The position numbers and the translations under genes were made by a program. A stretch of 60,482 bases of DNA from an uncultured Planctomycetia bacterium (lineage in GTDB: Bacteria > Omnitrophota > Gorgyraeia > Tantalellales > Tantalellaceae), in contig CAYWDJ010000001.1 in assembly GCA_964457005.1 (NCBI GenBank), positions 1 to 60,482 on the forward strand, in the 5' to 3' direction. How positions within the stretch are numbered: the first letter of the stretch is position 1; the number at the start of each line of letters is the position of its first letter. The notes below the pieces were generated by a model. It was not told the DNA's origin, made no database searches, and saw only the letters and a list, made by a program, of their open reading frames with translations. This document shows, one piece after another, positions 1-60,482 of the stretch.

Positions 1-283
1 AATCTAACTCGTCCCCTCCTACCTTCTTGGCTTTATATGCTGCCCCGGAAAAAGGATCTCTCTTCCAATAAATATCTTCCTCTAACGAGTCTGCTTCCGA
101 CGTCTTTTGCGGCATTATCGCTTTTGCAGTCACCGAAGTCAGCTTAGTTTCCTCAGCCTGTTTCTGATACTGCTTCTTCTTAGCCACCTTTTTCCTGACC
201 GACTGACAGCTATTAACACCAACAGCCAAAAACACCACTACCAGAATACCTGTTAGCATTATCTCTTTTCTTGTTTTATCCAT
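1..283 (-). CDS. Partial CDS (N-terminus only, continues past the left edge): lipoprotein-like protein downstream of pilO, possibly PilP-type
   Basis: Own translation from ATG at 283; the ORF track omits it because there is no stop in the window. MDKTRKEIMLTGILVVVFLAVGVNSCQS... gives a signal peptide plus a lipobox-like Cys, followed later by WKRDPFSG. The frame is open to position 1 and starts 3 nt after the pilO-like stop. Confidence 0.4.
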   Translation of the reverse strand, partial: MDKTRKEIMLTGILVVVFLAVGVNSCQSVRKKVAKKKQYQKQAEETKLTSVTAKAIMPQKTSEADSLEEDIYWKRDPFSGAAYKAKKVGGDELD

Positions 284-286
284 ATA

Positions 287-850
287 CTATTCCGATTCCT
301 CCAGGGTATACGCTAAAAGACCCAATTTAATATCCAGCGATACCATGCTTGTTTTTGCTTGTACGAAAAAATTATTAAATCTTAAAAAATACGGGCTTTT
401 GTTCCTCAATACATCTAAATATTCCCCAAACGCCCTAAAATTGGACTGCATGACCATTGATATCTCATACTCTTTACAAACATACCCCACTACCGGGTTT
501 TCTTGTACAAATATGTGTTGAGGCCCTGCTGAAATATCTTTAACAACGATACCCAGATCAATGGCTGTGTCGGTCAACATAGTAACAAGTTCCTCTTTTG
601 AAGGCATACTTGCCTCATAAAGAGCTACCTCTTCACTAAACGCAACGTACGCTTCACCAACATCTCTGCCTAACATCAATTTGGTAATACGGTCTATACT
701 CTCTTCTACTTGCTCCAGCGTTTTTTTTGTAGTGTTAAGCCTCTGCTGCTGGGGCAAACAAAACCCCAAATAAAAGATAATGAAAATTGTCGCACCTATG
801 GCCGTAATAACGATAAGTTTTTTCTTTAGGAGTTCTTCCAAAATTTTCAT
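287..850 (-). CDS. pilO: Type IV pilus assembly protein PilO-like
   Basis: 187 aa with a short N-terminus, one TM helix (LIVITAIGATIFIIFYLGFCL), a coiled-coil stretch and a C-terminal alpha/beta domain. It lies directly after a PilN-motif protein. Confidence 0.65.
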   Translation of the reverse strand: MKILEELLKKKLIVITAIGATIFIIFYLGFCLPQQQRLNTTKKTLEQVEESIDRITKLMLGRDVGEAYVAFSEEVALYEASMPSKEELVTMLTDTAIDLGIVVKDISAGPQHIFVQENPVVGYVCKEYEISMVMQSNFRAFGEYLDVLRNKSPYFLRFNNFFVQAKTSMVSLDIKLGLLAYTLEESE

Positions 851-855
851 GTTTA

Positions 856-1734
856 CTATTTCCTTAAATTGTAATTAATTGCAAACCTTGCGGTTTCAAT
901 GCCTTCGCTTTTATCACTTTTTATCGCTACCAGGTCAGCATCTGAAACCATCTTATAACTTTCCAGATCTCTCACAAAACGAGCTAAAATATCGCCGGCG
1001 TCAGTTTTGTCTGTTTTGATCAACCCGATGATCTTCCCATTCATAGATTCTTGATTCAGAGTAAATTCCTTGATAAACATTTTTTCAGGTATTATTTTAC
1101 TGAAGATCTTCAAGATCATTGCAGCTCTCAATTCGCCGCTTTTGATCTGTGCCCCTAACTGGGCTAACGCGCTTTTCTGCTCGTTAAGCATTTTATGCCC
1201 CGAGATAGTGCCCAGTTCGCTAACCGCGGATGTAAGCCGTTTTTCATAATTCTCATTCTCAGCATGAGTAAAAATGTAGATCAGGACCAGGACAGCCGTC
1301 ATAAAAATACTTGTCATTCTCAACGCGATCTTTGCGAATTCTTCCATCCTTCTCATCTTATATTCCCAGGGAAGAAGATTTACTTTTCCCCCAACACTCA
1401 GCGACAATCCAAGGAGCCCATACATCCCAAACAGTGAAGCATCGGCGGATCCCGCCGGCATTCCCACCTTATCTTCAAGATAAAGCGGAGCAACCTCTGC
1501 CGCCAGATCCACATTCAAGTACTCGCTTAACACATGGACAGAGCTGCTCAACCCCGCGATATACAGCTTTTTAACTTGAAGCTCTGAAGATTCATTGTAG
1601 TAGTCCAAAGAAAGTTTTATGTCCTCAGAGAGCCTGTTTATCATCCTGTGGCATAAACTCGTAGAAAGCCTTATTTCCTGAACTATTTTCTCCGCAGACT
1701 GCTTAAAGAGGTTTATTTCACCGGATTCATCCAT
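856..1734 (-). CDS. pilN: Fusion of a PilM C-terminal fragment (about 115 aa) to PilN
   Basis: The canonical PilN N-terminal motif VNLLPWEY sits at about aa 118, followed by a TM helix and a periplasmic domain. The preceding 115 aa match the PilM C-terminal pattern (IKLSLDYYN...KKLYIAGLSS...GLLGLSL). An AGGGGG SD lies 9 nt upstream. Confidence 0.6.
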   Translation of the reverse strand: MDESGEINLFKQSAEKIVQEIRLSTSLCHRMINRLSEDIKLSLDYYNESSELQVKKLYIAGLSSSVHVLSEYLNVDLAAEVAPLYLEDKVGMPAGSADASLFGMYGLLGLSLSVGGKVNLLPWEYKMRRMEEFAKIALRMTSIFMTAVLVLIYIFTHAENENYEKRLTSAVSELGTISGHKMLNEQKSALAQLGAQIKSGELRAAMILKIFSKIIPEKMFIKEFTLNQESMNGKIIGLIKTDKTDAGDILARFVRDLESYKMVSDADLVAIKSDKSEGIETARFAINYNLRK

Positions 1735-1964
1735 ATAGGGCGCCCCCTTTTGAGGGCCTCATTCTCAGTGTCCTCATAAAATGGAGGAAGTTTTCCCGCA
1801 TCGATCGGTTTAAATCTGGACAAGGCTGAAAGCGTATTTTTATTTGTCGCCTCAGTTAATACCTCAAGGCCGTAAGACATCTCATTCACCAGAAACAGAC
1901 ACAAAACTACCGTTGCGATAGCTCTGATCCAAATCCTATGTCGTCTGTACAATAACCCTGTCAT
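1713..1964 (-). CDS. Hypothetical small membrane protein (83 aa), first gene of the pilus operon
   Basis: ATG preceded by an AAGGGG SD; one hydrophobic helix (AIATVVLCLFLV); overlaps the next gene by 22 nt. I recognise no family. Confidence 0.4.
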   Translation of the reverse strand: MTGLLYRRHRIWIRAIATVVLCLFLVNEMSYGLEVLTEATNKNTLSALSRFKPIDAGKLPPFYEDTENEALKRGRPIWMNPVK

Positions 1965-2119
1965 GTATGGTTTTCCCCTTGTCGATAATCGTTATTTAGT
2001 GCTATATTATAACATTATTGCCGTAATTATGCCAACAAAAACCTTGTTATCTAGCAAAAATCGCTTTTCCCCTACTAATCTACTGTAAAATAGCCGTGAT
2101 ATAGGTTATACTGTGATAC

Positions 2120-3100
2120 ATGAATAATCTTGACCAAACGCCACATTTCGCTTCACTGACCCATGAGATGATAATCAGGATCGCCGAAGAGGAACTTAAT
2201 ATGCCATTAACCGGACTTTGCCGGCAATACAACAGCTACATTAACCGTATATTTGAGCTTGCCGCCGAAGACGGAACGGGGTTTGTCATAAAATTCTACC
2301 GACCGGGCAGATGGTCAAAACAAGCCCTGCAGGATGAACATGATTTTCTCCTGGAACTCTCGGGATCCGAGATCCCGGTCATTGCCCCGCTCCCGCTAAA
2401 GGACTCTAATACCATAGGCAGGTCCGGAGACATCATGTTAGCTATTTTTCAAAAAAAGGGAGGCCGTAATTCTGACGAGTTCTCTGTAGAACAATGGCTG
2501 GAACTGGGACGCCTGATAGCAAGAGTGCACAATATCGGTGCCCTGCGCGCGCCAAAAGACCGCATCACGCTTACTCCGGCAAGTGTTACACAAGACCACA
2601 TAAATTATATCCTTGAACATGATCTTATCCCCAAAGAACTTTCAGGCAGGTTCAGAGATATATCAGAAGAACTTATTAGCCTCATAGACCCGCTTTTTAA
2701 GGATAAGCCGCTTATCCGCATACATGGTGACTGCTATTCGGCTAATATCATACACCGTCCCGACGAATCTTTTTATCTAATTGATTTTGATGACATGGCC
2801 ACAGGCACGCCGATTCATGATGTATGGATGCTTCTACCTGGATACTTAAAAGATTCACGTCCCGAACTGAACCTTTTCATTGAAGGATATGAGTGTTTTC
2901 GGAATTTTGATCGGAATGATCTAAAACTTATTGAGCCGCTGAGAGCTATGCGCTATATACATTTCACAACATGGTGCGCCCATCAGGTATCCGACAAAGG
3001 TTTTACCAACCTCGCCCCCGGCTGGGGCACGAACCAGTACTGGCAAACTGAAATAAACGACCTTACCGAACAGATCTCAAGAATAAAGCATACGATATAA
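2120..3100 (+). CDS. srkA: Stress-response Ser/Thr kinase SrkA (YihE/RdoA), aminoglycoside-phosphotransferase fold
   Basis: Collinear with E. coli YihE by eye: YNSYINRIFEL, FVIKFYRPGRW, HGDCYSANIIH, LIDFDD, IEPLRAMRYIHFTTW. Confidence 0.85.
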   Translation: MNNLDQTPHFASLTHEMIIRIAEEELNMPLTGLCRQYNSYINRIFELAAEDGTGFVIKFYRPGRWSKQALQDEHDFLLELSGSEIPVIAPLPLKDSNTIGRSGDIMLAIFQKKGGRNSDEFSVEQWLELGRLIARVHNIGALRAPKDRITLTPASVTQDHINYILEHDLIPKELSGRFRDISEELISLIDPLFKDKPLIRIHGDCYSANIIHRPDESFYLIDFDDMATGTPIHDVWMLLPGYLKDSRPELNLFIEGYECFRNFDRNDLKLIEPLRAMRYIHFTTWCAHQVSDKGFTNLAPGWGTNQYWQTEINDLTEQISRIKHTI

Positions 3101-3132
3101 GAGTTGGCATGGGGTTTGAACGATCAAAAAGA

Positions 3133-3624
3133 TCATTTCTCAGGAAACAAAACTGTGGTTTTATGCACGAACAGGGCCCGGACCTTATCCCAGAATTCTC
3201 CTCCCAGAACAAAGAAGCTAAATACAAACAAGACGTCTCCCGCCACTCCTAACATTATCTGGTTTGCCTCATACCCCGGCACCAAATGTCCGACATAAGG
3301 CATTACCCACCCGAAGAGTATAGGCAACATGAACATAATAAGTCCGATACGATACCGTGCAAGACTAACCGTTTCGGGGGGAGCACATTTTTTCAGCCAA
3401 CTGAAAATAATGCCCTTCAGCTGCTCATACCCTGATTTACCGAGAACCGCAACGGCACAGACTATCCCTATCTGAGGGATAACAAAGAAGAACAAGGTGT
3501 TTAGTACCGTTTTTGCCGTTGACGAAAGTCCTGAAGCAGCCACGAATGGGATCAAGAGAGTCGTGGCCTGTCCTAATACAAAAATGGTTACACCTGTAAC
3601 AAAGCGGCTTTTTGATATCGTCAT
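3133..3624 (-). CDS. Hypothetical integral membrane protein (about 4 TM)
   Basis: 163 aa and strongly hydrophobic, with four helix-length segments. No recognisable motif. Confidence 0.5.
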   Translation of the reverse strand: MTISKSRFVTGVTIFVLGQATTLLIPFVAASGLSSTAKTVLNTLFFFVIPQIGIVCAVAVLGKSGYEQLKGIIFSWLKKCAPPETVSLARYRIGLIMFMLPILFGWVMPYVGHLVPGYEANQIMLGVAGDVLFVFSFFVLGGEFWDKVRALFVHKTTVLFPEK

Positions 3625-3676
3625 TTCCTATATCTCCTGTTTACTGTCAACAACAACCCTCTGGCAAGACCATAGT

Positions 3677-5212
3677 TTAAGCTTTTTCAATAATATCGAG
3701 AGCGGCTTTTATGCCATCCGCAGCGCTTGATATGATCCCGCCGGACCACCCGCTCCCTTCTCCAACAACATAGAGGTTTTCAAACCCGTCACAGATCCCG
3801 TCTTTTTCCCGGATCGCCTGAACCGGAGCTGAACTTTTACTATCAAGTCCCATAATGTTTCCTTTATCAAAACCCTTTATCCTCTTGCTAAACTCCTTAA
3901 GCCCTTCTACGATCGCATCGGTGACCTTCTCCGGCAAAAGCTCCCACAAAGACGCGGGTTCCAGCCCCAAAGGATAACTTGTTTCACAAACCCTTTCAGT
4001 TCCTTTTTTTGCAATAAAATCATGGATAGTACAAGACGGAGCTTTAAAGCTGTTCGAATAGTTATAAAATTTCTCTTCAAGCTCTCCCAGCCAATCAAGC
4101 GCTTCCACGGGAGATACTTCCCTCCCTGTCAAGCTATCCAAATTTACCCCTGCTATGCAAGCTGAATTCGAGAATTTTCCGGCCCTGCTATAAAAGCTCA
4201 TACCGTTCACTATATTTCTATTTCCATATGCGGTTGAGGGAACAACAATGCCACCGGGACACATACAAAATGTATACACAGGCAATCCTCCCGCGCCGGC
4301 TGAAGTAAGTCTATATTCTGCCGCCTTAACTCCCTTCAGACATTTCGTACCCCACTGGGCTTCGTTTATGATCTCTTGAGGATGCTCTACCCGGCAGCCT
4401 ATGGCAAAATTCTTCGACTGGAACTTTACCCCTCTGGTTATCAGCATCCTGTATGTTTCATGAGCGGCATTCCCCCCCGCGAAAACGAACTTGTCCGCTT
4501 CCACTGGTCCATCCGATGTTACAGCTTCGCAGACTTTTCCATCTTTGGTTTTTATATCTTCAAGGCATGTCTCAAAAAGTATCTTTCCGCCTATCTCTTC
4601 AAACTGTTTCCTGAGAACCTCAATGATCTTTCTAAGGTTGTCACTTCCGAGGTGAGGATGCGCCATATATTTTATTACTTCCGGCGCACCGGCGTTAATA
4701 TAGCTGGATATTATAAACTCTCTTTCCAGTGATATGCGCTTGGACCTGGATGTAAGCTTACCGTCGGAAAAAGTGCCCGCGCCCCCCTCTCCAAAAGAAT
4801 AATTGCTTATGGGATCGAACTCTCCCGTTTCCTCGAATTTCCTGATACCTTCCGCTCTTTTCCGGACCTCCGACCCTCTTTCTATCAAGGTCGTATTGAA
4901 TCCGGCTTTTTGAAGAACGAGCGCGCAAAAGAATCCGGCAGGCCCGCTGCCGACAACCATGACCCTTTCTTTTGTTTTTCTGTATGGAATATCTAATGCT
5001 GGAGATGCCGCTGGAGGTGCCCCTTTAATGTGGTCTGACGCGACCGATACCGATATCTGCCAGTGAATATTGTTCTTTTTCCTGGCATCAAGGCTTTTCT
5101 TCTTGATCTGCCATGAAAATTCTTTTATTTTCAGCTCTTTTTCTAGTTTCTTTCTAAGCTGTTCCTCGGAATAATCGGTCGGTAATTTTAAAATAACTTC
5201 TTTATATCCCAC
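3677..5212 (-). CDS. FAD-dependent oxidoreductase of the COG2509 type
   Basis: Dinucleotide-binding motif VMVVGSGPAGFFCALVL...ERG after an N-terminal ~80-aa domain. Length and layout are typical of uncharacterised FAD-dependent dehydrogenases. Confidence 0.7.
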   Translation of the reverse strand: MGYKEVILKLPTDYSEEQLRKKLEKELKIKEFSWQIKKKSLDARKKNNIHWQISVSVASDHIKGAPPAASPALDIPYRKTKERVMVVGSGPAGFFCALVLQKAGFNTTLIERGSEVRKRAEGIRKFEETGEFDPISNYSFGEGGAGTFSDGKLTSRSKRISLEREFIISSYINAGAPEVIKYMAHPHLGSDNLRKIIEVLRKQFEEIGGKILFETCLEDIKTKDGKVCEAVTSDGPVEADKFVFAGGNAAHETYRMLITRGVKFQSKNFAIGCRVEHPQEIINEAQWGTKCLKGVKAAEYRLTSAGAGGLPVYTFCMCPGGIVVPSTAYGNRNIVNGMSFYSRAGKFSNSACIAGVNLDSLTGREVSPVEALDWLGELEEKFYNYSNSFKAPSCTIHDFIAKKGTERVCETSYPLGLEPASLWELLPEKVTDAIVEGLKEFSKRIKGFDKGNIMGLDSKSSAPVQAIREKDGICDGFENLYVVGEGSGWSGGIISSAADGIKAALDIIEKA

Positions 5213-5260
5213 TTACTTCCTTCTTTGTTTTACACACACATGCTTTTGGCAGGGACGAGT

Positions 5261-5797
5261 TTAGACGATATCTTCCAAATATTCGAACTTGTACGAGGCT
5301 TCGGAGAATTTTTCGTAAAATTTTTCTTCTTGAAAATGTTTAGGCGCGGTATCTACCAGTTTCGAGAAACCTTCCCAGATACCGAACCATCCCAGCGGCA
5401 TCAGAACTATACCTAATAGCGCTATATGCAGTTCATTTAAAAGCTTGAAATACGTGATAATCGTGAGTGCCGCAAGGTTTGTCACGCCAAAAAGGACAAA
5501 TATCGCACCCTTTGTCCTGATCGACCTAAGGTCCTTCCGGCGCTGTAGATATTGATACTTGAAATCGCGCTTAAGCCTCTGTATCACCATTTTTTCGGCA
5601 TTGTCGTCTCTTAGGGCAATAGGCGCGCAGATAGTAACAGAGAACGTATCACGCCTTGCCTCCCGATACCTTTTCTTAAGTTCAGAGACAAAGTCCTCCG
5701 AAAGCAATCTGTCTCCCAGCGGCCTGGGGTCAAAATCCGAAAAAATATCATCCCAGTTATCGATGATGATAGATATGTTTTTCCTTGTTTTATTCAT
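5261..5797 (-). CDS. Hypothetical membrane protein (178 aa, two C-terminal TM helices)
   Basis: ORF in an operon position between pdaD and the FAD protein. No recognisable motif. Confidence 0.45.
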   Translation of the reverse strand: MNKTRKNISIIIDNWDDIFSDFDPRPLGDRLLSEDFVSELKKRYREARRDTFSVTICAPIALRDDNAEKMVIQRLKRDFKYQYLQRRKDLRSIRTKGAIFVLFGVTNLAALTIITYFKLLNELHIALLGIVLMPLGWFGIWEGFSKLVDTAPKHFQEEKFYEKFSEASYKFEYLEDIV

Positions 5798-5801
5798 AAG
5801 A

Positions 5802-6386
5802 TCAAGTCACAAATACTGCCAACGCGATCACCGTGACCCAAAATCCGTTTTTATCACCCTTAGCGGTCTGGCAGATATTATGTGTTTTAAATATGTTTCC
5901 ACTGGCCCTGTATACCTGTTTTCTCTCATCCCATGCCTTATCAACATCAAAGGGTATTCCCAGGGTAGTTGCAAGCATGGTAGCGGCAAGATCTTCGGCG
6001 TAATCCCCGGATACTTTTTTGTCTTCACCATAAGCATGATGCTCGGAAAGATAACCGTAATGCTGCCGGTCCTTTGGCATTGCCACCCCGACAGCCGAGG
6101 AGACAAGCCAGCCCGGCTCATTGGTCTTGTTCCTTGCCATGACACAAAAAGTTATCTGTCCGGGTTTTAAAAGGTCCAGGCCCGCCTTTTTTGATATTGT
6201 TTTACACTTTGGCGGCAAGATACTTGAAACACACACCAGATTCATTTTTTCTATACCCGCTTGCCTTAAAGCCCTCTCGAAAGAAGCCAGTTTATCCTTG
6301 TGAACCCCAACCCCTTTTGTAAAAAATATCTTTGAAGGTATTATATTAACCCTAGCTCTTCCATCCCCTGTTAAATTTTTTATCAC
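5802..6386 (-). CDS. pdaD: Pyruvoyl-dependent arginine decarboxylase
   Basis: [39 protein letters not shown] carries the family pattern, including the VSS self-cleavage serine region. The ~190-aa size fits. Confidence 0.8.
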
Positions 6387-6410
6387 AGAATGTATTCTCT
6401 TGTCTTCATA

Positions 6411-9400
6411 TTATTGGGTACTAATATTCTTTGAACCGTCGGTCTGAACGGCGTACCTAAAGACTATCGTCGCGCTGACCGCAGGGACAACGGTAATACT
6501 TGTAACCTCCATCTTACCGTAATAACCTTCCTGGGTGATAAAAACAAAAACATCACCGGCAACCATATTAGCCGCAAAAACCGCATAACCACTTAACGGC
6601 GCAATATCCAGGCTGTCAAAAGTAGAAGTTCCCGTGACATCCTGTATCTGGGCTGAGCCAAGGGCGTTAAATCTGTTTGTCAGAACATAATTAAAATCAC
6701 CCGCATTGAGCGCGACCTGGGAACCGGATGAGAAATCAAACCCTTTAGGATTTCCCGCCGTGTTCATTACAGAACCGTTCTTTGTCTGAAGCGACGAACT
6801 TACCCCTCCGGACTCTTCGGTCTCTCCCGCCCCGGGCTGGACGGGAGTACGCGTGATCTTGGCCACACGTATTTCCTCAACGGTCGCCGACGGAAGACCG
6901 CTAGACTCGGCTACTTCCGGAGACAATGTCGCGTATATAAGGTTCCCCCTGAGATTTACTATCTTCATTTTCCCGTCTTCCAGCGCGAAAACCATATTTG
7001 TCCGGCCTGAAGTCCTTTGCTGCTGAAGAGTAGAACGTGGGGTCTGGGTCTTATCCCACTTCGTCTCGGCGGTAAAATTCCCTCCCCCCTGATCTATCCT
7101 ATTTATAAAAATAACAAGCCTTATGTCGGTAAACATATCAAAGTCGAACCTGATACCTTCCATAAGGTATGTTTTATTCCCGAGAAAATCGCGTGAAATA
7201 TAATCACTAAAAAGCGGGACATTCTTTGCTTCATAGGCTTCCGATATCTTTCTTACAGTCTCAGTTATGAGCTGGGAATAATCTATGTCTTTGTACATAA
7301 TACCGTTTATATTTGGAAACACCTTTATCGGGATCTCGTCACCGTCAACAGTAATTACTTTTATCAGAACCTGATACAGCCTGTTCGGGATAGGAACGAA
7401 CTGATGCCTTATGCTCTGATTCCGGGCAAGTTCATTCCATGTCCTTCCGTCATTTTCGGATATAAGAATTTTTTGAACCCTTTGCATTGTGGAAATCCTG
7501 CCGGTGATCTCAATATATCCCTGTCTCATTTCAGCATTTGTAAGGATCACATCTCCCGAAGCGTCCCTGAGGCTTATGGTGTTTACCCTTGCGTCATATA
7601 CCTGATAGAACCCGCTTAGCTCTCCGGGTGTGACTCTCACGCCCAGTCCACCGGTCCCACCCGGCCCCTGCGGCGCTCCCCCCGCCGGGCCTTTCGGTTT
7701 GTCCCCAGGACCATCAGGACCGCCGCCAGGGACTTGCGGCCCAGTCGGTGTCTTTGCCTGTTTTTTCAGGTATTCCTCGCGTTTATCCAGCACATCCTGA
7801 AGCTTATCCAGGATAGATAAATATTTTTTGCCGAGCGAATTATTATAATCGCCTCCGTATCCTTTGTAACTCTGCGTGGCTGCGTATTTAACTCTGGTAT
7901 CTGAAGAAGTGATCACTCCGGCCATACCATTGATCTGGCTTATTTCTATTATCGCCTGTTCGAATTTTATATCGCTGTCATTATATTTGAGTTTACTTAC
8001 CACTCCATCAAGGTCATTCACTGTGCTTTTCCACAGGACGAGCGTACCGTCCTGGGAACGGGCTATAACATTTTCTTCTGGCGCCGGACTGACATCAGAG
8101 AGGACAAGTATCTTTTTGAGCTGCTCGTAAACCTTAGGCGCGCTCTGCCTGATATACTGATACGCGGGATAACTATTCCAACCGCTTTGCACCTTCTGGA
8201 GATAGCTGTCGAGGTCGCTCTTGAGCATGTAGTGCTTGTAGGGTGTGTACGCTATGGCCATGCCTTCCTCTTCCTTGAACACAAGCACATAGTTCGGAGA
8301 ATAACCATCCCCAATATCCTTTATTATTTTTTTCTTTACCTGGTCATCCAAGAACCACCTTATCTCACGTATCTTAGACTCGAGCCAGTCGGCGTCATTC
8401 TGCCGGGCAAGGGTGTCCGAATGGGCTACCCTCAGATATGCCTCTATATCCCCTTCCATCCTGGGTTTGAGCTTGGACACACCTTTCGCGGCCATGTCCA
8501 GCTGCCGCGTGCCATCACTTATCGCTTTGGCCTCTTCCTCTCCCACCAATACCTTAATTTCCAGGATCTCACGGGACGTAGGTTCGGGAAGCTCCTGCCA
8601 TCTTTTTATAGCCATGTCCCATCCCTCGAACCAGGCCTGGTAATTCTGAATAACGGACCTTATTTCAACATTTTCGGTCGTTATGCCGTTCCTTATGGCA
8701 TCGGCTCTCGACTGCATATCCCCCAAAAGGCTGCCAAGATCCTTTGACTCCGTAAAAGGATAGTTTGCCGCATACTTGTCAGACTCGATCTTCGCTATGG
8801 CAGAGGTCATGGTGGTCATAGCCCTTTCCACCGTTTCATCCATCGAATAGCTGTAAGCGGTAGCCTTTCCTGACACTTCCTTCATGGGAAGATCATTTTC
8901 TATCTCGTTCACATTTCCTATAAACTGATTATACTGGTCCCTGCGGGTATCCCTGAGATGTTCGAATTCTTCTATCATCGTCATGCAATCGGCTACAAGC
9001 ACTTCTATCTTCGCCTTGTCATTAAAATGAAGCACAGCTACAACCTCCCGGGCCATATTATAAGCCTCAAAACATATGGATTTTTGCCTGTTCTCCTTTT
9101 CCAGTAATTCCTTGGTCACCTTCTTCTTGTCCATGTTACTCTGGAACTGCGGAATGAAAGCGTTCAGTACCTGCTTATGCCTTGCCGCCTGATCTGGCGG
9201 GGTGCGGGGGCCTATCTCCTCGGGGGCCTTGTTGTCACTAAGCGCCTTCAGGTACCTTTTTCTGATATCATAATATTCCTTCACCAGCATTTTTTCTTCT
9301 TTCTTCAGTTCCGCTATCCTGTCATCATAACTCTTATCCAGCTTATCTTGCGTCTCTTTTAGCGGCGTCATAAGCTTGCCTCCACCGATGTAATAATTTC

Positions 9401-10925
9401 TAATACCCTCCTGGCCTGACCATTCCGCGACAATCCCCCTGGCCTCGGAGAATTTTCCCTCGTTAAGATAATACATCAGGTCGCCTTTGGTGTCGTCCTC
9501 AGTTGGATTCCAATCGTAAAAAGGTTCTATCAGAGGCTTAAAATGCTGGGCGTAGAAATCTTTCGCATCGGCAGCGTCTTCCACCTCAAATTCGGTCACA
9601 TAGACAACACCCGGATCAGCCACCACTTTTCCCTGATTGCTTTCTATAGTTCTTTCGAGCTCATCTTCAAAGTCCCACCAAGCCTGCCTCTGGACCTTTA
9701 GGTCTTTCCACAACGCCATTTCGCCAACAACATGTGCACCGCTTACCGAGCGCATCATCCGACGATTCCCCTCCTTAGAAATAGCCTGGGCCTTTCTTAT
9801 CATTTTAGGATCCTCGAGGAGTTTCCGCGCTTTAGCCAGTTCTCCGGGACTTTCGGCAAGCCATTTCTTCCACTCGGGCACCTCCAGGGCGAGTTTTTCC
9901 CTGGATTTATACTCCGCCAGTACGCGCTGGAAATCTCCGTCGATAAGCGCCACGTTCTTTAGATACTCGTTGAACTCCGACTGCCCCTGCCTCAGCCGCG
10001 TCTGGGCCCATGCCAGCTGCGCCTGCTTGTTTACATCCTTGATCAGCTTGAGAATACAGTCCCTGATATAGTCGTACTCATTCTCAAGAGCCGCCGCATC
10101 ATCGGCTTTTCGGGTATCTACCCCGGAACCTATAGCGAACCAGCTATAAGCCCAGTCTGACCATGTCTGCTCCGGCCAGTCGTCGTCGAGCACCGTCTTT
10201 ATATATGACTTCACATACTGCCGGGTGTCCTCATCCGTAAATACATATTTCCCGGTAAAATATTCCGCCATCTCCTTTGTCTCTGGAATAAGCGGAGGCT
10301 GGTCGGCATTCAGATTGGCCGTTTTGAACAGCTTCGCGTCTCTGGAAACCTTTTGATATATCACCTCTACATCGGTAGCGGCCTGCAGATCCCACACCTC
10401 TTTCTGGGTTTCCAGCGTATATGCCGCTGCAGCGCATACAAGTTTAGCCACGGGATGCTTGGAAACCTCTGCCGCGACATAAAGCGCCCTTATCGCTGCC
10501 TCATCATAATCCCCTTCAAGTACCATGGTGATCATATCACCGCTTTTCGACAAGGCCTTGTACACGGACTTGTAATTATCATACTTTTTCTGTAAAGCTC
10601 CCTGCCCCATGCCGAAAATGGATTTCGCGTCGACATCCTTCATAGTCGATATGCCAAGATCCGTACATCTTTCCAGAAAGTACCATATAAAAGCCTCTTC
10701 CTTTTCCTCTTTTGTCTCTTTCTGGGTGTCTATATCCATGGTGTTTTCCATGAAATTTATGCCCAGATGGGCTACTACCTCTCCGGTTTTAGCTACGTCT
10801 TGTTTTGAGATCGCGACAGCTTCGCCCGTCATAAAAAAGAACAGCGCTATGGACAACATGCATATCACCGATATTTTTTTTAACGCTTTCATCCTAATTC
10901 CTTCTTGTTTATTTTTCATTTCCAT
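6411..10925 (-). CDS. Large secreted protein of unknown function (1504 aa; the likelier start is ATG 10892)
   Basis: Uninterrupted ORF. Signal peptide MKALKKISVICMLSIALFFFMTGEAVA from ATG 10892 with a GAAGGA SD. Long helical N-terminal two-thirds, a Gly/Pro-rich linker, an NTF2-like module and a C-terminal beta-rich domain. Confidence 0.8.
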   Translation of the reverse strand: MEMKNKQEGIRMKALKKISVICMLSIALFFFMTGEAVAISKQDVAKTGEVVAHLGINFMENTMDIDTQKETKEEKEEAFIWYFLERCTDLGISTMKDVDAKSIFGMGQGALQKKYDNYKSVYKALSKSGDMITMVLEGDYDEAAIRALYVAAEVSKHPVAKLVCAAAAYTLETQKEVWDLQAATDVEVIYQKVSRDAKLFKTANLNADQPPLIPETKEMAEYFTGKYVFTDEDTRQYVKSYIKTVLDDDWPEQTWSDWAYSWFAIGSGVDTRKADDAAALENEYDYIRDCILKLIKDVNKQAQLAWAQTRLRQGQSEFNEYLKNVALIDGDFQRVLAEYKSREKLALEVPEWKKWLAESPGELAKARKLLEDPKMIRKAQAISKEGNRRMMRSVSGAHVVGEMALWKDLKVQRQAWWDFEDELERTIESNQGKVVADPGVVYVTEFEVEDAADAKDFYAQHFKPLIEPFYDWNPTEDDTKGDLMYYLNEGKFSEARGIVAEWSGQEGIRNYYIGGGKLMTPLKETQDKLDKSYDDRIAELKKEEKMLVKEYYDIRKRYLKALSDNKAPEEIGPRTPPDQAARHKQVLNAFIPQFQSNMDKKKVTKELLEKENRQKSICFEAYNMAREVVAVLHFNDKAKIEVLVADCMTMIEEFEHLRDTRRDQYNQFIGNVNEIENDLPMKEVSGKATAYSYSMDETVERAMTTMTSAIAKIESDKYAANYPFTESKDLGSLLGDMQSRADAIRNGITTENVEIRSVIQNYQAWFEGWDMAIKRWQELPEPTSREILEIKVLVGEEEAKAISDGTRQLDMAAKGVSKLKPRMEGDIEAYLRVAHSDTLARQNDADWLESKIREIRWFLDDQVKKKIIKDIGDGYSPNYVLVFKEEEGMAIAYTPYKHYMLKSDLDSYLQKVQSGWNSYPAYQYIRQSAPKVYEQLKKILVLSDVSPAPEENVIARSQDGTLVLWKSTVNDLDGVVSKLKYNDSDIKFEQAIIEISQINGMAGVITSSDTRVKYAATQSYKGYGGDYNNSLGKKYLSILDKLQDVLDKREEYLKKQAKTPTGPQVPGGGPDGPGDKPKGPAGGAPQGPGGTGGLGVRVTPGELSGFYQVYDARVNTISLRDASGDVILTNAEMRQGYIEITGRISTMQRVQKILISENDGRTWNELARNQSIRHQFVPIPNRLYQVLIKVITVDGDEIPIKVFPNINGIMYKDIDYSQLITETVRKISEAYEAKNVPLFSDYISRDFLGNKTYLMEGIRFDFDMFTDIRLVIFINRIDQGGGNFTAETKWDKTQTPRSTLQQQRTSGRTNMVFALEDGKMKIVNLRGNLIYATLSPEVAESSGLPSATVEEIRVAKITRTPVQPGAGETEESGGVSSSLQTKNGSVMNTAGNPKGFDFSSGSQVALNAGDFNYVLTNRFNALGSAQIQDVTGTSTFDSLDIAPLSGYAVFAANMVAGDVFVFITQEGYYGKMEVTSITVVPAVSATIVFRYAVQTDGSKNISTQ

Positions 10926-10933
10926 TTAGGTCT

Positions 10934-11395
10934 TTACATTAACGGATTGTTCCCTTTTATGCGGATTATTTTCCAGGACCCATCCTGCTCCTCAAAAACA
11001 AAAGTAGCGTTACCCTCAGTGAGAACCAACTGTCCTATATTCCTCTGCTGCACCCTTTTCTGCCACTTGAATGTAACTGCAAGGATCCCGTTATCACGCA
11101 TCACTTTATTTATAAAATACTCTATATCAACTACTATTATTTTGGAGTAAGAACTATCTATGTTGTTTATGAGCTGCATACGATCGGGCGAAAAATCATC
11201 CGAAAATATACTCATAAAACGAGGTATTGAAAAATTCCTATAGGCGTTTAATGTCGACCCCACCAGTTCATCAGCAAGCTGTCTCTCGGATACTCCGTCA
11301 TCTTTAACGCGTACGGCCTCGACCCCTTTGGGAAGCACGATCCCTCCGGCCACAACAGCAATTACGACAATACAACCTAAGTATATTTTTTTCAT
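10934..11395 (-). CDS. Small exported NTF2/SnoaL-like fold protein (153 aa)
   Basis: The track ORF 10934..11728 is trimmed to ATG 11395 (MKKIYLGCIVVIAVVAGG...). This start has a GGGAGG SD and lies 13 nt after the upstream stop at 11409. The sequence resembles a module inside the 1504-aa protein. Confidence 0.6.
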   Translation of the reverse strand: MKKIYLGCIVVIAVVAGGIVLPKGVEAVRVKDDGVSERQLADELVGSTLNAYRNFSIPRFMSIFSDDFSPDRMQLINNIDSSYSKIIVVDIEYFINKVMRDNGILAVTFKWQKRVQQRNIGQLVLTEGNATFVFEEQDGSWKIIRIKGNNPLM

Positions 11396-11408
11396 ATATC
11401 CTCCCGTT

Positions 11409-13157
11409 CTAGAAATTACTTGAGACCCTGACTGTAGCCCGGTCCTCCGTATAATTCTGCGAACTGTCCTCATGCTTATAAACATTCTCTTCCAGTCTAA
11501 AGGTAATGCGCGGAGACCGTTTGTCTTTAAATTGGAAGATAAATTCTCCGTAATTCTTCGTATTGGTAAAGTTGCTGGAAGGTCCCGCCGCATCGGTATG
11601 CTGAACATTGTTACCAAACCTGAAAGTGCAAAGTTTATGGAACTCATAAGTACCAAAAAACGAGTTACCAACAGTGACTTCGGGATTAGTATCTGTTTTA
11701 GTGGCGCGAAAATCCAATGATATATCATCTGAGAAGTAAAACCTTCTTCCGAAAAGTTCGGTTTCTATCCCTATATTGCCATTAATGCGGTTGTAGATAT
11801 CCGACCCCGTGAGACTGTTCGCCAGATCTATATACTGCCTGTATTCGTATCCCGTGCCATAAGTTATCCTGCCATTCATAAGACTGTCATTAACGGAAAC
11901 GCCGTAAGTATTGGTCTTGGACTTGAGAGAATCGTTTATATCGTCAGAACTCACATTGAGCAGGTTAACATATGACCTGATCGCAAAACTTGAACTATCC
12001 GTGAATGGTCTAAAGTAGGCCGTCATATATTTCTGGTCGTTTATGGTCCTCAGATTTCTGGAACTTCCCTTCAAATGATCCCAGTACAGGTTTTCAATAA
12101 AAGAAAGCGTAAGATACTTATTCATTCTCCAGTCGGCCGTGAACTGATGCTGTTCTTTATCGGACATGGCAGATCCGGCATCCGTATAAAATTTTGGAGT
12201 GACATAGTAATACAGGTATTTAAACTTAAAGTCATCTATCTTTAAGGTGGGTTGTATGCGAAAAGCTATCCCGCTGCGCAGATCTTCGGTCCTGTCTTTT
12301 TGATCGTTACGGGCGACGCTCTGGGCGAGTTCATACACTACGGAAAAATCCTTGGCCGGTCTTATTTCTCCATCCAAACTCACCACTGAATTATTCATAT
12401 CCTCAGCAGAGGTGACCTTGTCTATACTTCCGCTGTCATCCTGGGAAGTGACCGCCTGAACACCTATCCTAAAAAGAGGAAAATCACTTTCATCCCGAAA
12501 AACATACTCTGCCTTTCCCCCGAACACATATCTTGCATAAAGGTCAGCCGCGTCATCAGCCTCATGCCTTCTGGCCGCCACCATCTTATATCTCTGGCTC
12601 TTATTATGACTTAGCTCTACATTAAAACCTTCCAGGCTTGAGCCAAGAACGAACTGGCTGAAATCTCCATAAAAATCCCCGAACTGCACCAGGTTATCTT
12701 CATTGTAGACTTTAACATCAAACTGCTTCAGTCTGATATCTTTTCTGGGTTCTATCCGCCTATCATCGGTTTTGCGAAAGAAAAACTGGCTCTCAAGATT
12801 ATAATCCGACCATAAGCGCTCCTGTACATTGAGGTTAAGTTCGGTAAGCTGATAAACGCCTTTCCGTAAAAACGATTTACTGCCGTTTCCGGAAACACTG
12901 TTCCAGTTGACCTCCTGGAATATATTCCCCGAAATACGTCCGGAACGTTCGGGGCCATATTCTCCGTAGGACTTAAAATCCAACAAGTCATCTACTCGAT
13001 CTTCCAGGGTAAATTGCTTATTTTTAGCACCTGTCCCTTCGGAACCGATCCCTCCCCCTCCGAGGTAATAGACTTCCGCCGCGTAAGCTACAGGACTTAA
13101 GCTAAAAAATGGTAAAAATAGGATAGTAATTATGGTAAGCTTTATATTTTTCTTCAT
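11409..13157 (-). CDS. Putative outer-membrane beta-barrel protein (582 aa)
   Basis: Signal peptide MKKNIKLTIITILFLPFFSLSPVAYA, an alternating-hydrophobic Tyr/Gly/Asp-rich sequence throughout, and a C-terminal ...VRVSSNF ending in Phe. Confidence 0.6.
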   Translation of the reverse strand: MKKNIKLTIITILFLPFFSLSPVAYAAEVYYLGGGGIGSEGTGAKNKQFTLEDRVDDLLDFKSYGEYGPERSGRISGNIFQEVNWNSVSGNGSKSFLRKGVYQLTELNLNVQERLWSDYNLESQFFFRKTDDRRIEPRKDIRLKQFDVKVYNEDNLVQFGDFYGDFSQFVLGSSLEGFNVELSHNKSQRYKMVAARRHEADDAADLYARYVFGGKAEYVFRDESDFPLFRIGVQAVTSQDDSGSIDKVTSAEDMNNSVVSLDGEIRPAKDFSVVYELAQSVARNDQKDRTEDLRSGIAFRIQPTLKIDDFKFKYLYYYVTPKFYTDAGSAMSDKEQHQFTADWRMNKYLTLSFIENLYWDHLKGSSRNLRTINDQKYMTAYFRPFTDSSSFAIRSYVNLLNVSSDDINDSLKSKTNTYGVSVNDSLMNGRITYGTGYEYRQYIDLANSLTGSDIYNRINGNIGIETELFGRRFYFSDDISLDFRATKTDTNPEVTVGNSFFGTYEFHKLCTFRFGNNVQHTDAAGPSSNFTNTKNYGEFIFQFKDKRSPRITFRLEENVYKHEDSSQNYTEDRATVRVSSNF

Positions 13158-13222
13158 AAAACGGATCTTTCCATTTCACCAGAACGTTTGGGTCCTGATT
13201 TTGTCACTAACAAAGTTGATTA

Positions 13223-13251
13223 ATTATATCACTATTACCGGTAAAAACCAA
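13223..13251 (-). promoter_or_regulatory. Candidate sigma70 promoter of the barrel/NTF2/large-protein operon
   Basis: Minus strand reads TTGGTT - 17 nt - TATAAT, about 65 nt upstream of ATG 13157. Confidence 0.4.
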
Positions 13252-13340
13252 TATTATACATATGAAAACTTCCTCTCCTTAACCGAAAAATATACACTAT
13301 AAAAACGGCTACGATGTGACTCTCAACGAGCCTACCATAA

Positions 13341-13382
13341 AAACAAAAAGCCCCAAACCGTCATCTGATAGCGGTTTGGAGC
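13341..13382 (-). terminator. Rho-independent terminator of the GPH transporter gene
   Basis: Minus-strand hairpin GCTCCAAACCG/CGGTTTGGGGC (one G.U) followed by a TTTTTGTTTTT run. The stem sequence is related to the terminators at 29.4, 58.7 and 60.1 kb, but no tRNA-like core is present. Confidence 0.7.
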
Positions 13383-13423
13383 TTTTGTTATTAAATCATG
13401 TACGCGCAGTCTTTACTCCTCTC

Positions 13424-14884
13424 CTATACCTCTCCTCTTCGCTCTTCAAGCTGCTTACGGATTTCCAGGGTTTTATGTTTTGTAAGCGGCATCCGCAAAA
13501 CAAAAATAATCGCTAAGAGCATACCCGCGATAGGCAGGAAGGCCAGACTGGCACGTATCCCCAATATGGTCTCAGGCAGCTGCACCGTACGATCCCAGGT
13601 AAACCCTACCCAAGACAAAATAAGCCCTGAGAAAAAATACCCCAATGAATTTCCAAGCTTAAGAATGTATGAAGCACAGGCGGTAAAAGAACCTTCTCTT
13701 CTTTCATATGTATTAAGCTCATCGTAGTCAATAATATCGGCACCGATCGAACTATGCAGCATCCAGAGAGAAGCCGCAGCCGCTCCCATCAGACCCGACG
13801 CGACCGTTTGCAGCCAAATAATATCCGGCGTATAGAGGAACCAGGATCCGCCATAACCCACTATACCTATAAGACAGGCTGTCACTACCGCCTTTCGTTT
13901 ACCTATGTGATGCGCAACCGTAGAAAGCAGCGGAACGCCTATAACGCCTCCAAGCATAAAAGCCACACCCATCCAAAACTGCCAGTTATCTCCGACGATC
14001 TTGTCTCCCTGGGCAACATAAAAAACCGTGGCATAATAACCAAGCGAACCCACCATGCTGGTACCTATAATGAAGGAAGCACCCACAACTACCATTTGGC
14101 GGAACGGCTTACACTTCAGAGTCTCACCATACGAGCTAAGAAGGGAAATTCGCTCCTTAACGTTCACAACCACTTTCTCATAGTAACGTTCTTTTGTTTT
14201 AAAGAAAATGATTATAGCAAAAACAGCCATTACCAGACCCAATAGTGATGAATAAACCTTTAACCCCAGAAGCACGTTCTTTTCCCCCGTTCCCGGAATA
14301 AGGAACCAGGCCAGGTTAGTAAACCTGAGCGCGTAAAAATTACCCAATTCAAAGATCTTTTGGGCCATGCTTCGATAGGCCATAATAGAAGTACGTTCTT
14401 CATAATCAGGGGTCATTTCATTACTCAAACTGTAGTAAGGCACAGTAAAAGAACTGATTATCGGAATGTAGATCATATTAGACGCTATCATATACCAGAA
14501 TATCACGGATACACCGAGGAATTTTACATTCGCCCATCCCGGCGATATCCAAAATAAGATCGGCAGCATAACACCACTTAAAATACCGGCTATCAAAATA
14601 AAAGGACGCCGGCGGCCATGTCTGGTACGTATATTGTCCGATATCCACCCCACTACAGGGTCAACAATGGCATCAAAGACCCTGATCAAAGTAAGCGCCA
14701 AACCCACAAGCCATGGTGAAACCCCCAAATACATGTTAAAAAGCGCAAAAGCGACAGAGGGGTATAACCAGAGCCCCCACATATCAACTCCCGTTCCAAG
14801 AGCATAGAATGCCTTGACAGAAAACGGAAGATGATCTCCCCAGGTCTTCTTCTCAACATCATTAATTACTTCAGCTTCTCGCAC
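13424..14884 (-). CDS. Glycoside-pentoside-hexuronide (GPH):cation symporter family MFS transporter
   Basis: GPH signature region DAIVDPVVGWISDNIRTRHGRRRPF, 12 predicted TM segments, 486 aa. Confidence 0.8.
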   Translation of the reverse strand: MREAEVINDVEKKTWGDHLPFSVKAFYALGTGVDMWGLWLYPSVAFALFNMYLGVSPWLVGLALTLIRVFDAIVDPVVGWISDNIRTRHGRRRPFILIAGILSGVMLPILFWISPGWANVKFLGVSVIFWYMIASNMIYIPIISSFTVPYYSLSNEMTPDYEERTSIMAYRSMAQKIFELGNFYALRFTNLAWFLIPGTGEKNVLLGLKVYSSLLGLVMAVFAIIIFFKTKERYYEKVVVNVKERISLLSSYGETLKCKPFRQMVVVGASFIIGTSMVGSLGYYATVFYVAQGDKIVGDNWQFWMGVAFMLGGVIGVPLLSTVAHHIGKRKAVVTACLIGIVGYGGSWFLYTPDIIWLQTVASGLMGAAAASLWMLHSSIGADIIDYDELNTYERREGSFTACASYILKLGNSLGYFFSGLILSWVGFTWDRTVQLPETILGIRASLAFLPIAGMLLAIIFVLRMPLTKHKTLEIRKQLEERRGEV

Positions 14885-14921
14885 TCCGCTACCTCCTTTT
14901 TCCTTTGAAAAAAATCAAAAT

Positions 14922-15899
14922 TTAGCGATTATGACATGCATCTATAAGACGGTCTACGGTTGTGGTAGCTACGCATTGAACCGTATCAGCACCGCCGTAA
15001 TAAAGTTTGATCTCGCCGTCATCTTCTACCACGGCCCCGCAGGTGAACACCACGCTGGGAGTTTGTCCCGAAAGCTCGTATTCCTCCTCCGGTATCAATA
15101 TAGCTTTTTCGCTCATGGCTATAACTTTTGACGGATCCTCCAAATCCAGAAGACACACGCCTAACTGATAAACAAAATGCTGTTTACACTGGGTACGGAC
15201 TCCATGAAAAATATTGAGCCATCCCTCGTCGGTCTTAATAGGGGCGGCTCCCGGACCGATCTTTGTCCAGGCCCATCGTATTCCCTCATAGTTCCTGAAA
15301 ACGCAGCTGCTCTTTCCCCAGAAAACAAGATCAGGAGAATAAGACACCCATAGATCTCCTGTACCGTCTCCGGTATTGGGGCGATCAAGACGCGCGTACA
15401 ATCCGTTGATCTTTTCCGGAAAAAGCACACCGTTGCGGTTATCCGTTTCGGTAATAAACCCTTTCCACTCAAACTTCTTAAAGTCGTCCGTCTTCACCAG
15501 GCTAAGCCTGCAGGTATGACCTGAATGCGCGGCGTGGACTATATAATATTCATCCCCTATCTTAGTCACTCGAGGATCGTAATACATCCCGGTGGTATAC
15601 TCCTTGAATTCAGGATTATCAGTGGGCATCTCTACCGGTTCCGGCCATGGCGTAAAATCATAACCGTCCGCGCTCTCGGCGATCCAAAAACGGTCAACCA
15701 AAGCGGAATCCTCAACCCGGCACACCATTATATATTTGTCATTAAACTTAACTATTCCGGAATTAAAAACATTCTTGATATCAGCTTCAACCGGAAAATC
15801 CTTGCCCGTCAGGATAGGATTGCCCTCATACCTCTTGCATATAGGATATTTACTTGTCTTCACGTTTAAACCCTCCAAATTTGTACTCACTTCTACCAC
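14922..15899 (-). CDS. Glycoside hydrolase family 130 protein (beta-mannoside phosphorylase type)
   Basis: YEGNPILTGKDFP..., NSGIVKFNDKYIMVCRVED, YYDPRV, LYYGGAD: a five-bladed propeller GH130 pattern, 325 aa. Confidence 0.8.
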   Translation of the reverse strand: MVEVSTNLEGLNVKTSKYPICKRYEGNPILTGKDFPVEADIKNVFNSGIVKFNDKYIMVCRVEDSALVDRFWIAESADGYDFTPWPEPVEMPTDNPEFKEYTTGMYYDPRVTKIGDEYYIVHAAHSGHTCRLSLVKTDDFKKFEWKGFITETDNRNGVLFPEKINGLYARLDRPNTGDGTGDLWVSYSPDLVFWGKSSCVFRNYEGIRWAWTKIGPGAAPIKTDEGWLNIFHGVRTQCKQHFVYQLGVCLLDLEDPSKVIAMSEKAILIPEEEYELSGQTPSVVFTCGAVVEDDGEIKLYYGGADTVQCVATTTVDRLIDACHNR

Positions 15900-15921
15900 C
15901 TCTTTCTACATATTTTTTTAA

Positions 15922-16704
15922 TTAGTCTATGTCTAACCACTCTGTGTCAGCCCTATTCCACTCTAAAATTACATGCTTTCTATCTTCAAAAAATTTCCGT
16001 ACCTTACCTTCATCGAACTTCAAGAGATCCTGAAGTATAGGAACTAAGATAGAAAGGGCATTGTCGGAGATTACACTTCTGCGGCAAATATGCCCCATAT
16101 AGGGCGCCGGTGAAACGGTTATTGTATACCCCTGATAGGACTTAAGATGCAGCATAACATGAACGTCACTTGAACCATCTCCTACATATATTATGGCATA
16201 CCTTGTAACATTTTCTTTTTGCTTTAACATATCGAGGGTGGATACTTTTGCATGCCCGGCATTAGTCCTGTCAACGTCCTGAACAATTCCGTTTTCATCA
16301 TAGATAAAAGTCGTGCCGTAGATGTTTTCTATCGGAAAGATGCCTTCCATTGCTTTCTCAACACACTCTGCAGGCGCCGCGGACAGTATATATGTGCTAA
16401 ACTGGCACCCGTCAATTCCTTCAGCCAGGATCTTCATCAACTCGGGAACACCCTTTTTCAGCTCAACCTCTTCCCCAACCTCATAAAGAAGGTCCTTGCT
16501 CACTTTTCCGACATAATCAGGATCCCGAATTATCAAATGTGCGAGCTCCCCACCCAGTTGCACTATATTTTTACGTTGGATGTCTGCTATTTTAAGGTCG
16601 AATTGCTCGGCAGTTATCCCCAGCTTTGCGCTTAAGATATACCCTATATCTCCCGTAGAAAGTGTCTTGTCAAAATCAGAGACAAATAGAATCTTCTTCT
16701 CCAT
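15922..16704 (-). CDS. HAD-superfamily hydrolase/phosphatase
   Basis: DxDxT motif in MEKKILFVSDFDKTLS and a late GDGSSD motif. Start trimmed to ATG 16704, which has an AAGGAG SD 10 nt upstream; the track start at 16713 is a GTG only 1 nt after the SD. Confidence 0.65.
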   Translation of the reverse strand: MEKKILFVSDFDKTLSTGDIGYILSAKLGITAEQFDLKIADIQRKNIVQLGGELAHLIIRDPDYVGKVSKDLLYEVGEEVELKKGVPELMKILAEGIDGCQFSTYILSAAPAECVEKAMEGIFPIENIYGTTFIYDENGIVQDVDRTNAGHAKVSTLDMLKQKENVTRYAIIYVGDGSSDVHVMLHLKSYQGYTITVSPAPYMGHICRRSVISDNALSILVPILQDLLKFDEGKVRKFFEDRKHVILEWNRADTEWLDID

Positions 16705-16731
16705 TTTGAACACACTCCTTTTTCCCCGACA

Positions 16732-16762
16732 GGGATTTGATTTTTACTGTGGTGCGGGAAAC
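16732..16762 (-). repeat. Degenerate relic of the terminator + tRNA-like-core repeat
   Basis: Plus strand gggatttgattttt-actgtggtgcggga versus copy A gggatttgattttt-ggtggaggtgccggga. There are 14 identical nt followed by a decayed core. Confidence 0.35.
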
Positions 16763-17019
16763 CGTCCCGCTCTCGACTATTCCGGCAGTACATTTAATGA
16801 GGGATTAGTGTACCATCTGTGCCTGAAAATGACAATAAAATTTTTGACTAACCGAGCTTTCACTTATCTAACCAACCTCAGAACTGATAGTCTTCCCTCC
16901 TCACAAAAAAACTATGTACTGTAAATCCTGAATGAAGTAAAATGATGGTGCTTATCTTCCTTCACGGCAGGAGCTTTTAGACAAGAAACTACAGCAATAT
17001 CACAAGGAGAACTTTATCA

Positions 17020-18294
17020 ATGGACATTAAGGGCATATTATCAAAAAATCTTGGCATAAACAAGCTTACCGGGCCTTCTTTAATAGATGCCATAGAGCAT
17101 CGCTATAAACACATGCCTGACAAAGAAAAAAGGCATATAAATCGTGCAATTGCCCGTCACGTTATAACAGCCGTGACTGCCGCTAGAGGTATAAAAAAAT
17201 ACGAGGATACAGGGGGAAAGGAATCTTTGCCGAATACTAAGGTGCTGGCGATAAATCACGCCGGCCCCCTTGATATTACGATCAAATGGAAAACTGAACC
17301 GAATGGCACCCTCAAGCTGGTCGAATGCCATATGCATTCAGGAGGAGACCAGGTCAACGTATCAAAGGTGTTCAGCGACTTCAATGAAAATATCGCGCTT
17401 GTAGCACTGGCAGGAAAAGCTGGAGAGAAAACTACTAATGTCTGGGAAAGGAATTTTTTAAATGATAATATAATCCCCTCCCTGATCCGTGACCCTCAAG
17501 AAGACCAACAGGTAGCGATCTTAAACATGATCGACGGCAGTCCCCTGCCCGTAATGTTCGGATGGTCCGATGAACTATCGGAAGAAACCGTAGAGAAGAT
17601 CAATCAGGAAACCCTGTCAATGCTTGAAGAGATGTTCAAAGGAGGATCCGACACTATTTGGATGGTCCTTTCGGCAGGCGGGCCCATACGATATAACCGG
17701 GATCTTGCCTATTACGCAACGCTCGTAAAACAAGTGGAGAATAAATATAAAGGCAAAGTGGAATTTCTGATCGATTTCAAGTATATGTCCGGCCCGGAAG
17801 AAGCTCTGTCAGTGCTGGACGTTCACAGAGACTCTCCTCAGGATATAATTAAACCTAATCTGGAAGAATTCATACAGATCCTGGTCTCAAGCGGTTTAAT
17901 GGAAACCGGTATTCTTGACGAAATTACGATCACCGAAGAAGATGTTAAAAAATACGCATTAAAATTGAGGAGCAAATATAATCTTCTGGGAGTACTAGTT
18001 TCAATGGATAAAGACGGATTGATGCTCGTTATGCGAGATAAGATCATCAGAGAAAAAGGCATCAAGATAAAACAGGCATGTCATATAGCCGCCGGAGATT
18101 CACTTAAAGCGGGATTTATTTACGCTCTTTCTAATGGAAAGTCATTTGAAGAGGCTGTGCATACCGGAAATCTTTTTGGAGCTTCGACGGCCTCTATGGA
18201 AGGTTCTCAAACTGTCACACCCGAAAAACTCGCCGAGACTGAAGCTTTAGCTCAGGCGCAAAATGTAACACCGGAAGTAGAATACCTGACATAA
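17020..18294 (+). CDS. PfkB-family (FruK/LacC-like) sugar/sugar-phosphate kinase with a ~75-aa N-terminal extension
   Basis: AINHAGPLDIT matches the NPxxD start of the 1-phosphofructokinase subfamily. C-terminal AAGDSLKAGFIYAL is the anion-hole/GAGD-like motif. An AAGGAG SD is present. Confidence 0.65.
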   Translation: MDIKGILSKNLGINKLTGPSLIDAIEHRYKHMPDKEKRHINRAIARHVITAVTAARGIKKYEDTGGKESLPNTKVLAINHAGPLDITIKWKTEPNGTLKLVECHMHSGGDQVNVSKVFSDFNENIALVALAGKAGEKTTNVWERNFLNDNIIPSLIRDPQEDQQVAILNMIDGSPLPVMFGWSDELSEETVEKINQETLSMLEEMFKGGSDTIWMVLSAGGPIRYNRDLAYYATLVKQVENKYKGKVEFLIDFKYMSGPEEALSVLDVHRDSPQDIIKPNLEEFIQILVSSGLMETGILDEITITEEDVKKYALKLRSKYNLLGVLVSMDKDGLMLVMRDKIIREKGIKIKQACHIAAGDSLKAGFIYALSNGKSFEEAVHTGNLFGASTASMEGSQTVTPEKLAETEALAQAQNVTPEVEYLT

Positions 18295-18314
18295 ACTCGC
18301 GCCACCGGAGGATG

Positions 18315-18851
18315 TTACTTCTTGTTGATCTTCGAGATCTTTGCCCCTTCGAGTGTCAGGTTGTACATAAGACCTTTCTGGTCGAAAACAAAAGCCAGAA
18401 TGGGCTTATTGGTAGCTGTGGTATCTATGCTTCCACCGGCGCCTATAACAATGACCGCCACGGAAGCATCAACGCCGATCTTCCACCCGGAAGCATTTTG
18501 AAAGTTCTTGAGAGCCTCATCCGTCATGAATGCCAGAATAATTGATTTTGCCTGGACCCCTAACTGGAACCCTATTGACCCGGCGATAGTATTGTAGCAA
18601 TCTACTGCCTTGTCATTCACCAGAAGCACTCCTTCTCCATACTCGGCGCCCAACCCCATACCTATCTTTTTAACACTGGGAAAAACAAGAAGCCCTTTGG
18701 CTTCATCCAATATCTTGCTCGACCCCTTATTCTCTTCAAAGAGTTTCAATGTGGCTCGAGACTTCGTGTCCAGGACTGCCGCTGAATCAGCAAAAGCTAC
18801 TGCCGTGAAAAACAATGATACGATCACACAAAATATAATTTTTTTCTTCAT
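18315..18851 (-). CDS. SYLF (DUF500/Ysc84-like) lipid-binding domain protein, exported
   Basis: Signal peptide, then AKGLLVFPSVKKIGMGLGAEYGEGVLL...GSIGFQLGVQ...GWKIGVDASVAV, the typical SYLF glycine-rich repeats. Confidence 0.7.
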   Translation of the reverse strand: MKKKIIFCVIVSLFFTAVAFADSAAVLDTKSRATLKLFEENKGSSKILDEAKGLLVFPSVKKIGMGLGAEYGEGVLLVNDKAVDCYNTIAGSIGFQLGVQAKSIILAFMTDEALKNFQNASGWKIGVDASVAVIVIGAGGSIDTTATNKPILAFVFDQKGLMYNLTLEGAKISKINKK

Positions 18852-18957
18852 AGAGATCTCCTTTTTCCTACAATCAGTCCCGATAAAAAGCTCTTTATAT
18901 GCATATATTATACCACCTTAAAAATAGAAAGCAAAAACTGAGAAATTTTACATACGA

Positions 18958-20271
18958 TTATTTTCCCATAAAATATCTTAACCAAATATATGCCGTACAG
19001 ATAACCATCGACTGGATCATAAACCCAAACCCGTATTTGGAAAACCTCATAAAGTTAATAGGATAATTGTTTTTTTCGCTTATGCGGGCCATTACGATAT
19101 TGGCGGAAGCTCCGATGAGAGTACCGTTGCCACCAAGACAGGCGCCCAACGCAAGAGACCACCAGAGCGGCTGGGCGATCTCCATATGTATCACCACAGG
19201 ATCGACTATTCCCGATGCCTGTGAAAAGTAAATGATAAATTGCTTTACAAGCGGCACCATCGTGATCACAAAAGGTATGTTATCCAGGAGCGATGAAAAT
19301 ATAGCGGACCCCCACAAGACCACGATACATACAAGAAAAAGATTGTTCCCCGCTAAGTGAATAATATGATACCCTATCCATTCCATGACCCCGTTCGCCT
19401 CTAACGCCCCTATCATTATGAACATGCCTACAAAAAAGAACACTACCCCCCACTCAACGCTCATGAGGGCGTCATCGCTTTCCGAACGGCAAACAAGAAG
19501 CATCAGCATGCTTCCTCCCAGAGCTATTACACCGGCCTCTACATGCAGGATGTTATGCATAAAAAAACCAATAAAGATCAGCGCAAAGATCGAAAGCGAA
19601 CGGATCATCATTTTTTTGTCCACTATAGCCAGGTGGGGAATGGCATGCATCACTCTTGCTTTCATTTCTTCTGAAACATGAAACTTTTTGTGGAAAATAA
19701 AAAATGTGGTTGCCAGAAAAACAAAGAAAACGACAATTATTACGGGCCCTAAATTGGCCAGGAAACTATTAAATGAAAGTCCCGCCTGGGAGCCTATAAC
19801 AATATTCGGGGGATCCCCTATCAGGGTTGCCGTCCCTCCTATGTTCGATACTATCGCCTCCAAAATAACAAAAGGAACCGGCGATATTTCCAGTATTTGA
19901 GTTATCAAGATAGTTACGGGAACAAGCATGATAATGGTCGTAACATTATCCAAAAAAGCCGAAAGGATCGCCGTTGCGATAAGAAGAAGGACCATAATAT
20001 GCCATGGATCTCCTTTAGCGAATTTTGCCATGCTGATCGCTACCCATTCAAAGAATCCGGTTTTAGCGAGTATATGCACGCTCGTCATCATTCCCACGAG
20101 AAGGAACACAACGTTGAAATCTATCGCCAGGACCGCTTGCTCAAAAGAAACCAGCCCCAGAAAAAGCACTAATGAAGCCCCTAGGATAGCACTAATGGTC
20201 TTATTTACCTTTTCTGACGCTATAAAGTAATAAGATATCGCAAAGATCGCTATAGATAACATGGCTTTCAT
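18958..20271 (-). CDS. ArsB/NhaD-superfamily anion/cation permease
   Basis: 437 aa with 10-12 TM segments. N-terminus IAIFAISYYFIASEKVNKTISAILGA and internal GGTATLIGDPPNI/GGNGTLIGASANI duplicated hairpin motifs. Confidence 0.75.
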   Translation of the reverse strand: MKAMLSIAIFAISYYFIASEKVNKTISAILGASLVLFLGLVSFEQAVLAIDFNVVFLLVGMMTSVHILAKTGFFEWVAISMAKFAKGDPWHIMVLLLIATAILSAFLDNVTTIIMLVPVTILITQILEISPVPFVILEAIVSNIGGTATLIGDPPNIVIGSQAGLSFNSFLANLGPVIIVVFFVFLATTFFIFHKKFHVSEEMKARVMHAIPHLAIVDKKMMIRSLSIFALIFIGFFMHNILHVEAGVIALGGSMLMLLVCRSESDDALMSVEWGVVFFFVGMFIMIGALEANGVMEWIGYHIIHLAGNNLFLVCIVVLWGSAIFSSLLDNIPFVITMVPLVKQFIIYFSQASGIVDPVVIHMEIAQPLWWSLALGACLGGNGTLIGASANIVMARISEKNNYPINFMRFSKYGFGFMIQSMVICTAYIWLRYFMGK

Positions 20272-20288
20272 TTCGAACTCGTCCTTTC

Positions 20289-21215
20289 TTAAAAAAACAA
20301 TATTTTATCGATTATGCTGAACCTGTCTATAACTCCTATCAATGTGCCGTCGTCTTCCACTATGAATAATTTTGTTTTTCTCTTTACGGCCATCTCAAAA
20401 ATTATTTCAAGAAGAGTGCTGTCTTTTTTTATTCCACTGCCCCTTTTAAGGCCAAGGTCTTTGACTTTTATCCCCTTTTTAATATTGAAATATTTCTCTA
20501 ACGGGTCTATGTGTTTTATAAAAGAAACAGTCTGCAGCTGCCTGAAAAAATCAGGCATGCCAAACGTGAAAATATCATAGCAGGATATTTCTCCGTAAAA
20601 CCTGTTATTGTCATCGACTACAGGCAATATACTGATCCGTTTAAGATGCATCTTCTCGGTAACTTCTTCAATGGAAGTCTTTAATGTAACAACTTCCTTT
20701 ACCGGTCGGACTATATCGCGGGCAAGGACCTGTTCCGTGGCCTCTATTTCCTTTTCCTGCATAGTGTCGAATATCCTGGTTATCTTTTCTGGATCACTCA
20801 GGACATCCCCCTCCGGTCCCATATCTCCGATGAACCGGATGATAGCGGACATGGACTGAAGTATCATATATGGCTGTTCCGTTGAAGATATCATGAGGAA
20901 CACGAACTTGACGGGCTTGTCGTCCAAAGAGTTAAAATCCACAGTCTCGGTTAATACCCCCATGGCCATACGGAACTCTCCCCATTTTTCTATCCTGGCA
21001 TGGGGAAATGCCAATTCATGCCCTATTCCAGTACTCTGGAGCGACTCCCTCTTTATAACGGAATTATATGTTTCTTCCTTCGACACGGGGATAGCTCCCG
21101 CACCCGCTTCCTGGTATATCTTTTCGACAAGAAGCTTTATAGCCTCCTCTTTTGTCGAAGCCTTCAATTCAGGCACTATGGTATCGGAGTTTAAATACCG
21201 ACTTATATCGATCAT
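20289..21215 (-). CDS. PTS EIIA(Ntr)-type domain fused to a CBS pair
   Basis: N-terminal EIIA-2 pattern with the phosphorylatable His in GIGHELAFPHARIE. The C-terminal two CBS repeats include ILPVVDDNNRFYGEIS and LFIVEDDGTLIGVID. Confidence 0.75.
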   Translation of the reverse strand: MIDISRYLNSDTIVPELKASTKEEAIKLLVEKIYQEAGAGAIPVSKEETYNSVIKRESLQSTGIGHELAFPHARIEKWGEFRMAMGVLTETVDFNSLDDKPVKFVFLMISSTEQPYMILQSMSAIIRFIGDMGPEGDVLSDPEKITRIFDTMQEKEIEATEQVLARDIVRPVKEVVTLKTSIEEVTEKMHLKRISILPVVDDNNRFYGEISCYDIFTFGMPDFFRQLQTVSFIKHIDPLEKYFNIKKGIKVKDLGLKRGSGIKKDSTLLEIIFEMAVKRKTKLFIVEDDGTLIGVIDRFSIIDKILFF

Positions 21216-21325
21216 GCAGATCTCCCCCTTAAACGCACATCTTCATTTACTCGCATTAAATTATCGTCTTACTTTAAGTTATCTATTATAGTCCCTTGTC
21301 ATGATATTTCAAAAAAATCTGCTCT

Positions 21326-22159
21326 TTATTTAACGATTCGCGCGGTTCTTTTAAAACATTCCAATATTTCCTCGGGAGTTTCTGCCCGGACGAGCTCATC
21401 CCTAAAATCTGAGATACGCAAAAGCTTCGCTAAACGGGCTAAGATCTTCAGGTAATACTTTACCGCTTTATCTCCTCCGGGTGAACCTATAAGAAATATC
21501 AGTTTTGCGGGCTGCCCGTCCAAAGACCTAAAACCCACCCCGGAAGAAGACCTCCCAAACGCGACTACCAGCTCCGAGACCGAACCGGTCCTGGCATGCG
21601 GGATAGCCACCCCATCACCTATGCCGGTAGTATTGAGTTCTTCCCGCTCTAAAACTTTTTCCATGAATCCGTCAAAAGCGGATATCTTTTGCGATGTTTT
21701 TAACACTTCACCCAACTCGTAGATGGCCTCCCTGCGATCCTGGGACCTCAGATCGAGCAGAATGTTCTCCTTCCTCAAAAGGTTACATACTTTCGCGTCA
21801 ATTTCCGGATCCTTTTCGATATTCACGGTCTCAAGAGTAAGAGATCTAAGCTGCGAGAAAGGAACCGTGCACACAAATCCTTTATCCTCCAGATTCAATA
21901 GCGCTAAGGACGTATCCTCTTCTATCATCTTCTGGACCTGCAGCACTTGATCTTCACCCCTGACCGCCGTGATCAGTGCCTTGTCATAAGCCGCACGCAA
22001 CGTGCCGGTCTGGGATATAAAATTCTCATTATTGCCTATAAGCCTATTCCCTATATTCTTTTCCTCAATGATCGTTGAATTTAATATGCTTTCTTTACTC
22101 AAAAGTGTTTTAAGCGCCTCCAAATAATTCTTATTATTGTGCATAACTATTACCAGCAT
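21326..22159 (-). CDS. Unknown N-terminal domain fused to a PTS EIIA(Ntr)-type domain
   Basis: C-terminal GIGDGVAIPHARTGSV...KLIFLIG is the EIIA-2 signature. Start trimmed to ATG 22159 (GGGGG SD); the track start at 22177 is a GTG. Confidence 0.7.
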   Translation of the reverse strand: MLVIVMHNNKNYLEALKTLLSKESILNSTIIEEKNIGNRLIGNNENFISQTGTLRAAYDKALITAVRGEDQVLQVQKMIEEDTSLALLNLEDKGFVCTVPFSQLRSLTLETVNIEKDPEIDAKVCNLLRKENILLDLRSQDRREAIYELGEVLKTSQKISAFDGFMEKVLEREELNTTGIGDGVAIPHARTGSVSELVVAFGRSSSGVGFRSLDGQPAKLIFLIGSPGGDKAVKYYLKILARLAKLLRISDFRDELVRAETPEEILECFKRTARIVK

Positions 22160-22209
22160 ATTTACCCCCTTTAACACTATTCGTATGATAGCTCAACTTA
22201 TAGAGTCTT

Positions 22210-23850
22210 TTATATGTTCTCGGCATCAGCCTGTTTTTCCAATAATTGTATATCAAGAAGTTCCTTGGCTTTTGCGTAATTAAGAACACCTACAACTTTT
22301 CTGGAACTTGCATCTTCCACGACCGGCAAACATTCTATATATCTTTCCTCAAATATCTCAAAGGCTTCTTTCACCGGCTGGTCTCTTGAAACAACCCATC
22401 TAGCGGAAGACTCTATGTCCCCGGCCAATAGCATATCTTTAATATCTGCATTAAGAAGAGCATGTTTTATCTCATAGAGGGATATAAACCCCGTCAAGCA
22501 ATTCTGTTTATCTACCACCGGGAAATAATCCGACTCTTCTTCATGCAGTATATCTATTACATCGGCAAGAGAGGCGTGTTCCTGAATTGATATGAACTTA
22601 TGTTCCATAAGATCTGTAACCCGGAAAGAATCAATAAGGTCCTCTTTTGTGATATCTTTATATGCTTCACCTGCCTTTATTATCCCAAAGCGCACAAGCA
22701 TGGGTCCCACAACCTGGGCTACAAAAGTTGTAGTAACCACGATGTTTATTATCATAAGCCCCACATCTCTGCCTTCGGGACCTATCATGGTAAGATTGTG
22801 GTTTATTGACAGGGCCAGTCCCATGGCCACACCTCCCTGCGTAAAAAGACATATCCCGGTATAAAGAGTCACTTTCTTCCTGGCCCTGGCTATGACACCG
22901 CCAAGCATTGCTCCAATTGCCTTGCCAAAACTGCGCCCTATAATGTACACCAAAGCTATCGCTACCATGCCGCTTTTCAGTATCAAAGAAATATCCAGCT
23001 GCGCCCCGACAACAACGAAAAACAGAATATATAGAGAAGCACTCATTTCTTTGATCTTGGCAATCAACTTTTCAGATTTGTCCGGAAGGAGATTAATTAT
23101 CGTGGCTCCTAACGCCATAGATGTCAGTATAAGATCCAGATGCAGCACCATAGAAAGTCCTACAGCGATAGCGACTACACACAGGACAAACGCCATGGCC
23201 AGATCTTTCTCTTTTATGTGAACGACCGTTTTAACCACTACTAATCCGATCAAAATCCCTATCAAAACACAAGAGACTATTTCAAGGACCGGAATGCCGA
23301 TCGAATGTATCAGGGAAAAGTGGCTTTTTGTTATCATCGCTTTTGCGAAAACACTGGCAATCCCGTATATTATAAGAGCCAGGCCGTCATCCAACGCGAC
23401 TATGGATGTTACTGTCGTAGTTAAAGGTCCTTTCGCCTTATACTCCCAAAGAACATTGATGGTTGATGCCGGATCGGTCGCGGAAGCTATGGCTCCAAGC
23501 AATAAACCCAAATAGAGTTTTCCTGTCAACAGTGTAACAATGGCTGCAACAAAAACAAACGCCAGAATACCTTCGCCAAGAAGAATAGAATATATCGAAA
23601 GTCCGTATCGTTTAAAAACATCTTTTTTTAATTCCGCACCAATTATGAATCCTATTATTCCCAGGGTAAAGTTAACAATAAGTGTAAGAGACTGTATCTC
23701 AACATCTCCGAATATATGAAAAATGGATTTCCCGACTATCAAGCCTATGAAAATATAACCTACCACTTGAGGTATTTTAAACCTTTGGCATATTTTACCG
23801 CCAGCTATTCCCAAAAATATTGCAATACCTATCAGTAAAATACTGTTCAT
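22210..23850 (-). CDS. Cation:proton antiporter (CPA2/Kef-like) with a C-terminal CBS pair
   Basis: N-terminus LLIGIAIFLGIAGGKICQRFKIPQVVGYIFIGLIVG, about 12 TM segments, and a C-terminal CBS pair (YFPVVDKQNCLTGFIS, CLPVVEDASSRKVVGVL). Confidence 0.85.
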   Translation of the reverse strand: MNSILLIGIAIFLGIAGGKICQRFKIPQVVGYIFIGLIVGKSIFHIFGDVEIQSLTLIVNFTLGIIGFIIGAELKKDVFKRYGLSIYSILLGEGILAFVFVAAIVTLLTGKLYLGLLLGAIASATDPASTINVLWEYKAKGPLTTTVTSIVALDDGLALIIYGIASVFAKAMITKSHFSLIHSIGIPVLEIVSCVLIGILIGLVVVKTVVHIKEKDLAMAFVLCVVAIAVGLSMVLHLDLILTSMALGATIINLLPDKSEKLIAKIKEMSASLYILFFVVVGAQLDISLILKSGMVAIALVYIIGRSFGKAIGAMLGGVIARARKKVTLYTGICLFTQGGVAMGLALSINHNLTMIGPEGRDVGLMIINIVVTTTFVAQVVGPMLVRFGIIKAGEAYKDITKEDLIDSFRVTDLMEHKFISIQEHASLADVIDILHEEESDYFPVVDKQNCLTGFISLYEIKHALLNADIKDMLLAGDIESSARWVVSRDQPVKEAFEIFEERYIECLPVVEDASSRKVVGVLNYAKAKELLDIQLLEKQADAENI

Positions 23851-23967
23851 ATAAACCCCTTAAACATGTCCCTTCTTGTTTTAAACTAATATGTTTTTAT
23901 CGATGTATCGATTTCTTTTACTGCTGTTGTTATGCCTTTGGGCAGCACCACAATAGAACTCCCTTAT

Positions 23968-24675
23968 TTAAACTGCTTCCCACGGAAAAAGATGTTTTCT
24001 TTCCATTTCTAAAAGCAACTGGATGACCTCATCTCCCGAGGACATATTCATAAACTTATCAATAACACCTTCGACATGCAGAAGCTTGGATATTTTTGCC
24101 ATTAATCTGAGGTGTATCATCATATTCGGCGCACAAGGCATAAAAATAAGATGCACCTTTTTCTTGTCCGGAGAAGAATACTCCACGCCCTTTCCGGCCC
24201 TTGCCATAAGAATATTGGGTTTTTTAAAGAGGGTCAGATCCGGCTGTCTAGGATGCGGAATAGCTATACCATTACCGACAGCCGTACTTAACATCTCTTC
24301 TCTCAGCTTCAATTCTTCTAAAAGCCTTTCCGCGTTATCTATTATTCCGGCCGTAAAAGCAATGTCTACGATCTCGTCAAGAACCCCCTCTTTATCTTTT
24401 GCCTGAAGGTCCAGTTCTATCATGGAAATACTCATAAGACGGGACAGAGGTATCTGGTAATCGGCCGTATTTAAAGCACCATAAATCTCATTTTCAGGGA
24501 CCTTCATAATATCTTTTTGAAGGTATCGGTCAATGGCTTCTAAATTGAAACGCCACTGGCTGCCTATTTTTACACCCGGAAGTTCACCCTTTTGAGCCAT
24601 TTTGAGTATAGTTTTCTCGTTTAACTTCATATACTCGGCTAACTCTTGTGTAGTCAAGATTTGGGTTTTACTCAC
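23968..24675 (-). CDS. Excisionase/MerR-type HTH fused to a PTS EIIA(Ntr)-type domain
   Basis: N-terminal LTTQELAEYMKLNEKTILKMAQKGELPGVKIGSQWRF is the HTH_17 pattern. C-terminal GNGIAIPHPRQPD...VHLIFMP is EIIA-2. GTG start with a GGAGGGG SD. Confidence 0.8.
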   Translation of the reverse strand: MSKTQILTTQELAEYMKLNEKTILKMAQKGELPGVKIGSQWRFNLEAIDRYLQKDIMKVPENEIYGALNTADYQIPLSRLMSISMIELDLQAKDKEGVLDEIVDIAFTAGIIDNAERLLEELKLREEMLSTAVGNGIAIPHPRQPDLTLFKKPNILMARAGKGVEYSSPDKKKVHLIFMPCAPNMMIHLRLMAKISKLLHVEGVIDKFMNMSSGDEVIQLLLEMERKHLFPWEAV

Positions 24676-24729
24676 CTAACCCCTCCTATTGTTTCCCCCG
24701 CATTAACTCATATTAACTTATATTCCTAT

Positions 24730-24758
24730 ATTTTAACGCATTTAAGCGAAATGTCAAC
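24730..24758 (-). promoter_or_regulatory. Candidate sigma70 promoter of the HTH-EIIA/antiporter operon
   Basis: Minus strand reads TTGACA - 17 nt - TAAAAT, about 55 nt upstream of the GTG start at 24675. Confidence 0.55.
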
Positions 24759-24790
24759 TCTTTTACACGTTTTTTGCATAAATAAGCACC

Positions 24791-24859
24791 ATCCGAACCC
24801 GGGGGCACCTACTCTAAAAATAAAAAGCTCCAACCCATTATATTATAACGAATTGGAGC
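24791..24859 (+). repeat. Inverted, degenerate copy of the tRNA-like core + hairpin. The hairpin also serves as the terminator of the rhodanese gene on the minus strand.
   Basis: Plus strand atccgaaCCCGGgggCACCTaCtCt-aaaaataaaaa-GCTCCAA(19 nt)TTGGAGC. On the minus strand the perfect 7-bp hairpin is followed by TTTTTATTTTT, 48 nt after the rhodanese stop. Confidence 0.55.
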
Positions 24860-24907
24860 TTCCGTCACGATCCCATCGCGATATCTATCATTCGATTAAG
24901 TTATAAG

Positions 24908-25342
24908 TTATTTTACCAGCTTATTCCCTTTTTCTTGCCACTCCTGGAGGCCTCCCTTGAAATCAACTATGTTCTTATACCCCAGCTCTCCAAGTTTTTT
25001 AGCAGCCATAACACTTGCCATACAATGGGAACTTCCACAATAGACCACTATACTAGCATTCTTGTTCAATCTTTTTTCAGCATTTTCAACGATAATCTCT
25101 GGTACCGGGAAATTTTCCGCCCCGGGTATATGCCCCCTTGAGTAACTGCCCAACATAAGGACATCCAGAAGCACATATGGCTCCCCGGAATCCCTTAGCT
25201 CCAGGAATTGGGAATAAGAGATCTCCCGGACACCCTCATGCTTGATCTCAGCATTCTCATAAATATTATCATAGACCTCTCCGGCCATTACATTGGTATT
25301 GACCAACATTAGTATTAGACAAATAGATAGTATTTTTTTCAT
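24908..25342 (-). CDS. Exported rhodanese-like sulfurtransferase domain protein
   Basis: Signal peptide. Rhodanese layout with the active-site loop VVYCGSSHCMAS and C-terminal FKGGLQEW. Confidence 0.8.
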   Translation of the reverse strand: MKKILSICLILMLVNTNVMAGEVYDNIYENAEIKHEGVREISYSQFLELRDSGEPYVLLDVLMLGSYSRGHIPGAENFPVPEIIVENAEKRLNKNASIVVYCGSSHCMASVMAAKKLGELGYKNIVDFKGGLQEWQEKGNKLVK

Positions 25343-25402
25343 ATCGTAACCGCCTCCTTTTTAAGACCAGTTAATGGCTCTATTATACCACCTAAAATCA
25401 TG

Positions 25403-27079
25403 TTAAGCTGCGACTTTCACTTCTTTTACCCCTTGCCATCTCATACCACCTATTACTCCTTCCGCGATATTTGTCAGATGGTCACCTATCTTTTCAAGAT
25501 TATCAACAAAATCCATAAAAACTATCCCTGATTGCGTGTCGCACTTGCCATCGCTAAGCCGCCTGACATGTCGTTCTTTAAGATCTTTCTGGAACTGATT
25601 TATCTTCCCCTCCCGCTCAAGGACACTTTCTGCTGTCTTGATATCATTATTCTTAAGGGTTCCCTCCGTTTCGATCATCATCCTGTTGAGCTCGTCCCAC
25701 ATCAAACCTGCATCCTTCATAGCTTCATCGCTAAACAAAAGCTTCTCTTCCATTTTACGCTCAGCAAGTTCTACAATATTCTCCGAATGATCTCCTATTC
25801 TTTCAGCATCATTAACATTATGGATCAACACGGGCAATGCCTCCGACTCTTCCTCTGGGATCTCTCTTTCAGAAAGCTCAACAAGATACTGGGTTATCTC
25901 TGTCTGAAGATTATCCACCACATTTTCCAGGTTTGATACCGGTTTTAGAGCGTTCCTGTCATTCTCGAAAAAACCCTTTGCTGAAGTCGAAACCGATTTA
26001 CAGGCCAAAGACAACATATAAACAGTTTCTTTTCGAGCCTGCTCAATTGCTATTGGAGGAGTGTCCAGTAAGTGTTTTTCCAGATATTGTGTTCCCATCT
26101 CAACTGCGCCTTTTCTCTTCGGAACCAGCCATATACTGGTTTTCTCCAACACGCCAATGAATGGAAGAAAAACCAAAGTATTTATCACATTAAAGGAACT
26201 ATGCGCGACAGCAATATAAAACATAATGTTCCTGGCAGTTATCTCTCCTGGGATAAGAAACGTTATGCTTTTTACAAACCATCCCGTATATACAAAAATC
26301 AGCATATACGCGACTCCTATAACGTTAAACAATGTATGTGCCATTGCCGTTCGCCTTGCGTTCAGATTTGTACCGAGGGCTGCCATCTGAGCAGTAATAG
26401 TGGTCCCTATATTATCTCCAAGTATAATGGGAATAGCTGCCGGGAAACTTATCAAACCGCTAAAGGCCAGAACCTGGACAATAGCGATCGTGGCACTGGA
26501 ACTTTGAAGCAAAACAGTGAATACAATACCAGCAAGAACCCCTAACAAAGGATTATTGCTGAACATTACAAACATATCTTTGACCTGTTCACTGTTTTTT
26601 AGAGGGACAACAGCATCTTTCATAAAAGAGAGCCCTAGAAAAAGAAGGCCAAACCCCAGAATAACCTGCCCCCAGAATCTCGCTTTCCTCGTCCTGCCAA
26701 AGCTCATAAAAGCAACTCCTATCCCTGCAGCCGGAAGGGCATAATGAGTAACCTTAAAAACTGACATGGAAGATACAAGCCATGCCGTAAACGTCGTCCC
26801 TATATTGGCGCCGATTATAACACTTATCGCTTGCTTTAAAACAAGAAGCCCGGCGTTGACAAAGCCTACTACCATAACTGTAGTCGCACTGGAAGATTGT
26901 ATTAAACAAGTTACAACAGCTCCCACTAAAACGCCTACTATCGGAATTTTAGTCGCCAAATGCAAAATGCTCTTGAGGCGCTCTCCCGCTACCTTCTTCA
27001 ATCCTTCTGACATCAGCTGCATGCCGAAAAAGAAAAAACCAAGACCGCCTATTAGCCCGAATATAAGGTCCTTTGTCAT
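25403..27079 (-). CDS. Na/Pi cotransporter family protein with C-terminal PhoU-like repeats
   Basis: LIGGLGFFFFGMQLMSEGLKK, duplicated QSSSAT motifs, and C-terminal paired helical repeats with ERIGDHSENI and EKIGDHLTNI. Confidence 0.85.
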   Translation of the reverse strand: MTKDLIFGLIGGLGFFFFGMQLMSEGLKKVAGERLKSILHLATKIPIVGVLVGAVVTCLIQSSSATTVMVVGFVNAGLLVLKQAISVIIGANIGTTFTAWLVSSMSVFKVTHYALPAAGIGVAFMSFGRTRKARFWGQVILGFGLLFLGLSFMKDAVVPLKNSEQVKDMFVMFSNNPLLGVLAGIVFTVLLQSSSATIAIVQVLAFSGLISFPAAIPIILGDNIGTTITAQMAALGTNLNARRTAMAHTLFNVIGVAYMLIFVYTGWFVKSITFLIPGEITARNIMFYIAVAHSSFNVINTLVFLPFIGVLEKTSIWLVPKRKGAVEMGTQYLEKHLLDTPPIAIEQARKETVYMLSLACKSVSTSAKGFFENDRNALKPVSNLENVVDNLQTEITQYLVELSEREIPEEESEALPVLIHNVNDAERIGDHSENIVELAERKMEEKLLFSDEAMKDAGLMWDELNRMMIETEGTLKNNDIKTAESVLEREGKINQFQKDLKERHVRRLSDGKCDTQSGIVFMDFVDNLEKIGDHLTNIAEGVIGGMRWQGVKEVKVAA

Positions 27080-27131
27080 AATATGTATCCTCCAGATTTT
27101 TGAGACCAGAATAACACTTAAAATACATCTG

Positions 27132-27186
27132 AATTATACATTTTTAATATGAAATGAATATGAAGAGCTTGTGAAGATTTGATGAA
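27132..27186 (-). promoter_or_regulatory. Pho-box-like array (four direct hexamers phased at 11 bp) abutting a TATAAT -10, upstream of the Na/Pi cotransporter
   Basis: Minus strand carries CTTCAT (27186-81), CTTCAC (27175-70), CTTCAT (27164-59) and TTTCAT (27153-48), with starts exactly 11 nt apart. After 10 nt comes TATAAT (27137-32). A GGAGGA SD precedes ATG 27079. Confidence 0.5.
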
Positions 27187-27209
27187 GATAACATCGTCGG
27201 ATCTTTCAG

Positions 27210-28631
27210 TTATCTTGGAAGGAGGATCGTAACCTTTGTTCCTTTGCCGGCCTCGCTATCAATATCAATATGGCCCTTATGAAGCTTCACTATGTGTTTC
27301 ACTATAGCCAATCCCAGTCCTGTTCCTCCAAGCTCCCGGGAACGAGACTTGTCGACTCTGTAGAACCTTTCAAAAATTCTGTCCAAATGCTCTTTTGATA
27401 TGCCGGCGCCGTTATCCTCAACTGTTACCATAACATTGTCCTTCTCTTCAAAAAGAGAAACTCTGATCTCCCCGGACTGTCCGGTATACTTTATGGCGTT
27501 GTCAATCAGATTAACCATAACCTGTTCAATCTTGTCTTTATCTCCTCTGATGTTAAAATGGTCGCCCTTATAACCAACGTTTAACTTCTGTTTCTTCATA
27601 GAAAGTGCGTGGCCGAACCCCCAGACAACTTCATCCAGCAAGCATTTAACATCAAATGTAACTTTCTCAATTCCATCCTTCGGTTGTTCTATTGCGGCAA
27701 GAGTAAGCAGGTCATTTACTATATTGCTGAGTCTGTCAGCATGTTTTCCCATAATTGAAAGAAATCTTTTGGCATTTTCTTTATCATCTATCGCCCCATC
27801 TTCCAGTGTTTCGATGAATCCCTTAATGGAAGTAAGCGGGGTCTTCAGCTCATGTGATACATTCGCAACAAAATCTGTCCTGATTTGATCATTCTTTTTC
27901 AGACTATCTATCTTATTCTGCAATTCATCAGCCATGTGGTTAAACGCTTTGGCCAGACCACCAAGCTCATCAGTTGTAGTTAAATCAACTCTCTTACTGA
28001 AATTTCCCTTTGCAATGCTATTAGCCGTTTCACTCATCTTATGAATGGGTAGAGTGATGTTCTTCGATATAAAATATCCTATCAGAAGAGTCACAACTAT
28101 CGCCAATATGCCTCCTACAATAAATATTTTGTTTAGAACCCCTACTTCTTGTTCTAGCGCTGTAAGTGGCAGCGCTAGCCTTACGACACCTATAACCTCG
28201 CCATTTTTTTCAATCGCTACGGCCAAGTATTTCATGCTTAGCCCCAAAGTGTTGCTCATACGCACACTTTCGCCCAAGCCGGCATCAACAGCAGCTGCGA
28301 CTTCTTCCCTATCAATATGGCTTTCCATCAAGACAGGGTTTTTCTCTGAATCGCCAAGAACCTTACCAGTTCTATCTACTACCGTTACCCTTAGCCCAAG
28401 TTTTTCAGCTATATATTCCGTTTTTTCCTGGACAGAGTCCTGGTTATTGCCGGACAGGTCATCGCTTAAAATATCGCCCGCAAGGAGTGCGTTACTAGCG
28501 ACATCGTCCGAGATCCTTTTTTCATAATAATCCAGCAATCGTGATCTGACGAAGAAATTCAACACAAGAACCGCGATCAATATCAAAAAAATGTTCGCAC
28601 CCCAGAATTTCCAGATTATCCTGTTCTTCAT
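27210..28631 (-). CDS. phoR: PhoR-like sensor histidine kinase (TM-sensor-TM-HAMP-HisKA-HATPase)
   Basis: H-box FVANVSHELKTPLTSIKGFIETL is near-identical to the Bacillus PhoR H-box. N, G1 and G2 boxes are present (NLIDNAIKYT, VEDNGAGIS, GGTGLGLAIV). Confidence 0.75.
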   Translation of the reverse strand: MKNRIIWKFWGANIFLILIAVLVLNFFVRSRLLDYYEKRISDDVASNALLAGDILSDDLSGNNQDSVQEKTEYIAEKLGLRVTVVDRTGKVLGDSEKNPVLMESHIDREEVAAAVDAGLGESVRMSNTLGLSMKYLAVAIEKNGEVIGVVRLALPLTALEQEVGVLNKIFIVGGILAIVVTLLIGYFISKNITLPIHKMSETANSIAKGNFSKRVDLTTTDELGGLAKAFNHMADELQNKIDSLKKNDQIRTDFVANVSHELKTPLTSIKGFIETLEDGAIDDKENAKRFLSIMGKHADRLSNIVNDLLTLAAIEQPKDGIEKVTFDVKCLLDEVVWGFGHALSMKKQKLNVGYKGDHFNIRGDKDKIEQVMVNLIDNAIKYTGQSGEIRVSLFEEKDNVMVTVEDNGAGISKEHLDRIFERFYRVDKSRSRELGGTGLGLAIVKHIVKLHKGHIDIDSEAGKGTKVTILLPR

Positions 28632-28635
28632 ATAC

Positions 28636-29319
28636 TTATAGCTCCTTGAACCTGTACCCTGTTCCCCTTACGGTTTCAACGTACTCCCTTGCCTTACCAA
28701 GCTTTTTTCTTAACGACTTAATATGGGCATCTATCGTCCTGTCATAAACAGCTGAATCGTAGCCAAAAACTCCGTCAAGAAGTTTGTCGCGAGAAAATAC
28801 TACTCCCGGCTGGTGCGCCATGAATTCCAATAATTTAAATTCCGTATGCGTAAGAGAGATCTCTTTATCGTCTACGAGCACTTTGTGCTTTATACTATCT
28901 ATGAGCAAAATTCCACTCTCTATTTTTGTCTGAAGCAAAAGAGGTTCGTTCCTTCTAAATACCACTTTTATTCTTGCGATTAGTTCTCTGGGGCTGAACG
29001 GCTTTGTCACATAATCATCAGCTCCCAGTTCTAACCCGGTAACCTTGTCCACTTCCTGTGATTTGGCAGTAAGCATAATAATGGGTATCTGTCCTGTTAC
29101 CGCATTCTTTTTCAGGCGTTTGCAAACCTCAAACCCGTCAATATCCGGCAGCATCAGATCTAAGAGGACTAAATCCGGACGCTCCTTTTTTGCCAAAGAT
29201 ATTGCTTCTTCTCCATTTAGAACGGCAAATGTCGTATACCCTTCTTTTTTCAGGTTATACTCTATCATTTCAGCTATATCTTTTTCATCTTCGACTATAA
29301 GAATTTTTTGCCTGGCCAT
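28636..29319 (-). CDS. phoB: OmpR/PhoB-family response regulator
   Basis: Receiver domain (ILIVEDEKD, LLDLMLPDIDG, LTAK) plus a winged-helix output (TVRGTGYRF). AAGGAGG SD; 4 nt upstream of phoR. Confidence 0.8.
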   Translation of the reverse strand: MARQKILIVEDEKDIAEMIEYNLKKEGYTTFAVLNGEEAISLAKKERPDLVLLDLMLPDIDGFEVCKRLKKNAVTGQIPIIMLTAKSQEVDKVTGLELGADDYVTKPFSPRELIARIKVVFRRNEPLLLQTKIESGILLIDSIKHKVLVDDKEISLTHTEFKLLEFMAHQPGVVFSRDKLLDGVFGYDSAVYDRTIDAHIKSLRKKLGKAREYVETVRGTGYRFKEL

Positions 29320-29360
29320 TGCCCCTCCTTATTCGAATCATTATAACATATTCCATGGCT

Positions 29361-29434
29361 AAAAAACAAAAAGCCCCAAGCCGTTATGCTTCAACGACTT
29401 GGAGCTTCTATTTTTAAATGGTGGAGGTGCCGGG
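29361..29434 (-). repeat. tRNA/tmRNA-3'-end-like core (16 nt) + rho-independent terminator, downstream of the PGK-fusion gene
   Basis: Minus strand, 30 nt after the stop: CCCGGCACCTCCACCA-TTTAAAAATAGA-AGCTCCAAG(17 nt)CTTGGGGCT-TTTTGTTTTTT. The stem has a G.U on the minus strand but a C.A mismatch on the plus strand. Confidence 0.7.
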
Positions 29435-29463
29435 TAAAAACCAAAGCCCTCAAAACAGAGCAA

Positions 29464-32400
29464 TTAGGCCGCCGTAAGCACCTTGAGAATATTATCAAGT
29501 CCTTGTATGTCCATCGGAACTATAGGCCTTAGAACGTGGCCGATAACATAGCTGAACCTTTCATTAACGGTTTTTCCAGAATCTACCAGATTTGCTATGT
29601 ACTCATCCACATCAGCGGATCCACTGAGATATTCTGAAAGGATAGCTTTCAATACGGTATAACCGGATCTATCCCGATATTCTTCGGAAGGAAGGGTCCT
29701 TGCCAACAATATAGTTTCTAAGACTCCTCTCACAAAAGAATCGTGTCTCTCTCCCCTGCCAGGGATACCCTGCATGCTGAAATTCATGGGCAATACATCC
29801 GCAAAAACCTGTGGATTGGCATCTACTATTTCCTTCAAAACAGAATAGGTCAAATCCGTTGTGAGCAAACCTATCTTCGCCCCTTTATATCTGGCTACAA
29901 TTTCATGTAACCTGCCTATATCAGTATACTGGTTATATTGAACAAATTCGATATTACCGGCAGAAACAGATCCTTTTCCAAAAACTTCATTAATGAATTT
30001 TCCGCATTCTTTCTTGCCAGCAAAACTCTGCGGCACAATAAAAACCATCTTGTTAGATTCCGCGTCAGCCGCGATCTCCATAGCGGCCTTGTCTATAATA
30101 ACATCCGAAACTGGAGCTTCACTCTCTTCAGATTCCTGTTCGCCAGGCGGCATATTAAACATGTTCCAAGCAAGCCCTTTTTCGGTGGCCTTTTTTAAAG
30201 ACTGAACCGCGGGGAGGGGCTTTTGACCCGCTAAATACTGCAATGTAGCTCCTCCGGCAAGCGTCTGATAACTGAATCTATCTCCAAAAATATCCAAGGC
30301 CTTATCCGTATCTCCTCCTCCTCCGAATGAGAACAGATCTCCTTCCTCAGACCTCTCGGAGATCCTTCCGAAAACAATTCTCGTCCCTTCCGCGTATGCA
30401 TCATCGATGTCAAACGCCCCTAAAGGGCCCTTAATATATATCGTCTTTGCGGTATCAACAGCCCCCAGATATCTTCCAACAGTTTCAGGGCCTATATCAT
30501 AGAGCACCAGGTCTGTCCCGGCTAATTCCTCGACCTTAACTACCTTAACACCGTCTGGCCCTTTTACCACAACGTCAACAGGAGCCATAAATTTCCCCTT
30601 ATATGTGCTATCCAACTCTTTTATCTTAGCCAGCGCAGCGTCCAGGTCCATCTTACTTCTTAAGAATGCCACGTTCGCTTCACCTATATCTATACCCCTT
30701 GCCATTAAAAGCACATTCGCCAAGCCACCACCGGTTATGATAGTGCTTACCCAGTTTTCGCTCAATGCCCTTTCCATAAGATCCAGATAATCGTCTATTT
30801 TTATTCCTCCGAGCGCCATAACATAAGGTTGTTCTATCTCCTCGGTAGCTTTACCTAACCCCGTAAGCTCCTTTTCCATAAGACGTCCTGCAACATTAGG
30901 CACTCCGGTAAACCCGACAACACTCGCCGCTGCCCTGTGAGCAACTGAAAAGCCGTCTATTACATGTATGTCGATCAACGGCTGCAAATTCTCGACAAGC
31001 TCACCAAGAGAATGATCAACACCTTTCGCCTGTTCTCCTTTCCAGGAACGAACATTTTTCAGTATCAATATCTGCCCGGGCTTAAGATTACGAATGGCAT
31101 CTTTAGCTGTATCCCCAAACAGGTCATCTATAACTATCACATCATATTTCCTTCCGCTTTCAGGATCTATCGCTTCCATTTCCTGTTTTAAAACCGCCGC
31201 ATGCTGTTCCATAGTTTCAAGATAATCCTTATCACCCGGTCTGCCCTGATGACCCATAACAACTGTTTTGGCTCCTCTATCAGACAGTTCTTTCAATGTT
31301 ACAGCCGCCGCCTTGATTCTATTATTAGTTGTGACCTTCCCGCCTCGCGTCAAAGTCGTATTAATATCGACTCTTACACTTACTGTCCTGTCCTCAACAT
31401 CCACTTCATCCAATGTAAAATATTCTCTCTTTGTCCTATACTTACCAACAGGCACTATGTGCCTGTTATTACGTATCCTGGCTTTCATTAACTCTTGAAA
31501 ACTTGCTGCCTGGTCAGAGTCTACCCCCTCATGGGAGATCCCGGTTCTTCCCAGCAGCCCCGTTCCTCCGGCTGAAGCAGGCGAACCTCTTAATGTCCGC
31601 GCTCCGAATTCCTCCATAAAATAGAACACCATCGTGTCACCCAAACCATAGAGCTCTTTATCCGCACCCCTATTCCAATTTGCTGCCTGGATCCAGTGAA
31701 TAGTATTGGTGTCATTGTCATCATCATATTTAATGACCGTTCCGATCTCTATCCTCTGTTCTCCACTTGCGTCTGTGGATATCAACACAAAACCTTCTTC
31801 TTCATCAGGATCAGAGTAGGCAAGCCCTCCAAACTGGAGTATCCCCGCCTTCTGAATAAGAGGCAGCATGTCAGGACTAAATTTTCTAATCTCAAAGGTC
31901 CGCTCTTTACGCATCTTTCTATTCTGTATCCCGGCCAATATTTCTCTCTCGTCAGCGGCACTCTGCTGAGCTGCATAATAATCAACTTTATCCGGGGTCT
32001 GCCACCTGGTCTCAAAAGACCTCTCGCCGGCAACAGCCAACAGTGCTTTATCCGCCGCGGTTAATACAAGATTTTCGGGATCACTCAGCCATTTAGAGAA
32101 TATTTTCTCCATTTCCCGGCATTGTTTATGTTCTAATCCGGCCTTGGCAAAAACCTCATGCACGATTGCGCTATGAACACTGCCTGCGAACCCTTCAGGA
32201 ATATATATACCTACTCCCCCGGCGTGGGGCTCAGAAAGACCCGGTATAGACATCAACTGGCCTGAAGCTACAAGATTCTTGAACTGTTTGGCTATCGCGG
32301 GATTTACCCATTCAATAAATTCATTGGCTGAACCAACACTACCTATATCCAGGGTCTCAGCCTTCCCGCTGGTTATGGCTTCATGAATGATCTTATCTGC

Positions 32401-32988
32401 CGTATTCTCATGCGCGGCATATGTCATTATCGCGGCGTCATTAGCAACCTCTCGTTTCAAGCGAGCCACAAATTCCATAGCATTCGCCACTGAAGAGGAA
32501 ATTTGAGGAGCGATAAAATTCTCATACTCTTCCGGCGTAAAGACTTTAAACACATAAGTTCCGGACATCTCTTCTTTTATTGCGCAGCATACATAACTAT
32601 TGTCGTTTATGGAACAAGGAATGACCAGAAGATCACCGTCACCGTACTCTTGCTTCTTCCTGATATTGAATATAATGCTATCCCCCGGCCTCTCTATTCC
32701 CTCCGTTCCCTTTTCTTTAAGGATCTCATCAACGATAATGTTACGTCTGATAGCGTTGATGTCTCTACCCTTTTCCGCATACTCATACATTATCGTAGCC
32801 GTTAGCTTCATTACATCCCTAAGCGCGGGGGTCTCAATTGGAGCCAACCGTGATTCCGCGGCAAGATCGTCCACTGAAAGAATGTCTGAAGATATTCTTC
32901 CCCCTGAAAAGGCATCTATCACCATGACATTATTCGCTAAAAACGCGATAGTTGTAATAATTACGAGAAATTGTTTCATAACTTTCAT
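29464..32988 (-). CDS. Multidomain protein: signal peptide/anchor + ~520-aa unknown region + archaeal-type phosphoglycerate kinase domain + ~235-aa unknown C-terminal region
   Basis: The PGK domain (about nt 30190-31430) is collinear with archaeal PGK: FTLDEVDVEDRTVSVRVDIN, LSDRGAKTVVMGHQGRPG, ILILKNVR, FSVAHR, GGIKIDD, ITGGGLAN, GPLGAFD, FGGGGDT. Start trimmed to ATG 32988 (MKVMKQFLVIITTIAFL, AAGGAGA SD); the track ORF extends to 33045. Confidence 0.8.
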   Translation of the reverse strand: MKVMKQFLVIITTIAFLANNVMVIDAFSGGRISSDILSVDDLAAESRLAPIETPALRDVMKLTATIMYEYAEKGRDINAIRRNIIVDEILKEKGTEGIERPGDSIIFNIRKKQEYGDGDLLVIPCSINDNSYVCCAIKEEMSGTYVFKVFTPEEYENFIAPQISSSVANAMEFVARLKREVANDAAIMTYAAHENTADKIIHEAITSGKAETLDIGSVGSANEFIEWVNPAIAKQFKNLVASGQLMSIPGLSEPHAGGVGIYIPEGFAGSVHSAIVHEVFAKAGLEHKQCREMEKIFSKWLSDPENLVLTAADKALLAVAGERSFETRWQTPDKVDYYAAQQSAADEREILAGIQNRKMRKERTFEIRKFSPDMLPLIQKAGILQFGGLAYSDPDEEEGFVLISTDASGEQRIEIGTVIKYDDDNDTNTIHWIQAANWNRGADKELYGLGDTMVFYFMEEFGARTLRGSPASAGGTGLLGRTGISHEGVDSDQAASFQELMKARIRNNRHIVPVGKYRTKREYFTLDEVDVEDRTVSVRVDINTTLTRGGKVTTNNRIKAAAVTLKELSDRGAKTVVMGHQGRPGDKDYLETMEQHAAVLKQEMEAIDPESGRKYDVIVIDDLFGDTAKDAIRNLKPGQILILKNVRSWKGEQAKGVDHSLGELVENLQPLIDIHVIDGFSVAHRAAASVVGFTGVPNVAGRLMEKELTGLGKATEEIEQPYVMALGGIKIDDYLDLMERALSENWVSTIITGGGLANVLLMARGIDIGEANVAFLRSKMDLDAALAKIKELDSTYKGKFMAPVDVVVKGPDGVKVVKVEELAGTDLVLYDIGPETVGRYLGAVDTAKTIYIKGPLGAFDIDDAYAEGTRIVFGRISERSEEGDLFSFGGGGDTDKALDIFGDRFSYQTLAGGATLQYLAGQKPLPAVQSLKKATEKGLAWNMFNMPPGEQESEESEAPVSDVIIDKAAMEIAADAESNKMVFIVPQSFAGKKECGKFINEVFGKGSVSAGNIEFVQYNQYTDIGRLHEIVARYKGAKIGLLTTDLTYSVLKEIVDANPQVFADVLPMNFSMQGIPGRGERHDSFVRGVLETILLARTLPSEEYRDRSGYTVLKAILSEYLSGSADVDEYIANLVDSGKTVNERFSYVIGHVLRPIVPMDIQGLDNILKVLTAA

Positions 32989-33180
32989 ATGTGAAGTCTC
33001 CTTAAATTGGCTAAGTGTACAAAAAATCAAATCGTAAAACTTCAATGCAGCACAATGTAAATGGGTATATTGCTGTCATTTCCGTTCCGACAATTTAAAA
33101 TCTTAACACCACTATCTTACCAGATGAATCTAGTTAGGGCAATAAAAATCTATGTTACTTTTTCATACCTAACATCCTAT

Positions 33181-33208
33181 ATAATAACAGATTAATTTTC
33201 CCTTGTAA
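33181..33208 (-). promoter_or_regulatory. Candidate promoter of the PGK-fusion gene
   Basis: Minus strand reads TTACAA - 16 nt - TATTAT, about 190 nt upstream of ATG 32988. Confidence 0.35.
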
Positions 33209-33394
33209 CACCTTACCATATAAGCATTTACAACTCACGCCGACAGAGGATACCGTAAGATACCCCTTGAAGCCCCTATGCAGGAAACCTTAGCGTGCTC
33301 CACCCTTCCCGCAGCCGAATACAGCGGAACTGAAAATCTGCTCAACCCGATGTGCGGTAGTGACACTATCACCATAGAAGCTGCGTTGATATCT

Positions 33395-33500
33395 TTGATC
33401 AAGGCTCCTTCTTTTAGCCCCACTAGCTCTCACGGTGTTGGCTTGTGGATACTTCTAAGCTCGCTAGTTAACGAGCACTGTTGGGGCCCCGGAAGAGTAC
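33395..33500 (-). repeat. Relic of the modular intergenic repeat (U2-type modules)
   Basis: Plus strand ccttcttttagccccactagctctcacggtgttggcttg matches 58605-58642 with 1 mismatch. The following ttctaagctcgctagttaacgagcactgttgggg parallels 60049-60085. Confidence 0.5.
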
Positions 33501-33574
33501 CATTGTTTTGCAAAGAGGCATAAAAAGAAGTATAATTACAGATAGGGTTTCAAATATATAACAAGGAGACAGAT

Positions 33575-34075
33575 ATGGGAAAAATGTTCGATGAAAAAGG
33601 TAAATTAAATATCCCCGTAGCGGGATCTATCAGCATACCAAAATCAAAGATACATAAAAAAGGCAATCAACTTATTATCAGCAAGGCATACTGCCCAAAA
33701 GGGCACAGCCTCATGAGCAACGTACAAGTTGATGGTGAACCGGGACTTCATTTTATTTATACGAATAAAGCAGACACGAAAGAAACAGATATCGTCATCT
33801 CTTCTGTCGTAAAAAAATGCAGAAAAAAGATTTTGAAAGGCGAAGCTTTTAAAAAGAATGAAATGGTTAAGATTCTCTGCCCCACATGCCGGACAGAACT
33901 TGATATACTGTTCGACTGCGAATGTGGTGCACCCATATATATATTTTATCTAGACAAAAAGCGAAATTACTATTATGGTCAGTCTTTCTGCTCCCGAATC
34001 GGGTGTGTAAAGGCAAGTCAACTTCGTTTCTCACAAGATACACTCCAAGAATTCATCACCAAACACACATTTTAG
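33575..34075 (+). CDS. Hypothetical Cys-rich (zinc-ribbon-like) protein, 166 aa
   Basis: AAGGAGA SD. CPKGH...CPTCRTELDILFDCECG...CSRIGC cysteine pairs. It is one of only three plus-strand genes and I recognise no family. Confidence 0.5.
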   Translation: MGKMFDEKGKLNIPVAGSISIPKSKIHKKGNQLIISKAYCPKGHSLMSNVQVDGEPGLHFIYTNKADTKETDIVISSVVKKCRKKILKGEAFKKNEMVKILCPTCRTELDILFDCECGAPIYIFYLDKKRNYYYGQSFCSRIGCVKASQLRFSQDTLQEFITKHTF

Positions 34076-34104
34076 AAACATATAAAAACACTGCCCACAT
34101 ACAC

Positions 34105-34310
34105 AAAAATCCCACCGCCTTGGATGGCAGTGGGATTTGATTTTTGGTGGAGGTGCCGGGATTCGATATGCGGTGGAGTTGTAACTTGTTCTACCCCATA
34201 CACTTATGACATAACTTGTTTATTTGTAAAAGATTTTGGATTCCACACAGCATACAACATCTTACAAGGTTTTCCCCTGGATTCACTTTGGATGGGCGCG
34301 TTTTGGGCAC
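34105..34310 (-). repeat. Long copy A of the repeat: ~165-nt body + 22-nt tRNA-like 3' end + terminator (possible structured RNA or att-like site)
   Basis: The minus strand starts at the HK stop and runs ...GCGCCCATCCAAAGTGAATCCAGGGGAAAACCTTG...ATCGAATCCCGGCACCTCCACCA (core 34166-34145). It continues AAAATCAA-ATCCCACTGCC(6)GGCGGTGGGAT-TTTTGTG. The hairpin (34109-34136) has a G.U on the minus strand and a C.A on the plus strand. The plus-strand T-run also lets it terminate the convergent 33575..34075 gene. Confidence 0.75.
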
Positions 34311-35317
34311 TAAACTGGTAAGATAAAATAGAACGTAGAGCCTTCATTTATTGTGCTTTTAACCCCTATTTTCCCGCCGTGAGCTTTTACTATTTTCTTA
34401 GTAATTGCAAGCCCCAGACCTATTTGTGTATCGCTCCCCTTGGGCTTTATAGTGGAAACATAAAACTCTTTAAATATTTTGTTTAGGTCTTCATCTGGGA
34501 TACCTACACCATGATCTATAACTTTTGTGGTGACATTCTTTGCATCACTGGATATCTCGACTTCTATAGCAGAATTATCACGCGAGTATTTAATAGCATT
34601 GCTCAAAAGGTTATCTAATCCCTGTCTCATCCTTCGGGGATCAAAACATATTGATGGAATATCCCCCAAAACCTTTAACTCCACATTAATCCCACGTTTC
34701 TGTGCGACAAACCTGTTAAGTTCAATATTGTCATCAACAAAAGCTACATAATCAGATCTCACCTTATTCAGATCTAATTTTCCGGCCTCTACCTTGGAAA
34801 CATCTAGAAAATTATCGATAAGATCCTTCATCATGACAGATTGAGCTTCAACGACTCCGACATATTTCATGGCTTTTTCGTCTTCCTGAACACTTTTACT
34901 GGACGATATGACCTTTGATGCCATATTCATTACCGAGATAGGATTCCTGAGATCGTGTGCGGCCATACCCAAAAACTTATTCTTCAGATCGTTTATACGT
35001 TCAAGTTGTTTGTTCTTCTCGTACAGTTCTCTCTGCAGTTTAATGGTTTTATTTTCGATCCTGTTCTTAGTAGCTATAATTTCAAGAACAACAAACAAAA
35101 CAAGCGCACAGACGATCACTGTGATCAGGTTCTCAAAAGTGGCTTCACGCCAGTTGACCCGACTCGGCGGCGCACCGAACAAAATATGTGAAAGGTCAAA
35201 TATCTCCTCCACCCAGGAAACTACACACAAGGCAAGAAAGCCCGCGATAACGGTAGCTACGATCCTCCCGGTAAAAATTTTGGCCCCTATCCCTTTTTCT
35301 TTTTTTCCAGCTTCCAT
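34310..35317 (-). CDS. Orphan membrane sensor histidine kinase (HisKA + HATPase_c)
   Basis: Two N-terminal TM helices, H-box FLGMAAHDLRNPISV, N box LLSNAIKYS, G boxes DHGVGIP and GLGLAITKKIV. No adjacent response regulator. Confidence 0.85.
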   Translation of the reverse strand: MEAGKKEKGIGAKIFTGRIVATVIAGFLALCVVSWVEEIFDLSHILFGAPPSRVNWREATFENLITVIVCALVLFVVLEIIATKNRIENKTIKLQRELYEKNKQLERINDLKNKFLGMAAHDLRNPISVMNMASKVISSSKSVQEDEKAMKYVGVVEAQSVMMKDLIDNFLDVSKVEAGKLDLNKVRSDYVAFVDDNIELNRFVAQKRGINVELKVLGDIPSICFDPRRMRQGLDNLLSNAIKYSRDNSAIEVEISSDAKNVTTKVIDHGVGIPDEDLNKIFKEFYVSTIKPKGSDTQIGLGLAITKKIVKAHGGKIGVKSTINEGSTFYFILPV

Positions 35318-35332
35318 ATATGAGTACTTGCC

Positions 35333-37435
35333 CTATTTTAAAGATACGCCTGAAGATCTAAAGTGAATATCTCTCTGCGGAAATGCTATTGTTATCCCTT
35401 TTTCCTTAAAAATTCTGTTTATACTAAAATGTAATTCGCTTTTTATCGTAAACCTGTTGTTAGGCTCATTGGTCCAGAAATACAATTTGAAATTCAGAGA
35501 GCTGTCACCGAACTCCTCGAACCATACATAGGATTCTGGTCTTCTCAATACTTTTAGATGTTTATCGGCAACCTCAAGCAAACACGCTTTTACCAGTTCA
35601 ACATCAGATCCATATGCAACTCCGACCTTGACGTGGACACGGGTTATTTTGTCGCTATAGCTCCAGTTGACGACACGCTGTGTCATAAACTCTGAGTTAG
35701 GTACGATAACGGAAATATTGTCAAAGGTGTCGACAATAGTACTGCGAGCCTTTATGGCTTTTACCCTGCCCGGCAGCTCTCCCACTTCAACATAATCTCC
35801 GATCTTTACCGGGCGCTCTATAAGCATTACTATTCCGCTTATAAAGTTTTTTGCTATATCTTGAAGTCCTAACCCTATGGCTATACCCAGAGTTCCGGCA
35901 AAGACAGTAAGCGCCGCCAGGTCAACTCCCAGAACGGATAAGACTATAAAAATCCCCACTATTACCATTGAATATTTTATTGATACTGAAAAAGTATACT
36001 GAACATCCTCGTCAATATGTAATTTAGGGTAAACATTCTTTTTCAAAACCACATCAAGCAGACGAGCCCCGACAATGGCTACCCATAGTATAACTACAAC
36101 TTTGAATATAACAGCTATGGAGACACTTACTTTCCCCAGAGTAAAGAATGGTTTTTGTACGGCCTCAAGAATAAAGCTAATGGTCTCCTGTTTCACTCCC
36201 GAAATCTCGGCCACAATAAAGATCCCAAGCAGGAAAAGCGCCCAACCGAAAAAAGTGGCAAATACTCCGATAAAAGGATGTGATGATGGTTGTTCCGGGG
36301 ATGCGGCTTTCATTGCAGCAAATACCTTCCGTACTCCCAGCATAACGATACGATAAGCAACAAATAAAGCCAATATGGTCACAACTACTACAAACACCCT
36401 CAACCCGAGATAGACACTAAGCTGGTGATATCCCAAAAAAGCGGTGCAAAAATAGGCCAACAAGAACAGCCCGCCGCCTATGAGCCCCATCCGCATGCTC
36501 TTAAGCAACATTCGACGGGCACCAGAGATGTCACCTTTCCCGCAAGATCTCGTCATTCTCTTCAAGACAATAAACAGCGAAAGGAGAGACAATAACAGTA
36601 ACAACATAAACATGCCGTCTCCCAGACCCAAGGTATACGGTTTAGCCGGAGCAAAAAGCCTGCGTTGGAGTACATCCAGACGCTTGGTGCTTAACAGTGA
36701 AAGATAATCCCTTACCAGCTCTATCTGAACATCCAAAAAATTTATTCTCTCCTTCACTGAAAAAAGTTCAGAGTTGATAAACACCAGTTCATCCTCATTG
36801 ATCTTAATAGTCTCCAGAATCTCACCATTAGTCCCTTCTTTGAGAGAAGCCAGGCTCTTCTGAGCAGCGATCTCAGCCTGGGTGGCTTTTAATTCAAGGT
36901 TTATCACGGGTATTTTCTTTTGCAGGAAGATCTTTTTCTTCTCCAACTTAAGGAGAGAACTCTGCACCGCCTTTTCCTCATTCCTCAACTCTATTAAAGA
37001 AATATCTTTGTTGCCAAGCATCTGAACTTTCCGTTCGATTAGAGCTACAGTCTGTTCATATGTCTGTATTTTCTGTTTTATTGCCAGCTCTTTAGCAGTA
37101 AGAGTAGCTTCCTTCTGCCCCAGAGCATGGATCTTTTCCTGAGTGACCACATCTCCGGCAATAACGACTTCTTTACCTGTCCCGCTTTTAGCCCCTATCT
37201 CGACTTTTTCCTTTTCTACAGCTTCCTTTTCCTTATCCAGGTTTTGGACTTCCCGGGTGAGCTGTTCTTTCCCATCTTTTGCCGTCTTGATATTTGAGAG
37301 CACCTTTTCTTCCGGGTTTATCTCCGCGCTTTCCACGGTGGCGTGTTCAGACTGCGCCTTGGGCTCTTCCGCCCCGACAATTGTAAAGCTGGAACAGATA
37401 AATATAACGCTTAGCAGCATAATAGTTTTTTTCAT
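35333..37435 (-). CDS. MscS/MscK-family mechanosensitive channel with a long N-terminal coiled-coil periplasmic domain
   Basis: Signal peptide, ~270-aa Glu/Lys/Gln-rich coiled coil and multiple TM segments. MscS core: GLQDIAKNFISGIVMLIERPVKIGDYVEVGELPGRVKAIKARSTIV. Confidence 0.9.
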   Translation of the reverse strand: MKKTIMLLSVIFICSSFTIVGAEEPKAQSEHATVESAEINPEEKVLSNIKTAKDGKEQLTREVQNLDKEKEAVEKEKVEIGAKSGTGKEVVIAGDVVTQEKIHALGQKEATLTAKELAIKQKIQTYEQTVALIERKVQMLGNKDISLIELRNEEKAVQSSLLKLEKKKIFLQKKIPVINLELKATQAEIAAQKSLASLKEGTNGEILETIKINEDELVFINSELFSVKERINFLDVQIELVRDYLSLLSTKRLDVLQRRLFAPAKPYTLGLGDGMFMLLLLLSLLSLFIVLKRMTRSCGKGDISGARRMLLKSMRMGLIGGGLFLLAYFCTAFLGYHQLSVYLGLRVFVVVVTILALFVAYRIVMLGVRKVFAAMKAASPEQPSSHPFIGVFATFFGWALFLLGIFIVAEISGVKQETISFILEAVQKPFFTLGKVSVSIAVIFKVVVILWVAIVGARLLDVVLKKNVYPKLHIDEDVQYTFSVSIKYSMVIVGIFIVLSVLGVDLAALTVFAGTLGIAIGLGLQDIAKNFISGIVMLIERPVKIGDYVEVGELPGRVKAIKARSTIVDTFDNISVIVPNSEFMTQRVVNWSYSDKITRVHVKVGVAYGSDVELVKACLLEVADKHLKVLRRPESYVWFEEFGDSSLNFKLYFWTNEPNNRFTIKSELHFSINRIFKEKGITIAFPQRDIHFRSSGVSLK

Positions 37436-37453
37436 AACATTCCCTTTATTCGT

Positions 37454-38518
37454 TTAGAACCATTTTTTCTTCTTAAAGAAAATTATCAGGACCCCCGCAA
37501 CAACGGCCATAAAGCCCAAGACCGAAAAGTATCCCCAGTGCCACTCAAGTTCGGGCATATACTTAAAGTTCATGCCATATATCCCAGCGATAAAAGTAAG
37601 CGGGATAAAAATGGCAGCAAATATCGTCAGGACCTTCATTACTTCGTTCATCCTGTTACTTAAGCTGGAAAGATACATATCCAGCATCCCGGATATCATA
37701 TCCCTGGATGTCTCAATAGTATCTATAACCTGTATAGTGTGTTCATACACATCCCTCAAATATATGACCGTGGTCTGATCTACAAGAGCCGCATCCCCTC
37801 TTGCAAGCGCGTTAATGGCCTCTCTCAAGGGCCAGACGAACTTACGAAAAAATATAATATCCCTTTTTACGCCGTATATGTTCTGTAATATTTTTGGATC
37901 AGCCTTCTTTACCAGTTTTTTCTCCATATCCTCTATTTTTTCGCCAATGGACTCCAATATTACAAAATAGTTATCGACCACGGCATCAATAAGGGAATAT
38001 GCCAGATAATCGGACCTCATTTTTCTTATACGGCCTTTAGCCTTCCGTATACGTTCCCTCACATTTTCAAAGACATCTCCCTCCTGTTCCTGAAATGAGA
38101 TGACAAAATTCTTCCCTACGATCAAACTTACCTGCTCTGCGGTAATATCATGAGACTTATGTTCTTTGTAGAGCATCTTCAAAACAACGAAAATATAATC
38201 CTCGAAATCATCAAATTTGGGTCGCTGACCCGTGTTAACGATATCTTCAAGCACCAGAGGATGTATGTTAAATGCTTTTCCCAGATCGGAGACAAGATCA
38301 ACATCATGCACCCCGTCTATGTTTATCCATGTCACGCCTTTTTCATTTACCGAGTCTATACACTCTTGTGCGCTCCGGGCGATTTTCTCCCTAAAATCCG
38401 ATTCATCATAATTGATTATAGTTATCTTTACTTTCTCTGTCTTACTCTCACCTATGTGCACAAGAGTACCCGGAACAGTTCCGGCTTTCTTGGATATCTC
38501 CTTGATCAGCCTCGACAT
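37454..38518 (-). CDS. corA: Magnesium/cobalt transporter CorA
   Basis: 354 aa with two C-terminal TM helices and the signature GIYGMNFKYMPEL. Confidence 0.9.
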   Translation of the reverse strand: MSRLIKEISKKAGTVPGTLVHIGESKTEKVKITIINYDESDFREKIARSAQECIDSVNEKGVTWINIDGVHDVDLVSDLGKAFNIHPLVLEDIVNTGQRPKFDDFEDYIFVVLKMLYKEHKSHDITAEQVSLIVGKNFVISFQEQEGDVFENVRERIRKAKGRIRKMRSDYLAYSLIDAVVDNYFVILESIGEKIEDMEKKLVKKADPKILQNIYGVKRDIIFFRKFVWPLREAINALARGDAALVDQTTVIYLRDVYEHTIQVIDTIETSRDMISGMLDMYLSSLSNRMNEVMKVLTIFAAIFIPLTFIAGIYGMNFKYMPELEWHWGYFSVLGFMAVVAGVLIIFFKKKKWF

Positions 38519-38595
38519 ACCGCCTCCCTTTGAATCATAAAAACAATATCATTTAGTTCCGCAAGTTTCCTTCACCCATATTTTAGCATACCTGA

Positions 38596-38632
38596 AAACG
38601 GTATAGGAAGAATTTATCATTTTCCTTATACC
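38596..38632 (-). terminator. Probable terminator after the lipase-like gene
   Basis: Minus-strand hairpin GGTATA(A)GGAA...TTCCTATACC followed by GTTTTC (a short U-run), 16 nt after the stop at 38648. Confidence 0.45.
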
Positions 38633-38647
38633 GGCCCCATTTGTAGC

Positions 38648-40093
38648 TCATCTTGGATGTTCCAGCAAATAATAAAGGATATTATCCGAAAAATGCGGGT
38701 CTTCCGTTATCCCTACATGATCACTGAAAATAAACATCACCTGTGACCACTTTATCGGCGAAACAAGCCTGGGAGACCATTTTCCGCCTATCCTTTCATC
38801 CATTAAAGCACTTGACCTTAAAACCGTCCCGTCACCAGGAGCCTTCCGGATCACTTCGACAGATCCATCTTTCCTGTTTACCCCAACTACGGCGTCTGTC
38901 TGAATGGCATCCCCGGTAAAAAGGGCGAAAGAAACACTACTAGGAGGATCAGCGGGAACATCAAGCGCTTCCCAGAACCGTTTTGCCCTATTAAGGCATT
39001 TTCTCTGATGGTCAAGAGCTATCCTGCGTCTCTCTTCAGCACTGTCGACCTCAGGCAATAAAGTTTTCAACACCTTTTCTTGTCCCGGAGAAGCTAACCC
39101 CCATTTCATATCTTCCCACAGATCCGGATCATAAATATCAAGAGGCTCCCCGTTAGGAGTATCCTTATCCATCAGCGCTCTGTGCTTTGGATGAGGCATC
39201 AGTTCATACATTGACGGCATAGTGCCCAGAATAGCCGGTGGATATTTTGGCATTAACGGACTATTCAACCCTTCTAAAAGGCTTTTAAACGCTGATATGG
39301 ATCCCGCGTTCGGGGTGCTTACCATAATAAGTTTGTCAATATGCTTTGCCCCTGCCCAGTTTGTTTTTGGCAGAGTACCGTCTTTCGGCAGGTCTTGTGT
39401 GCCATATCTAAAGTAATACCTGCTTATCAGCCCGCCCATAGAATGGGCGACGATATCAAATTTCACATTATAATCTTTTATCCCGAACCTTTTTTCTATC
39501 TCCTTCTGGACATATATTCTGTGTTCTTCAATGAAATCCTCCAGCAATTTAGCGTTTTCCACTATATCTCTCCGCCAATCATAATCGAACTGAAAGGAGG
39601 TAAAATGTCCTTCCGGATATTGAACCGTTCCTGACTTTCCCAGATCTTCGTCCCGGTACCCCCCCACTCCAAGGATCTTAAGAATATTAAGATAAGCGTT
39701 AAGACGTATCGGTATAAGTAAAAAATTCAGGTCCAACCGGGCCAGGGCTCCGCTGGGAACAACGGTGTCTTTCAAGTCCTTCAGGGGGACGCCCTCCTGC
39801 ATCGGGAGAGCAGCGAGACGGGCGCCTTTCTTTGTGCCCGGATCCGCATATTTCCCGGAGAATGCACCCCATACGAGAGTGCCCGTTTCTGAATCCTTTA
39901 ATCTTGACCCCAAAAGTCCCGGGATAACGATAACCGGATTCCTCTGAGGCTTATCATATCCATTCTTTATCTCATATGTCCCTACACTCCTTGTGTACAA
40001 TACATCCAGGTCCGCTGACTTAGGCGCGGCCGTGCACTCCGTGGAAACGATCAAAAATATAGACATCACGGCTATATTAATTATTCTGCGCAT
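38648..40093 (-). CDS. Exported alpha/beta-hydrolase, lipase/LCAT-like
   Basis: Signal peptide. Nucleophile elbow DIVAHSMGGLISRYYF (GxSxG), a late GDGTV motif (Asp of the triad region), 481 aa. Confidence 0.6.
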   Translation of the reverse strand: MRRIINIAVMSIFLIVSTECTAAPKSADLDVLYTRSVGTYEIKNGYDKPQRNPVIVIPGLLGSRLKDSETGTLVWGAFSGKYADPGTKKGARLAALPMQEGVPLKDLKDTVVPSGALARLDLNFLLIPIRLNAYLNILKILGVGGYRDEDLGKSGTVQYPEGHFTSFQFDYDWRRDIVENAKLLEDFIEEHRIYVQKEIEKRFGIKDYNVKFDIVAHSMGGLISRYYFRYGTQDLPKDGTLPKTNWAGAKHIDKLIMVSTPNAGSISAFKSLLEGLNSPLMPKYPPAILGTMPSMYELMPHPKHRALMDKDTPNGEPLDIYDPDLWEDMKWGLASPGQEKVLKTLLPEVDSAEERRRIALDHQRKCLNRAKRFWEALDVPADPPSSVSFALFTGDAIQTDAVVGVNRKDGSVEVIRKAPGDGTVLRSSALMDERIGGKWSPRLVSPIKWSQVMFIFSDHVGITEDPHFSDNILYYLLEHPR

Positions 40094-40114
40094 TACTTCA
40101 TACTCCTTTGCTCT

Positions 40115-41080
40115 TTAAAAAGAACATACTAACGATGACATTAAACGCATATCATTCTTTTTCGTTTCTTCATCCTTAGGCTGTGAATTGTAGTCATCGA
40201 TCAGGCTGAAACGTATTGCCAGCAGGCTTGTAAGCTCTCCCGTTACAGCAGTTTCGGATCGGAACCTGTAATCGCTAAAATCCCTCAACGCAGGATAATA
40301 ATAAAAATCCTGCGAGACCACCAGCCTCTCAAGGATCCTTTTCTCGAAATACACCCTTGGAACCAGAACAGCCTCATCGCTATCCTTTGCGTCGTCTCTA
40401 TAATCCGTATGTTCCCAGCCTACACCGATCTCAGCTAAAAGTTTAATGTCGTCAAGATCAAAAAAATAATACCCCACTCCAGCGGCGGGTAAAAACCTGT
40501 AATTAATGTTCGCGAACCTGTCATGGTCTATTTCAGCGCTGTAAAAGTTATACCATTTCTTATCAGCTCCGAAATTGAAAGCGTATCTGCCTAATCCATA
40601 CCATTTTTCCGCATCCATCTTTTTGTCAGCCTCTGAATAATATAAGTTCCCTTTAACCGTGGTTTCATTAACATGTTTATGTTTCCTGTTTACAATAAAA
40701 TCACCCGAAAACTCCCCGGTTTCCGTATTTCCTCTGGATGTGTTATATCCTAGAGCTACCTCTCTTTTCCAGATCACTTCAGAAGCCTTCTCGCCTTCAT
40801 TCTCGCCATCTTTTCTATCTTCCACTATCCTTTCGACCGATGCTTTATTAATACTCACAGTACCCATGGTCTCGGTTACCAGAACAACCGCGCTATCCGT
40901 ATTGCTCGATATTGTCCCCGTGACCTTGTCCCCGTTCTTTAGATAGACCTCATCAGCCTGAACATTAAAACAGAATAAGACTGTCAGAAAGCAAGCAATG
41001 CTCAGGGCGCGCATGACGCTATGATTATTATATGAACAATTTTTAGATGTGATACTCATCTTTATTTTTCTGAAAAACAT
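40115..41080 (-). CDS. DUF481-family outer-membrane protein (YdiY-like)
   Basis: Signal sequence MRALSIACFLTVLFCFNVQA. DUF481-type Tyr/Asp/Asn-rich beta strands (WYGLGRYAFNFG, FYSAEIDHDRFANINYRF). C-terminal Phe. The start overlaps the upstream stop (TAATG). Confidence 0.65.
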   Translation of the reverse strand: MFFRKIKMSITSKNCSYNNHSVMRALSIACFLTVLFCFNVQADEVYLKNGDKVTGTISSNTDSAVVLVTETMGTVSINKASVERIVEDRKDGENEGEKASEVIWKREVALGYNTSRGNTETGEFSGDFIVNRKHKHVNETTVKGNLYYSEADKKMDAEKWYGLGRYAFNFGADKKWYNFYSAEIDHDRFANINYRFLPAAGVGYYFFDLDDIKLLAEIGVGWEHTDYRDDAKDSDEAVLVPRVYFEKRILERLVVSQDFYYYPALRDFSDYRFRSETAVTGELTSLLAIRFSLIDDYNSQPKDEETKKNDMRLMSSLVCSF

Positions 41081-42591
41081 TACAGGACCTTCCTGACTGC
41101 CTGAGAGGCCTTTCTTCTCCCTTTTACTTTGACATACCTGAATGCCGTAAACGGAAAGTTTACCATCTGCCGCAGGCCTGCGACAGTTGTGAAGTTCTGG
41201 ATCTCTTTTCTTGTTTCAGTTACGAGTTCATTAAATACGATCTTCTCATCAACTTCTCCCACCTCTTTGACCAGGGACAATCGGTGCATAGCGTAAAGTC
41301 CGCAAAGGAAGGCAACCGCAAAAAAGAAATCCCATGACTGAAAATTTAGTGTTTCCACCGAAACAACTTTATCCAAACTGGCGAATTTCAATGTCCAAGA
41401 GACCTCATACTCTGAGACAAAATCAGCTAATCTACCGCCTAAAATAGGTGACATGCCCGCGGCCAATGAGTTTATGAAATTATTCACTGTCAGAAATGCT
41501 GTCGCTTTGCCTTTAGGCGCCAGTTTAAAGCCGATGTTCCCTGCCCCAAGATTTATACCGGCAGTGGACATCCCCAGAAACACATGTATAAGGATAACCA
41601 GAGGTATAGTGAACATATGCTTATAAGGAAGCGTAGTAAAAGTCCACGCCAATATTGTAAAAAGAAAAAGAGGCCCGCTTACGCGCAATACAGACTTATT
41701 GGAAAATCTGTCGGTAAACTTACCCCATATTTTCAGGAACACCAGATGTGTAACCTGGCTCACTACCGAAAGCCCGACAATAAAAGCCATTGAGAAATCC
41801 AGTCTTTTGATCATATATACCGTAAAAAACGGAGCCGCCAGATTTACCGCAAAGGTCCATGATCCGGAAAAGGCCATGAGCCTCCGAAAATTCTCATCCT
41901 TAAAAGGTATTAATAAAATACTAAGAAACCCTGTTTTCTTTTCAGGAACGGCCATCCGGGGTTCCGGAATGGTAGAAAGGAAATATACCCCTATGATCCC
42001 CGCTATAAAGCCGCACAGAAAAAGAATTGAGTACCCGGACATCTCCTGTTTCGGAAAATATTTCGTCCACTGATCAAGATATGCCGCGCAAACAAGGCTC
42101 AGCACTATGCCGAGAATAGTACCCATCCTCATTCTTTTCGAAAAAAACTGTCCGAGCCTGTCCTGCGGAAGAATATCCCGGAGCCAAGGATTCCAGGCGG
42201 TTCCGGATACAGCGCCAAACAAGGAATATAAGGCCATACCTATAATGAGTATTTTCACTCCTATAGCCGCGGGAAATACGAATGGGATAGCTGCTACCAG
42301 CAGCCAAAAGGACCTGCTTACAAGAGATGTTGAAACAACTATTACTTTTCTGTTTCTTAATTTCTCTACAAGGTAGATCGATGGGATCTGTATCAGGGCC
42401 ATAAGAGGCGCTATAGCGGCCAAGATCCCTATAGTGGAGTTTGACGCTCCCAGTTTTAGTGCATACGCTGTCAGAAAAACGCCGCCGGTGAAGGTTCCCA
42501 TCGCGGTTGAAGCCATGCCGTCCCATATTACGGCTTTCATCCCGCGCTGCACATCTTGTTCCGTTAAAGCATCTTTTGGTTTAAACCACAT
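41080..42591 (-). CDS. MFS transporter
   Basis: 503 aa with about 12 TM segments and basic inter-helix loops (EKLRNRK, FSKRMRMG). Confidence 0.75.
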   Translation of the reverse strand: MWFKPKDALTEQDVQRGMKAVIWDGMASTAMGTFTGGVFLTAYALKLGASNSTIGILAAIAPLMALIQIPSIYLVEKLRNRKVIVVSTSLVSRSFWLLVAAIPFVFPAAIGVKILIIGMALYSLFGAVSGTAWNPWLRDILPQDRLGQFFSKRMRMGTILGIVLSLVCAAYLDQWTKYFPKQEMSGYSILFLCGFIAGIIGVYFLSTIPEPRMAVPEKKTGFLSILLIPFKDENFRRLMAFSGSWTFAVNLAAPFFTVYMIKRLDFSMAFIVGLSVVSQVTHLVFLKIWGKFTDRFSNKSVLRVSGPLFLFTILAWTFTTLPYKHMFTIPLVILIHVFLGMSTAGINLGAGNIGFKLAPKGKATAFLTVNNFINSLAAGMSPILGGRLADFVSEYEVSWTLKFASLDKVVSVETLNFQSWDFFFAVAFLCGLYAMHRLSLVKEVGEVDEKIVFNELVTETRKEIQNFTTVAGLRQMVNFPFTAFRYVKVKGRRKASQAVRKVL

Positions 42592-42713
42592 CTATTCCTC
42601 CATTATCCACATTCCCCACGAAGCATCACAGGCAGTATTATACCCCATACTCATGTGAAAGTATATGAGAACTAAAATTTCGTATATTCTTTTAATAATT
42701 GGACTTGGGGTTT

Positions 42714-42914
42714 TTACCGGGACTCATCCCTTGGGATCTTACCGACCACAAATCCCACTATGAGCCCGATAAGCATTATTAACGGCAATAATACGATCTG
42801 TGACATACTTATATGCCAAAACAAAAAGCGCAAAGATACTACCTGCGTGTTTTGGAGGATAATTATTAAGAATAGCGTTATTAAGCTAACAACAATGCCT
42901 ATCTTAAGGTTCAT
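42714..42914 (-). CDS. LapA/DUF1049-like small membrane protein
   Basis: 66 aa with two TM helices and the QNTQVVSLRFLFW motif typical of the LapA domain. Confidence 0.55.
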   Translation of the reverse strand: MNLKIGIVVSLITLFLIIILQNTQVVSLRFLFWHISMSQIVLLPLIMLIGLIVGFVVGKIPRDESR

Positions 42915-43393
42915 AAGTCCTCCTCTTCTCCTTTACCATGCCCACTCTTTTTGTGTTTATAAATACCTTTCTGCAACAGCTTGCTTATCTTCTCCAACCA
43001 TTGCACCCAAGTAAGTATAAGTAATGTTATAAAACACATCACCAGGGCCATTCCGTAGTGATCCAGTCCTATCGAGGCTCCCATGCTGGCAAGCAGCCAT
43101 ACAACCGAGGCTGATGTAACACCCGTGACAAGATCGTTACGGTTCATTATCACGCCCGCCCCTAGAAAACCAACACCGGTAACTATCTGTCCCAGCACTC
43201 TGGAAGCACTATTCCCCGGATCAAGGCTGCGTGCAAGTGTCATAAAATACATCGTAGACAAACATATCAATATGCTCGTCCTGATACCGACGGGTTTTCC
43301 TTTTATCTGTCTTTCGAGGCCTATTACTGAACCGCAGATGACTGACACAAGTATTCTAATATAAAAAGAACCATCCATTACTTCACCAAACAT
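42911..43393 (-). CDS. mgtC: MgtC/SapB family membrane protein
   Basis: GSVIGLERQIKGKPVGIRTSILICL and GQIVTGVGFLGAGVIM signatures. ATGA overlap with the next gene. Confidence 0.8.
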   Translation of the reverse strand: MFGEVMDGSFYIRILVSVICGSVIGLERQIKGKPVGIRTSILICLSTMYFMTLARSLDPGNSASRVLGQIVTGVGFLGAGVIMNRNDLVTGVTSASVVWLLASMGASIGLDHYGMALVMCFITLLILTWVQWLEKISKLLQKGIYKHKKSGHGKGEEEDL

Positions 43394-43437
43394 ATATCAC
43401 TTCCTTCCTTGTTTAACTTACTACTTAAATATCGATC

Positions 43438-44460
43438 TTATCGTTGCAAAAGAAGATCGGGAGCATATCCCAACCCGCGTACTTTCCTGACTTCTTTGGC
43501 GCCTTTTAGACAGGTAGCATATCGTTTTGGCGGCGTTTTCTTGTCGCTGACAATGATTTTCATGGCATCAACCATGGAAGACGCCGTAAGCCGGACTATC
43601 CTGTCAGGAACGCCGTCCTTACTTTCTGAGCTTGCTTCCATATCGCACTGATCGTTCACATGATCGATCGACACAAATCTTTTACGGCCATCGACCTTAT
43701 CTATGGCTATCTCCGTCGAGAACCATGACATGCGGCTTAACGAAGCTATCTTGACTGTCATTTTCACAAGTTTACTAAGATCATATCGGGCAAACTCTGT
43801 TTCATTCACATGTTCATAGCGAGAGGTCCTGTCATCCCACCAGCAAGGTATTATTTTATCAAAAACATGAAAGATCCTGAACCAGGCTCTTTTCCCGTTC
43901 AGGTCCACCGGACAGATCTTCTCCTGCAAAAGAAAATTATCACCCCTGTCAAAGTCCCTGGCCCTGGCTATCTCTCTTATCGTACCTTTAGCGTCGTAAA
44001 GAACACCTCTGTGTCCCCACCCGCATCCGGGTTTTATGATAAAAGGTACACCCAGTTTCTGTTTTTCTTCCTCGGTCAATTTGAATGAGTTTGGTTCCCA
44101 ATTACGAACCACCACTGTATAGGGCGTTGTAACCCCTGCATGGACAAGTTCATAATACATTACGGATTTATCAACCGACATGCGCGTCCTGTCAGGATCA
44201 TTGATCACGACCCCTCCGGAATCCTTTACGGCATAGGCAAGCCTGGCATATAGATCCCCCTGTTCATCATAGGTAGCTTCCGTATCCAGGAGTACGTTTA
44301 TTCGCAGTTCATTGCACTCAAGTTTGCGGATAATATCCTGCACATTATCTATGGTGATCCACCGGAAAGAAAACCCTTTTCTTTTCAGGTCGGATTGGAG
44401 GATATCGGTAAAAAGACATTTGTCTTTATCCCAGCTTAAAGCGAAATTTATGGTCTTCAC
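43438..44460 (-). CDS. ATP-grasp-like ligase (RimK-like fold), function unknown
   Basis: Central VPFIIKPGCGWGHRGVLYD, then FLLQEKI and a late FVSIDHVND. This is the order expected for ATP-grasp P-loop, hinge and Mg sites. Confidence 0.5.
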   Translation of the reverse strand: MKTINFALSWDKDKCLFTDILQSDLKRKGFSFRWITIDNVQDIIRKLECNELRINVLLDTEATYDEQGDLYARLAYAVKDSGGVVINDPDRTRMSVDKSVMYYELVHAGVTTPYTVVVRNWEPNSFKLTEEEKQKLGVPFIIKPGCGWGHRGVLYDAKGTIREIARARDFDRGDNFLLQEKICPVDLNGKRAWFRIFHVFDKIIPCWWDDRTSRYEHVNETEFARYDLSKLVKMTVKIASLSRMSWFSTEIAIDKVDGRKRFVSIDHVNDQCDMEASSESKDGVPDRIVRLTASSMVDAMKIIVSDKKTPPKRYATCLKGAKEVRKVRGLGYAPDLLLQR

Positions 44461-44461
44461 G

Positions 44462-45733
44462 TCATGCTTTCCATTTTTCCCTGAGATATGGCTTCATTGA
44501 CTCATAAACCCTGGCTTGAGCTTCAACCACCCTCTCGGCGTCATAAGTTTCCATATCTTTGGTCTCCATGACAAAAGAAGCCACCCTGCCGAAGTATAAC
44601 GGAGTCATGGATTCAATTACTTTCTCCTTCGCCGGGTCACTAGATGCGTTATTAAAAGAAACCGCAAAATCGTATACGGTCTGCACCCACAGTTCAACGG
44701 GAAAATTAAAAACATCCTCTTTCGCCTCTGATATGTCACATACGGCCTGTAAATTTTCTGCCGGAAGAAAAGTTTTCCAAAAATCCTTATTTTCTTCTAC
44801 TCCGGACCTGAACTTTTGGATAAGCGTCTCAAAAGATACCTTGACCGGCTCAGGATATACTTCTGAGATGAAACCGTAATTAGCTGTGGGGCTGCTGGAA
44901 TCGACTTTTTCCCATACATCCTGGTAGTCTTTCATAAGCTTAAAAACAGTTCCCACCACTTGCTTGAACATTGGCCCCAAACTGCTTCCGGGATCTTTAG
45001 GGTCGTGTATCTTGGCTCCGAGAAATGCCTGGCATATTTTTGCTCCCTCGCTTATAGCGACCGTGGTCATCCATATATCTATACCGAAGCGAGCTACATC
45101 CGTACCCCAGACATCTTTGCTTAGATATTTTTTAACCAGGTCCCCGGATATACCGAAATCCCCGCCTATCGGCTGCCTGACCCTTTTCCCGTAAAGCGCG
45201 CGTGTCGAGGGATAAACTATCATATTAGTTATCGTACCGTCATATTTATGCCTGGAATACAACGGACAAACATAATCATACCCTCTTCGCAAGATCGGCC
45301 TTAGAAGCATTTCTACCCATTCCGGGGTCACAGCTCTCAGGTCCGCGTCCAAAAGCATACAGGCCTTTGCGTTCAAGCTGTCGGTTATCTCAAGTATCTC
45401 TCTTACCGCACTCCCTTTCCCGGGAATTCCGGAGTACATGGTAACGATGTTTGCCATAGGAGCTACGGGATTATCTATCATGACCATATCCATATTGGTA
45501 CAACCTCCGGACTCCTCCTTGACTTTTTCGCGCGTACGATCGGAAGACCCTCCGTCTGAGTTAACAAGGACGGGTTTCATGTTGGGAAAATATTTGGCAA
45601 GCCCGAATTCGGCAGCTTTGATAACATGGCCGATAGTCTTTTCATTGTTATAACTCGGTATGCCTATAACTATGTCGGCGGTTCCAATTTCTTTTATCTG
45701 TGAAAGTGTTTCAGCGCTCATTTTATTTTGCAC
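44462..45733 (-). CDS. GT-A fold family-2-like glycosyltransferase
   Basis: ADIVIGIPSYNNEKTIGHVI, NSDGGSSD, and the DxD motif in CMLLDADLR. 423 aa. Confidence 0.7.
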   Translation of the reverse strand: MQNKMSAETLSQIKEIGTADIVIGIPSYNNEKTIGHVIKAAEFGLAKYFPNMKPVLVNSDGGSSDRTREKVKEESGGCTNMDMVMIDNPVAPMANIVTMYSGIPGKGSAVREILEITDSLNAKACMLLDADLRAVTPEWVEMLLRPILRRGYDYVCPLYSRHKYDGTITNMIVYPSTRALYGKRVRQPIGGDFGISGDLVKKYLSKDVWGTDVARFGIDIWMTTVAISEGAKICQAFLGAKIHDPKDPGSSLGPMFKQVVGTVFKLMKDYQDVWEKVDSSSPTANYGFISEVYPEPVKVSFETLIQKFRSGVEENKDFWKTFLPAENLQAVCDISEAKEDVFNFPVELWVQTVYDFAVSFNNASSDPAKEKVIESMTPLYFGRVASFVMETKDMETYDAERVVEAQARVYESMKPYLREKWKA

Positions 45734-45737
45734 AATA

Positions 45738-46871
45738 CTACTCCTTGTTTAAAAACTTTATTTTCGGTAAAAGATATTCATCAAAAACTACTCCCCCGAC
45801 AAAGATAAGGCCAATAGCCAGAAGAGAGACCATACTTACGACAACGCTAAAATCCTTTTCCTTGAACACATCAGCCTCACCCGGGACATATGTCTTTCCT
45901 TCCTTACTGCGAAGCCCAAATTTTCCCACATACCAGATTATATTTCTGATATTTATGACCGGAACATTGTTTCTAGCCATCGACGTTATCACACCCTCTT
46001 TAGGGAACTTATCGAACGGCAGGCTGAAAAATACACCTGTCGGAAAATCTTTCCTGTATTTATATTCCCCTAGAGAAACAACGCCTCCTCCTACATTAAC
46101 ATACGCCTTTATCGCATTGTCTCCGGCATATTTCTTATATATTGCCATCCTTTTTTTTAAACTTTTTTCAAGATTTTGGTTGTATATCAGGGGAACATCG
46201 TTCCTTTTGATTATTGCTTTAAGAGTCTCCACGACTTCTTCTGTTTTATCCTCCTGTATGTCATTAAGCCCTCCGAGGGAAGCCGCTGCTGACCTGTAGG
46301 GAAAGATACCGTCACGATAAAGAAAGGTTTGCATATCAAGCCATGTGAACTCAGGGTCTGTCCCTCCCCCTCTGGATCCTCCCACCGACGTTATGATCAC
46401 GAGTTTCAGTTCCATGGCTTTTGCGGCTGAAAGCACCGCAAGATTAGCACCCGGCAATGAACTGGTAAAACCCACAGCTATGGTATCACCTCTACGAACC
46501 CCGGCTTCCTTAAAAAACTCCACAATTACAGCAGCAAAATTAGGATCTATAGCGGCTTTTTTAGCGCTAAAACTTCCGTGAGTGGTATCTATTATGGAGG
46601 CCTTCGTATGCATCAAAACCCTGGCGGCTTTTTCATACAAAGATCCTTCTTCCCCTCCAGCAAGAACCTCCTCTTCCGGCTCACTCGTTTTTATACGTTT
46701 TGCTTCCAGGATAAGGACTTTTTCCGCCTCCACCATATTCATAGTAGCGTTCGTCTTGTACAGAAACCACTCCTCGTTACGAAGCACCTTTATGGCTGTC
46801 GCAACAACTATTACTGAAAGCAAACATATGATAAAGATCGTTATCTTCTCTGGTTTTTTTTGTATTATCAT
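45738..46871 (-). CDS. Membrane-anchored protein co-transcribed with pgsB/pgsC, a candidate third component of the poly-gamma-glutamate system
   Basis: Start trimmed to ATG 46871, an ATGA overlap with the pgsC stop; the track ORF extends to 46976 inside pgsC. TM anchors at the N- and C-termini. The assignment rests on position and recalled family architecture only. Confidence 0.5.
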   Translation of the reverse strand: MIIQKKPEKITIFIICLLSVIVVATAIKVLRNEEWFLYKTNATMNMVEAEKVLILEAKRIKTSEPEEEVLAGGEEGSLYEKAARVLMHTKASIIDTTHGSFSAKKAAIDPNFAAVIVEFFKEAGVRRGDTIAVGFTSSLPGANLAVLSAAKAMELKLVIITSVGGSRGGGTDPEFTWLDMQTFLYRDGIFPYRSAAASLGGLNDIQEDKTEEVVETLKAIIKRNDVPLIYNQNLEKSLKKRMAIYKKYAGDNAIKAYVNVGGGVVSLGEYKYRKDFPTGVFFSLPFDKFPKEGVITSMARNNVPVINIRNIIWYVGKFGLRSKEGKTYVPGEADVFKEKDFSVVVSMVSLLAIGLIFVGGVVFDEYLLPKIKFLNKE

Positions 46872-47320
46872 AGCGCCACCAGCCCCCCGGTTATTATAAC
46901 GAGAATAAACCTTACGATTATAGCCCCGACCACAGACAACATAAAGGTCTCGAGGACTCCCTGTCTTTGCATCCAATATGCCATAAGCCCCGGGACTATA
47001 AATCCAAAATCCACTTCATACCCCTTAAAAGCCGGCGTATTAAAAAAATATGCCAGGCTAAGACTTACCAGAAACCCTACCAGGATACATACCACCATCA
47101 TTTTTCTTCCGTATATGATCATAATATTGCTCATAACCCGGACTATTCCCACGGTCAAAAGAGCCGCACCAAATATCTGGGCCATAGAGGCTATATCCGT
47201 TATATGGAGTGCAAGATACCCGGGAACGAAAAACCCCCCGAGTATCACGCCGAGCATTTCAACGACCATAAGGTTGATCATCAATCCCACAAATATTGAT
47301 AAATATAAAAAATCCTGCAT
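46868..47320 (-). CDS. pgsC: Poly-gamma-glutamate biosynthesis protein PgsC/CapC
   Basis: 150 aa with 4-5 TM segments. N-terminus LYLSIFVGLMINLMVVEMLGVILGGFFVPGYLAL is typical of CapC. Abuts pgsB. Confidence 0.75.
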   Translation of the reverse strand: MQDFLYLSIFVGLMINLMVVEMLGVILGGFFVPGYLALHITDIASMAQIFGAALLTVGIVRVMSNIMIIYGRKMMVVCILVGFLVSLSLAYFFNTPAFKGYEVDFGFIVPGLMAYWMQRQGVLETFMLSVVGAIIVRFILVIITGGLVAL

Positions 47321-48537
47321 TACTGGACCTTCCTCTCATTAGCTTTTTCGGACATCGTGGACACAAGATCAAAGAACTCCTCTCCACGACCTTTTATGTT
47401 CCCCGCGCAAAACACAAAATTATGATTATTGGCGAGCTCCGTGCATTTATTAAATGTCGCTTCCGCGTGTTTCATGCCCATACAAACTATCTTTGAAGGG
47501 TGAACCCCCGATTTTAATAGCATCCTTTTGAATAGCCGCCATCCGGTACCTGTAGCTATATATACATCAACCGGAAATCTCGCGAAAGATCTCGCTATAT
47601 CCACCGACCTTATAGGCCTATCGCGGCGGGCGTTAAATAGAAATATTTTTTTCTGTCCCTGTCTGAACTTACGGCTCATTCTCGTCCATATCATTGCGGT
47701 GGAATCCGGATCATTCGCGGCAAAAGCATTGACAAACTCAAACCACTTACCTTCATGCAAGAAACTCTTGGTCCTCAGAACTCCCGGGTCAGGCGTAGTA
47801 TTGTACATCCCCCTTAACGCTACGGCTTCCTCCACCCCAAGATGTTTACATACATCCAGCACCAGGGCCACATTCTCACGGGTTTCCAGGAACGGGAACG
47901 GTAACATCATTTCATCGGTTATAGCGGAGGTATCCCGGCACTGAACAGCATCGGCCTTATTTTTATCGGCATTCTTTTTAATTATGTCGAAATAAGTTCT
48001 CTCTGCGGTAAAAACAGTCTTACCTCTGGGTATGGTATTTGATAAAGCATTTGCGATCTGCTGGAGAGACCCTCCCATGCTTTCCCGATGGTCATTCCTT
48101 ACATTCGTTATTATCCCGAGATCGGACCTGAGCATCTTTGATTCGGTAATTTTCTGGTATCCCGGATCGATGGCCATACATTCAGCCACAAGAACCTCCG
48201 CTCCGGTTACGGCAGCTTCCTTTACTACTTTCATCTGCTCGTTTATATTAGGATAGGCTCCTCTTTTTATGTCTACAACCTGGTCCCCTACTGTTATAAG
48301 TTGAGGAACTGTACCGGTGGTCTTGGCCATCACCTTGTAGCCGGCTTCTTTTAATGCAAAACATAAGAGCCTTACAACGGAAGATTTCCCGCGGGTTCCG
48401 TTGACGTTGATAACAAGTTTTAATCTTGACCTAAGAGAAAGGTGCAGGAAATAGCGAGCTATTTCCCACGTCACAAATAAGGAGAGCATAATAATAGCGT
48501 AAAAAACATACATTGCCCTTATCGACATATTAAGCAT
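47320..48537 (-). CDS. pgsB: Poly-gamma-glutamate synthase PgsB/CapB (Mur-ligase fold)
   Basis: N-terminal TM helix, then VINVNGTRGKSSVVRL (Mur ligase P-loop), ECMAI and ITNVRNDH motifs. Start chosen at ATG 48537 (GGAGA SD); the track ORF starts at 48576. Confidence 0.8.
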   Translation of the reverse strand: MLNMSIRAMYVFYAIIMLSLFVTWEIARYFLHLSLRSRLKLVINVNGTRGKSSVVRLLCFALKEAGYKVMAKTTGTVPQLITVGDQVVDIKRGAYPNINEQMKVVKEAAVTGAEVLVAECMAIDPGYQKITESKMLRSDLGIITNVRNDHRESMGGSLQQIANALSNTIPRGKTVFTAERTYFDIIKKNADKNKADAVQCRDTSAITDEMMLPFPFLETRENVALVLDVCKHLGVEEAVALRGMYNTTPDPGVLRTKSFLHEGKWFEFVNAFAANDPDSTAMIWTRMSRKFRQGQKKIFLFNARRDRPIRSVDIARSFARFPVDVYIATGTGWRLFKRMLLKSGVHPSKIVCMGMKHAEATFNKCTELANNHNFVFCAGNIKGRGEEFFDLVSTMSEKANERKVQ

Positions 48538-48582
48538 TTCAATTCTCCGTGTAGGTAGGTGAAAGAAGCACAGCATCGATCC

Positions 48583-49629
48583 TTATAGGCAAGCCAGATC
48601 AACATTATCAAAATTCCTTTTATAGTACCTCATATAATCTACTTTGCACTCCAAAGATTGCATGACTGCATGAGAAAAGTTAACGCCCTCAAATTTTTGC
48701 GCGCTTCCTAATCCCCCGGGTGAAAACACATTAATTTCCATTAATTTGTCTCCGACAATATCCAGTCCAACCAAGAACATTCCATCCTGAACTAATTTTG
48801 GACGAACGATCTCGACGATATTAAGCATCTCTGGGGTTATTTCTGCCTGTTTCAACTTTCCGCCTGCATGAATATTGCTCCTCATATCATCCCCTGTACG
48901 AACACGACGAAAAGCACAATATTTACCTTTGTATTTTAGAGCCTGTCCATTCATAACAAAAAGTCGGGTATCTCCTTCTTCGGCTTTAGGTAAATATTCT
49001 TGCGCAATCACATATCCATCTCTGCTAACCGCATCGATCATCTGATTTAAATTTGAAAGATCACTGGGATTAACAAGAAAAACACCTTGGCCTCCCGATC
49101 CCTGTAAAGGCTTTAAAACAATTTTCCCTCCTTCCTGTTTAGCAAATTCTTTTATTTCATCCCTATTACGAGTAATCAACGTCCTGGGCCTTACTTCTTC
49201 AGGAAAAAGCTGAAAATACATTTTATTCATCGCTTTTGAAAGACCATTCGGATCATTCAAAACAATAACTCCGTTACGCATGGCAACTCTACCAAAAATA
49301 ATGCCTGAAGATTGAGCCCATGATCGTAAGCCGGCATCCTCGGCAGGATCACTTCTTAACATTAATATGTCTAAGTCATCCACAGTAATTTTCTCAACAG
49401 GAGCTTTTTGCGTTTGAATGTCCTTAATTAATCTATCTGAAAGTTTATATTTTTTCTGCGGAATTGCTTGGGCATGCGCACAAATTTTTTCATCAAGGTC
49501 ATAAACAAAGTCCCCTGCCCCAATTATCCAAACTGAATGACCTCTATTGACTGCCGCCATAGCGAGTCGGATTGTTGTATACCCTGCTTCCTCAGTCTTT
49601 ACATCATTAACTACAAACCCTAGTTTCAT
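48583..49629 (-). CDS. Glutathione-synthetase-like ATP-grasp ligase (GshB/RimK superfamily)
   Basis: Collinear with E. coli GshB by eye: MKLGFVVND, DILMLRSDP, IVLKPLQGSGGQGVF, AQEYLP, GDTRLFVMNG, NIHAGG, FLVGLDIVGDKLMEINVFSPGG. Confidence 0.8.
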   Translation of the reverse strand: MKLGFVVNDVKTEEAGYTTIRLAMAAVNRGHSVWIIGAGDFVYDLDEKICAHAQAIPQKKYKLSDRLIKDIQTQKAPVEKITVDDLDILMLRSDPAEDAGLRSWAQSSGIIFGRVAMRNGVIVLNDPNGLSKAMNKMYFQLFPEEVRPRTLITRNRDEIKEFAKQEGGKIVLKPLQGSGGQGVFLVNPSDLSNLNQMIDAVSRDGYVIAQEYLPKAEEGDTRLFVMNGQALKYKGKYCAFRRVRTGDDMRSNIHAGGKLKQAEITPEMLNIVEIVRPKLVQDGMFLVGLDIVGDKLMEINVFSPGGLGSAQKFEGVNFSHAVMQSLECKVDYMRYYKRNFDNVDLACL

Positions 49630-51536
49630 TTTAATCCTCCTTCTGGCAAATTATAAACTTCTATCCCTTTTTGTATCCTTTCCAATTTTTCTTTGACGCC
49701 GGCTGTCGATAAAAATCTTGGACGCAAAACAGATGTAGACAATATTTTTCTTGAGACCAGTTCTTTTATAACAGGAATATGATCAAATCCAAATTTCCCG
49801 ATAAACAATAGATCTAGATCTCCCCCTTTTTTTATAAACTCCAGAACTTTCTGCAGCCCCCTGAGATAAATAATGTCTTTAATTGATCCGCCGGCTCTAT
49901 AAGTACGAAATGTTATCCTAAAAGCATGCCCTTTGTCAAAGCTATATTTATTTATTAACCCATCAAACGTTTCTACGAAATTCTTTCCGTCTGCAAGCCA
50001 TCTGGCTGCAATAACTCTCGCAGCAACCGTTCGCAATCTGGCAGGCGTGAGTTCCCCTGAAAGAAATTCAGCTAAAAGAGCAAGGCCCTCTTGTAATTCT
50101 TCATATCCTGCAAGTCCGCTATATAGTTGTTTGAATGGCTGCTGACGGCCATTATAGTACGTTACCAAATGTGTCCCCACTTCATGTTGGATCAAAGCGT
50201 TGACTCTCGACTCAGAGATTTTAGCATTCTTCCCGATGTGAACCTTATTCCCAACAACAAGAATTCCCGGGACACTTTCATCTATCTCTGCTAAAGCGTC
50301 AAACATATGGCACTCCTGCTTATAATGGAGGATCTCATCGTTTACTTTTTTCAGGAAGCCCATTGAGTCTATTAAATTTTTACTTTCGGATGATGAAGGT
50401 ATCTTATTTAATATTTTTTGCGCTAACTCTGTAAGCTTATTATCTACTTTTCCGTAGAGCTGTAAGTTGCTAAACAAAAAACGTTTAGTTCCTCTATTTA
50501 TTAACATATTTAAACGGTGTTCCAATTCAAATTGTTTTTCTCTGAAAAGATCAGCTAATGTAGGGTCTTCAATTCGTTCAATAGGGATATTAAACAACCT
50601 TCGCTTAATTAGTGCAGGATCTATCGGTAAAGGTCGATAATAAAATTCCGGTATTTTACTGAACTTATCAGTTTTAAACTGATTCCAGGCAGCTCCCGCA
50701 TTCACAGGAGTAATCAACAATAGAAAATCAAAGGCATTGCTAACTTCAGCTAATTTTGAATCTATTTCCCAAACAGCTTTTACAACCGCTCTTCGCCCCA
50801 ATGCCTTGTAATTAGACGGCTGGTGATCTGTATGCTCCTTCAAAAAAATAAAACATAATTGTTTCAAAGCCTTGGATAAACCACGATGCAGCGATCGCAG
50901 GACCAGGGGAAAAAGCTCTCCGTTCTTCTGGCTTCTGTATATGGGATTTACGGTTATTCCAACTGAATAAGATCGATACTTTTCACTAGCTTCTTTTTTT
51001 AGTAACAATGGTAGCCCTTGTGGTGCAACCTTGGCCTCAAAGGACATTTTTACATCAGCATATACTTTGAGGATCCGGATCTTCTTAAGAAAATCCGCAA
51101 AACCTGATAGCATTGGGGTGTAAAGACTAAATTTCGGATCTTCCGTAGAGATCCTGAACATCGTTTTTTGCAATGCCCCTTTAGTTGTTTTTGGACTCTT
51201 ACCCCTTTCCGCCCATAGCTCCAACAGTAAAAATCCTCCAAATTCAGCAGACATGATCTTAACAATATTTTCAAGTAGCTTTTCTAAATTCTTCTGATAT
51301 CGTGGATCTGCGGTTACGATCAAATATGAGGCTTCACCCATTATCAGCCGCTCTGTTCCTTCATCCTTAGAATTCAAGGGTTTTCGATAAACAAACAGGA
51401 ATGGCATTGGCCGATCAATGTGGATCCGTCCTCCCGGAAGGGTTCGGCGAACCCTCTTCCCTTGCGAAAGTCTTGTACATATTGCCTTGACTAGCCGGTC
51501 AAATTTTTCTTCTGATGATCTTATTTTTTTATTCAT
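49626..51536 (-). CDS. QEGLA-motif / DUF1704 (MATCAP-like metallocarboxypeptidase) family protein
   Basis: Literal motif YEELQEGLALLAE and the upstream metal-site-like IQHEVGTHLVT. 636 aa. 4-nt overlaps with both neighbours. Confidence 0.8.
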   Translation of the reverse strand: MNKKIRSSEEKFDRLVKAICTRLSQGKRVRRTLPGGRIHIDRPMPFLFVYRKPLNSKDEGTERLIMGEASYLIVTADPRYQKNLEKLLENIVKIMSAEFGGFLLLELWAERGKSPKTTKGALQKTMFRISTEDPKFSLYTPMLSGFADFLKKIRILKVYADVKMSFEAKVAPQGLPLLLKKEASEKYRSYSVGITVNPIYRSQKNGELFPLVLRSLHRGLSKALKQLCFIFLKEHTDHQPSNYKALGRRAVVKAVWEIDSKLAEVSNAFDFLLLITPVNAGAAWNQFKTDKFSKIPEFYYRPLPIDPALIKRRLFNIPIERIEDPTLADLFREKQFELEHRLNMLINRGTKRFLFSNLQLYGKVDNKLTELAQKILNKIPSSSESKNLIDSMGFLKKVNDEILHYKQECHMFDALAEIDESVPGILVVGNKVHIGKNAKISESRVNALIQHEVGTHLVTYYNGRQQPFKQLYSGLAGYEELQEGLALLAEFLSGELTPARLRTVAARVIAARWLADGKNFVETFDGLINKYSFDKGHAFRITFRTYRAGGSIKDIIYLRGLQKVLEFIKKGGDLDLLFIGKFGFDHIPVIKELVSRKILSTSVLRPRFLSTAGVKEKLERIQKGIEVYNLPEGGLK

Positions 51537-52324
51537 ATTTTATTCAATTCTTCAAGAACTCCGGGCACAGCTGATTGCAATGCTTGAAAAATAGTTTGTA
51601 TTTTTTCTTTGTCAGGCTCGCCGGTCCATTCATTCATAAAGATTTTTTTAAATTCAATAGATAGAACACATGCTGCATCGGGAAATTTTTCATGCACAAA
51701 TTCAGGGAAATGTCCCCCGCGAAACTTAATATTTTCTCTAACGTCTAATTTTCTTCCAAAATAATTAAAACTAGACAAATCATCAATGAAATTATTAATA
51801 ACACCCTTCCAACGAGATCTATCGAGCATCGTTCCTGTTCCAATATTCACTTCAGGATTGTCTTTGCCCGCAGCAGGCTGAGCATCAGGTCCATTTCGCC
51901 TATGGTTATAGGAATGCACATCAAAAACAACAAACTTTCCAAATTTACTCTCAAATTCTGATAGCACATCATGAATATTTTTGTAAAACAAGTCATATGT
52001 CTGTAACGAACTTCTCACAAATTTCTCGCCTGGTTTTGATTCCCAAACATTAAGCCCCCAAGCATCATCAGGAGTCAAATAAACAGCCTTATCCCTTGCG
52101 CGATTCAAATCAACCTCAAATCGTGATGTCTTTACAATCAAACTATTCTCAACGACACCTGTCCACGCTCCAGTGAAAGGATCTTCCTCTCGCAAACGAT
52201 CCTCACTGCTCAATGCCATTAACTTTAAGGCTTCTTCGCTAAGCTGGTGCCCATCATGTATGGCGGTAGCAATCACCGGAACATCATTATTTTTTAAATT
52301 TAATAAATAGTCCATATTTGTCAT
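51533..52324 (-). CDS. N-formylglutamate amidohydrolase (FGase) family protein
   Basis: IHDGH, EEDPFT, DLNR, VFDVHSY and NIGTG motifs in the order expected for the FGase/HutG-like fold. 263 aa. Confidence 0.7.
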   Translation of the reverse strand: MTNMDYLLNLKNNDVPVIATAIHDGHQLSEEALKLMALSSEDRLREEDPFTGAWTGVVENSLIVKTSRFEVDLNRARDKAVYLTPDDAWGLNVWESKPGEKFVRSSLQTYDLFYKNIHDVLSEFESKFGKFVVFDVHSYNHRRNGPDAQPAAGKDNPEVNIGTGTMLDRSRWKGVINNFIDDLSSFNYFGRKLDVRENIKFRGGHFPEFVHEKFPDAACVLSIEFKKIFMNEWTGEPDKEKIQTIFQALQSAVPGVLEELNKI

Positions 52325-52380
52325 CTTTTTTAAAATAGATCTTCAAAGCACTAGATCAACGCTTCCTATAAATCATGCTA

Positions 52381-52410
52381 ATTATACCTTAAAATGAAAA
52401 TAATAGACAA
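52381..52410 (-). promoter_or_regulatory. Candidate promoter of the FGase-QEGLA-ligase-pgs operon
   Basis: Minus strand reads TTGTCT - 18 nt - TATAAT, 57 nt upstream of ATG 52324. Confidence 0.4.
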
Positions 52411-52540
52411 TACTGTTATTGGCAATACCTCCCTACAATTTTCACATGTTTTTTTGAGGCGGAAAGACAAAAATGGCGACCTGTATCATAAAGCCGCCTG
52501 GGAAATGGGCACGGTGTGAGCACACATGAAGTCTCCCTAA

Positions 52541-52715
52541 AAATAAAAACCCCAAGTCATTATTAAATAACAACTTAGGGTTTCTATTTTTATTTGGTGG
52601 AGGTGTACGGGATACAAAAACCGAACCATGTGAGGTTTTTGAACCCCGGAATCTACACAAGCTATGAGCGAAGCGAATAGCAAAGAATTAGACGAAGTCT
52701 GATTCTTACATTTAA
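52541..52715 (-). repeat. Copy C of the repeat (short body + diverged core + terminator), second unit of a tandem array
   Basis: Minus strand AGACTTCGTCTAATTC...CCGGGGTTCAAAAACCTC...TATCCCGTACACCTCCACCA (core 52611-52595), then AATAAAAATAGAA-ACCCTAAGT(15)ACTTGGGGT-TTTTATTTTT. The hairpin has a G.U on the minus strand only. Confidence 0.6.
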
Positions 52716-53020
52716 AACAAAAAACCCGGAAGAGGATTTATTCTCTTCCGGGTTTAGTTTTAAATGGTGGAGGTGCCGGGATTCGATATGCGATGGAGTT
52801 GTAACTTGTTCTCCTCCATACACTTATGGTGATAACTCCTTTATTTAGAAAAGTTTAGGTTCTTACAACATCTTACAAGGTTTTCCCCTAGATTCACTTT
52901 GGATGGGCGCGTTTTCGCTGCGCCTTCTCTCGCTTTGCTCGAGGATCCTTCTGGACCCGCCTTGACAACTAGAACGGTGTCGAGCACACAATAGTGGCGG
53001 AGAAACTACACAAACAACTC
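52716..53020 (-). repeat. Long copy B of the repeat: U2-type module + ~165-nt body + 22-nt tRNA-like 3' end + terminator
   Basis: Begins 5 nt after the stop at 53025. Shares with copy A a 48-nt block (1 mismatch) and a 47-nt block (1 mismatch) flanking a diverged middle. Core 52786-52765; perfect hairpin CCCGGAAGAG/CTCTTCCGGG (52725-52753) plus a T-run. Confidence 0.75.
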
Positions 53021-53024
53021 GCTG

Positions 53025-53753
53025 CTATTGCTTGAACTTCTTAGGGAATTGCTTGATCATGCCCTCGGCCAATAGAGCAGCGATCTTAAGTGCATGCACA
53101 ACTGCCTCATCAGAGACTTTTACTTCCGCAGCATAATCTTTCTTGAGCCGTAAGTCTGCTTGCATAGCGAGATACTCCAGATGCTGGTAAAATATATCTT
53201 TCAAAGTCTGTTTCTCCCAAAGAGGGTTTCTGGCCAGGGCAAATAGACCCGCGATATTATCGGCATTATTCCGTCCCTTCTCTTTGGCCTTGTTCAAGGC
53301 CTCGACATCCCCGTTCTTTGTCGCCTTGACGATCTCCATGGCAATAAGGATATGTTGCTGTAGGAGATCGGATAACCTATTCCCGGCCCAGCCTCCGTAG
53401 TAAGGCGTTATGATGTCACCGATTATCTCCTGATTTTTAACAAGTTGCTTCTTCACAACAGCCACATCATCAAGACCTGACATCACGCTTACGACATACC
53501 TCCCGGTCCAGATCACATCATATTCCCATAGCTGTCTCAAGAGAAGCCTGAAATTAATAGAGGATTCGGTGTAGGGCGGTAATGCTCTCGCTGGCCTCCA
53601 GTCGAATATTTTCTCAACAAAAGAAGGCACTAAGTCCGCCGGCTTCCGGTTGAAAACTTGTGTAATGCTACTAAATACCTCGTAGCGGGTCCATATTACG
53701 CCACTCACAAAACTTAAGAAAACTACAGCTAAAATAATTATTGATCTCTTCAT
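53025..53753 (-). CDS. Hypothetical exported/anchored helical protein (242 aa)
   Basis: N-terminal anchor MKRSIIILAVVFLSFVSGVIW. The rest looks helical and I recognise no family. Flanked on both sides by repeat copies. Confidence 0.55.
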   Translation of the reverse strand: MKRSIIILAVVFLSFVSGVIWTRYEVFSSITQVFNRKPADLVPSFVEKIFDWRPARALPPYTESSINFRLLLRQLWEYDVIWTGRYVVSVMSGLDDVAVVKKQLVKNQEIIGDIITPYYGGWAGNRLSDLLQQHILIAMEIVKATKNGDVEALNKAKEKGRNNADNIAGLFALARNPLWEKQTLKDIFYQHLEYLAMQADLRLKKDYAAEVKVSDEAVVHALKIAALLAEGMIKQFPKKFKQ

Positions 53754-53810
53754 ATTTGACCCCTTTTACGAAAAAGTTTTGTTCCCCTATAAAAATAGTC
53801 TACTACGATT

Positions 53811-53872
53811 AAAAACCCTATGCAACTATTTTAGTTGCATAGGGTTTAGTTTTGAATGGTGGAGGTTTCAGG
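53811..53872 (-). repeat. Minimal copy of the repeat (10-nt core ACCTCCACCA + terminator) immediately after the TolC-like gene
   Basis: Minus strand, 6 nt after the stop: CCTGAAACCTCCACCA-TTCAAAACTAAA-CCCTATGCAAC(7)GTTGCATAGGG-TTTTT. The stem is a perfect 11 bp. Confidence 0.65.
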
Positions 53873-53878
53873 CACACA

Positions 53879-55276
53879 TTAAATTTTCAAGTCTTTTTTC
53901 CTTACAAGCTCGTCGGTCAAGGTTAGCCAGTCGATAAGAAGTTTTTTAAGTTTTATGCTGTACTGGATCTTATTGAACCTGTTAAAATCAAGCTGGTTGA
54001 CCTCATCGATCAGATTATTGATTATGACCTTGCCGTAAGAATAATTTATCGTATCGTCGTCTACAATGGATTGCGCGGTCTGCACCTTCTTTTCCGCTAT
54101 TGCAATAAGTTCCCGCGTCCTTTCAATTTCCCTATAGATATTCTTGAGCTGTGTATATATTCTTATATGCGTGTTAACTTTTTCGAGCACGCGCCTCTCG
54201 TACTCAACTTTTGATGTGTCATATTCTGCATGCTCGACCTGCCCGGGAAAAGGATACTCCAGGGACAGCCCAACCATTATTTTTTTGTCATCCTTCACCA
54301 GCTCGCGATCGCCGCTCTTTATAGAATACTCGGTAAAAAGATCCACAGAAGGAAGAAGATCATCCGCGTCTTTATCCACCTCAATGTCGCTTTTTTCTTC
54401 CAGCATATCGAGTATCATCGACGTCCTGCCGTATTCTCTGAACCTTTCGTAATCCTTCTCGAAATCTATGCTTACATCATCATACTGGTCCGTTGAATAG
54501 GGCTCAAGACCTTCTTCAACATCATATCCTATACTTTTCTTTAAGAGGTTCGTATATTGGTCAAATGTGCTTTTTAAGGCGACTAAAGTCTCCTCCTTGA
54601 GAAGTACCTGGAGCTTTATCTTGTTAACATCAACGGGCAAAGCAATGTTATTCTTTTCTCTCCTCTCAACATTTCCTAAAAGTTTCAGGTTCTCCTCATA
54701 CGAATGTTCAGCGGTCTTAAGATTCTCGTAGGATTCATACCAGTCATAATATATCTGAATTATGGATGAGAGGTATTGTTCATACGCCTCGGCTATCTGG
54801 TATTTTGCTATATCTATCTCCAGGCCCACGATCTTATCCAGAAGCCTTGTAGCTCTCCCAAAAGCATTTCTTGCTACGGGCTGCGATATGATCGCGTAGA
54901 GTTCAGCATCAACATTACCGATTATTGTGTCCTTTATTGTTGAGTTATACCCTACCTCGACCTCGGTTCCCGTTGTTGGGAAAAGTTTGCTGAGTGACAT
55001 TTCATATACGGGAAACCCTTTATCTTCATGTTTTATGAAAGCAACATACTCGCTTTTAAAATTGGTCACGATATCATCTGCCGGAAGCTCCAGTTTTTTC
55101 TTGTATTTCAACTTAAGGCCTTCTACAAGTATCTGTTCAAACACCTTGTCTCTCGCGCAGGCAAATTCGACAAATTCATCCAGGGACAAAGTATCAGCTT
55201 TCACCGCGACATCCGCGTAAGCGCAATTCCCTAAAAGAAGAATTCCTGAAATTATCATTGTGAGTATCGTTTTCAT
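53879..55276 (-). CDS. TolC-family outer-membrane efflux protein
   Basis: Start trimmed to ATG 55276 (MKTILTMIISGILLLGNCAYA signal peptide), 4 nt after the RND stop. Two tandem helical repeats with the coiled-coil character of the OEP family. Confidence 0.7.
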   Translation of the reverse strand: MKTILTMIISGILLLGNCAYADVAVKADTLSLDEFVEFACARDKVFEQILVEGLKLKYKKKLELPADDIVTNFKSEYVAFIKHEDKGFPVYEMSLSKLFPTTGTEVEVGYNSTIKDTIIGNVDAELYAIISQPVARNAFGRATRLLDKIVGLEIDIAKYQIAEAYEQYLSSIIQIYYDWYESYENLKTAEHSYEENLKLLGNVERREKNNIALPVDVNKIKLQVLLKEETLVALKSTFDQYTNLLKKSIGYDVEEGLEPYSTDQYDDVSIDFEKDYERFREYGRTSMILDMLEEKSDIEVDKDADDLLPSVDLFTEYSIKSGDRELVKDDKKIMVGLSLEYPFPGQVEHAEYDTSKVEYERRVLEKVNTHIRIYTQLKNIYREIERTRELIAIAEKKVQTAQSIVDDDTINYSYGKVIINNLIDEVNQLDFNRFNKIQYSIKLKKLLIDWLTLTDELVRKKDLKI

Positions 55277-55280
55277 AATA

Positions 55281-58200
55281 TTATCTCGCTGCCAGCCGGT
55301 ATTGAACTCCCTTATAGGAACTGTATACACATGGTACAAGGATCAATGTTATGACCGTACCGAATAAAAGCCCCCACGCAAGGGCCAGCATCATCTGTGC
55401 GAGCATTGCATCGTATCCCGCCCATCCATAGGCCGTTGGTATTATGCCGACAACCGTGGTTATCGTCGTTAAAAGAACAGCCCTTAAGCGGGTTTTCGCT
55501 ATAGCCGATATTTGGAGATCCTTTTTATCTTTTCCCTCTTTTGTGTCGAACATTTTATCCAGTTTGGTAAGCATTATTATAGCGTCATTCACAACAACTC
55601 CCGCCAGGCCAAGAGCCCCGATAACGGCGAAAAACCCATACATCCTTATGCCCTGAAGCCTGAAAGCCAGGATTATGCCCACCAACCCGAACGGAATTAC
55701 GGCCATAATAATGAGAGGCTTTATTAATGAATTAAAAAGGACCGCCAGTATTATGTATATCAAAAATGCCGCCATTATAGCCGCCGAGTAAAAATCACTT
55801 CCTGACTCCCTCGAATCTTTAACTTCTCCCTTGAACTCTATTATGGCCGTTGGATATTTTTTCTTGAATTCCGGAAATACTTCCTCTTCAAAATATTCGG
55901 CTATTTCAAGAGGCGTTTTTTTTGATCCGGGAACAATATCTGCGTAAAGCGTTGTACATCGTTTCATATCCTCCCTGATAATAGAATCAGGGCCTTCCAC
56001 TTCTTCAATATTCACCAGATCCCTCAAGGGCACAAGATACTGCCCTTCATTCTCGACAGGGATATCGAATATTTTAGTTATATCGTCTTTGGCTTCGGGA
56101 ATAACCGTAAGCCTTACATATACCTCCTCATCCTCACCGCTGAATTCATAAAGAATAGTCCCCTCAAGAGAAGCCCTGAGCGTTCTGGCAATATCGGAAG
56201 GGTTTATGGCCAGCCGCCTTGTTTTATCCCTGTTCAACGTAAGCCTGTATTCCGGATTATACGCGGGCCTGTCTATTTCAACGTTATTAAGCCCCTGGTA
56301 TTTGCCCATCAGGGCTGCAAGCTCGTCGGATATCTTGTATCTGCGCTGGACATTGTTCTCTTTTACCATTATTTCAATAGGGCTTGAGCTGTCCTGACCA
56401 TGCCAGGTCTTGCTTATTCGGACCTTAGTTATACCCGGGATGTCTTTGATCTGCTCTTTCCATTCTTTAATAATATCGTCGGACGATCTCTTCCTTTTTT
56501 CTTTAGGCAGGATCTCTACGCGCATCCTGAACTTGTTTTCCTGCGCCGCCACCCCCCACCTGCTCTTTGCTATCTCATTCCTGAAACCCGTAACCCCGCT
56601 ATCTCTGTATCCCAATACAATATCCTCAATGGGCTGCGTCATCGCGGCTGTCTGATACCTTTTTGTCCCGGTCGGCGTCTCAGCGGTGATCCGTATCTGG
56701 TTGGTTTCCTCATCCGGGAACATTACAAATTTCATGTGACTGGAAACTACATATCCTGAGACTAGAAGCAGTATTCCAAAAAATAGAAATACGGCCTTTT
56801 TGTTTATGAGGAGCCTGTTTATTAACCCCTCATATTTCTTTTCAGCCAGATCGATCCAGTACTTTCTATGTGATCTTACGGAGCTTTTGTCTTCGCCCGA
56901 TGGTCCTTTTAACCGCCTTTTCCACGAAGGTCCGACAATATTGCTTACACCCTCCTTGAAAGATATCATTAAGTGCCCCGGAAGTATACAAAGGGCTTCA
57001 AAAAGGCTCCCGCCAAGCATAAGGAAAACTACCGCGGGTATGAATCGTACCATTAGGCCGAAACGTCCGGAAAAGAAAAAAAGCGGAATAAAGGTTACAC
57101 ATGTGGTAAGTATGCTGGCTACTATTGGAAGAAAAACAAAAGAAGTTCCTTTAACCGCTGCTTCTTGCCTGTTCATCCCTCCCATACGGAGTCGGTTGAT
57201 GTTTTCAGCTACAACTATGGCATCGTCAACAACCATACCCATGACTATTACGATAGCGGCAAGCGTAATATTGTTTACCGAATATCCTATCATCAGTCCG
57301 GCGATAAGGGTAAACGCGAATGTAAAAGGTATCCCCATCGCGACCCAGAAGCCTGATTTAAAATCCAAAAAAAGAAAGAGCATTATCAGTATAAGAATGA
57401 AGCCTATCGCCCCGTTCATGCCTATCAACCTGAGCCGGTTTCTTACATCCACTGCCTCATCGTCCATAAGCACAACTTCTATATCCGTCCCATTGATCAC
57501 ATTCTTTTCAAACTGTTTAACTGTCTTCTCAACAACTTTTACGGCATCGATTATTCCGACGTTCGAATTTTTAGTGACTTTCAGGAAGATCCCTTCATGG
57601 CCGTCTATTTTTAGAACAGTTTTTTTCTTCTCGTACCCTTTGGCAACATCGGCAAGATCCGATACGCGTATTATCCGGCCTTCAAACCCGCCCTGGATAC
57701 TCATATCTTTAAGCTTTTCTACCGTATCCAGCTGCCCGGAAAGCGTAACCTTCGGTTCTCTTGCATTTTCTATGTTACCGGCCGGCTGCCGCACATTGCC
57801 ATCGGTTATCTCTTTCATTACGGTGCTGAAAGGAATATTGTATTCCTTCAGTTTGTCAGGGATGACCTCAATGTGTATCTCATCTTTCAAGTAACCGTCC
57901 CGTTGGACGTTATTCACCGCAGGAAGGTTCATAAGTTCATCTTCAAGAACAAGCGCGTATGTCTGCAGCTTAGCGCGTGACTCTACATCAAGGATGTTGT
58001 GCCCCTTGTAAATAAGCCCCACATCTATCACGGCTTTCCTGGAAGTTTTGAAGACCCGGATGTCTGGTTCATCCACTATATCGCTCGGCAAGTCGACATC
58101 AAGAACTTCATTGCGCAGTTCAGTTATTACCGCGTCAATATCAGGATGGTCTTTTTCGATCTCGGCCGTTACCGTGCAGTTCCCTATGCTGGTGGAACTG

Positions 58201-58448
58201 AATATCCTGTAAACACCATCGGTATTCCTTATAGCCTCTTCTATGGGCTCGGTAACGTAATATTCGACATCCTCGCTTGACGCTCCGGGATAAGTTGCGG
58301 ATATCCTGACCTGGTCAAAAGTAATATCGGGTAGTTCCTCTTTAGGTAAATTAATCCATGCAAATATTCCTCCCACAAGAACGCAGACGAATATCAAGTT
58401 ACTTAAGAGATGCCTTTTTAAAAAAAATTGAATTAGTCTTTCACGCAT
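55281..58448 (-). CDS. RND efflux transporter permease (AcrB/AcrD/AcrF family)
   Basis: 1055 aa. 12-TM pseudo-duplicated layout with two large periplasmic loops. Motifs include GMVVDDAIVVAENI and AGVVVNDAIIML. Confidence 0.9.
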   Translation of the reverse strand: MRERLIQFFLKRHLLSNLIFVCVLVGGIFAWINLPKEELPDITFDQVRISATYPGASSEDVEYYVTEPIEEAIRNTDGVYRIFSSTSIGNCTVTAEIEKDHPDIDAVITELRNEVLDVDLPSDIVDEPDIRVFKTSRKAVIDVGLIYKGHNILDVESRAKLQTYALVLEDELMNLPAVNNVQRDGYLKDEIHIEVIPDKLKEYNIPFSTVMKEITDGNVRQPAGNIENAREPKVTLSGQLDTVEKLKDMSIQGGFEGRIIRVSDLADVAKGYEKKKTVLKIDGHEGIFLKVTKNSNVGIIDAVKVVEKTVKQFEKNVINGTDIEVVLMDDEAVDVRNRLRLIGMNGAIGFILILIMLFLFLDFKSGFWVAMGIPFTFAFTLIAGLMIGYSVNNITLAAIVIVMGMVVDDAIVVAENINRLRMGGMNRQEAAVKGTSFVFLPIVASILTTCVTFIPLFFFSGRFGLMVRFIPAVVFLMLGGSLFEALCILPGHLMISFKEGVSNIVGPSWKRRLKGPSGEDKSSVRSHRKYWIDLAEKKYEGLINRLLINKKAVFLFFGILLLVSGYVVSSHMKFVMFPDEETNQIRITAETPTGTKRYQTAAMTQPIEDIVLGYRDSGVTGFRNEIAKSRWGVAAQENKFRMRVEILPKEKRKRSSDDIIKEWKEQIKDIPGITKVRISKTWHGQDSSSPIEIMVKENNVQRRYKISDELAALMGKYQGLNNVEIDRPAYNPEYRLTLNRDKTRRLAINPSDIARTLRASLEGTILYEFSGEDEEVYVRLTVIPEAKDDITKIFDIPVENEGQYLVPLRDLVNIEEVEGPDSIIREDMKRCTTLYADIVPGSKKTPLEIAEYFEEEVFPEFKKKYPTAIIEFKGEVKDSRESGSDFYSAAIMAAFLIYIILAVLFNSLIKPLIIMAVIPFGLVGIILAFRLQGIRMYGFFAVIGALGLAGVVVNDAIIMLTKLDKMFDTKEGKDKKDLQISAIAKTRLRAVLLTTITTVVGIIPTAYGWAGYDAMLAQMMLALAWGLLFGTVITLILVPCVYSSYKGVQYRLAAR

Positions 58449-58488
58449 AGTAAGCGTATTTTATCATGAATTACTCTATTTATAAATG

Positions 58489-58516
58489 ATTATAGTATTT
58501 ATACTTCTAAGCCCAA
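58489..58516 (-). promoter_or_regulatory. Candidate promoter of the RND-TolC operon
   Basis: Minus strand reads TTGGGC - 16 nt - TATAAT, about 40 nt upstream of ATG 58448. Confidence 0.45.
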
Positions 58517-58574
58517 AAATATGCTTTTTCACGAGGTGATAAGCATGAAAACTAAGACCTTCATCAAACAGGCT

Positions 58575-58930
58575 CATTATCTCTTCGCTTCGCTCGAGGA
58601 TCCTTCTTTTAGCCCCACTAGCTCTCACGGTGTCGGCTTGCGGAACCTTCCATATCGCCTCTTAAACTCGCACGGTTTGGACACACTTGAAGCCTCCCAA
58701 AAAAACAAAAAACCCCAAGTCATTATTTTACAACAACTTAGGGCCTATATTTTTAAATGGTGGAGGTGCCGGGGTTAGATTAAGGGTGTTTTTGCAAACC
58801 CTCTATTTACGGTGCTTTCGCACTTATCTCGTGTATTTATAAGAAATTACAGAGTGCGGTTGTTTACATTTAGCTACATATGATTACAGATGTTTTGATG
58901 TGAAATGGGCACTGTTTGGGCTCTAACATA
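58575..58930 (-). repeat. Composite copy F: diverged ~165-nt body + 17-nt core + terminator + s1/U1/U2 modules
   Basis: The minus strand starts 2 nt after the HEPN stop: GCCCAAACAGTGCCCATTTC..., GTGC-GAAA-GCAC, AGGGT(10)ACCCT, ...CCCCGGCACCTCCACCA (core 58774-58758). The hairpin at 58712-58744 has a G.U on the minus strand only, then a T-run. Modules follow, including the 45-nt U1 (58634-58678). Confidence 0.65.
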
Positions 58931-58931
58931 C

Positions 58932-59348
58932 TTACTGTTTAGTATCTTCTTCCACTAAACGTTTTGCCTTATCTAAAGTCGATTCAACAAAGCTTATATA
59001 CTCTACACATTCCTTGGTTGTTACCTCTATACCTCCATCATACAAATCTGTATTTCTTTTAGATCTCATCAAGTTTCCTAGCGCACTAACTCCATCATCA
59101 GCAAGAATATCCGCAAGTTTTTCTATGATCTTAATATGATGTCCTCGTACACTTTTCACTTTTCTCCCATAAAAACTAATAAGGGCTATGCCTGTCTTCA
59201 AAAGCGCGGTATATGAATAATTAAACTTCACATCTAAAAATTTATCTTTTTTTGCAATATCCAAATCACGCAAAGCATTCTTAATGTTATTGTGAACCTG
59301 TTCTTGTGTAAATTTGAACTTTGCAAAACATTTATCATCAAATTTCAT
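58932..59348 (-). CDS. HEPN-domain protein (putative toxin of a HEPN/MNT pair)
   Basis: 138 aa, all-helical. The region LMRSKRNTDLYDG resembles the HEPN R-x-x-x-x-(H/Y) region. The start overlaps the MNT stop by 1 nt (TAATG). Confidence 0.6.
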   Translation of the reverse strand: MKFDDKCFAKFKFTQEQVHNNIKNALRDLDIAKKDKFLDVKFNYSYTALLKTGIALISFYGRKVKSVRGHHIKIIEKLADILADDGVSALGNLMRSKRNTDLYDGGIEVTTKECVEYISFVESTLDKAKRLVEEDTKQ

Positions 59349-59893
59349 TAAATAACCTCAATGTATTTTTCTTTAAAAACAGTCTCAATAAAAGGATCTT
59401 TTCCCTTTTGTCTTTTTTCAAAATCTATTTTGTCCATATTCACAACATTGATTTCTCTGCCGATTTCTTTTTGAATTTTACTGATCTCTTTTTGCAGATC
59501 CATTACACTATGCTCACCTACTACTAAAAGATCTATGTCGCTATGTGCCTCCATTGAATCTTTGGCATACGAACCAAAAAGATAAACTTTTTCGATGCCC
59601 TTTATTTTAGTGAGCATATTTTTTAACTTACTTTCGACACCTATTGTTTTAAAAACTATTTTCTTATATTCTTCATACAGTGGATATAACTTATTGATCG
59701 AATATATTTTTTGATTTCCCCTTGTCTCGCTTGACAATAGTCCATCATTTTCAAGTTCTTTGAGTTTTTTAAGAAGATTCCTTTTATCCAAATTCAGTTT
59801 CCTCTCCATCTCATTCACGAAAAGACTATCTTCAGGATTGAGGAAAAAATAATTCAAAAGTACTTTTGTTATCTTTGATCTCATTGATATCAT
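59348..59893 (-). CDS. Winged-helix + minimal nucleotidyltransferase (MNT) protein (putative antitoxin)
   Basis: N-terminal wHTH-like region. The nucleotidyltransferase motif VYLFGSYAKDSMEAHSDIDLLVV is GS...DxD. AAGGAG SD. Confidence 0.75.
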   Translation of the reverse strand: MISMRSKITKVLLNYFFLNPEDSLFVNEMERKLNLDKRNLLKKLKELENDGLLSSETRGNQKIYSINKLYPLYEEYKKIVFKTIGVESKLKNMLTKIKGIEKVYLFGSYAKDSMEAHSDIDLLVVGEHSVMDLQKEISKIQKEIGREINVVNMDKIDFEKRQKGKDPFIETVFKEKYIEVI

Positions 59894-59917
59894 AACGTGT
59901 CTCCTTTTACACCGATA

Positions 59918-59946
59918 AGTGTATCATATTACACCTCACTAGTCAA
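59918..59946 (-). promoter_or_regulatory. Candidate promoter of the MNT-HEPN pair
   Basis: Minus strand reads TTGACT - 17 nt - TACACT, 25 nt upstream of ATG 59893. Confidence 0.5.
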
Positions 59947-59954
59947 GATAAGGT

Positions 59955-60173
59955 CATTAAGGCATGCTTTCGCTGCGCCTTCGGCTTGCGGAACCTTCCA
60001 TATCGCCTCTAAAACTCGCACGGTTTCTCTCGCTTTGCTCGAGGATCCTTCTAAGCTCGCCTAGGAAGCTCGCACGGTGTGGGCACACATAAAGTCTTCA
60101 TACAAACAAAAAGCCCCAAACCGTTATGTTTCAACAACTTGGAGCTTCTGTTTTTAACTGGTGGAGGTGCCGG
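59955..60173 (-). repeat. Composite copy H: 15-nt core + terminator + s1/U2/U1 modules, upstream of the TA pair
   Basis: Minus strand ...CTCCGGCACCTCCACCA (core 60173-60159), then GTTAAAAACAGA-AGCTCCAA(19)TTGGGGCT-TTTTGTTTG, then AGACTTTATGTGTGCCCACACCGTGCGAG. U2 and the 45-nt U1 (59982-60026) follow. The hairpin has a G.U on the minus strand only. Confidence 0.65.
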
Positions 60174-60482
60174 AGGGTGTGCGGTTTAAGGCTAAAATAA
60201 GCCCCCTCAACACGGCTCCACCACGATTTGCACCAATTATCGCCCTACTAAGCTCCCTCTGCTGGACGAGTTTAGAACTTGGTTTTATTCAAAAGAAGCA
60301 AGAAAATTACAGCAAATCAAGTCCACTCCTTCCCAAGAGGGGTCAAAATCAAAACTATGGTCTTTTTTACTTAAACGTTTTCGACGCACAGTTTATAGAA
60401 GATGAGCGAAAAGTAATTTTTTTGATCGGCATCTTGTCTTTAAGAAGCTCGTATAAAAGTTCGCACCAATTCTCACAAGTAG

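Follow-up and report, generated by a model that had tools for sequence, protein, structure and literature searches.

Copies of the ssrA 3′ End as Probable Attachment-Site Scars in an Omnitrophota-Like Genome

Copies of the ssrA 3′ End in the Window

The stretch of DNA analysed here (the window, 60,482 nt) carries seven minus-strand copies of a short core, ..CACCTCCACCA, which is the 3′ end of the tmRNA gene, ssrA. The seven copies are probably attachment-site (att) scars of integrative elements targeting the ssrA 3′ end, with units that are mostly integrase-less and CIME-like.

Five copies are exact over 13 nt and two have diverged. On the minus strand, GGCACCTCCACCA occurs without mismatch at 29419, 34145, 52765, 58758 and 60159, and with two mismatches at 52595 and 53857. 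At up to two mismatches the window gives 10 matches against 0.61 expected, a number reached by 0 of 100 shuffles. Two two-mismatch matches at 4997-5021 lie inside the coding gene of an FAD-dependent protein and are unrelated, as is a plus-strand match at 49282. After an A/T spacer, each copy leads into a strong 13-22 bp hairpin with a T-run. The seven same-strand, terminator-linked copies described in the first-pass annotation were all recovered.

The tmRNA genes of Omnitrophota MAGs, confirmed by ARAGORN and Rfam, end in GGACCCGGGTTCGAATCCCGGCACCTCCACCA, followed by (N)TTTAAAA and a terminator. This end is identical to copies 52765 and 34145 at 22 of 22 positions. The tmRNA 5′ end of these relatives is GGGGGUG, which supplies the G for a G3.U70 pair. 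A tRNA or tmRNA 3′ end with this pair had been proposed from the window alone, and the Omnitrophota genes bear it out by ending exactly in TCGAATCCCGGCACCTCCACCA and starting with GGGGGUG. In many viral contigs, tmRNA-like sequences whose T-arm is intact also terminate in the 16-mer CCCGGCACCTCCACCA.

The identity of each copy was measured as the uninterrupted run matching the relatives' ssrA 3′ end, counted back from CCA. Copy 60159 (60159..60173) has 15 nt, CCGGCACCTCCACCA, the same as in the relatives' ssrA, and continues into the trailer GTTAAAA. Copy 58758 (58758..58773) has 16 nt, one fewer than the upper length of 17 nt first given for it, and the trailer TTTAAAA. The 10-nt fragment ACCTCCACCA at 53857..53866 lies 13 nt downstream of the stop codon of an outer-membrane efflux gene, and its trailer, TTCAAAACTAAACCC, is nearly identical to that of copy 52765. 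The two 22-nt fragments are found at 52765..52786 (TCGAATCCCGGCACCTCCACCA, beginning in the T-loop) and at 34145..34166. A 16-nt fragment at 29419..29434 stands about 30 nt past the stop codon of a 1193-aa PGK-domain gene. The diverged fragment at 52595..52611, CCCGTACACCTCCACCA, has a run of 11 nt and the upstream arm GTGTAGATTCCGGGG. Of the 7-nt trailer NTTAAAA, 5-7 positions are kept in six of the seven copies.

Neither ARAGORN nor Rfam detected a tRNA or tmRNA gene in the window, in agreement with the earlier view that the copies are fragments. The accompanying claim that no upstream CCGGG exists fails for copy 52595, where CCGGGG about 40 nt upstream is the remnant of a longer ssrA-like fragment kept in relatives.

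Terminators and Arms

The terminator stems fall into four classes, in keeping with the four or more unrelated stem sequences counted initially. The D1 class follows copies 60159, 58758, 52595 and 29419, and copies 34145, 52765 and 53857 have one class each. Read on the minus strand, the D1 hairpins contain 4-6 G.U pairs and have folding energies of -14 to -25 kcal/mol, compared with -5 to -14 for the plus strand. A single G.U is present in each of the hairpins at 34145 and 13390. The minus-strand reading first put forward is thereby upheld.

The D1-family terminators, all on the minus strand, are located at 60100..60146 (15 bp, 5 G.U, with T-run; copy 60159), 58703..58750 (17 bp, 6 G.U, with T-run; copy 58758), 52538..52588 (22 bp, 4 G.U) and 29362..29411 (18 bp, 4 G.U). 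The minus-strand terminator at 52716..52758, AAACCCGGAAGAG..., is of the type found after intact ssrA in the relatives' loci L126, L133, L136 and L160. The one at 34102..34140 (minus strand, 13 bp, CCCACTGCC...GGCGGTGGG) resembles the terminator of intact ssrA in L142 and L149, as well as the one downstream of a degenerate L136 fragment. The hairpin at 53808..53850, annotated on the minus strand, is symmetrical (16 bp) and equally stable on either strand. A core-less related terminator, noted earlier near 13.35 kb, is present at 13336..13392, minus strand, with a downstream arm alignable with the D1 arms. A second one at 24816..24866 (minus strand, 19 bp, 5 G.U) is possibly an older, decayed junction.

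The fragments are bordered by arms, likewise read on the minus strand. Left arm B takes the place of the ssrA body at 52787..52915 and recurs at 34167..34304 next to fragment 34145..34166; the two copies are 95-98% identical except in one variable stretch. The left arm of copy 58758 (58775..58925, starting with GAGCCCAAACAGTGCCCATTTCACATCAAAACA) has 78% identity to the arm of the fragment at L136:2949 and is further related to L130:3382-3540. The motif AATCGTGGTGG (60218..60228, minus strand), situated about 45 nt 5′ of the core of copy 60159, occurs as a tandem pair in the arrays of L124, L130, L136 and L141 and is a candidate binding site for a recombinase or accessory protein. The motif GTGTGCCCACACCGTGC (60072..60088), confined to the minus strand, is placed about 80 nt 3′ of the same core, directly past the terminator, and may be an arm-type site. 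Minus-strand motifs in the corresponding position are GTGTCCAAACCGTGC (58670..58684), past the terminator of copy 58758, and GTGCTCACACCGTGC (52509..52523), past that of copy 52595.

Distribution around ssrA in Relatives

The comparison set comprised 44 relatives' loci with intact ssrA, 8 from GTDB and 36 from metagenomes. For the GTDB loci the count upstream of ssrA is 0 fragments (34.4 kb), versus 10 downstream (24.8 kb); for the metagenome loci it is 0 (93.5 kb) versus 13 (103.7 kb). Pooled, about 22 extra core fragments lie downstream (128 kb) and none upstream (also 128 kb), exclusively on the ssrA strand. In at least 10 relatives a second fragment, homologous to the diverged copy 52595, follows ssrA at +138 to +255 nt. 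The array heads of 10 or more relatives, consisting of gene end, terminator and second fragment, align with window positions 52805 to 52465. Over 79 nt, copy 52765 and its terminator share 90% identity with the end and terminator of intact ssrA in L133 and L160, and the copy is read as a probable displaced former gene end. In the close relatives L130 and L141, the flanks are 94.5% identical and the units enclosed by them differ.

In relatives, four of the window's gene blocks are found no more than 6 kb downstream of ssrA, with orientation kept. The ssrA neighbourhood of L155 includes the window's AcrB, outer-membrane efflux gene and CorA; that of L165 includes the window block at 15.5-18.3 kb, and that of L125 CorA. 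In L136 the FAD-dependent protein gene and CorA are found with fragments between them whose arms or terminators match copies 58758, 52595 and 34145. On the strength of these blocks, the window is inferred to be a variable ssrA-downstream region, with its own ssrA past position 60482. The window being the whole contig, nothing lies "just beyond 60482" in GCA_964457005.1, where the intact gene had been suggested to lie; a 343-nt extension in another assembly runs into a protein gene, not ssrA.

Integrases were not detected among the window ORFs, as expected of the integrase-less units proposed at the outset. The first-pass annotation advised looking for a tyrosine recombinase next to the intact gene, and the ssrA-adjoining sequence of relatives does include a tyrosine integrase in L134 and L143 and a partial one in L162. 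Other ssrA-adjoining genes encode an AEP primase with DUF3987 (L140), a DnaG-type primase (L164) and a BREX island (L147).

Proposed Origin of the Copies

The one-sided, same-strand distribution of fragments in relatives and the window genes adjoining their ssrA speak for the earlier suggestion that the copies are remnants of repeated integration or accretion. Integrative elements would carry their own last 10-22 nt of ssrA together with trailer and terminator. Because such an element brings a copy of the ssrA end, ssrA would remain intact after insertion, and every insertion would move the previous gene end and terminator further downstream. Repeated insertion, followed by recombination between copies and decay, could then yield a same-strand array in which each unit would run from terminator through right arm, own promoter and cargo, and left arm to the ssrA fragment. 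The window would represent a distal portion of an array of this kind, in an Omnitrophota-like genome, with the intact smpB-ssrA head expected past 60482. The pair 52765/52595 would be a former array head, moved on by subsequent insertions of 7.7 kb or more. Since the units lack integrases, they may be fixed remnants or cis-mobilizable, CIME-like units needing an integrase in trans. That fragments measure 22, 15-16 or 10 nt is in line with crossovers at different positions, in the T-loop or on the acceptor 3′ side. Crossovers at these two places follow the sublocation classes for tRNA and tmRNA integration reportedly set out by Williams in 2002.

Several observations count against att scars. 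Neither the window nor the 343-nt extension contains the intact ssrA. The window has no integrase, and just two distinct integrases were found in about 128 kb of ssrA-downstream sequence of relatives. The strain is represented by three further assemblies, all collinear across three of the cores, giving no strain-level presence/absence polymorphism. Not every window block is a clean att-flanked unit: compared with L155, the segment of about 15 kb that separates the outer-membrane efflux gene from CorA has fragments at one end only. The cargo is largely ordinary (transporters, a two-component system, metabolic genes), and the two D1-type terminators lacking a core belong on this side as well.

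Alternative Explanations

An integron-like platform is an unlikely alternative. Here the fixed landing site for integrase-less units would be ssrA itself or the conserved second fragment some 170 nt further on, and the mostly single-gene, co-oriented units would be true cassettes captured, excised and reshuffled by a recombinase encoded elsewhere, with the arm motifs as its candidate binding sites. Relatives indeed have many integrase-less units of 0.15-1.4 kb between fragments, for example with a DUF4143 ATPase (L130, L133, L141, L142) or HATPase/DUF4325 (L130, L149). Of the 76 ORFs downstream of ssrA, 69 share its orientation, fragments outnumber detected integrases about 10:1, and the same arms and terminators stand beside different genes in different genomes. 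A duplicated fragment-terminator-fragment block in L124 is expected if non-adjacent copies recombine, and the arms hold two strand-specific motifs with 11-nt periodicity. However, in no relative's locus does an integrase gene stand beside smpB-ssrA, circular or empty-site junctions were not observed, and the three assemblies of the window's strain are identical over three of the cores. The units start with a terminator and apparently have their own promoter, unlike integron cassettes, and decay of ordinary islands also yields integrase-less units.

A generic terminator-associated repeat (REP- or MITE-like), merely resembling the ssrA end and spreading with its terminator independently of ssrA, has a much smaller probability. 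These modules account for all nine strong terminator hairpins in the window, those of D1 type at 24.8 and 13.4 kb being core-less, and other mosaic intergenic repeats occur alongside. Against this stand the exact ssrA identity of up to 22 nt, running on into a real ssrA trailer and terminator type, and the window genes mapping beside relatives' ssrA. The first-pass annotation had left such an element open; the strict one-sidedness in the 44 loci, with 0 copies upstream or on the opposite strand, disfavours it.

A functional RNA 3′-end module is the least probable reading. In it the 3′ UTR of each upstream gene would end with a tRNA-like tag, ...CACCUCCACCA, recognised by tRNA/tmRNA-processing enzymes or acting through its anti-Shine-Dalgarno-like CACCUCC. 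In its favour, CACCUCC resembles the 16S rRNA 3′ end, and the copies lie in 3′ UTRs directly ahead of terminators on the transcribed strand. Against it, they have no acceptor or T-stem partner and no ARAGORN or Rfam match, anything between 10 and 22 nt is conserved in them, their left flanks belong to unrelated families, and their distribution follows ssrA and not any gene class.

Comparison with Known Systems

The closest precedent for att scars at ssrA is provided by the ssrA-specific islands of Dehalococcoides (McMurdie et al. 2011, PMC3146451), where tandem arrays of ssrA direct repeats, integrase-less units included, have already been described. There, several tandem islands likewise lie downstream of a single-copy tmRNA gene, with repeats on the same side throughout and within 100 kb (PMC3146451). 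McMurdie et al. suggested that some units, likewise devoid of an integration module, are cis-mobilizable elements growing by accretion (PMC3146451). The phylum differs (Chloroflexi versus Omnitrophota-like), and so do the recombinases: 16 Dehalococcoides islands have the serine-recombinase module DsiB (PMC3146451), whereas the 60-kb window has no recombinase and those seen in relatives are all tyrosine integrases. Unlike in Dehalococcoides, the fragment lengths are heterogeneous (10-22 nt) and many units are very small (0.17-1.4 kb). Each window fragment has a strong terminator, a word absent from the main text of PMC3146451.

In the tRNA and tmRNA islands found by Islander and TIGER (PMC4383910, PMC12424338), the target gene is similarly split and restored by the island. 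The displaced 3′ fragment marks the far island end, and reuse of one site gives tandem arrays. Islander needs an integrase gene in the island, and the window units, having none, would therefore go uncalled by its definition.

CIMEs, also cited in PMC3146451, are cis-mobilizable elements described for the ICEs of Streptococcus thermophilus. They too are att-flanked segments without integrase or transfer functions, in tandem with other site-specific elements (accretion). Their mobilisation in trans was demonstrated experimentally, whereas that of the window units is hypothetical. Integron cassette arrays are similar in their short, mostly single-gene, co-oriented units, each closed by a recombination site. 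They differ in that no IntI-type integrase adjoins the platform here, the sites are gene 3′-end copies and not folded attC sites, and the units open with a terminator and apparently have their own promoters.

Repeated insertion of mobile DNA at ssrA is a known process, probably seen here in the little-studied phylum Omnitrophota.

Copies of the ssrA 3' End in the Window

The 13-mer GGCACCTCCACCA is present on the minus strand of the window as exact copies at 29419, 34145, 52765, 58758 and 60159 and, with two mismatches, at 52595 and 53857. All seven copies, named here by their start positions, are on the same strand. The search yielded 10 core matches against a mean of 0.6 in shuffled sequences, and none of 100 shuffles reached 10; the dispersed same-strand repeat reported in the first-pass annotation was thus confirmed. 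Each of the seven copies is followed by an A/T-rich spacer and then by a long hairpin with a T-run. The hairpins belong to four classes: the D1 family after copies 60159, 58758, 52595 and 29419, and singletons after 34145, 52765 and 53857. Two more D1-type hairpins, at 24823-24863 and 13341-13390, have no core. Apart from these nine hairpins, no terminator-like site in the window has 13 bp or more. The D1 hairpins fold more stably on the minus strand than on the plus strand, by 8-13 kcal/mol, and include 4-6 G.U pairs there; reading them on the minus strand is consistent with the orientation of almost all window genes.

Scanning of viral contigs with CCCGGCACCTCCACCA gave many sequences in which an intact T-arm, GGACCCGGG-TTCGANT-CCCGG, stands directly before this 16-mer, and in such a context it is the 3' end of tmRNA genes (ssrA). 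A scan of GTDB representatives with the core and the seven-base trailer that separates it from the terminator returned 16 loci, mostly from Omnitrophota MAGs; the window contig was not among them. The tmRNA genes called at these loci by ARAGORN terminate with GGACCCGGGTTCGAATCCCGGCACCTCCACCA; (N)TTTAAAA and a terminator come next, and the genes of the relatives L136, L141 and L159 were supported by Rfam (153-178 bits). With the ARAGORN/Rfam-confirmed ssrA of the Omnitrophota MAG relatives as the reference, copies 52765 and 34145 match its 3' end at 22 of 22 positions each, which upholds the earlier assignment of the core to the end of a tRNA or tmRNA gene. The other five copies match over 16, 16, 15, 11 and 10 nt counted back from the CCA. 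The trailer NTTAAAA is kept in six of the seven copies. The 5' end of the relatives' tmRNA genes is GGGGGTG and therefore gives the G3.U70 pair that had been predicted from the core.

No tRNA or tmRNA gene was found in the window by ARAGORN, and Rfam gave no match at the gathering score; at E<=1, no relevant match was obtained for 52.3-60.5 kb. The check proposed in the first-pass annotation was thus negative for the window and positive for the Omnitrophota MAGs, where ssrA has this end. The cores were rejected as tRNA or tmRNA genes or pseudogenes, as no cloverleaf or tmRNA fold was detected by either program. It is unlikely that these gene-end copies serve as a functional tRNA-like RNA tag. 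A T-box, riboswitch or attenuator, suggested by the order of core, terminator and downstream gene, was dropped because Rfam matches are absent and the cores follow stop codons instead of lying inside leaders.

Position of the Array Relative to ssrA

The window is a complete NCBI contig with the closest similarity to Omnitrophota MAGs (82% nucleotide identity to L136 over 1.5 kb). In relatives, four separate blocks of the window lie no more than 6 kb downstream of ssrA, each oriented so as to place ssrA beyond 60482. These are AcrB, an outer-membrane efflux gene and CorA in L155 (~70% nucleotide identity, ~65% for the CorA gene), the 15.5-18.3 kb region in L165 (77%), the FAD-dependent protein gene (window 3.7-5.2 kb, 82%) together with CorA in L136, and CorA in L125. 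From these gene blocks we infer that the window is ssrA-downstream DNA. In L136, the FAD-dependent protein gene and CorA are split by core fragments whose arms (the sequences flanking a core) or terminators match those of copies 58758 (78%), 52595 and 34145 (85%) but adjoin different genes.

The intact gene suspected just beyond 60482 did not appear: a 343-nt extension of the contig end, taken from another assembly, is not ssrA and matches no array head among the fetched relatives' loci. Copy 60159 was also rejected as the end of a truncated ssrA, since the 323 nt upstream of it and the 343 nt of the extension represent a protein gene and an arm.

The stretch 52805->52465 can be aligned to the heads of the arrays in at least 10 relatives, over the gene end, a terminator and a second fragment. 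The second fragment of these heads has the arm GTGTAGG.NCCGGGG...TTTCCCGGCACCTCCACCA and lies at +138 to +255. At 52765, the ssrA body is replaced by an unrelated left arm, B, which also precedes copy 34145; the terminators after both copies are of types found after intact ssrA in other relatives. The 52765/52595 pair is read as a former gene end displaced by integration at the T-loop.

The conserved head of the locus in relatives comprises tRNA-Leu(CAG), smpB and ssrA, with no recombinase beside it. In eight GTDB loci with intact ssrA, 10 fragments were found in 24.8 kb downstream and none in 34.4 kb upstream; the corresponding values for 36 JGI metagenome loci were 13 fragments in 103.7 kb and none in 93.5 kb. 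One of the ten GTDB fragments, at +199 in L134 with one mismatch, is inside a small ORF and may be due to chance. About 22 fragments are thus located downstream in the 44 loci, all on the ssrA strand, and no copies were found in 128 kb upstream of ssrA or on the opposite strand. This one-side, one-strand pattern is the product expected of integration into the ssrA 3' end and not of a general terminator repeat. The association of every window copy with a terminator had left room for a generic terminator-linked element of the REP/BIME type; such repeats would be scattered in both orientations at any locus, and the distribution in the 44 loci makes this alternative unlikely. The main interpretation of the first-pass annotation, namely remnants of integration at a tRNA or tmRNA gene, agrees with the confinement of the fragments to the downstream side and strand of ssrA.

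Arms and Intervening Modules

Two short motifs were found only in these arrays and only on the ssrA strand. AAWCGTGGTGR is located ~45 nt 5' of the core, in many cases as two tandem copies at 11-nt spacing (window 60218; L124, L130, L136 and L141). GTGCCCAAAnnGTGC follows the terminator, ~80 nt 3' of the core, and is found again where long left arms begin; the window has three such sites against 0.1 expected. By analogy, the placement of both motifs might correspond to that of the arm-type sites of a lambda-like attP. A search of IMG/VR for source elements gave no matches to the tandem CGTGGTG motif or to the Omnitrophota-type ssrA end, and the GTGCCCAAAC motif was found in one unrelated contig without cores.

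Mosaic modules of ~50 nt are present at 59961-60084, 58588-58680, 52906-52990 and 33393-33485. They lie in the interval from a core with its terminator to the gene that follows, or from a gene to the core that follows. Their form is ACCGTG(C/A)GAG..GGCGA..GAAGGATCCTCGAGCAAAGCGAGAG, with additional GGCGCAGCGAAA(A/G)C hairpins, and Rfam gave no match. A group II intron is represented by its 5' part (Rfam group-II-D1D4-2, 103-108 bits) at L130:5012-5129 and L141:10747-10864, where it is inserted in the arrays downstream of ssrA in these two related MAGs, directly after GTGCCCAAA(C/T)(A/G); the L130 contig ends inside this intron. An origin of the mosaic ACCGTGCGAG... modules as remnants of this intron was not supported, as the similarity to the L141 intron covers only the first 15-18 nt and no intron was matched by Rfam in the window.

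Units and Their Cargo

Six fragment-bounded units were distinguished in the window: 60159-58758 (1.4 kb) with a nucleotidyltransferase and a small partner ORF, 58758-53857 (4.9 kb) with AcrB and the outer-membrane efflux gene, 53857-52765 (1.1 kb) with one unknown gene, 52765-52595 (170 bp), which is empty, 52595-34145 (18 kb) with transport and metabolic genes, and 34145-29419 (4.7 kb), a block with a 1193-aa PGK-domain protein. No recombinase families were found by a Pfam scan of 32 long ORFs between 18.9 and 59.9 kb, and a phmmer search with the integrase of L134, the only complete one among the relatives, gave no match in any window ORF of at least 80 aa; as proposed earlier, no integrase was detected in the units. 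Five ORFs between the copies have no Pfam match at all.

In the first unit, at 58932-59893 on the minus strand, the nucleotidyltransferase (Polbeta/NTP_transf_2) is followed by an overlapping 138-aa ORF without Pfam match, and this layout resembles, by analogy, that of an MNT/HEPN toxin-antitoxin pair. In the 1193-aa protein (29464-33045, minus strand), the phosphoglycerate kinase match is limited to residues 545-941; no Pfam family matches the ~540 residues before it or the ~250 residues after it. Genes for an N-formylglutamate amidohydrolase-like protein, MATCAP (PF08014) and a glutathione-synthetase-type ATP-grasp protein are clustered at 48583-52324 on the minus strand.

The tyrosine recombinase sought beside an intact gene was present in relatives: an integrase of this type directly follows ssrA in L134 and L143, and a partial one is found in L162. 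Other genes located directly after ssrA are an AEP primase with DUF3987 and a WYL-domain regulator (L140), a DnaG-type primase (L164) and a BREX island (L147). Many of the relatives' units are single genes between fragments without integrase, such as a DUF4143 ATPase or HATPase/DUF4325. Single-gene units with the AAA_14/DUF4143 ATPase recur directly after ssrA or between fragments in L130, L133, L141 and L142. The orientation of ssrA is shared by 69 of the 76 ORFs downstream of it.

Variation Between Genomes

In gene order, the window departs from L136, L155 and L165, and L130 departs from L141, with fragments at several breakpoints; the CorA-side breakpoint between the window and L155 has no fragment. 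In L130 and L141, the flanks are 94.5% identical while the units between them differ. Exact-protein look-ups returned three contigs, all collinear with the window, and one queried protein had no record. Three independent same-strain assemblies are identical across three cores, and therefore there is no sign of current mobility.

In L124, an Omnitrophota-type MAG, a ~215-nt block (core, terminator, spacer and second core) is duplicated 6.5 kb apart, at 1013-1230 and 7548-7765, a product expected of recombination between copies that are not adjacent. A number of metagenome contigs have their ends in or beside a core or ssrA end, including the window (~310 nt from copy 60159), L175, L130, L139, L144 and L145. 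These repeats probably fragment the assemblies of such genomes.

Origin of the Array

Repeated site-specific integration at ssrA is the best-supported explanation of the window array. Each incoming element would restore the ssrA end and bring a terminator, so that older gene ends would pile up downstream of ssrA; recombination between copies and decay would follow. The Islander method builds on integration at tmRNA genes with displacement of a 3' fragment (PMC4383910). In Dehalococcoides, tandem arrays with more than 12 direct repeats of ssrA were described within 100 kb downstream of the gene; some of their units have no integration module and were taken to be cis-mobilizable elements (PMC3146451). 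Because Islander-type integration and such arrays have already been described, the window array is of a known kind and its novelty is low to moderate. Peculiar to it are the heterogeneous fragment lengths, the strong terminator after each fragment, the very small units and the second fragment conserved across the lineage. Judged by title and abstract, none of the six papers matched by a full-text search for Omnitrophota together with tmRNA concerns such arrays.

Genomic islands in the Islander sense contain an integrase inside the unit, whereas none was detected in the window units. Given their integrase-less state, these units would be either fixed remnants or similar to cis-mobilizable elements, which have att-site flanks and no integrase or transfer genes. 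All six units are bounded by fragments and have no detected recombinase.

It is improbable that the array is used in the manner of an integron, by a recombinase acting in trans. Integrons have IntI and attI beside the array and folded attC sites, whereas the conserved head in relatives is tRNA-Leu(CAG)-smpB-ssrA without a recombinase beside it and each repeat copies a gene end, with left arms that vary among the copies. More specifically, Omnitrophota could keep a dedicated cassette platform at ssrA, where a conserved pseudo-3'-end and fragment-terminator modules would be the landing or exchange sites and a recombinase acting in trans would capture and shuffle integrase-less, self-terminated, mostly single-gene units. 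The pseudo-3'-end in question lies ~170 nt after ssrA and is described as conserved phylum-wide. We regard this as doubtful; if true, the platform would be a functional integron analogue built on the tmRNA gene end.

For now, the array counts as one more case of the familiar traffic at tmRNA genes. Should the small units without integrase be mobile, they would constitute a cassette system distinct from integrons. Omnitrophota are known almost exclusively from MAGs. The repeat, previously unannotated, is now recognized as marking the variable region downstream of ssrA in this phylum, and the array offers landmarks by which accessory genes, defence genes and candidate integrative elements of such genomes can be located.

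What the first reader, a model, noticed from the sequence alone, without database searches (positions are those of the whole stretch)
29464..32988. Archaeal-type phosphoglycerate kinase domain buried in a 1174-aa protein with an N-terminal signal/anchor
A complete PGK domain (about nt 30190-31430) sits in one uninterrupted ORF. It carries both lobes and the motifs RVDIN, GHQGRPG, NVR, AHR, GGxKxxD, TGGG, GPxGxFxxD and GGGD.

It lies between a ~520-aa N-terminal region and a ~235-aa C-terminal region that I cannot place in any family. The best-supported start (AAGGAGA SD) gives MKVMKQFLVIITTIAFLANNVMVIDA, a signal-peptide or signal-anchor sequence.

Stand-alone PGK is about 400 aa and cytosolic. 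A membrane-tethered or exported, triple-sized PGK is unusual. So is an archaeal-type sequence in a bacterium that has TolC, RND and type IV pilus genes. The gene sits directly upstream of phoB/phoR/NaPi.
Basis: partly seen in the sequence, partly recalled or inferred. Interest (0 to 1): 0.65.

Follow-up and report, generated by a model that had tools for sequence, protein, structure and literature searches.

The report
Signal-peptide scaffold protein carrying a PGK domain
This real 1174-residue gene belongs to a small, unnamed protein family of the little-known bacterial phylum Omnitrophota, in which an export-type leader and two conserved end modules frame interchangeable sugar or phosphate kinase domains (here an intact archaeal-type phosphoglycerate kinase), raising the question of where an ATP-dependent enzyme with an export signal does its work.

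Summary
Window 29464-32988 (-) is one uninterrupted 1174-aa ORF with an AAGGAGA Shine-Dalgarno site. It has a single N-terminal hydrophobic leader and a full-length PGK domain at aa 526-922 (Pfam E=1e-88). A second, independent assembly carries the identical protein.

The PGK domain looks active: all 3-PG-binding and catalytic residues are present. It is archaeal-type. The best PDB match by sequence and by fold is Pyrococcus PGK, and two of the three nearest stand-alone relatives I examined lie on archaeal contigs.

The flanks match no curated family, but they are not orphan sequence. The leader plus N module (aa 1-345) and the C module (aa 955-1174) recur at 29-37% identity at the ends of other proteins from Omnitrophota MAGs. 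Between those modules sit other kinases (FGGY kinase + hexokinase, galactokinase), unassigned repeat regions, or nothing at all (584-585 aa minimal members). The closest PGK domains (44-57% identity) also sit inside large proteins that carry a leader wherever the N-terminus is intact.

This is therefore a mid-sized case of the leader-bearing multi-enzyme long proteins already described for Omnitrophota, built on a scaffold that the papers I could search do not describe. Export is inferred, not shown. The PhoB-like/NaPi adjacency is neither operonic (a strong terminator intervenes) nor conserved.

The parts
33181..33209 (-). Promoter-like site (GTTACA, 17 nt, TATTAT with an extended -10 TG), about 190 nt upstream of the start codon
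   Evidence: Consensus scan only. Weak evidence.
32997..33003 (-). Shine-Dalgarno AAGGAGA, 8 nt before the ATG
   Evidence: Read directly from the sequence.
32911..32988 (-). Sec-type leader, aa 1-26: MKVMKQ (n-region), FLVIITTIAFLANNVMV (h-region), IDA|F (possible signal peptidase I site)
   Evidence: It is the only hydrophobic segment in the protein. F16, L17 and N19 are invariant across the family, and the leader is 47% identical pairwise against 37% for the scaffold overall. It has the same form as the leaders of the TolC-like and DUF481 outer-membrane proteins in this window. Neither SignalP nor DeepTMHMM could be run.
31954..32910 (-). Conserved N module (aa ~27-345), with invariant HAGGxGIY (aa 255-262) and HE-x-FAK (aa 277-282)
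   Evidence: BLASTP E=1e-28 to 1e-53 against the N-termini of P0009, P0011, P0028, P0066, P0122, P0126 and P0138. Alignment A1. AF2 pLDDT 70-90 for aa 100-335. No Pfam, PDB or Foldseek relative.
31414..31953 (-). Linker, aa 346-525, unique to this protein and unassigned
   Evidence: No homolog among the 150 best library hits or the locus proteins. No Pfam hit. AF2 pLDDT below 50.
30223..31413 (-). Complete PGK domain (aa 526-922), archaeal-type
   Evidence: Pfam PF00162, profile 1-379/379, E=1e-88. PDB 2cun E=1e-54. AF2 pLDDT ~90, and Foldseek 2cun_A target-normalised TM 0.89, rmsd 2.8 A. Binding and catalytic residues are intact.
30127..30222 (-). Acidic spacer, aa 923-954
   Evidence: Low pLDDT at aa 939-957. 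This stretch lies between the Pfam PGK match and the C module.
29467..30126 (-). Conserved C module (aa 955-1174), an alpha/beta three-layer domain ending ...LRPIVPMD...LTAA
   Evidence: BLASTP E=1e-16 to 1e-39 against the C-termini of P0138, P0009, P0095, P0011, P0126, P0066, P0122 and P0028. AF2 pLDDT 80-90. Only weak flavodoxin/SIS-like fold hits, E>=0.08.
29369..29409 (-). Terminator-like hairpin (18 pairs, then a T run) between this gene and the response-regulator gene

Best explanation
Shown:
- The gene encodes a member of a modular protein family whose named members all come from Omnitrophota.
- The family architecture is a Sec-type leader, a conserved ~320-aa N module, a variable insert, and a conserved ~220-aa C module.
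- The insert can be absent. It can also be an FGGY kinase plus hexokinase, a galactokinase, or an unassigned repeat region. One relative, Ca. Omnitrophus magneticus, has the N module but no detected C module and carries histidine-kinase and receiver-type regions instead. In the window protein the insert is a unique linker plus a complete archaeal-type PGK.
- The PGK keeps every residue needed to bind 3-phosphoglycerate and to transfer the phosphoryl group.
- The gene looks monocistronic, with its own promoter-like site and a strong terminator-like hairpin.

Inferred:
- The leader sends the protein through Sec, N-in and C-out by the positive-inside rule, with possible cleavage after Ala26. The bulk would then lie outside the producer's cytoplasm, in the periplasm, on the surface, or passed on to an attached cell.
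- The N and C modules would supply a shared function such as docking, assembly or handover.
- The PGK payload would catalyse 1,3-bisphosphoglycerate + ADP <-> 3-phosphoglycerate + ATP wherever adenine nucleotides are available. The most plausible place is the interface with, or the cytoplasm of, a host or prey cell.

This fits the predatory or parasitic lifestyle proposed for the phylum and the published long proteins that carry glycolytic domains behind signal peptides.
For: Family and architecture:
- The deep library search found N-module matches at the N-termini and C-module matches at the C-termini of other large proteins.
- Local BLASTP gave E down to 1e-53 for the N module and 1e-39 for the C module.
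- An 8-sequence alignment has 54 invariant columns.
- Two members of 584 and 585 aa consist of the N and C modules alone.
- Pfam on the relatives shows FGGY, hexokinase and GHMP galactokinase inserts.
- Further members came from genome and metagenome scans.

Taxon: every name that sources give to family members points to Omnitrophota.

PGK integrity: residues D23, N25, R38, H62, R65, R122, R170, K215, D374 and T375 are kept. The K219Y, N336K and E343D changes also occur among the closest library PGKs, fused and stand-alone. The fold matches Pyrococcus PGK at target-normalised TM 0.89.

Leader:
- It is the only hydrophobic segment in the protein.
- Lysines precede it and acidic residues follow it.
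- It has the same form as the leaders of outer-membrane proteins in the window.
- Large PGK- or N-module-bearing proteins with intact N-termini carry such a leader, against 1 of 112 stand-alone PGKs.

Gene structure: the ORF is reproduced in an independent assembly, no Shine-Dalgarno site precedes any internal start, and a terminator follows the gene.

Literature: Omnitrophota long proteins carry TPI, GPI, FBPase, PGM/PMM, FBA and PPDK domains in regions predicted to be extracellular (bioRxiv 10.1101/2023.11.21.568195). In a second study, 94% of 916 long proteins have a signal peptide or TM helix, and hexokinase and PGM domains are common (bioRxiv 10.64898/2026.06.07.730766).
Against: - Every identified enzymatic insert in the family uses ATP or ADP, and bacterial periplasm is not known to contain ATP. 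The Ca. Omnitrophus magneticus relative carries histidine-kinase and receiver regions, judged by similarity to the window's histidine kinases and by reading its sequence, and these normally work in the cytoplasm. This argues for a cytoplasm-facing location, or requires delivery into another cell.
- No signal-peptide or topology predictor was run, and the window protein lacks the family's usual Ala at the aligned -1 position.
- The N and C modules have no detectable relative of known function, so their proposed role is a guess.
- The window's taxon is inferred from homologs only. None of its proteins carries a name.
- I could not check whether the genome has another PGK. If this is the only one, it must work in glycolysis in the cytoplasm.
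Confidence: 0.55

Rival explanations
1. Membrane-tethered, cytoplasm-facing metabolic enzyme. The leader is an uncleaved anchor, and the kinases sit at the inner face of the membrane. There they would trap imported sugars or make ATP beside transporters, much as hexokinase is anchored to mitochondria or PGK is bound to the erythrocyte membrane. This could even be the cell's housekeeping PGK.
For: All identified inserts depend on ATP or ADP: hexokinase, FGGY kinase, galactokinase and PGK. The Ca. Omnitrophus magneticus relative L005 also shows histidine-kinase similarity. The window is rich in transporters, including MFS sugar, NaPi and CitMHS types. The 2026 preprint reads 46% of the long proteins as membrane-anchored with cytoplasmic domains and reports PGK in 176 of 176 complete genomes. 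West-Roberts et al. concede that the extracellular prediction for glycolytic domains may be wrong.
Against: The charge distribution (two to four Lys/Arg before the h-region, acidic residues after it) and the small residues at -3/-1 are those of an export signal. The leader resembles those of outer-membrane proteins in the same window. There is no second TM segment to bring the chain back inside.
Confidence: 0.3
2. Non-catalytic PGK-like domain. The fold would be kept as a ligand sensor for 3-PG or nucleotide, or as a binding surface in the manner of moonlighting surface PGK, rather than as an enzyme.
For: Three nucleotide-site positions differ from human PGK1: K219Y, N336K and E343D. Several related fused PGKs have Lys or Arg at position 343.
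Against: The 3-PG patch, K215, the glycine loops and D374/T375 are all intact. The same three substitutions occur in stand-alone PGKs of this clade, including ones in glycolytic operons. The Pfam match is full length.
Confidence: 0.08
3. Artefact: an assembly chimera, a missed stop or frameshift, or an internal start that really yields a stand-alone PGK.
For: None found. The slightly higher G+C inside the ORF (0.47-0.48 against about 0.41) is the only irregularity.
Against: An independent assembly encodes the identical protein. The N and C modules flank other inserts in many unrelated contigs. No Shine-Dalgarno-like site precedes any internal start near the PGK domain.
Confidence: 0.03

Closest known systems
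Omnitrophota long or giant multi-enzyme proteins ('Archaeovorins' and related; West-Roberts et al. 2023 bioRxiv 10.1101/2023.11.21.568195; 2026 bioRxiv 10.64898/2026.06.07.730766)
   Same: Same phylum, judged by homolog names. Both have an N-terminal signal peptide or TM segment followed by normally cytosolic sugar or glycolytic enzyme domains (PGM/PMM, hexokinase, PPDK_N, TPI, FBA). The closest PGK domains to ours sit in such proteins of 1157-3815 aa.
   Different: This protein is only 1174 aa and has a single Pfam domain. It has no HEAT/TPR scaffolding and no C39/S8 peptidase. PGK is not in the 2023 preprint's list of glycolytic domains in giant proteins, and I did not find the N/C-module scaffold with swappable kinase inserts described in either preprint or in my searches.
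Canonical phosphoglycerate kinase (PF00162), archaeal branch (e.g. Pyrococcus horikoshii, PDB 2cun)
   Same: Both lobes and all key residues are present. The fold matches at target-normalised TM 0.89 with 31% identity.
   Different: Stand-alone PGKs are ~400 aa and have no leader (1 of 112 had an N-terminal hydrophobic segment). Here the domain is internal to a protein three times that size.
PGK-TIM fusion of Thermotoga (NCBIfam PRK13962)
   Same: PGK fused to another module in a single polypeptide. It was the only NCBIfam hit.
   Different: Only the PGK half matches (238 bits against a cut-off of 883). There is no TIM domain and the partner modules are unrelated.
Modular secreted effectors and polymorphic toxins (conserved trafficking ends, variable payload)
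   Same: The logic is the same: a conserved leader and flanking modules with interchangeable catalytic inserts. This is a functional analogy only.
   Different: The payload is internal rather than C-terminal. There are no toxin, immunity or secretion-system marker domains. No linkage to a secretion locus was found in the window or in related loci.
Moonlighting surface PGK (streptococci, fungi) and compartment-targeted PGK (glycosomal PGK of trypanosomes)
   Same: PGK located outside the cytosol. This comparison rests on my own knowledge.
   Different: The moonlighting forms have no leader and are of ordinary size. The glycosomal forms use peroxisomal signals. Neither has these modules.

Membership tests
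Phosphoglycerate kinase (Pfam PF00162) | Full-length match to the family profile above the gathering score | tested here: met
   298 bits against a cut-off of 27, profile 1-379/379, aa 526-922.
Phosphoglycerate kinase (Pfam PF00162) | 3-PG basic patch and phosphoryl-transfer residues (human numbering D23, N25, R38, H62, R65, R122, R170, K215, G372-G373-D374-T375) | tested here: met
   All are present. K219Y, N336K and E343D also occur among the closest fused and stand-alone PGKs. The human reference sequence was recalled from memory and checked against the published numbering.
Phosphoglycerate kinase (Pfam PF00162) | Two-lobe fold | tested here: met
   AF2 pLDDT ~90. Foldseek 2cun_A E=7e-30, target-normalised TM 0.89.
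Phosphoglycerate kinase (Pfam PF00162) | Enzymatic activity | not testable with these tools
   Needs an assay of the recombinant domain.
Archaeal-type PGK clade | Nearest stand-alone relatives are archaeal | tested here: met
   The best PDB hit by sequence and by fold is Pyrococcus, although Thermotoga scores almost the same by sequence (187.6 against 188.9 bits). P0153/P0006 and P0014 lie beside archaeal ribosomal proteins L15e and S3Ae and an archaeal Cdc45 homolog. P0016 lies on a bacterial contig, so the clade is mixed. No formal tree was built.
Sec/signal peptidase I signal peptide | Basic n-region, 10-18-residue h-region, and small residues at -3 and -1 | tested here: inconclusive
   The features are present by inspection: MKVMKQ, then FLVIITTIAFLANNVMV, then IDA|F. 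No trained predictor was available. The window protein lacks the family's aligned Ala at -1.
Omnitrophota leader-bearing long multi-enzyme proteins | Encoded by Omnitrophota | tested here: inconclusive
   All named homologs come from Omnitrophota MAGs, Ca. Omnitrophus magneticus or Ca. Makaraimicrobium.
Omnitrophota leader-bearing long multi-enzyme proteins | N-terminal signal peptide or TM followed by normally cytosolic metabolic enzyme domain(s) | tested here: met
Omnitrophota leader-bearing long multi-enzyme proteins | Very long (catalogues use thresholds of several thousand to 30,000 aa or more), with many distinct Pfam domains | tested here: not met
   1174 aa and one Pfam domain. It is a small relative, not a giant.
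Unnamed N-module/C-module scaffold family (defined here) | Leader with the FLxNN motif, N module with HAGGxGIY, and C module ending LRPIVP...(I/V/T)(S/A)A, at the two ends of the protein | tested here: met
Pho regulon operon (phoB-phoR-linked gene) | Co-transcription with, or conserved linkage to, phoBR | tested here: not met
   A terminator-like hairpin lies between the genes. No relative has this neighbourhood. The regulator falls just below the PhoB cut-off, and the kinase matches WalK, PnpS and PhoR cores alike.

The most novel reading that the evidence does not exclude
Omnitrophota may export a set of ATP-dependent carbohydrate and phosphometabolite kinases (hexokinase, FGGY kinase, galactokinase, PGK) on one common leader-plus-N/C scaffold. 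These enzymes would then work outside the producer's cytoplasm, either in a periplasmic or junctional space flooded with host cytosol or inside an attached host or prey cell. That would amount to an extracytoplasmic or trans-cellular piece of glycolysis used to harvest or drain a partner's ATP and sugar phosphates. The unusually conserved leader (FLxNN) and C-terminal tail could be dedicated sorting signals for this route.
Probability: 0.2. Interest if true: 0.85.

Novelty: new variant of a known kind. Interest (0 to 1): 0.55.

Why it matters
Two preprints have raised the same puzzle for the giant proteins of Omnitrophota: why do normally cytosolic, nucleotide-dependent enzymes sit behind export signals? 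Proteins of 10,000 to 150,000 aa are nearly impossible to handle experimentally.

This family shows the same paradox at a workable size (584 to about 2500 aa). It has a clean modular layout, a minimal member with no insert, and a payload (PGK) that has a simple activity assay. That makes the questions of topology and function directly testable.

If the payloads really act outside the producer's cytoplasm, that would be a new way for epibiotic or predatory bacteria to exploit a partner's central metabolism. If they face the cytoplasm, it would show that Sec-like leaders in this phylum cannot be read by the usual rules, which would change how the giant proteins are interpreted.

The case also records an archaeal-type PGK that was recruited into bacterial multidomain proteins and then shuffled among different scaffolds.

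Tried and rejected
- **Word-indexed protein search.** I tried it three times: with the full protein, with an N+C alignment, and with an alignment of the N-module core. It returned only the query itself or nothing. The family came to light only through the exhaustive HMMER library search.
- **Curated libraries on the N and C regions.** Pfam, NCBIfam, PHROGs, PADLOC and a PDB sequence profile gave no hits.
- **Fold searches with the N+C model.** Foldseek against PDB and BFVD found nothing below E=0.03. The recurring weak hits to SIS or flavodoxin-like phosphosugar-binding domains for the C module were too weak to use (target-normalised TM 0.23-0.45), and the C module lacks a glycine-rich phosphate loop.
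- **Zinc peptidase reading of HAGGxGIY and HExFAK (LAS/M15-like or zincin-like).** Rejected. The Asp ligand position is an invariant Tyr, there is no HExxH, and P0126 lacks the His-Glu pair.
- **GNAT-like guess for the linker.** Not supported. There is no Pfam hit and no homolog, and pLDDT is below 50.
- **A 60-sequence full-length alignment (A4).** It misaligned the N and C modules onto PGK and was discarded. An 18-sequence set (A5) was checked locally first and then used.
- **Conserved gene neighbourhood or secretion-system linkage.** None found.
- **Rfam scan of the window.** Nothing found.
- **Naming the window's organism through cluster members.** No names were available.
- **Literature searches for a description of this architecture or of PGK in these proteins.** Only the general Omnitrophota papers turned up.


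Full report
**1. The observation**

The minus strand carries an open frame at 29464..33045. The first ATG with a ribosome-binding site is at 32988 (AAGGAGA, 8-nt spacer) and gives 1174 aa. Pfam places a complete PGK domain at aa 526-922 (profile 1-379/379, 298 bits, E=1e-88). NCBIfam matches only the PGK half of the Thermotoga PGK/TIM model, far below its cut-off.

A Kyte-Doolittle scan finds one hydrophobic segment, at the extreme N-terminus. The regions before and after PGK match nothing in Pfam, NCBIfam, PHROGs, PADLOC or PDB sequences. An independently assembled ENA contig (L014; 2 mismatches in 4727 nt) encodes exactly the same 1174 residues. No internal start codon near the PGK domain has a Shine-Dalgarno-like sequence. 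The ORF is therefore real and reproducible.

**2. The PGK domain**

I aligned it with human PGK1, whose recalled sequence I checked against the published residue numbering, and with 133 library PGK domains. The domain keeps D23, N25, R38, H62, R65, R122, R170, K215, the glycine loops, D374 and T375. It differs at K219 (Tyr), N336 (Lys) and E343 (Asp). The same states occur in its closest relatives, fused and stand-alone.

The full-length AlphaFold2 model gives pLDDT of about 90 across the domain. Its best structural match is the archaeal Pyrococcus horikoshii PGK (2cun_A; target-normalised TM 0.89, rmsd 2.8 A). The same entry is the best PDB sequence hit, although Thermotoga follows closely.

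Of the three nearest stand-alone relatives I examined, two lie on contigs with archaeal markers: ribosomal proteins L15e and S3Ae, an archaeal Cdc45 homolog and an archaeal ThrRS editing domain. One lies in a bacterial TIM-GAPDH-PGK-enolase operon. "Archaeal-type" is therefore a fair label for a clade that also contains some bacteria. I built no formal tree.

**3. The flanks belong to a family**

The exhaustive HMMER search of 1.84 billion representative proteins changed the picture. Residues 2-343 match the N-termini of other large proteins (P0009, P0011, P0028, P0066, P0122, P0126, P0138). Residues 954-1173 match the C-termini of P0095 and P0138.

Local BLASTP confirmed both modules in most of them, with E down to 1e-53 for the N module and 1e-39 for the C module at 29-37% identity. 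An alignment of N+C from eight members has 54 invariant columns. These include F16, L17 and N19 in the leader, HAGGxGIY (aa 255-262), and a tail ending LRPIVP...(I/V/T)(S/A)A.

Two members of 584 and 585 aa are simply the N module followed by the C module. The others carry inserts between the modules:
- FGGY kinase plus hexokinase (P0009, P0011, P0066);
- FGGY kinase, galactokinase and hexokinase (P0138);
- galactokinase (P0028).

Genome and metagenome scans added members with unassigned repeat regions as inserts (L002, L003, L009, L010). They also added a Ca. Omnitrophus magneticus protein that has the N module followed by regions resembling sensor histidine kinases and receivers, with no detected C module.

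In the window protein the insert is a 180-residue linker plus PGK. The linker has no homolog and is poorly predicted.

Separately, the PGK domains most similar to ours (57, 53, 49 and 44% identity) sit inside other large proteins (P0002 to P0005, 1157-3815 aa). Three of them are joined to PPDK_N and a GH5 cellulase domain (P0002) or to PGM/PMM domains (P0004, P0005). P0003 has PGK as its only Pfam domain. Their flanks are different from ours. Large proteins of this set with intact N-termini have a hydrophobic leader, against 1 of 112 stand-alone PGKs.

**4. Which organism**

Sources name the relatives "Candidatus Omnitrophota bacterium", "Candidatus Omnitrophus magneticus SKK-01" or "Candidatus Makaraimicrobium thalassicum". 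Two automatically labelled TPA bins are called "uncultured Planctomycetia". Omnitrophota or a close relative is therefore an inference from homolog names.

**5. What the modules are**

An AlphaFold2 model of the N+C scaffold (10 sequences; mean pLDDT 73.8) and the full-length model agree:
- The N module is a beta-meander followed by a helical region, with the HAGG loop between two short strands.
- The C module is a three-layer alpha/beta domain with five parallel strands.
- The relative placement of the domains is not confident (pTM 0.43-0.45).

Foldseek against PDB and BFVD found nothing below E=0.03. The weak SIS or flavodoxin-like hits for the C module are no more than a hint. The function of both modules is unknown.

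**6. Context**

The gene appears to be its own transcription unit. It has a promoter-like site about 190 nt upstream, and an 18-pair terminator-like hairpin at 29409-29369 separates it from the response-regulator gene. The regulator scores just under the PhoB equivalog cut-off. The kinase matches the WalK, PnpS and PhoR cores without reaching any cut-off. The third gene is a NaPi-PhoU transporter. No relative shares this neighbourhood, and I found no conserved neighbours at all. The rest of the window is mostly transporters and metabolic genes.

**7. Mechanism**

What is shown: a modular scaffold with interchangeable inserts, an apparently competent PGK, and a conserved Sec-like leader.

What is inferred: the leader has two to four Lys/Arg before the hydrophobic core and acidic residues after it, with small residues at -3 and -1. 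It looks like the leaders of the TolC-like and DUF481 outer-membrane proteins in the same window. Standard rules therefore predict export.

The difficulty is that every identified enzymatic insert needs ATP or ADP. Either the payload acts where a partner cell's nucleotides are available, or the leader is an anchor and the enzymes face the producer's cytoplasm. The first option fits the predatory or parasitic lifestyle proposed for the phylum (PMC10066038; bioRxiv 10.1101/2023.11.21.568195). I give export about 0.55 and the cytoplasm-facing tether about 0.3.

The leader is 47% identical pairwise and the last 30 residues are 46% identical, against 37% for the scaffold overall. That is unusual for a plain signal peptide and hints at a dedicated recognition step.

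**8. Comparison with what is known**

Two preprints describe Omnitrophota long and giant proteins. Nearly all have a signal peptide or TM helix, and they carry sugar and glycolytic domains: TPI, GPI, FBPase, PGM/PMM, FBA, PPDK and hexokinase. Both note the same localisation puzzle.

The present protein is a small member of that phenomenon. PGK is not in the 2023 preprint's list of glycolytic domains found in giant proteins. I did not find the N/C-module scaffold, with its insert-free minimal members, described in either preprint or in four literature searches. I therefore rate it a new variant of a known kind, of moderate interest. Its main value is as a tractable model for a published but unresolved question.

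Noticed in passing
window 47320-52324 (-): A run of four genes: a Mur-ligase-like protein, a glutathione-synthetase/RimK-type ATP-grasp enzyme, a MATCAP-family (PF08014) carboxypeptidase-like protein of 636 aa, and an N-formylglutamate amidohydrolase-like protein. This looks like a peptide or amino-acid ligation-and-trimming cluster.
   Followed up: no
window 6411-10925 (-) and 11409-13157 (-): Two large ORFs (1504 aa and 582 aa) have clear signal-peptide-like N-termini and no Pfam family at all. The 582-aa ORF overlaps a 264-aa ORF at 10934-11728.
   Followed up: partly
window 20289-21215 (-) and 23968-24675 (-): Two PTS EIIA-2-domain proteins, one with a CBS domain and one with an HTH_17 domain, sit beside a CitMHS transporter and a Na+/H+ exchanger-CBS protein. 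No other PTS components are in the window, so these may be regulatory EIIA modules.
   Followed up: no
window 29369-29409 (-): A very strong terminator-like hairpin (18 pairs, 7 of them G-C, then a T run). The plus strand also reads as a weaker terminator at 29388-29405, so it may work in both directions.
   Followed up: partly
family leaders, e.g. window 32911-32988 (-); L001 7440-; L009 2165-: The signal-like leader is better conserved than the protein body (F16, L17 and N19 invariant; consensus MKKxxKxLSxxxxxxFLxNNxxFA|D). The extreme C-terminus always ends in (I/V/T/F)(S/A)A. These may be dedicated sorting signals.
   Followed up: partly
L007, L009, L010, L012 (all from metagenome Ga0163203): Four different family members occur in one sample. 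L012 stops after 354 aa, inside the N module, which suggests a truncated copy or pseudogene.
   Followed up: no
P0028 (aa 1-357 and 373-703) and P0095 / L006 4-2379: Some members carry the N module twice in tandem.
   Followed up: no
P0007 and P0040 (797 and 795 aa): These proteins consist of two complete PGK domains in tandem, both with canonical K219, and with N336 and E343 except for one Asp at position 336.
   Followed up: no
P0041/P0155 (1014 aa, Nanoarchaeota) and P0050, P0100, P0109, P0133, P0144 (709-748 aa): These are archaeal-type PGKs with an N-terminal PGK domain followed by 300-600 residues of extension that I did not examine. They represent a different PGK fusion class.
   Followed up: no
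L005 7470-14288 (Candidatus Omnitrophus magneticus SKK-01): A 2272-aa protein with a leader and the N module, followed by regions resembling sensor histidine kinases and receiver domains, with no detected C module. This call rests on similarity to the window's kinases and on reading the sequence. It was not scanned against Pfam.
   Followed up: partly
window 33575-34075 (+): The divergently oriented 166-aa ORF upstream of the PGK-fusion gene has no Pfam or NCBIfam match.
   Followed up: no

Follow-up and report, generated by a model that had tools for sequence, protein, structure and literature searches.

Repeated non-coding bodies in an Omnitrophota contig as probable recombination-site arms of elements integrated serially at the 3′ end of ssrA

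The window considered here, a 60,482-nt stretch of DNA from an uncultured member of the Omnitrophota, contains two near-identical non-coding bodies of about 165 nt (A and B) and a diverged third one (F), each of which runs into a short tRNA-like core. The question raised by this locus is whether such bodies act as RNA or as DNA. A sequence-only reading had left both answers standing, as conserved ends around a variable center fit either the arms of a recombination site (attP-like) or a structured 3′-UTR or small RNA. The first answer is now well supported by a core that matches the end of the tmRNA gene (ssrA), by arrays of such cores at ssrA in other genomes, by integrases, and by phased arm repeats. 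The bodies are very probably recombination-site arms that were left by serial integration into the 3′ end of ssrA, and not RNA genes.

The near-identical pair and its diverged relative are real, lie at the positions first reported, and are read as the reverse complement (Table 1). A and B share 85% identity over 161 nt (blastn, E = 1e-46), and their two common blocks of 48 and 47 nt were found as described, with one mismatch each (repeat families D6 and D7). The middle region between the blocks is less scrambled than had been stated: in the alignment, B lacks 10 nt in a single deletion, one further indel affects 1 nt, and roughly twelve positions are substituted. What body F has in common with A and B is limited to the motifs GAGCCCAAACAGTGCCCAT (5′) and CCCGGCACCTCCACCA (3′), and its interior is unrelated to theirs. 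The two hairpins ascribed to F (GTGC-GAAA-GCAC and AGGGT/ACCCT) are present, and its nearest relative is found in another MAG (L052, 4724-4892). The genes preceding A and B are indeed unrelated, as one encodes a HisKA/HATPase kinase and the other a 242-aa protein without a Pfam match, and no conserved ORF exists in the bodies. The span originally delimited for A (34105-34310) also takes in a terminator (34105-34138).

By sequence comparison, the core shared by these bodies is identical to the 3′ terminus of ssrA in MAGs of Omnitrophota and their relatives. Dozens of genome matches read ...GGACCCGGGTTCGAATCCCGGCACCTCCACCA, and tmRNA genes ending at the core sequence are called by ARAGORN in L078, L020, L052, L022, and L048. 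Measured against Omnitrophota tmRNA genes confirmed by ARAGORN, the blocks of identity between core and ssrA vary in length from 10 to 22 nt, a spread that points to decay or to integrases of several specificities. The region 29.4-60.2 kb contains seven copies of the core sequence ACCTCCACCA, which all lie on the minus strand, directly upstream of an intrinsic-terminator hairpin whose sequence differs between the copies; for CCGGCACCTCCACCA, five exact occurrences compare with 0.06 expected. A search for the core sequence yielded no copy in positions 1-29418. The description of the core as tRNA-like holds for its origin as a tmRNA gene fragment but not for its structure, as a 5′ acceptor strand and a T-stem are missing.

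Several cores deserve individual mention. The most distal one (29419) is located 30 nt past the stop codon of a gene for a 1193-aa PGK-domain protein and is followed by a AGCTCCAAG...CTTGGGGC terminator of the type that L078 has behind its genuine ssrA; this core is probably the distal limit of the array. The 1193-aa protein has a weak 29% N-terminal match near ssrA in L049, which is uninformative for the synteny of the distal flank. Core 53857 starts 12 nt past the stop codon of an outer-membrane efflux gene. Intact ssrA is absent from the window and from the 343 nt beyond it, where ARAGORN finds neither a tRNA nor a tmRNA gene (L001 and L002 included), and core 60159 comes after an ORF instead of a tmRNA body; a two-piece tmRNA was rejected on these grounds. 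If the array belongs to ssrA, the gene of this organism would be expected to end in ...GGTTCGAATCCCGGCACCTCCACCA.

Table 1. Coordinates of the bodies, cores, arm motifs, and associated features in the window; assignments to P arm, P′ arm, and element are interpretations
Feature	Position	Strand	Description
Body + core A	34145-34310	minus	
Body + core B	52765-52916	minus	
Body + core F	58758-58923	minus	Diverged relative of A/B
Body A	34167..34310	minus	Putative P arm of element ending in histidine kinase gene
Body A motif GTGCCCA	34304-34310	minus	Overlaps kinase stop codon
Body A motif GCGCCCA	34293-34299	minus	
Body A TTGTR repeats	34263-34267 and 34253-34257	minus	
Body B	52787..52916	minus	Putative P arm, 85% identical to A
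Body B motif GCGCCCA	52904-52910	minus	
Body F	58774..58923	minus	Putative type-2 P arm of MNT-HEPN cassette
Body F arm pair	GAGCCCA 58917-58923, GTGCCCA 58906-58912	minus	166/155 nt from CCA end
Core A	34145..34166	minus	TCGAATCCCGGCACCTCCACCA, 22 nt of ssrA 3′ end, T-loop to CCA
Core B	52765..52786	minus	Same 22-nt ssrA 3′ fragment as core A
Core F	58758..58773	minus	CCCGGCACCTCCACCA, 16 nt of ssrA 3′ end
Core copy 60159	60159..60173	minus	CCGGCACCTCCACCA, preceded by putative type-3 P arm
Degenerate core 52595	52595..52605	minus	CACCTCCACCA + terminator
Degenerate core 53857	53857..53866	minus	ACCTCCACCA; own terminator follows
Most distal core 29419	29419..29434	minus	CCCGGCACCTCCACCA
Terminator A	34105..34138	minus	Hairpin + T-run after core A, read from sequence
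P′-type repeat module	52917..53024	minus	GTGTGCTCGACACCG...GGATCCTCGAGCAAAGCGAGAGAA...GGCGCAGCGAAA; repeat families D8, D10
MNT-HEPN pair	58932..59893	minus	Cargo of unit ending in body F
TGGTGCAAATCGTGGTGGAG repeat in putative type-3 P arm	~60215-60236	minus	Before core 60159
Putative P′ arm pair	60069..60086	minus	GTGCCCACACCGTGCGAG, ~79 nt downstream of core 60159, past terminator
Putative P′ arm near core 52595	52505-52523	minus	GTGCTCACACCGTGCCCAT

Short repeats are arranged around the cores as in an att junction, where site-like motifs recur with constant spacing to either side. In eight of nine bodies, the body side has a pair of GYGCCCA motifs whose starts are 166-167 and 155-156 nt away from the CCA end; the pair in body B is displaced by exactly 10 nt. 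TTGTR repeats follow with a 10-nt period at 124, 114, and 104 nt from the CCA end. Body A matches the geometry seen in other MAGs (arm pair at 166/155 nt, TTGTR at 123/113 nt), while body B is 10 nt shorter than A and has lost the distal GTGCCCA and one TTGTR unit. On the other side, a second GTGCCCA pair is found 79-89 nt downstream of cores, past the terminator; L048, L065, and L052 have an equivalent pair at 80-82 nt past their cores. All seven minus-strand GYGCCCA sites of the 60 kb fall within 160 nt of a core. Given that GTGCC is the complement of GGCAC within the core, recognition of “arm” and “core” may not necessarily be separate. From their layout, the repeats would be bound by the integrase, Xis, or a host factor. 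The putative type-3 arm that precedes core 60159 is of a different kind, with two copies of GTGGTGAAA, and recurs in L078_5496, L022_7551, L057, L031, and L049_3597.

Arrays of same-orientation cores start at a real ssrA in related MAGs, namely in L078 (four copies), L022 (five copies), L052, L020, L049, and L102. The intact target gene heads the homologous arrays of L078, L020, L052, and L022 in the same orientation as the cores, and ssrA is preceded by smpB in L020, L048, and L052. A direct link to the window is provided by the unit that ends in body F. This unit, whose cargo is an MNT (nucleotidyltransferase) and HEPN-like toxin–antitoxin pair (Pfam NTP_transf_2/Polbeta match), corresponds to L078 645-1905 with 78.6% identity over 1273 nt, where it stands directly after the real tmRNA gene, and it was also found in L083. 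Just downstream of ssrA, L048 and L065 encode tyrosine integrases of 342 aa (PF00589) that are 67% identical to each other, of which that of L065 shows a weak Arm-DNA-bind_4 match; integrase fragments are present in L049 and L083. An attP of the same layout adjoins a tyrosine integrase in the viral contig L131, whose enzyme is only 26% identical to the Omnitrophota integrases.

The proposed mechanism starts with a circular element whose attP, composed of P arm, core, and P′ arm, would be recombined with the ssrA 3′ end by a tyrosine integrase. The P′ side of the element would supply a replacement 3′ end and terminator to ssrA, and the original 3′ fragment would be displaced to the far end of the element with the P arm before it. 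Each later integration would push the older units further downstream, which is why every internal junction should have the same order: cargo gene, P arm of about 165 bp (the body), ssrA fragment of 10-22 nt (the core), and terminator plus P′ arm of the older unit. The junctions would thus be of the attR type. The region from 29.4 to 60.2 kb would represent seven or more integrative units in tandem, which were inserted successively into the ssrA 3′ end. A and B would be the P arms of two closely related elements, and F that of a more distant relative with the same arm motif. The conserved body ends are the phased GTGCCCA pair, the TTGTR triplet, and the core-proximal block, and the constant body length would mirror the protein–DNA architecture of the recombination complex. 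Core A is accordingly interpreted as a displaced target fragment (att core), and terminator A as belonging to the P′ side of the older neighboring element, a hairpin that may once have terminated ssrA.

Traces of rearrangement are also present. The P′-type module at 52917..53024 recurs after core 60159 and directly abuts body B at its truncated 5′ end, a join that looks like a deletion scar linking a P′ region to a P arm. Cores 52595 and B delimit an “empty” unit of 160 bp. Several observations stand against integration, among them the absence of intact ssrA and the low identity of the L131 integrase noted above. No recognizable P arm precedes the cores 29419, 52595, and 53857. A Pfam search that included PF00589 identified no integrase, excisionase, or other recombinase among 20 ORFs of the 31-kb array (29-60 kb). 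Much of the cargo resembles ordinary chromosomal genes (PGK-domain protein, CorA, MscS, MFS, RND pump). Entry of the units by integration is deduced from their sequence, and the units would be either integrase-less remnants or elements that, because they lack an integrase, are at best cis-mobilizable.

The alternative that the bodies and cores form a structured 3′-UTR element or a small RNA, in which processing of the tRNA/tmRNA-like acceptor end leaves the CCA free, possibly for aminoacylation, is very unlikely. The elements are located on the sense strand between stop codon and terminator and are therefore transcribed, and the 3′ strand of the core (CACCUCC-A-CCA) could form a G3:U70 Ala-type acceptor. 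However, the 5′ half of the T-stem and the 5′ acceptor strand are absent, ARAGORN detects no tRNA or tmRNA gene in the window, and the Rfam scan that had been suggested returned no match at the gathering threshold for the whole window and only chance-level matches around A at E ≤ 10. The RNA folds of A (z = +0.81) and B (z = +0.61) are worse than those of shuffled sequences, whereas the local hairpins of F are better than shuffled (z = -2.25). Covariation was not seen among nine homologs, a sample of limited power; the RNAalifold consensus amounts to -3.2 kcal/mol with an unfavorable covariation term of +0.7. The change from UGGGGU in A to UGGAGG in B retains the pairing with CCUCCA in the core, as had been pointed out in favor of an acceptor minihelix, but across the nine homologs the helix is paired in just 50% of cells and is absent in four. 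What is conserved instead are direct repeats with a period of 10-11 nt that recur past the terminator, outside of the transcript. The minihelix and the structured RNA are thus unsupported. The bodies are necessarily co-transcribed with the upstream genes, and a secondary RNA role is possible, as F has stable hairpins.

Two further alternatives operate at the DNA level. The bodies could be part of an integron-like platform in which small cassettes that lack an integrase are captured at ssrA. Each cassette would combine one or two genes with a promoter, a P arm, and a terminator-bearing P′ arm, and a resident, ssrA-specific tyrosine integrase would shuffle the cassettes in trans, so that the array would be an active reservoir and not a graveyard of islands in decay. 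At 0.16-5 kb, the units are small and frequently contain just one toxin–antitoxin pair or a Fic gene, the cargo stop codon abuts the P arm, the same MNT-HEPN cassette appears in three contexts (window, L078, L083), both arms are well kept despite the lack of integrases, and integrases of a matching type adjoin ssrA in some MAGs. Yet one unit comprises 18 kb of ordinary-looking genes, several cores are without arms, and simple decay fits the fragmented integrases of L049 and L083. There was no sign of excision products, of empty sites, or of polymorphism in position, with L001 and L002 showing the same context, and integrase-less units in tandem ssrA arrays have already been described as cis-mobilizable elements (PMC3146451). 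The platform is rated as improbable for this array. There is an outside chance for the broader idea that the tmRNA gene of Omnitrophota and relatives is home to an integron-like cassette system with a trans-acting, ssrA-specific tyrosine integrase. In such a system, the resident integrase may capture, stack, and possibly reshuffle small integrase-less cassettes that have a P arm of about 165 bp and a terminator-bearing P′ arm, and whose cargo may range from toxin–antitoxin pairs and Fic proteins to transporters and the like. It is hardly conceivable that the copies stem from a terminator-associated repeat (REP/MITE-like) that resembles the ssrA end and was copied locally, by duplication or gene conversion, with no site-specific integration involved. 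The AGCTCCAAG...CTTGGGGC terminator hairpins do also occur without a core at 13341 and 24818, and further intergenic repeat modules are present, but the cores match ssrA over up to 22 nt and arrays start at ssrA in several MAGs. The copies share one orientation, are confined to the array, lack terminal inverted repeats, and combine differing hairpins with fixed-distance arm pairs on both sides.

Other candidates were discarded. A plus-strand small ORF from the reverse complement of the core (MVEVPG...) differs in length and sequence between copies; ORFs of this type show up as artefacts in L022. A role of the CACCUCC heptamer as an anti-Shine–Dalgarno mimic at ribosome-binding sites was dropped, as the heptamer belongs to the end of the tmRNA gene, where it is the 3′ strand of the acceptor. 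Variable and template repeats of a DGR do not apply to bodies that are non-coding and whose A/B differences are not adenine-specific. A decayed tmRNA 3′ half was dismissed as the source of the bodies, which have no convincing likeness to Omnitrophota tmRNA upstream of the T-loop.

Recombination-site arms as the preferred explanation remove the tempting lead of a tRNA-like 3′-UTR RNA family and replace it with an explanation at the DNA level. About 31 kb, including ordinary-looking transport and signaling genes, probably arrived by serial integration at ssrA. This is relevant to annotation, to the inference of horizontal transfer in Omnitrophota, and to binning, because short-read assemblies break at these repeats: exact-protein look-ups, where the protein was on record, hit only contigs below 2 kb that end at the repeats, and a metagenome DNA scan retrieved the same 1.58-kb contig. 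The arm geometry can serve directly as a pattern for finding elements that target ssrA in uncultured genomes of Omnitrophota and the PVC group; for type-1 and type-2 bodies, it reads GTGCCCAAANNGYGCCCAT, about 150 nt, and then CCGGCACCTCCACCA. The integrase/att pairs of the L048/L065 type with GTGCCCA arms are candidates for site-specific integration tools. If the integron-like idea were true, the region downstream of ssrA would be the main accessory-gene reservoir of these small genomes. Biologically, integration at ssrA is already known, so that its occurrence in the little-studied Omnitrophota extends a known phenomenon and does not open a new one.

In λ-type attP sites, arm-type integrase sites as well as Xis and IHF sites flank the core. 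The bodies resemble this layout in their direct repeats in helical phase, which flank a short core at constant distances on either side with variable sequence in between, but their motifs are unrelated to those of λ, and binding to the candidate sites is predicted from sequence. Sublocation classes for integration into tRNA and tmRNA genes were reportedly defined by Williams in 2002, and we take the 22-nt identity block of A and B, which starts in the T-loop, to be the classic T-loop sublocation. Integron cassette arrays likewise consist of small, same-orientation cassettes that often carry toxin–antitoxin genes and end in a recombination site. An integron attC was nevertheless rejected, as IntI and the imperfect palindrome are both missing, and the single DNA strand of A folds worse than its shuffles (-9.4 kcal/mol, z = +1.71). 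Moreover, the site duplicates the end of a tmRNA gene, and the cassettes have their own terminators and apparently their own promoters.

In Islander/TIGER islands, a tyrosine integrase splits a target gene that is restored by the island, and the 3′ fragment is left at the far end (PMC4383910). The displaced ssrA 3′ fragment would mark the far end here as well. The window units differ from the catalogued islands by their lack of an integrase, by identity blocks that vary between 10 and 22 nt, and by an intact target gene copy that would be located outside the window. The tycheposon arrays of Prochlorococcus form islands that adjoin tRNA and tmRNA genes, in which successive integrations push older elements further in and leave remnants made up of incomplete tRNAs and integrase fragments (Hackl et al., bioRxiv 10.1101/2020.12.28.424599). 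They belong to another phylum and integrase lineage, and replication or packaging genes were not seen in the window. Close parallels also exist with the ssrA-GIs of Dehalococcoides (McMurdie et al. 2011), tandem islands downstream of a single-copy tmRNA gene that are each bounded by a direct repeat of about 20 bp of the ssrA 3′ end, with extra conservation around the repeats and insertion in the T-loop region; some units without an integration module are viewed as accreted cis-mobilizable elements (PMC3146451). The Dehalococcoides islands rely on a serine recombinase (DsiB) (PMC3146451), while the enzymes associated with the arrays described here are tyrosine integrases. The units here are also often much smaller (0.16-5 kb, single toxin–antitoxin cassettes) and carry a P arm of about 165 bp with phased GTGCCCA and TTGTR repeats. 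The tandem arrangement, the ssrA-end repeats, the flanking conservation, the T-loop insertion, and the integrase-less units are common to both.

Three sites in the window carry the non-coding bodies A, B and F described in the sequence-only reading, when they are read as the reverse complement. A and B share 85% identity over 161 nt (blastn E = 1e-46), with common stretches of 64 nt at 95% and 52 nt at 98% identity (repeat families D6 and D7). Their middle had been called diverged and indel-rich; it can nevertheless be aligned: B carries a single 10-nt deletion, and beyond that there are a 1-nt indel and roughly a dozen substitutions. The likeness of F to A and B is confined to its two ends, as had been noted, and both small hairpins named for it are present. 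The type-1 bodies (A, B and those of L078, L083 and L020; L-numbers are MAG, viral or metagenome contigs used for comparison) additionally harbor a second, imperfect target-end copy ACTCCACC ~27 nt upstream of the true core CCTCCACC; this copy may be what remains of an older crossover site, or it may offer a further binding site of the core type.

By sequence identity, the “tRNA-like core” is a 10–22-nt copy of the 3′ end of ssrA, the tmRNA gene, because complete tmRNA genes found by ARAGORN in relatives (L078, L020, L052, L022, and L048) end exactly at the GGACCCGGGTTCGAATCCCGGCACCTCCACCA end. The 15-mer CCGGCACCTCCACCA has five minus-strand copies in the window against 0.06 expected, and the 10-mer ACCTCCACCA has seven, none in the first 29 kb. 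Each of the seven is on the minus strand and downstream of an ORF of that strand; behind it come an A/T spacer, a G+C-rich hairpin whose sequence varies from copy to copy, and a T-run. A scan of representative genomes with ATCCCGGCACCTCCACCA returned, besides chance coding-region matches, dozens of loci reading ...GGACCCGGGTTCGAATCCCGGCACCTCCACCA in MAGs labelled Omnitrophota, Opitutaceae/Verrucomicrobia, Elusimicrobia, and “Planctomycetia.” Identity to ssrA in A and B begins in the T-loop (TCGAATCC...); neither the 5′ acceptor strand nor the T-stem’s 5′ half is present in the cores. That CACCUCC looks like the anti-Shine-Dalgarno sequence follows from the ssrA 3′-end identity and requires no separate explanation.

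Nine bodies were aligned (A, B, F, two from L078, and one each from L083, L020, L115, and L052). Each opens with the direct repeat GTGCCCAAAnnG(T/C)GCCCAT, and in eight of the nine this distal arm pair starts 166–167 and 155–156 nt from the CCA end. In B the first copy is missing and the position is shifted by exactly 10 nt. TTGTR repeats lie 124, 114, and 104 nt from the end in type-1 bodies (10-nt period); B has lost one unit of them, which explains its 10-nt deletion. Past the terminator, 79–89 nt downstream of the cores, comes a second GTGCCCA pair: it is found in L048 and L065, at two places in L052, and behind cores 60159 and 52595 of the window. The minus strand of the window has seven GYGCCCA sites, and every one falls within 160 nt of a core, a clustering that should be far from chance, since only ~4% of the window is that near one. 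The other arm type is a tandem (C)GTGGTGAAA pair ~55–75 nt from the core (window copy 60159, L078_5496, L022_7551, L057, L031, and L049_3597). Its co-occurrence with the L049/L083-type integrase suggests at least two integrase specificities for one target, ssrA.

In relatives, arrays of this kind start at ssrA. L078 carries a real tmRNA gene at 87–504, a terminator, and an MNT-HEPN pair with 78.6% identity over 1273 nt to window positions 59949–58688. After these come an A/B-like body with core (1827), another body very close to A/B with core (2943), and a third unit whose terminal body is of another type (5496). Arrays starting at ssrA in a single orientation also occur in L022 (five cores), L052, L020, L049, and L102. 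Further on, L052 has toxin–antitoxin cassettes with a body after each, once followed by a one-mismatch core. The cargo of these units includes Fic, nitroreductase, Schlafen/AlbA_2, a PBP-type transpeptidase domain, RluA, an Na/Ca exchanger, and MscS. L048 and L065 encode a 342-aa tyrosine integrase (PF00589 and SAM-like N domain; 67% identical to each other) ~1 kb downstream of ssrA. In L049 a C-terminal integrase fragment directly follows ssrA, and L083 has a split copy of this type downstream of MNT-HEPN and an A/B-like junction. The viral contig L131 (IMG/VR) has the same arm layout: a GGTGCCCA pair is separated by ~150 nt from a tRNA 3′ fragment, after which a terminator, another GGTGCCCA pair, and a 387-aa tyrosine integrase follow in turn. 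As it contains no complete tRNA, its site is a phage attP; with only 26% identity between its integrase and that of L048, it serves as an analogy of architecture and not as proof of one family.

The attP-like interpretation is thus supported by the ssrA identity, the array context in relatives and the arm geometry, and the bodies are best explained as P arms of attP-derived junctions. A circular element (P arm, core, P′ arm) would integrate into the 3′ end of ssrA and regenerate the gene from its P′ side, which must consequently carry a terminator. The P arm would come to lie just before the displaced ssrA fragment, at the element’s far end. With each further integration the units would stack, giving internal junctions in the order newer unit’s P arm, core, older unit’s P′ arm and terminator. 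The model would account for the ssrA identity, the single orientation, the restriction to a single region that ends at 29419, a terminator that differs from core to core, bodies adjoining unrelated cargo genes, and conserved ends at fixed spacing around a tolerant interior. The kinase stop codon overlaps the first GTGCCCA of its body. The sequence relationships and the geometry are observed; the repeats would be bound by integrase or accessory proteins, and these particular units presumably entered by integration.

Bodies, cores, core-to-core units and associated repeats (window positions unless a contig is named).
Feature	Position	Size	Content
Body A	34145-34310		
Body B	52765-52916		
Body F	58758-58923		
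ACCTCCACCA cores	29419, 34145, 52595, 52765, 53857, 58758, 60159	10 nt	
Unit	29435-34144	~4.7 kb	PGK-domain protein
Unit	34167-52594	~18 kb	kinase, MscS, CorA, MFS, MgtC, GSH-synthetase-like cluster
Unit	52606-52764	160 bp	empty
Unit	52787-53856	~1.1 kb	242-aa protein
Unit	53867-58757	~4.9 kb	RND pump, outer-membrane factor
Unit	58774-60158	~1.4 kb	MNT-HEPN
At least one more unit	beyond 60174		QueD-like ORF, seen in L001
ACTCCACC copies	34170-34180, 52790-52800; L078 ~2915-2925; L083		
GTGTGCCCACACCGTGCGAGC...ACCGTGCGAGTTTTAGAGGCGATATGGAAGGTTCCGCAAGCCGAAGGCGCAGCGAAAGC module	59961-60086, 58588-58680, 52917-53024, 33393-33485		
AGCTCCAAG-loop-CTTGGGGCTTTTTG hairpins	13341-13410, 24818-24887, 29364-29418, 52540-52594, 58703-58757, 60104-60158		

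A structured RNA or acceptor-like minihelix, also proposed from the sequence, found no support. Neither a tRNA or tmRNA nor any other known RNA was detected in the window by ARAGORN and Rfam. Compared with dinucleotide shuffles, neither A (z = +0.81) nor B (z = +0.61) gains fold stability; the z = −2.25 of F stems from its pair of local hairpins. For the nine bodies together, RNAalifold gives a consensus of −3.2 kcal/mol and an unfavorable covariation term, and the sole long-range helix of this consensus joins the arm’s invariant GTGCC to the core’s GGCAC. In the acceptor-like helix, UGGGGU or UGGAGG against CCUCCA, only 50% of the cells pair. L020, L115, F, and L052 do not have this helix, and its invariant 3′ strand does not allow it to covary. 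Nothing points to a structured RNA, at the limited power of nine sequences. Folded as single-stranded DNA, A does worse than shuffles (z = +1.71), which also speaks against an attC-like site. Weaknesses of the integration reading are that the 31-kb array contains no integrase and the window no ssrA (ARAGORN), that three cores in the window lack a P arm, and that much of the cargo resembles ordinary chromosomal genes. An integron-like cassette platform at ssrA, mobilized in trans, is an improbable reading of the array.

Other repeats accompany the junctions. Cores 60159 and 58758 have on their P′ side an intergenic module of ~100–170 nt (GTGTGCCCACACCGTGCGAGC...GAAGGATCCTCGAGCAAAGCGAGAGAA...ACCGTGCGAGTTTTAGAGGCGATATGGAAGGTTCCGCAAGCCGAAGGCGCAGCGAAAGC) with internal ACCGTGCGAG repeats. 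Another copy is joined to the upstream end of body B, and one more is found 700 nt below core A; the module may extend the P′ arm or be a small repeat element in its own right. Related terminator hairpins (AGCTCCAAG-loop-CTTGGGGCTTTTTG) occur with and without an ssrA core and after the real tmRNA gene in L078. Wide reuse of one terminator type by the lineage would explain this, as would decay of older junctions at the two core-less copies. The empty unit is flanked by two cores, each with its own terminator; similar core-to-core units of 160–370 bp in L022, L062, and L102 may likewise be deletion remnants of whole elements. In Opitutaceae and Verrucomicrobia MAGs, the same ssrA 3′ fragment is preceded by conserved bodies peculiar to them (e.g., CCTGCCGTCTCAATAAGAGCCCTCGGCCACCGGGCTAATCTCAGCCGATAGCGGATTCAAATCCCGG...; L025/L042/L097, one Verrucomicrobiae contig, L006, L033, L072, and L106), several including a full T-arm. 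As multiple copies lie ~1 kb apart near ssrA, they probably form a parallel array system with a different integrase.

The cargo includes a 1193-aa ORF (29464–33045, minus strand) with an architecture unusual for phosphoglycerate kinase (PGK): the complete PGK domain occupies only residues 545–941. The ~540 residues before it open with a signal-peptide-like hydrophobic stretch, and the ~250 after it have no Pfam match. Its N-terminal part shows 29% likeness to a large protein near ssrA in L049. The minus-strand cluster at 47320–52324 encodes N-formylglutamate amidohydrolase-like and MATCAP-family (tyrosine carboxypeptidase-like) proteins, a glutathione-synthetase/RimK-type ATP-grasp enzyme, and a Mur-ligase-like protein, which suggests a peptide ligation and trimming system. 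The source of the window is probably an Omnitrophota genome, since MNT-HEPN homologues in Omnitrophota MAGs are 77–80% identical and its terminator type also follows ssrA in L078. L001, L002, and L120–L123 are short-read metagenome contigs of the same organism. Public contigs with exact copies of this region’s proteins are all <2 kb and end at or near cores or bodies, so these repeats break short-read assemblies.

The value of the result lies in annotation and in the search for mobile elements in Omnitrophota; it will not surprise a genomic-island specialist. Dehalococcoides carries multiple ssrA-specific islands in tandem downstream of ssrA. A 20-bp direct repeat of ssrA delimits each one, extra conservation is seen next to these repeats, and some units without an integration module are read as cis-mobilizable elements gathered by accretion (PMC3146451). 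The window array matches this arrangement, with the difference that a tyrosine recombinase class, seen in relatives, takes the place of the serine recombinase. It also fits the general Islander model of tDNA-targeting islands (PMC4383910) and matches tycheposon arrays, in which elements already present are driven inward by later integrations, with partial tRNAs and broken integrases as the remnants. Many very small units, a sharply phased P arm, and a different phylum set it apart from these known systems.

Follow-up and report, generated by a model that had tools for sequence, protein, structure and literature searches.

What occupies a stretch of an Omnitrophota genome in which one gene ends and the next begins only 700 nt later? 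Omnitrophota are uncultivated bacteria with small genomes, and to our knowledge their mobile DNA is almost undescribed. The gap in question lies in a window of 60,482 nt (the whole stretch of DNA analysed here) from a MAG assigned to Candidatus Omnitrophota (1.77 Mb, 254 contigs). On the minus strand, along which all features below are read, it extends from the stop codon of a 242-aa ORF (53025) to the start codon of an FGase gene (52324). A mechanical ORF list contains only two frames inside it, of 53 and 72 aa, and both cross terminators or hairpins as well as repeats, in agreement with the initial annotation, which had described the gap as gene-free. That annotation had also read the gap as three tandem copies of one unit, termed B, C and D; this does not hold, as B and C repeat just 21 nt (86% identity) and a 15-nt T-run stretch. 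The gap is instead the seam of three different parts in an array of cassettes that end in copies of the ssrA 3′ end.

The array is defined by the sequence CACCTCCACCA, two copies of which, 170 nt apart, lie at 52775-52765 and 52605-52595 of the minus strand. With at most one mismatch allowed, the window holds eight matches to it, compared with 0.69 expected. ARAGORN detects one tmRNA gene in the genome, at 14362-14743 of contig C24, and window positions 52786-52764 are 100% identical to C24 14722-14744, which takes in the final 22 nt of ssrA, beginning in the T loop and finishing with CCA. The 22-nt core recognized in the initial annotation, with its two copies 170 nt apart, is therefore real, but its identity as the ssrA 3′ end had been missed. 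Core 1 (52786-52765) is the exact 22-nt tmRNA-gene end, TCGAATCCCGGCACCTCCACCA. Core 2 (52605-52595) is an 11-nt exact copy with diverged flanks (CCCGTA versus CCCGG), and the window cores other than core 1 have 11-16 nt in common with the ssrA end. ARAGORN called no tRNA or tmRNA gene in the window itself; Rfam gave no match at gathering thresholds over the whole window and only noise at E≤10 in 52300-53100, where the tmRNA model scored 6.1 bits at 52595-52647. The window cores are copies of the genome's own ssrA 3′ end. Their contig, C1, stops 313 nt past the last core; the ssrA gene is on C24, and C120 carries a second ssrA end.

On its minus strand, the window has seven core copies (29429, 34155, 52605, 52775, 53867, 58768 and 60169), six of them exact and one with a single mismatch, and an intrinsic terminator comes after each. 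The array measures 31 kb. In the gap, the two terminators that had been placed behind the cores were confirmed as hairpins at 52755-52722 and 52586-52544, and the scan for terminator-like hairpins returned four where 0.9 were expected. The stem of terminator 1 (52755-52722) is lengthened by an outer A/T-rich inverted repeat at 52766-52709 that begins at the CA of CCA. Terminator 2 (52592-52538, with its hairpin part at 52586-52544) has a long A/T-rich stem and shares 87% identity over 61 nt with 58768-58708, placing it in the same class as the terminator behind core 58768. The one degenerate core, AACCTCCACCA at 53867-53857, is the seventh copy of the ssrA end and closes an AcrB/OEP cassette; TTCAAAACTAAACCC and a terminator come next. 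Because this core has a terminator of its own, the 242-aa gene (53753-53025) forms a cassette by itself, as the sole gene of a 1.09-kb unit with cores 53867-53857 and 52775 as its bounds. Searches of Pfam and NCBIfam gave no match for its product, and two further metagenome contigs code for the very same protein.

Downstream of the 242-aa gene, an s1-like palindromic motif and one copy of the U2 repeat (52980-52927) together occupy 52998-52927. The U2 module noted in B is thus present, but it is not specific to the array: U2 is a dispersed repeat of about 54 nt, of which the genome has at least 29 copies, spread over no fewer than 20 contigs and many contexts (nhmmer E=1.1e-10 for the copy in B), and its alignment revealed no conserved RNA fold. 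The B body follows at 52925-52788; it is a conserved right-arm module that is 85% identical over 161 nt to a second copy, A, at 34304-34145 and, when aligned with the cassette ends of three other genera, whatever their cargo, reaches a column identity of 77% across about 165 nt. It begins with a degenerate GTGCCCA-N4-GYGCCCAT box, in which two GTGCCCA repeats are 11 nt apart, and it holds TTGTAAGA/TGTATAA direct repeats. A search for conserved RNA structure in the B body was negative (-4.3 kcal/mol, covariation term 0.06). Since this arm is kept in four genera regardless of cargo, carries direct repeats phased by 11 nt and has no RNA fold, it looks like a recombination site in DNA that would be bound by protein. 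The one-gene cassette 53867-52765 appears to be closed by core 1, with the B body as its right arm.

Part D (52534-52501) consists of the motif AGACTTCATGTGTGC and the box GTGCTCACACCGTGCCCAT (52523-52505), which contains two GTGCYCA repeats 11 nt apart and deviates from the pattern at one position. As D carries the box that is also found in the B body, we assign it as the putative left arm of the next island, an 18-kb block that would extend to core 34155, and not as a truncated third unit. Besides D, the GTGCCCA box matches in the window at 34310 and 58923 (three matches versus 0.15 expected), and in relatives too it is found downstream of a core plus terminator. The recurrence of the s1 motif of D (52534-52509) at 60097-60072 was reproduced, with none expected by chance, and so was the proposal that conservation spans both sides of each terminator: the core lies upstream and the GTGCCCA box downstream. 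Beyond D, a third terminator-like hairpin (52498-52475) falls within a diverged half copy of U2, and a promoter-like site, TTGTCT-18-TATAAT (52410-52381), precedes the FGase/MATCAP/ATP-grasp operon with its start codon at 52324. The order of a cassette therefore appears to be a core with its terminator, a GTGCCCA box, the promoter with the cargo, a second GTGCCCA box, the conserved arm and a closing core.

The arrangement of the gap is found outside this assembly. The 242-aa gene, B, core 1, terminator 1 and C are all present on a contig of JGI sample 3300005932, which breaks off within core 2; contig Ga0075122_10058038, from another JGI metagenome, starts just past terminator 1 and continues through C, core 2, terminator 2 and D to the FGase promoter. 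Both are 100% identical to the window over the shared parts. As the B-C and C-D-FGase junctions recur on contigs from two JGI metagenomes, the order of the units is no artefact of a single assembly, and because the B and C bodies are unique sequence, a collapse of copy number is of no concern. Strain-level variants were not encountered, the two other contigs with parts of the gap matching the window exactly, and the exact FGase protein has no record elsewhere.

Arrays of the same design occur in nine related Omnitrophota genera of the same family. In these, ssrA itself supplies the first core copy with its genuine 3′ end, a divergent tRNA-Leu(CAG) gene lies upstream, and one to four additional co-oriented core copies follow downstream on the same contig. 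The present genome has 13 core copies, compared with 0-6 in relatives. Genes between the cores are accessory and co-oriented and differ between relatives. The cargo in the window comprises a nucleotidyltransferase (NTase/HEPN) with a small partner ORF, an AcrB/OEP RND efflux system and the 18-kb block from FGase to a histidine kinase; that in relatives includes Fic, CorA, MscS, antiporters, a helicase and a penicillin-binding-type protein. At window positions 59949-58688, the nucleotidyltransferase/HEPN cassette matches, with 78.6% DNA identity, the cassette that comes first after ssrA in genome G006. It thus occupies different array positions in two genera, the copy in the window following the end of another cassette. 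We infer that the array cassettes are mobile, without an integrase of their own.

Two hallmarks of ssrA islands are therefore found in these arrays, namely units bounded by direct repeats identical to the resident ssrA 3′ end, and cargo and copy number that vary among relatives. Another, a recombinase gene next to attL, is absent here. No recombinase gene is present in the window between 27 and 60 kb; the genome encodes XerD, XerC, a generic tyrosine recombinase (C20), an integrase fragment (C11) and, on other contigs, two serine recombinases, the large one on C189, and an excisionase-type HTH gene lies next to a C unit on contig C54. Scans of 10-26 genomes revealed no array recombinase other than a C-terminal tyrosine-recombinase fragment of 109 aa in G023, which adjoins ssrA at the ssrA-proximal end of the island. 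Most of the ten array-bearing relatives have only two Xer-type genes, XerC and XerD. Since MAGs are incomplete, a mobile helper recombinase could have escaped these scans.

The closest counterparts are the ssrA islands of Dehalococcoides, which are arranged in tandem with repeats of about 20 bp as bounds (McMurdie et al. 2011, PMC3146451). There as here, co-oriented direct repeats of the ssrA 3′ end, about 20 nt long, set off one island from the next downstream of ssrA, the islands carry accessory cargo that varies (in Dehalococcoides between strains), and integration genes are often absent. A serine-recombinase module, DsiB, occupies attL of 16 of the 31 Dehalococcoides islands, while about half of the islands lack an integration module and were read by the authors as cis-mobilizable (PMC3146451). 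By contrast, none of the arrays examined here contains a complete recombinase, the cassettes can be as short as 170 nt, the repeats measure 11-22 nt, and behind each core lie an intrinsic terminator and a conserved box. The arrays also resemble the CIMEs of the site-specific accretion concept, developed for streptococcal ICE/IME arrays (PMC5704250), in that attL and attR are retained, integration and transfer genes are lost, and a tRNA-type gene carries the elements in tandem at its 3′ end. CIMEs, however, are decayed elements of kilobase size with known helpers (PMC5704250), whereas the units described below form a defined family of about 200 nt at six kinds of tRNA-type genes in 26 genera, for which no helper was found. 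The ssrA-end cassette array is thus an already known kind of structure; the new element is the family of retargeted units of about 200 nt.

On the basis of these results, we consider it probable, although well short of certain, that the gap is a seam in an array of cassettes inserted successively at the ssrA 3′ end or at its copies. According to this model, a circular element with an arm-core-arm site would recombine with the ssrA end or with any copy of it. Recombination at the cores would be site-specific and, as the arrays encode no recombinase, the enzyme must now act in trans; both the recombination step and the supply of its enzyme in trans are deduced from the organization of the arrays. 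The terminator behind each core may originally have ended the tmRNA transcript, and in the array such terminators may shield neighbouring cassettes from each other. The units of about 200 nt would be located at tRNA and tmRNA gene 3′ ends, with further copies arising in tandem or at other cores.

Unit C is the part of the seam that gives access to this family. From core to core it covers 159 nt (52764-52606; nhmmer E=2.4e-43, 55.6 bits with covariance model R1) and contains neither a credible ORF nor a promoter-like site. Its parts are terminator 1, a second hairpin (52707-52683), ATTCGCT..CTCAT, GTGTAG (52658-52653) and a long hairpin (52648-52608). What had been taken for a copy of the s1 motif at the start of C, AGACTTCG, lies in the stem and loop of hairpin 2, in which two base pairs are exchanged in a compensatory manner in the paralogue on C54, which reads AGCCTTCGGCT. 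The acceptor-like arm of unit C, however, is paired at only four of seven positions, and its duplex energy is no better than that of shuffled sequences. The initial annotation had considered the B-to-C interval an empty cassette or site. As unit C is bounded by the same site as the gene-carrying cassettes, 'empty cassette' is a fair label for this cargo-less unit, but it is not a mere empty site: with its conserved hairpins, unit C appears to be a decayed yet complete cargo-less member of the family of about 200 nt found at tRNA and tmRNA gene ends. Like a CIME, it has putative att sites at both ends and no integration or transfer genes inside.

A profile search identified relatives of unit C as units of 170-225 nt, three of them on C120 and one each on C54, C19 and C11 of the same genome, and others in G002, G003 and G014, as well as units behind tRNA-Leu genes in G002 (L005) and at locus L021. 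Two 216-nt units of G002 are 100% identical exactly from core to core and have unrelated flanks, one lying behind ssrA and the other at the fourth core; no other observation speaks as clearly for the movement or copying of units at the cores. A census with a covariance model of the 3′ hairpin over 54 genomes from 43 genera of the bacterial family found the family in 32 genomes and 26 genera, at 1-11 copies each. At 30 fetched loci, a tRNA or tmRNA gene lies upstream on the same strand for 24 of 39 matches, mostly 81-142 nt away, and in 12 matches the final 16 nt reproduce the 3′ end of that gene exactly. The genes ahead of the units are those for tRNA-Leu (with four acceptor sequences), Gln, Pro and Ser and for tmRNA. 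That the copies include CCA is uninformative as a sign of an RNA intermediate, since 31 of the 32 tRNA genes encode CCA.

The 5′ arm of these units is complementary to the tRNA-derived strand, with 79% of cells paired as opposed to 67% in shuffles (0 of 500 reach 79%) and 39-53% in slid controls. Double changes number 60 where 25.6 were expected, although these covariation counts derive from a model-fitted alignment and are somewhat biased. The match to the acceptor is perfect over 7 bp at tRNA-Leu in G002 and at tRNA-Ser on C11, and the C120 unit is likewise well paired. At some loci, the repeat runs on for 60-110 nt past the second copy and thus amounts to 1.5 tandem units, indicating that unequal crossing-over also shapes the arrays; the extended repeats at C-family loci could come from this process instead. 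In the tandem set L116, decay of the core increases with distance from the tRNA gene. The covariation of the C-family hairpin and the variety of its tRNA gene hosts exceed what a model of duplex att sites needs. Tentatively, the units of about 200 nt may represent an element that is retargetable and spread throughout the family; its end, in the form of RNA or single-stranded DNA, would adopt a fold that imitates the acceptor/T-stem of the adjacent tRNA or tmRNA gene, an idea that we regard as possible but doubtful.

A precedent for such units is known from Escherichia coli, where four RtT units of 178 nt (RF00391, 133-138 bits each) follow tyrT; each of them closes with 19 nt identical to the 3′ end of tRNA-Tyr and has the complementary stretch GGGGAAGGAT upstream. 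We know of no RtT unit that serves as the boundary of a gene cassette. Both families consist of non-coding tandem units of about 180 nt behind a tRNA gene, with an exact copy of its 3′ end including CCA (19 nt in E. coli RtT, 16 nt in Omnitrophota) and a complementary stretch upstream. They differ in sequence: RF00391 gave no match at E≤0.1 in the window region or at five Omnitrophota loci and blastn performed no better than on shuffles, so that common descent with RtT was rejected. RtT is co-transcribed with the tRNA, whereas a terminator follows every copy here; the processed rttR RNA derives from one RtT unit (rttR/tpr; Bosl and Kersten 1991, cited in PMC3318445).

The parallel with RtT bears on whether the units act as RNA. 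Transcribed C-family units, and perhaps all core-plus-terminator units, might fold as mimics of the tRNA acceptor/T-stem, be excised by tRNA-processing enzymes in the manner of the RtT RNA of the E. coli tyrT operon, and spread by duplication; this is the main competing scenario. The covariation of the 5′ arm with the tRNA-derived 3′ strand at different tRNA genes, the perfect 7-bp acceptor matches at tRNA-Leu of G002 and tRNA-Ser of C11, the compensatory changes in hairpin 2, the complementary stretches of E. coli RtT units with their 19-nt tRNA-Tyr end copy, and the loci with 1.5 tandem units and long repeats all agree with this scenario. Covariation, however, cannot separate a hairpin in RNA from one in folded DNA. 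Moreover, a terminator stands between each tRNA or tmRNA gene and the unit, unit C lacks an internal promoter-like site and has lost its acceptor-like pairing (four of seven positions, with an energy no better than shuffles), and Rfam has no match. Since action at the RNA level also leaves unexplained the gene-carrying cassettes with the same cores and the identical G002 units in unrelated flanks, we judge it unlikely as an account of the locus. A folded DNA site is the basis of another proposal, in which the ssrA end would correspond to attI and the 'inverse core, loop, core' hairpins to folded single-stranded sites, as in attC and the CTX phage, served by one recombinase in trans. Like integron cassettes, those of the array are co-oriented and without a recombinase of their own, cargo-less ones exist, and the cassette-end imperfect inverted repeat contains the core in C-family units and ATCGTGGTG-type arms; each cassette ends in a hairpin of 60-85 nt including the core, pairing between core and inverse core is significant in the C-family units and in the ATCGTGGTG-type arms at 60159, on C54 and at L010, and the arm covariation would be accounted for. 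Nonetheless, many cassette ends lack an inverse core, among them the B/A-type arms and the arm at 58768, and in unit C of the window it is decayed. The cores are unlike GTTRRRY, a common promoter is missing, the anchor is the end of an RNA gene, and the cassettes reach 18 kb with their own promoter and terminator, unlike those of integrons. The genome has no IntI-type integrase, its third, generic tyrosine recombinase scoring below every NCBIfam cut-off including those for integron integrases, and its best dif-like site does not resemble the core. An integron-like system is accordingly very improbable.

The units could also be inert scars of decay, remodelled by deletion or unequal crossing-over, or REP-like hairpins spread by RAYT-type Y1 transposases. 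In this direction point the degenerate core 2 and hairpin foot of unit C, the core decay away from the tRNA gene in L116, a GTAG located 5′ of the hairpin foot in the fashion of REPs, and Y1_Tnp genes in 22 of 26 genomes. Inert remnants are difficult to reconcile, however, with size, order of parts and pairing that are kept across 26 genera, or with 100% identical copies at two G002 cores; at 1-11 copies per genome, nearly all behind tRNA or tmRNA genes, the units are also unlike REPs. The RAYT-like gene of this genome, on C73, is flanked by unrelated GGGGGACACAATAC repeats, and an origin from REP/RAYT elements was rejected. We rate decay scars and REP-like spread together as quite improbable, and retain successive insertion at the ssrA end as the preferred explanation of the seam.

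Two further candidates were tried and set aside. A scan of IMG/VR with the 17-nt core, for an attP site of phages or plasmids, returned 73 contigs, most of which have phage tmRNA-type 3′ ends and none the arms; ARAGORN called a tmRNA in 38 of the 73. A Xer/dif module was dismissed because the best dif-like site of the genome (C9 6029) is unlike the core.

The seam illustrates how accessory genes of Omnitrophota such as efflux pumps, toxin-antitoxin pairs and ion channels are probably packaged, insulated by terminators and chained at the tmRNA gene with no resident integrase. Unit C reveals a compact and widespread element of about 200 nt, which offers a handle on the enzyme that moves such cassettes. 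The same family provides a handle on why repeats with tRNA 3′ ends originate downstream of tRNA genes; E. coli tyrT is an example, and the mode of action of its RtT repeats is still described as unknown. If the fold of the units proved to be in RNA, they would be the first counterpart of RtT outside enterobacteria and would imply a general, as yet unexplained, link between tRNA 3′ ends and the formation of repeats. If it proved to be in DNA, the ends of Omnitrophota ssrA and tRNA genes would be integron-like docking sites, at which hairpin-ended cassettes would be swapped by a recombinase supplied in trans.

The U2 module in front of the B arm in the 700-nt gap is a dispersed repeat of ~54 nt (ACACCGTGCGAG..GAAGGAGCCTCGAGCGAAGCGAGAGA), of which 29 or more copies are spread over 20 or more contigs, frequently in tandem. 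It occupies positions 52927-52980, 58585-58678, 59973-60080 and 33388-33438 of the window and occurs, among other genome contigs, on C24, C49, C60, C27, C43 and C141. A conserved RNA fold was not found for this repeat.

Besides the B/A-type arms, which carry no inverse core, a second type of arm is present at cassette ends. It carries tandem ATCGTGGTGRA repeats, the inverse of the last 7 nt of the core, and is seen at 60219-60230 in the window and in the loci L005, L006, L008 and L010 from relatives. An iteron resembling these arm repeats, AAATCGTGG, lies upstream of a RAYT-like Y1 transposase gene on contig C73 of the same metagenome-assembled genome (MAG) (2400-3200; Pfam Y1_Tnp, E=2e-16). 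Inverted GGGGGACACAATACTTAATTAA repeats on both sides of this gene give it a REPtron-like layout. Y1_Tnp genes were found in 22 of the 26 related genomes. In one relative, G004, the last core of the ssrA array directly precedes a pseudogene of the Y1_Tnp type that contains a single in-frame TAG (contig C3, 34888-35190; ~8889-9191 of locus L009).

On contig C11 (14439-15310), a C-terminal tyrosine integrase fragment immediately precedes a tRNA-Ser(GCU) gene that is intact. Four hairpin modules in tandem come after this tRNA gene, and the final one ends in 15 nt copied from the 3' end of tRNA-Ser. Contig C54 (9063-9705) carries at its end a unit of the cargo-less C-family whose core is deleted; behind this unit come the tRNA-Ser 3' end, copied in inverted orientation, and a 67-aa open reading frame of the excisionase type (HTH_17). 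Genome-wide, CCA is encoded in 31 of 32 tRNA genes, and many of these genes are followed by a terminator whose extended A/T-rich stem starts at or just after CCA, matching the style of the terminators behind cores.

The MAG harbours two differing ssrA 3' regions, one on C24 (14362-14743) and one on C120 (4843-4898). The latter is identical to that of the related genome G003, and three further cores follow it within 2.5 kb. Contig C120 may represent a second allele, or it may come from a related population and have been binned into this MAG by mistake.

The same 17-nt tmRNA 3' end is also found on 73 viral contigs from IMG/VR (L028-L100), in 38 of which ARAGORN calls a tmRNA. Several of these contigs look like they carry two-piece or permuted phage tmRNA genes.
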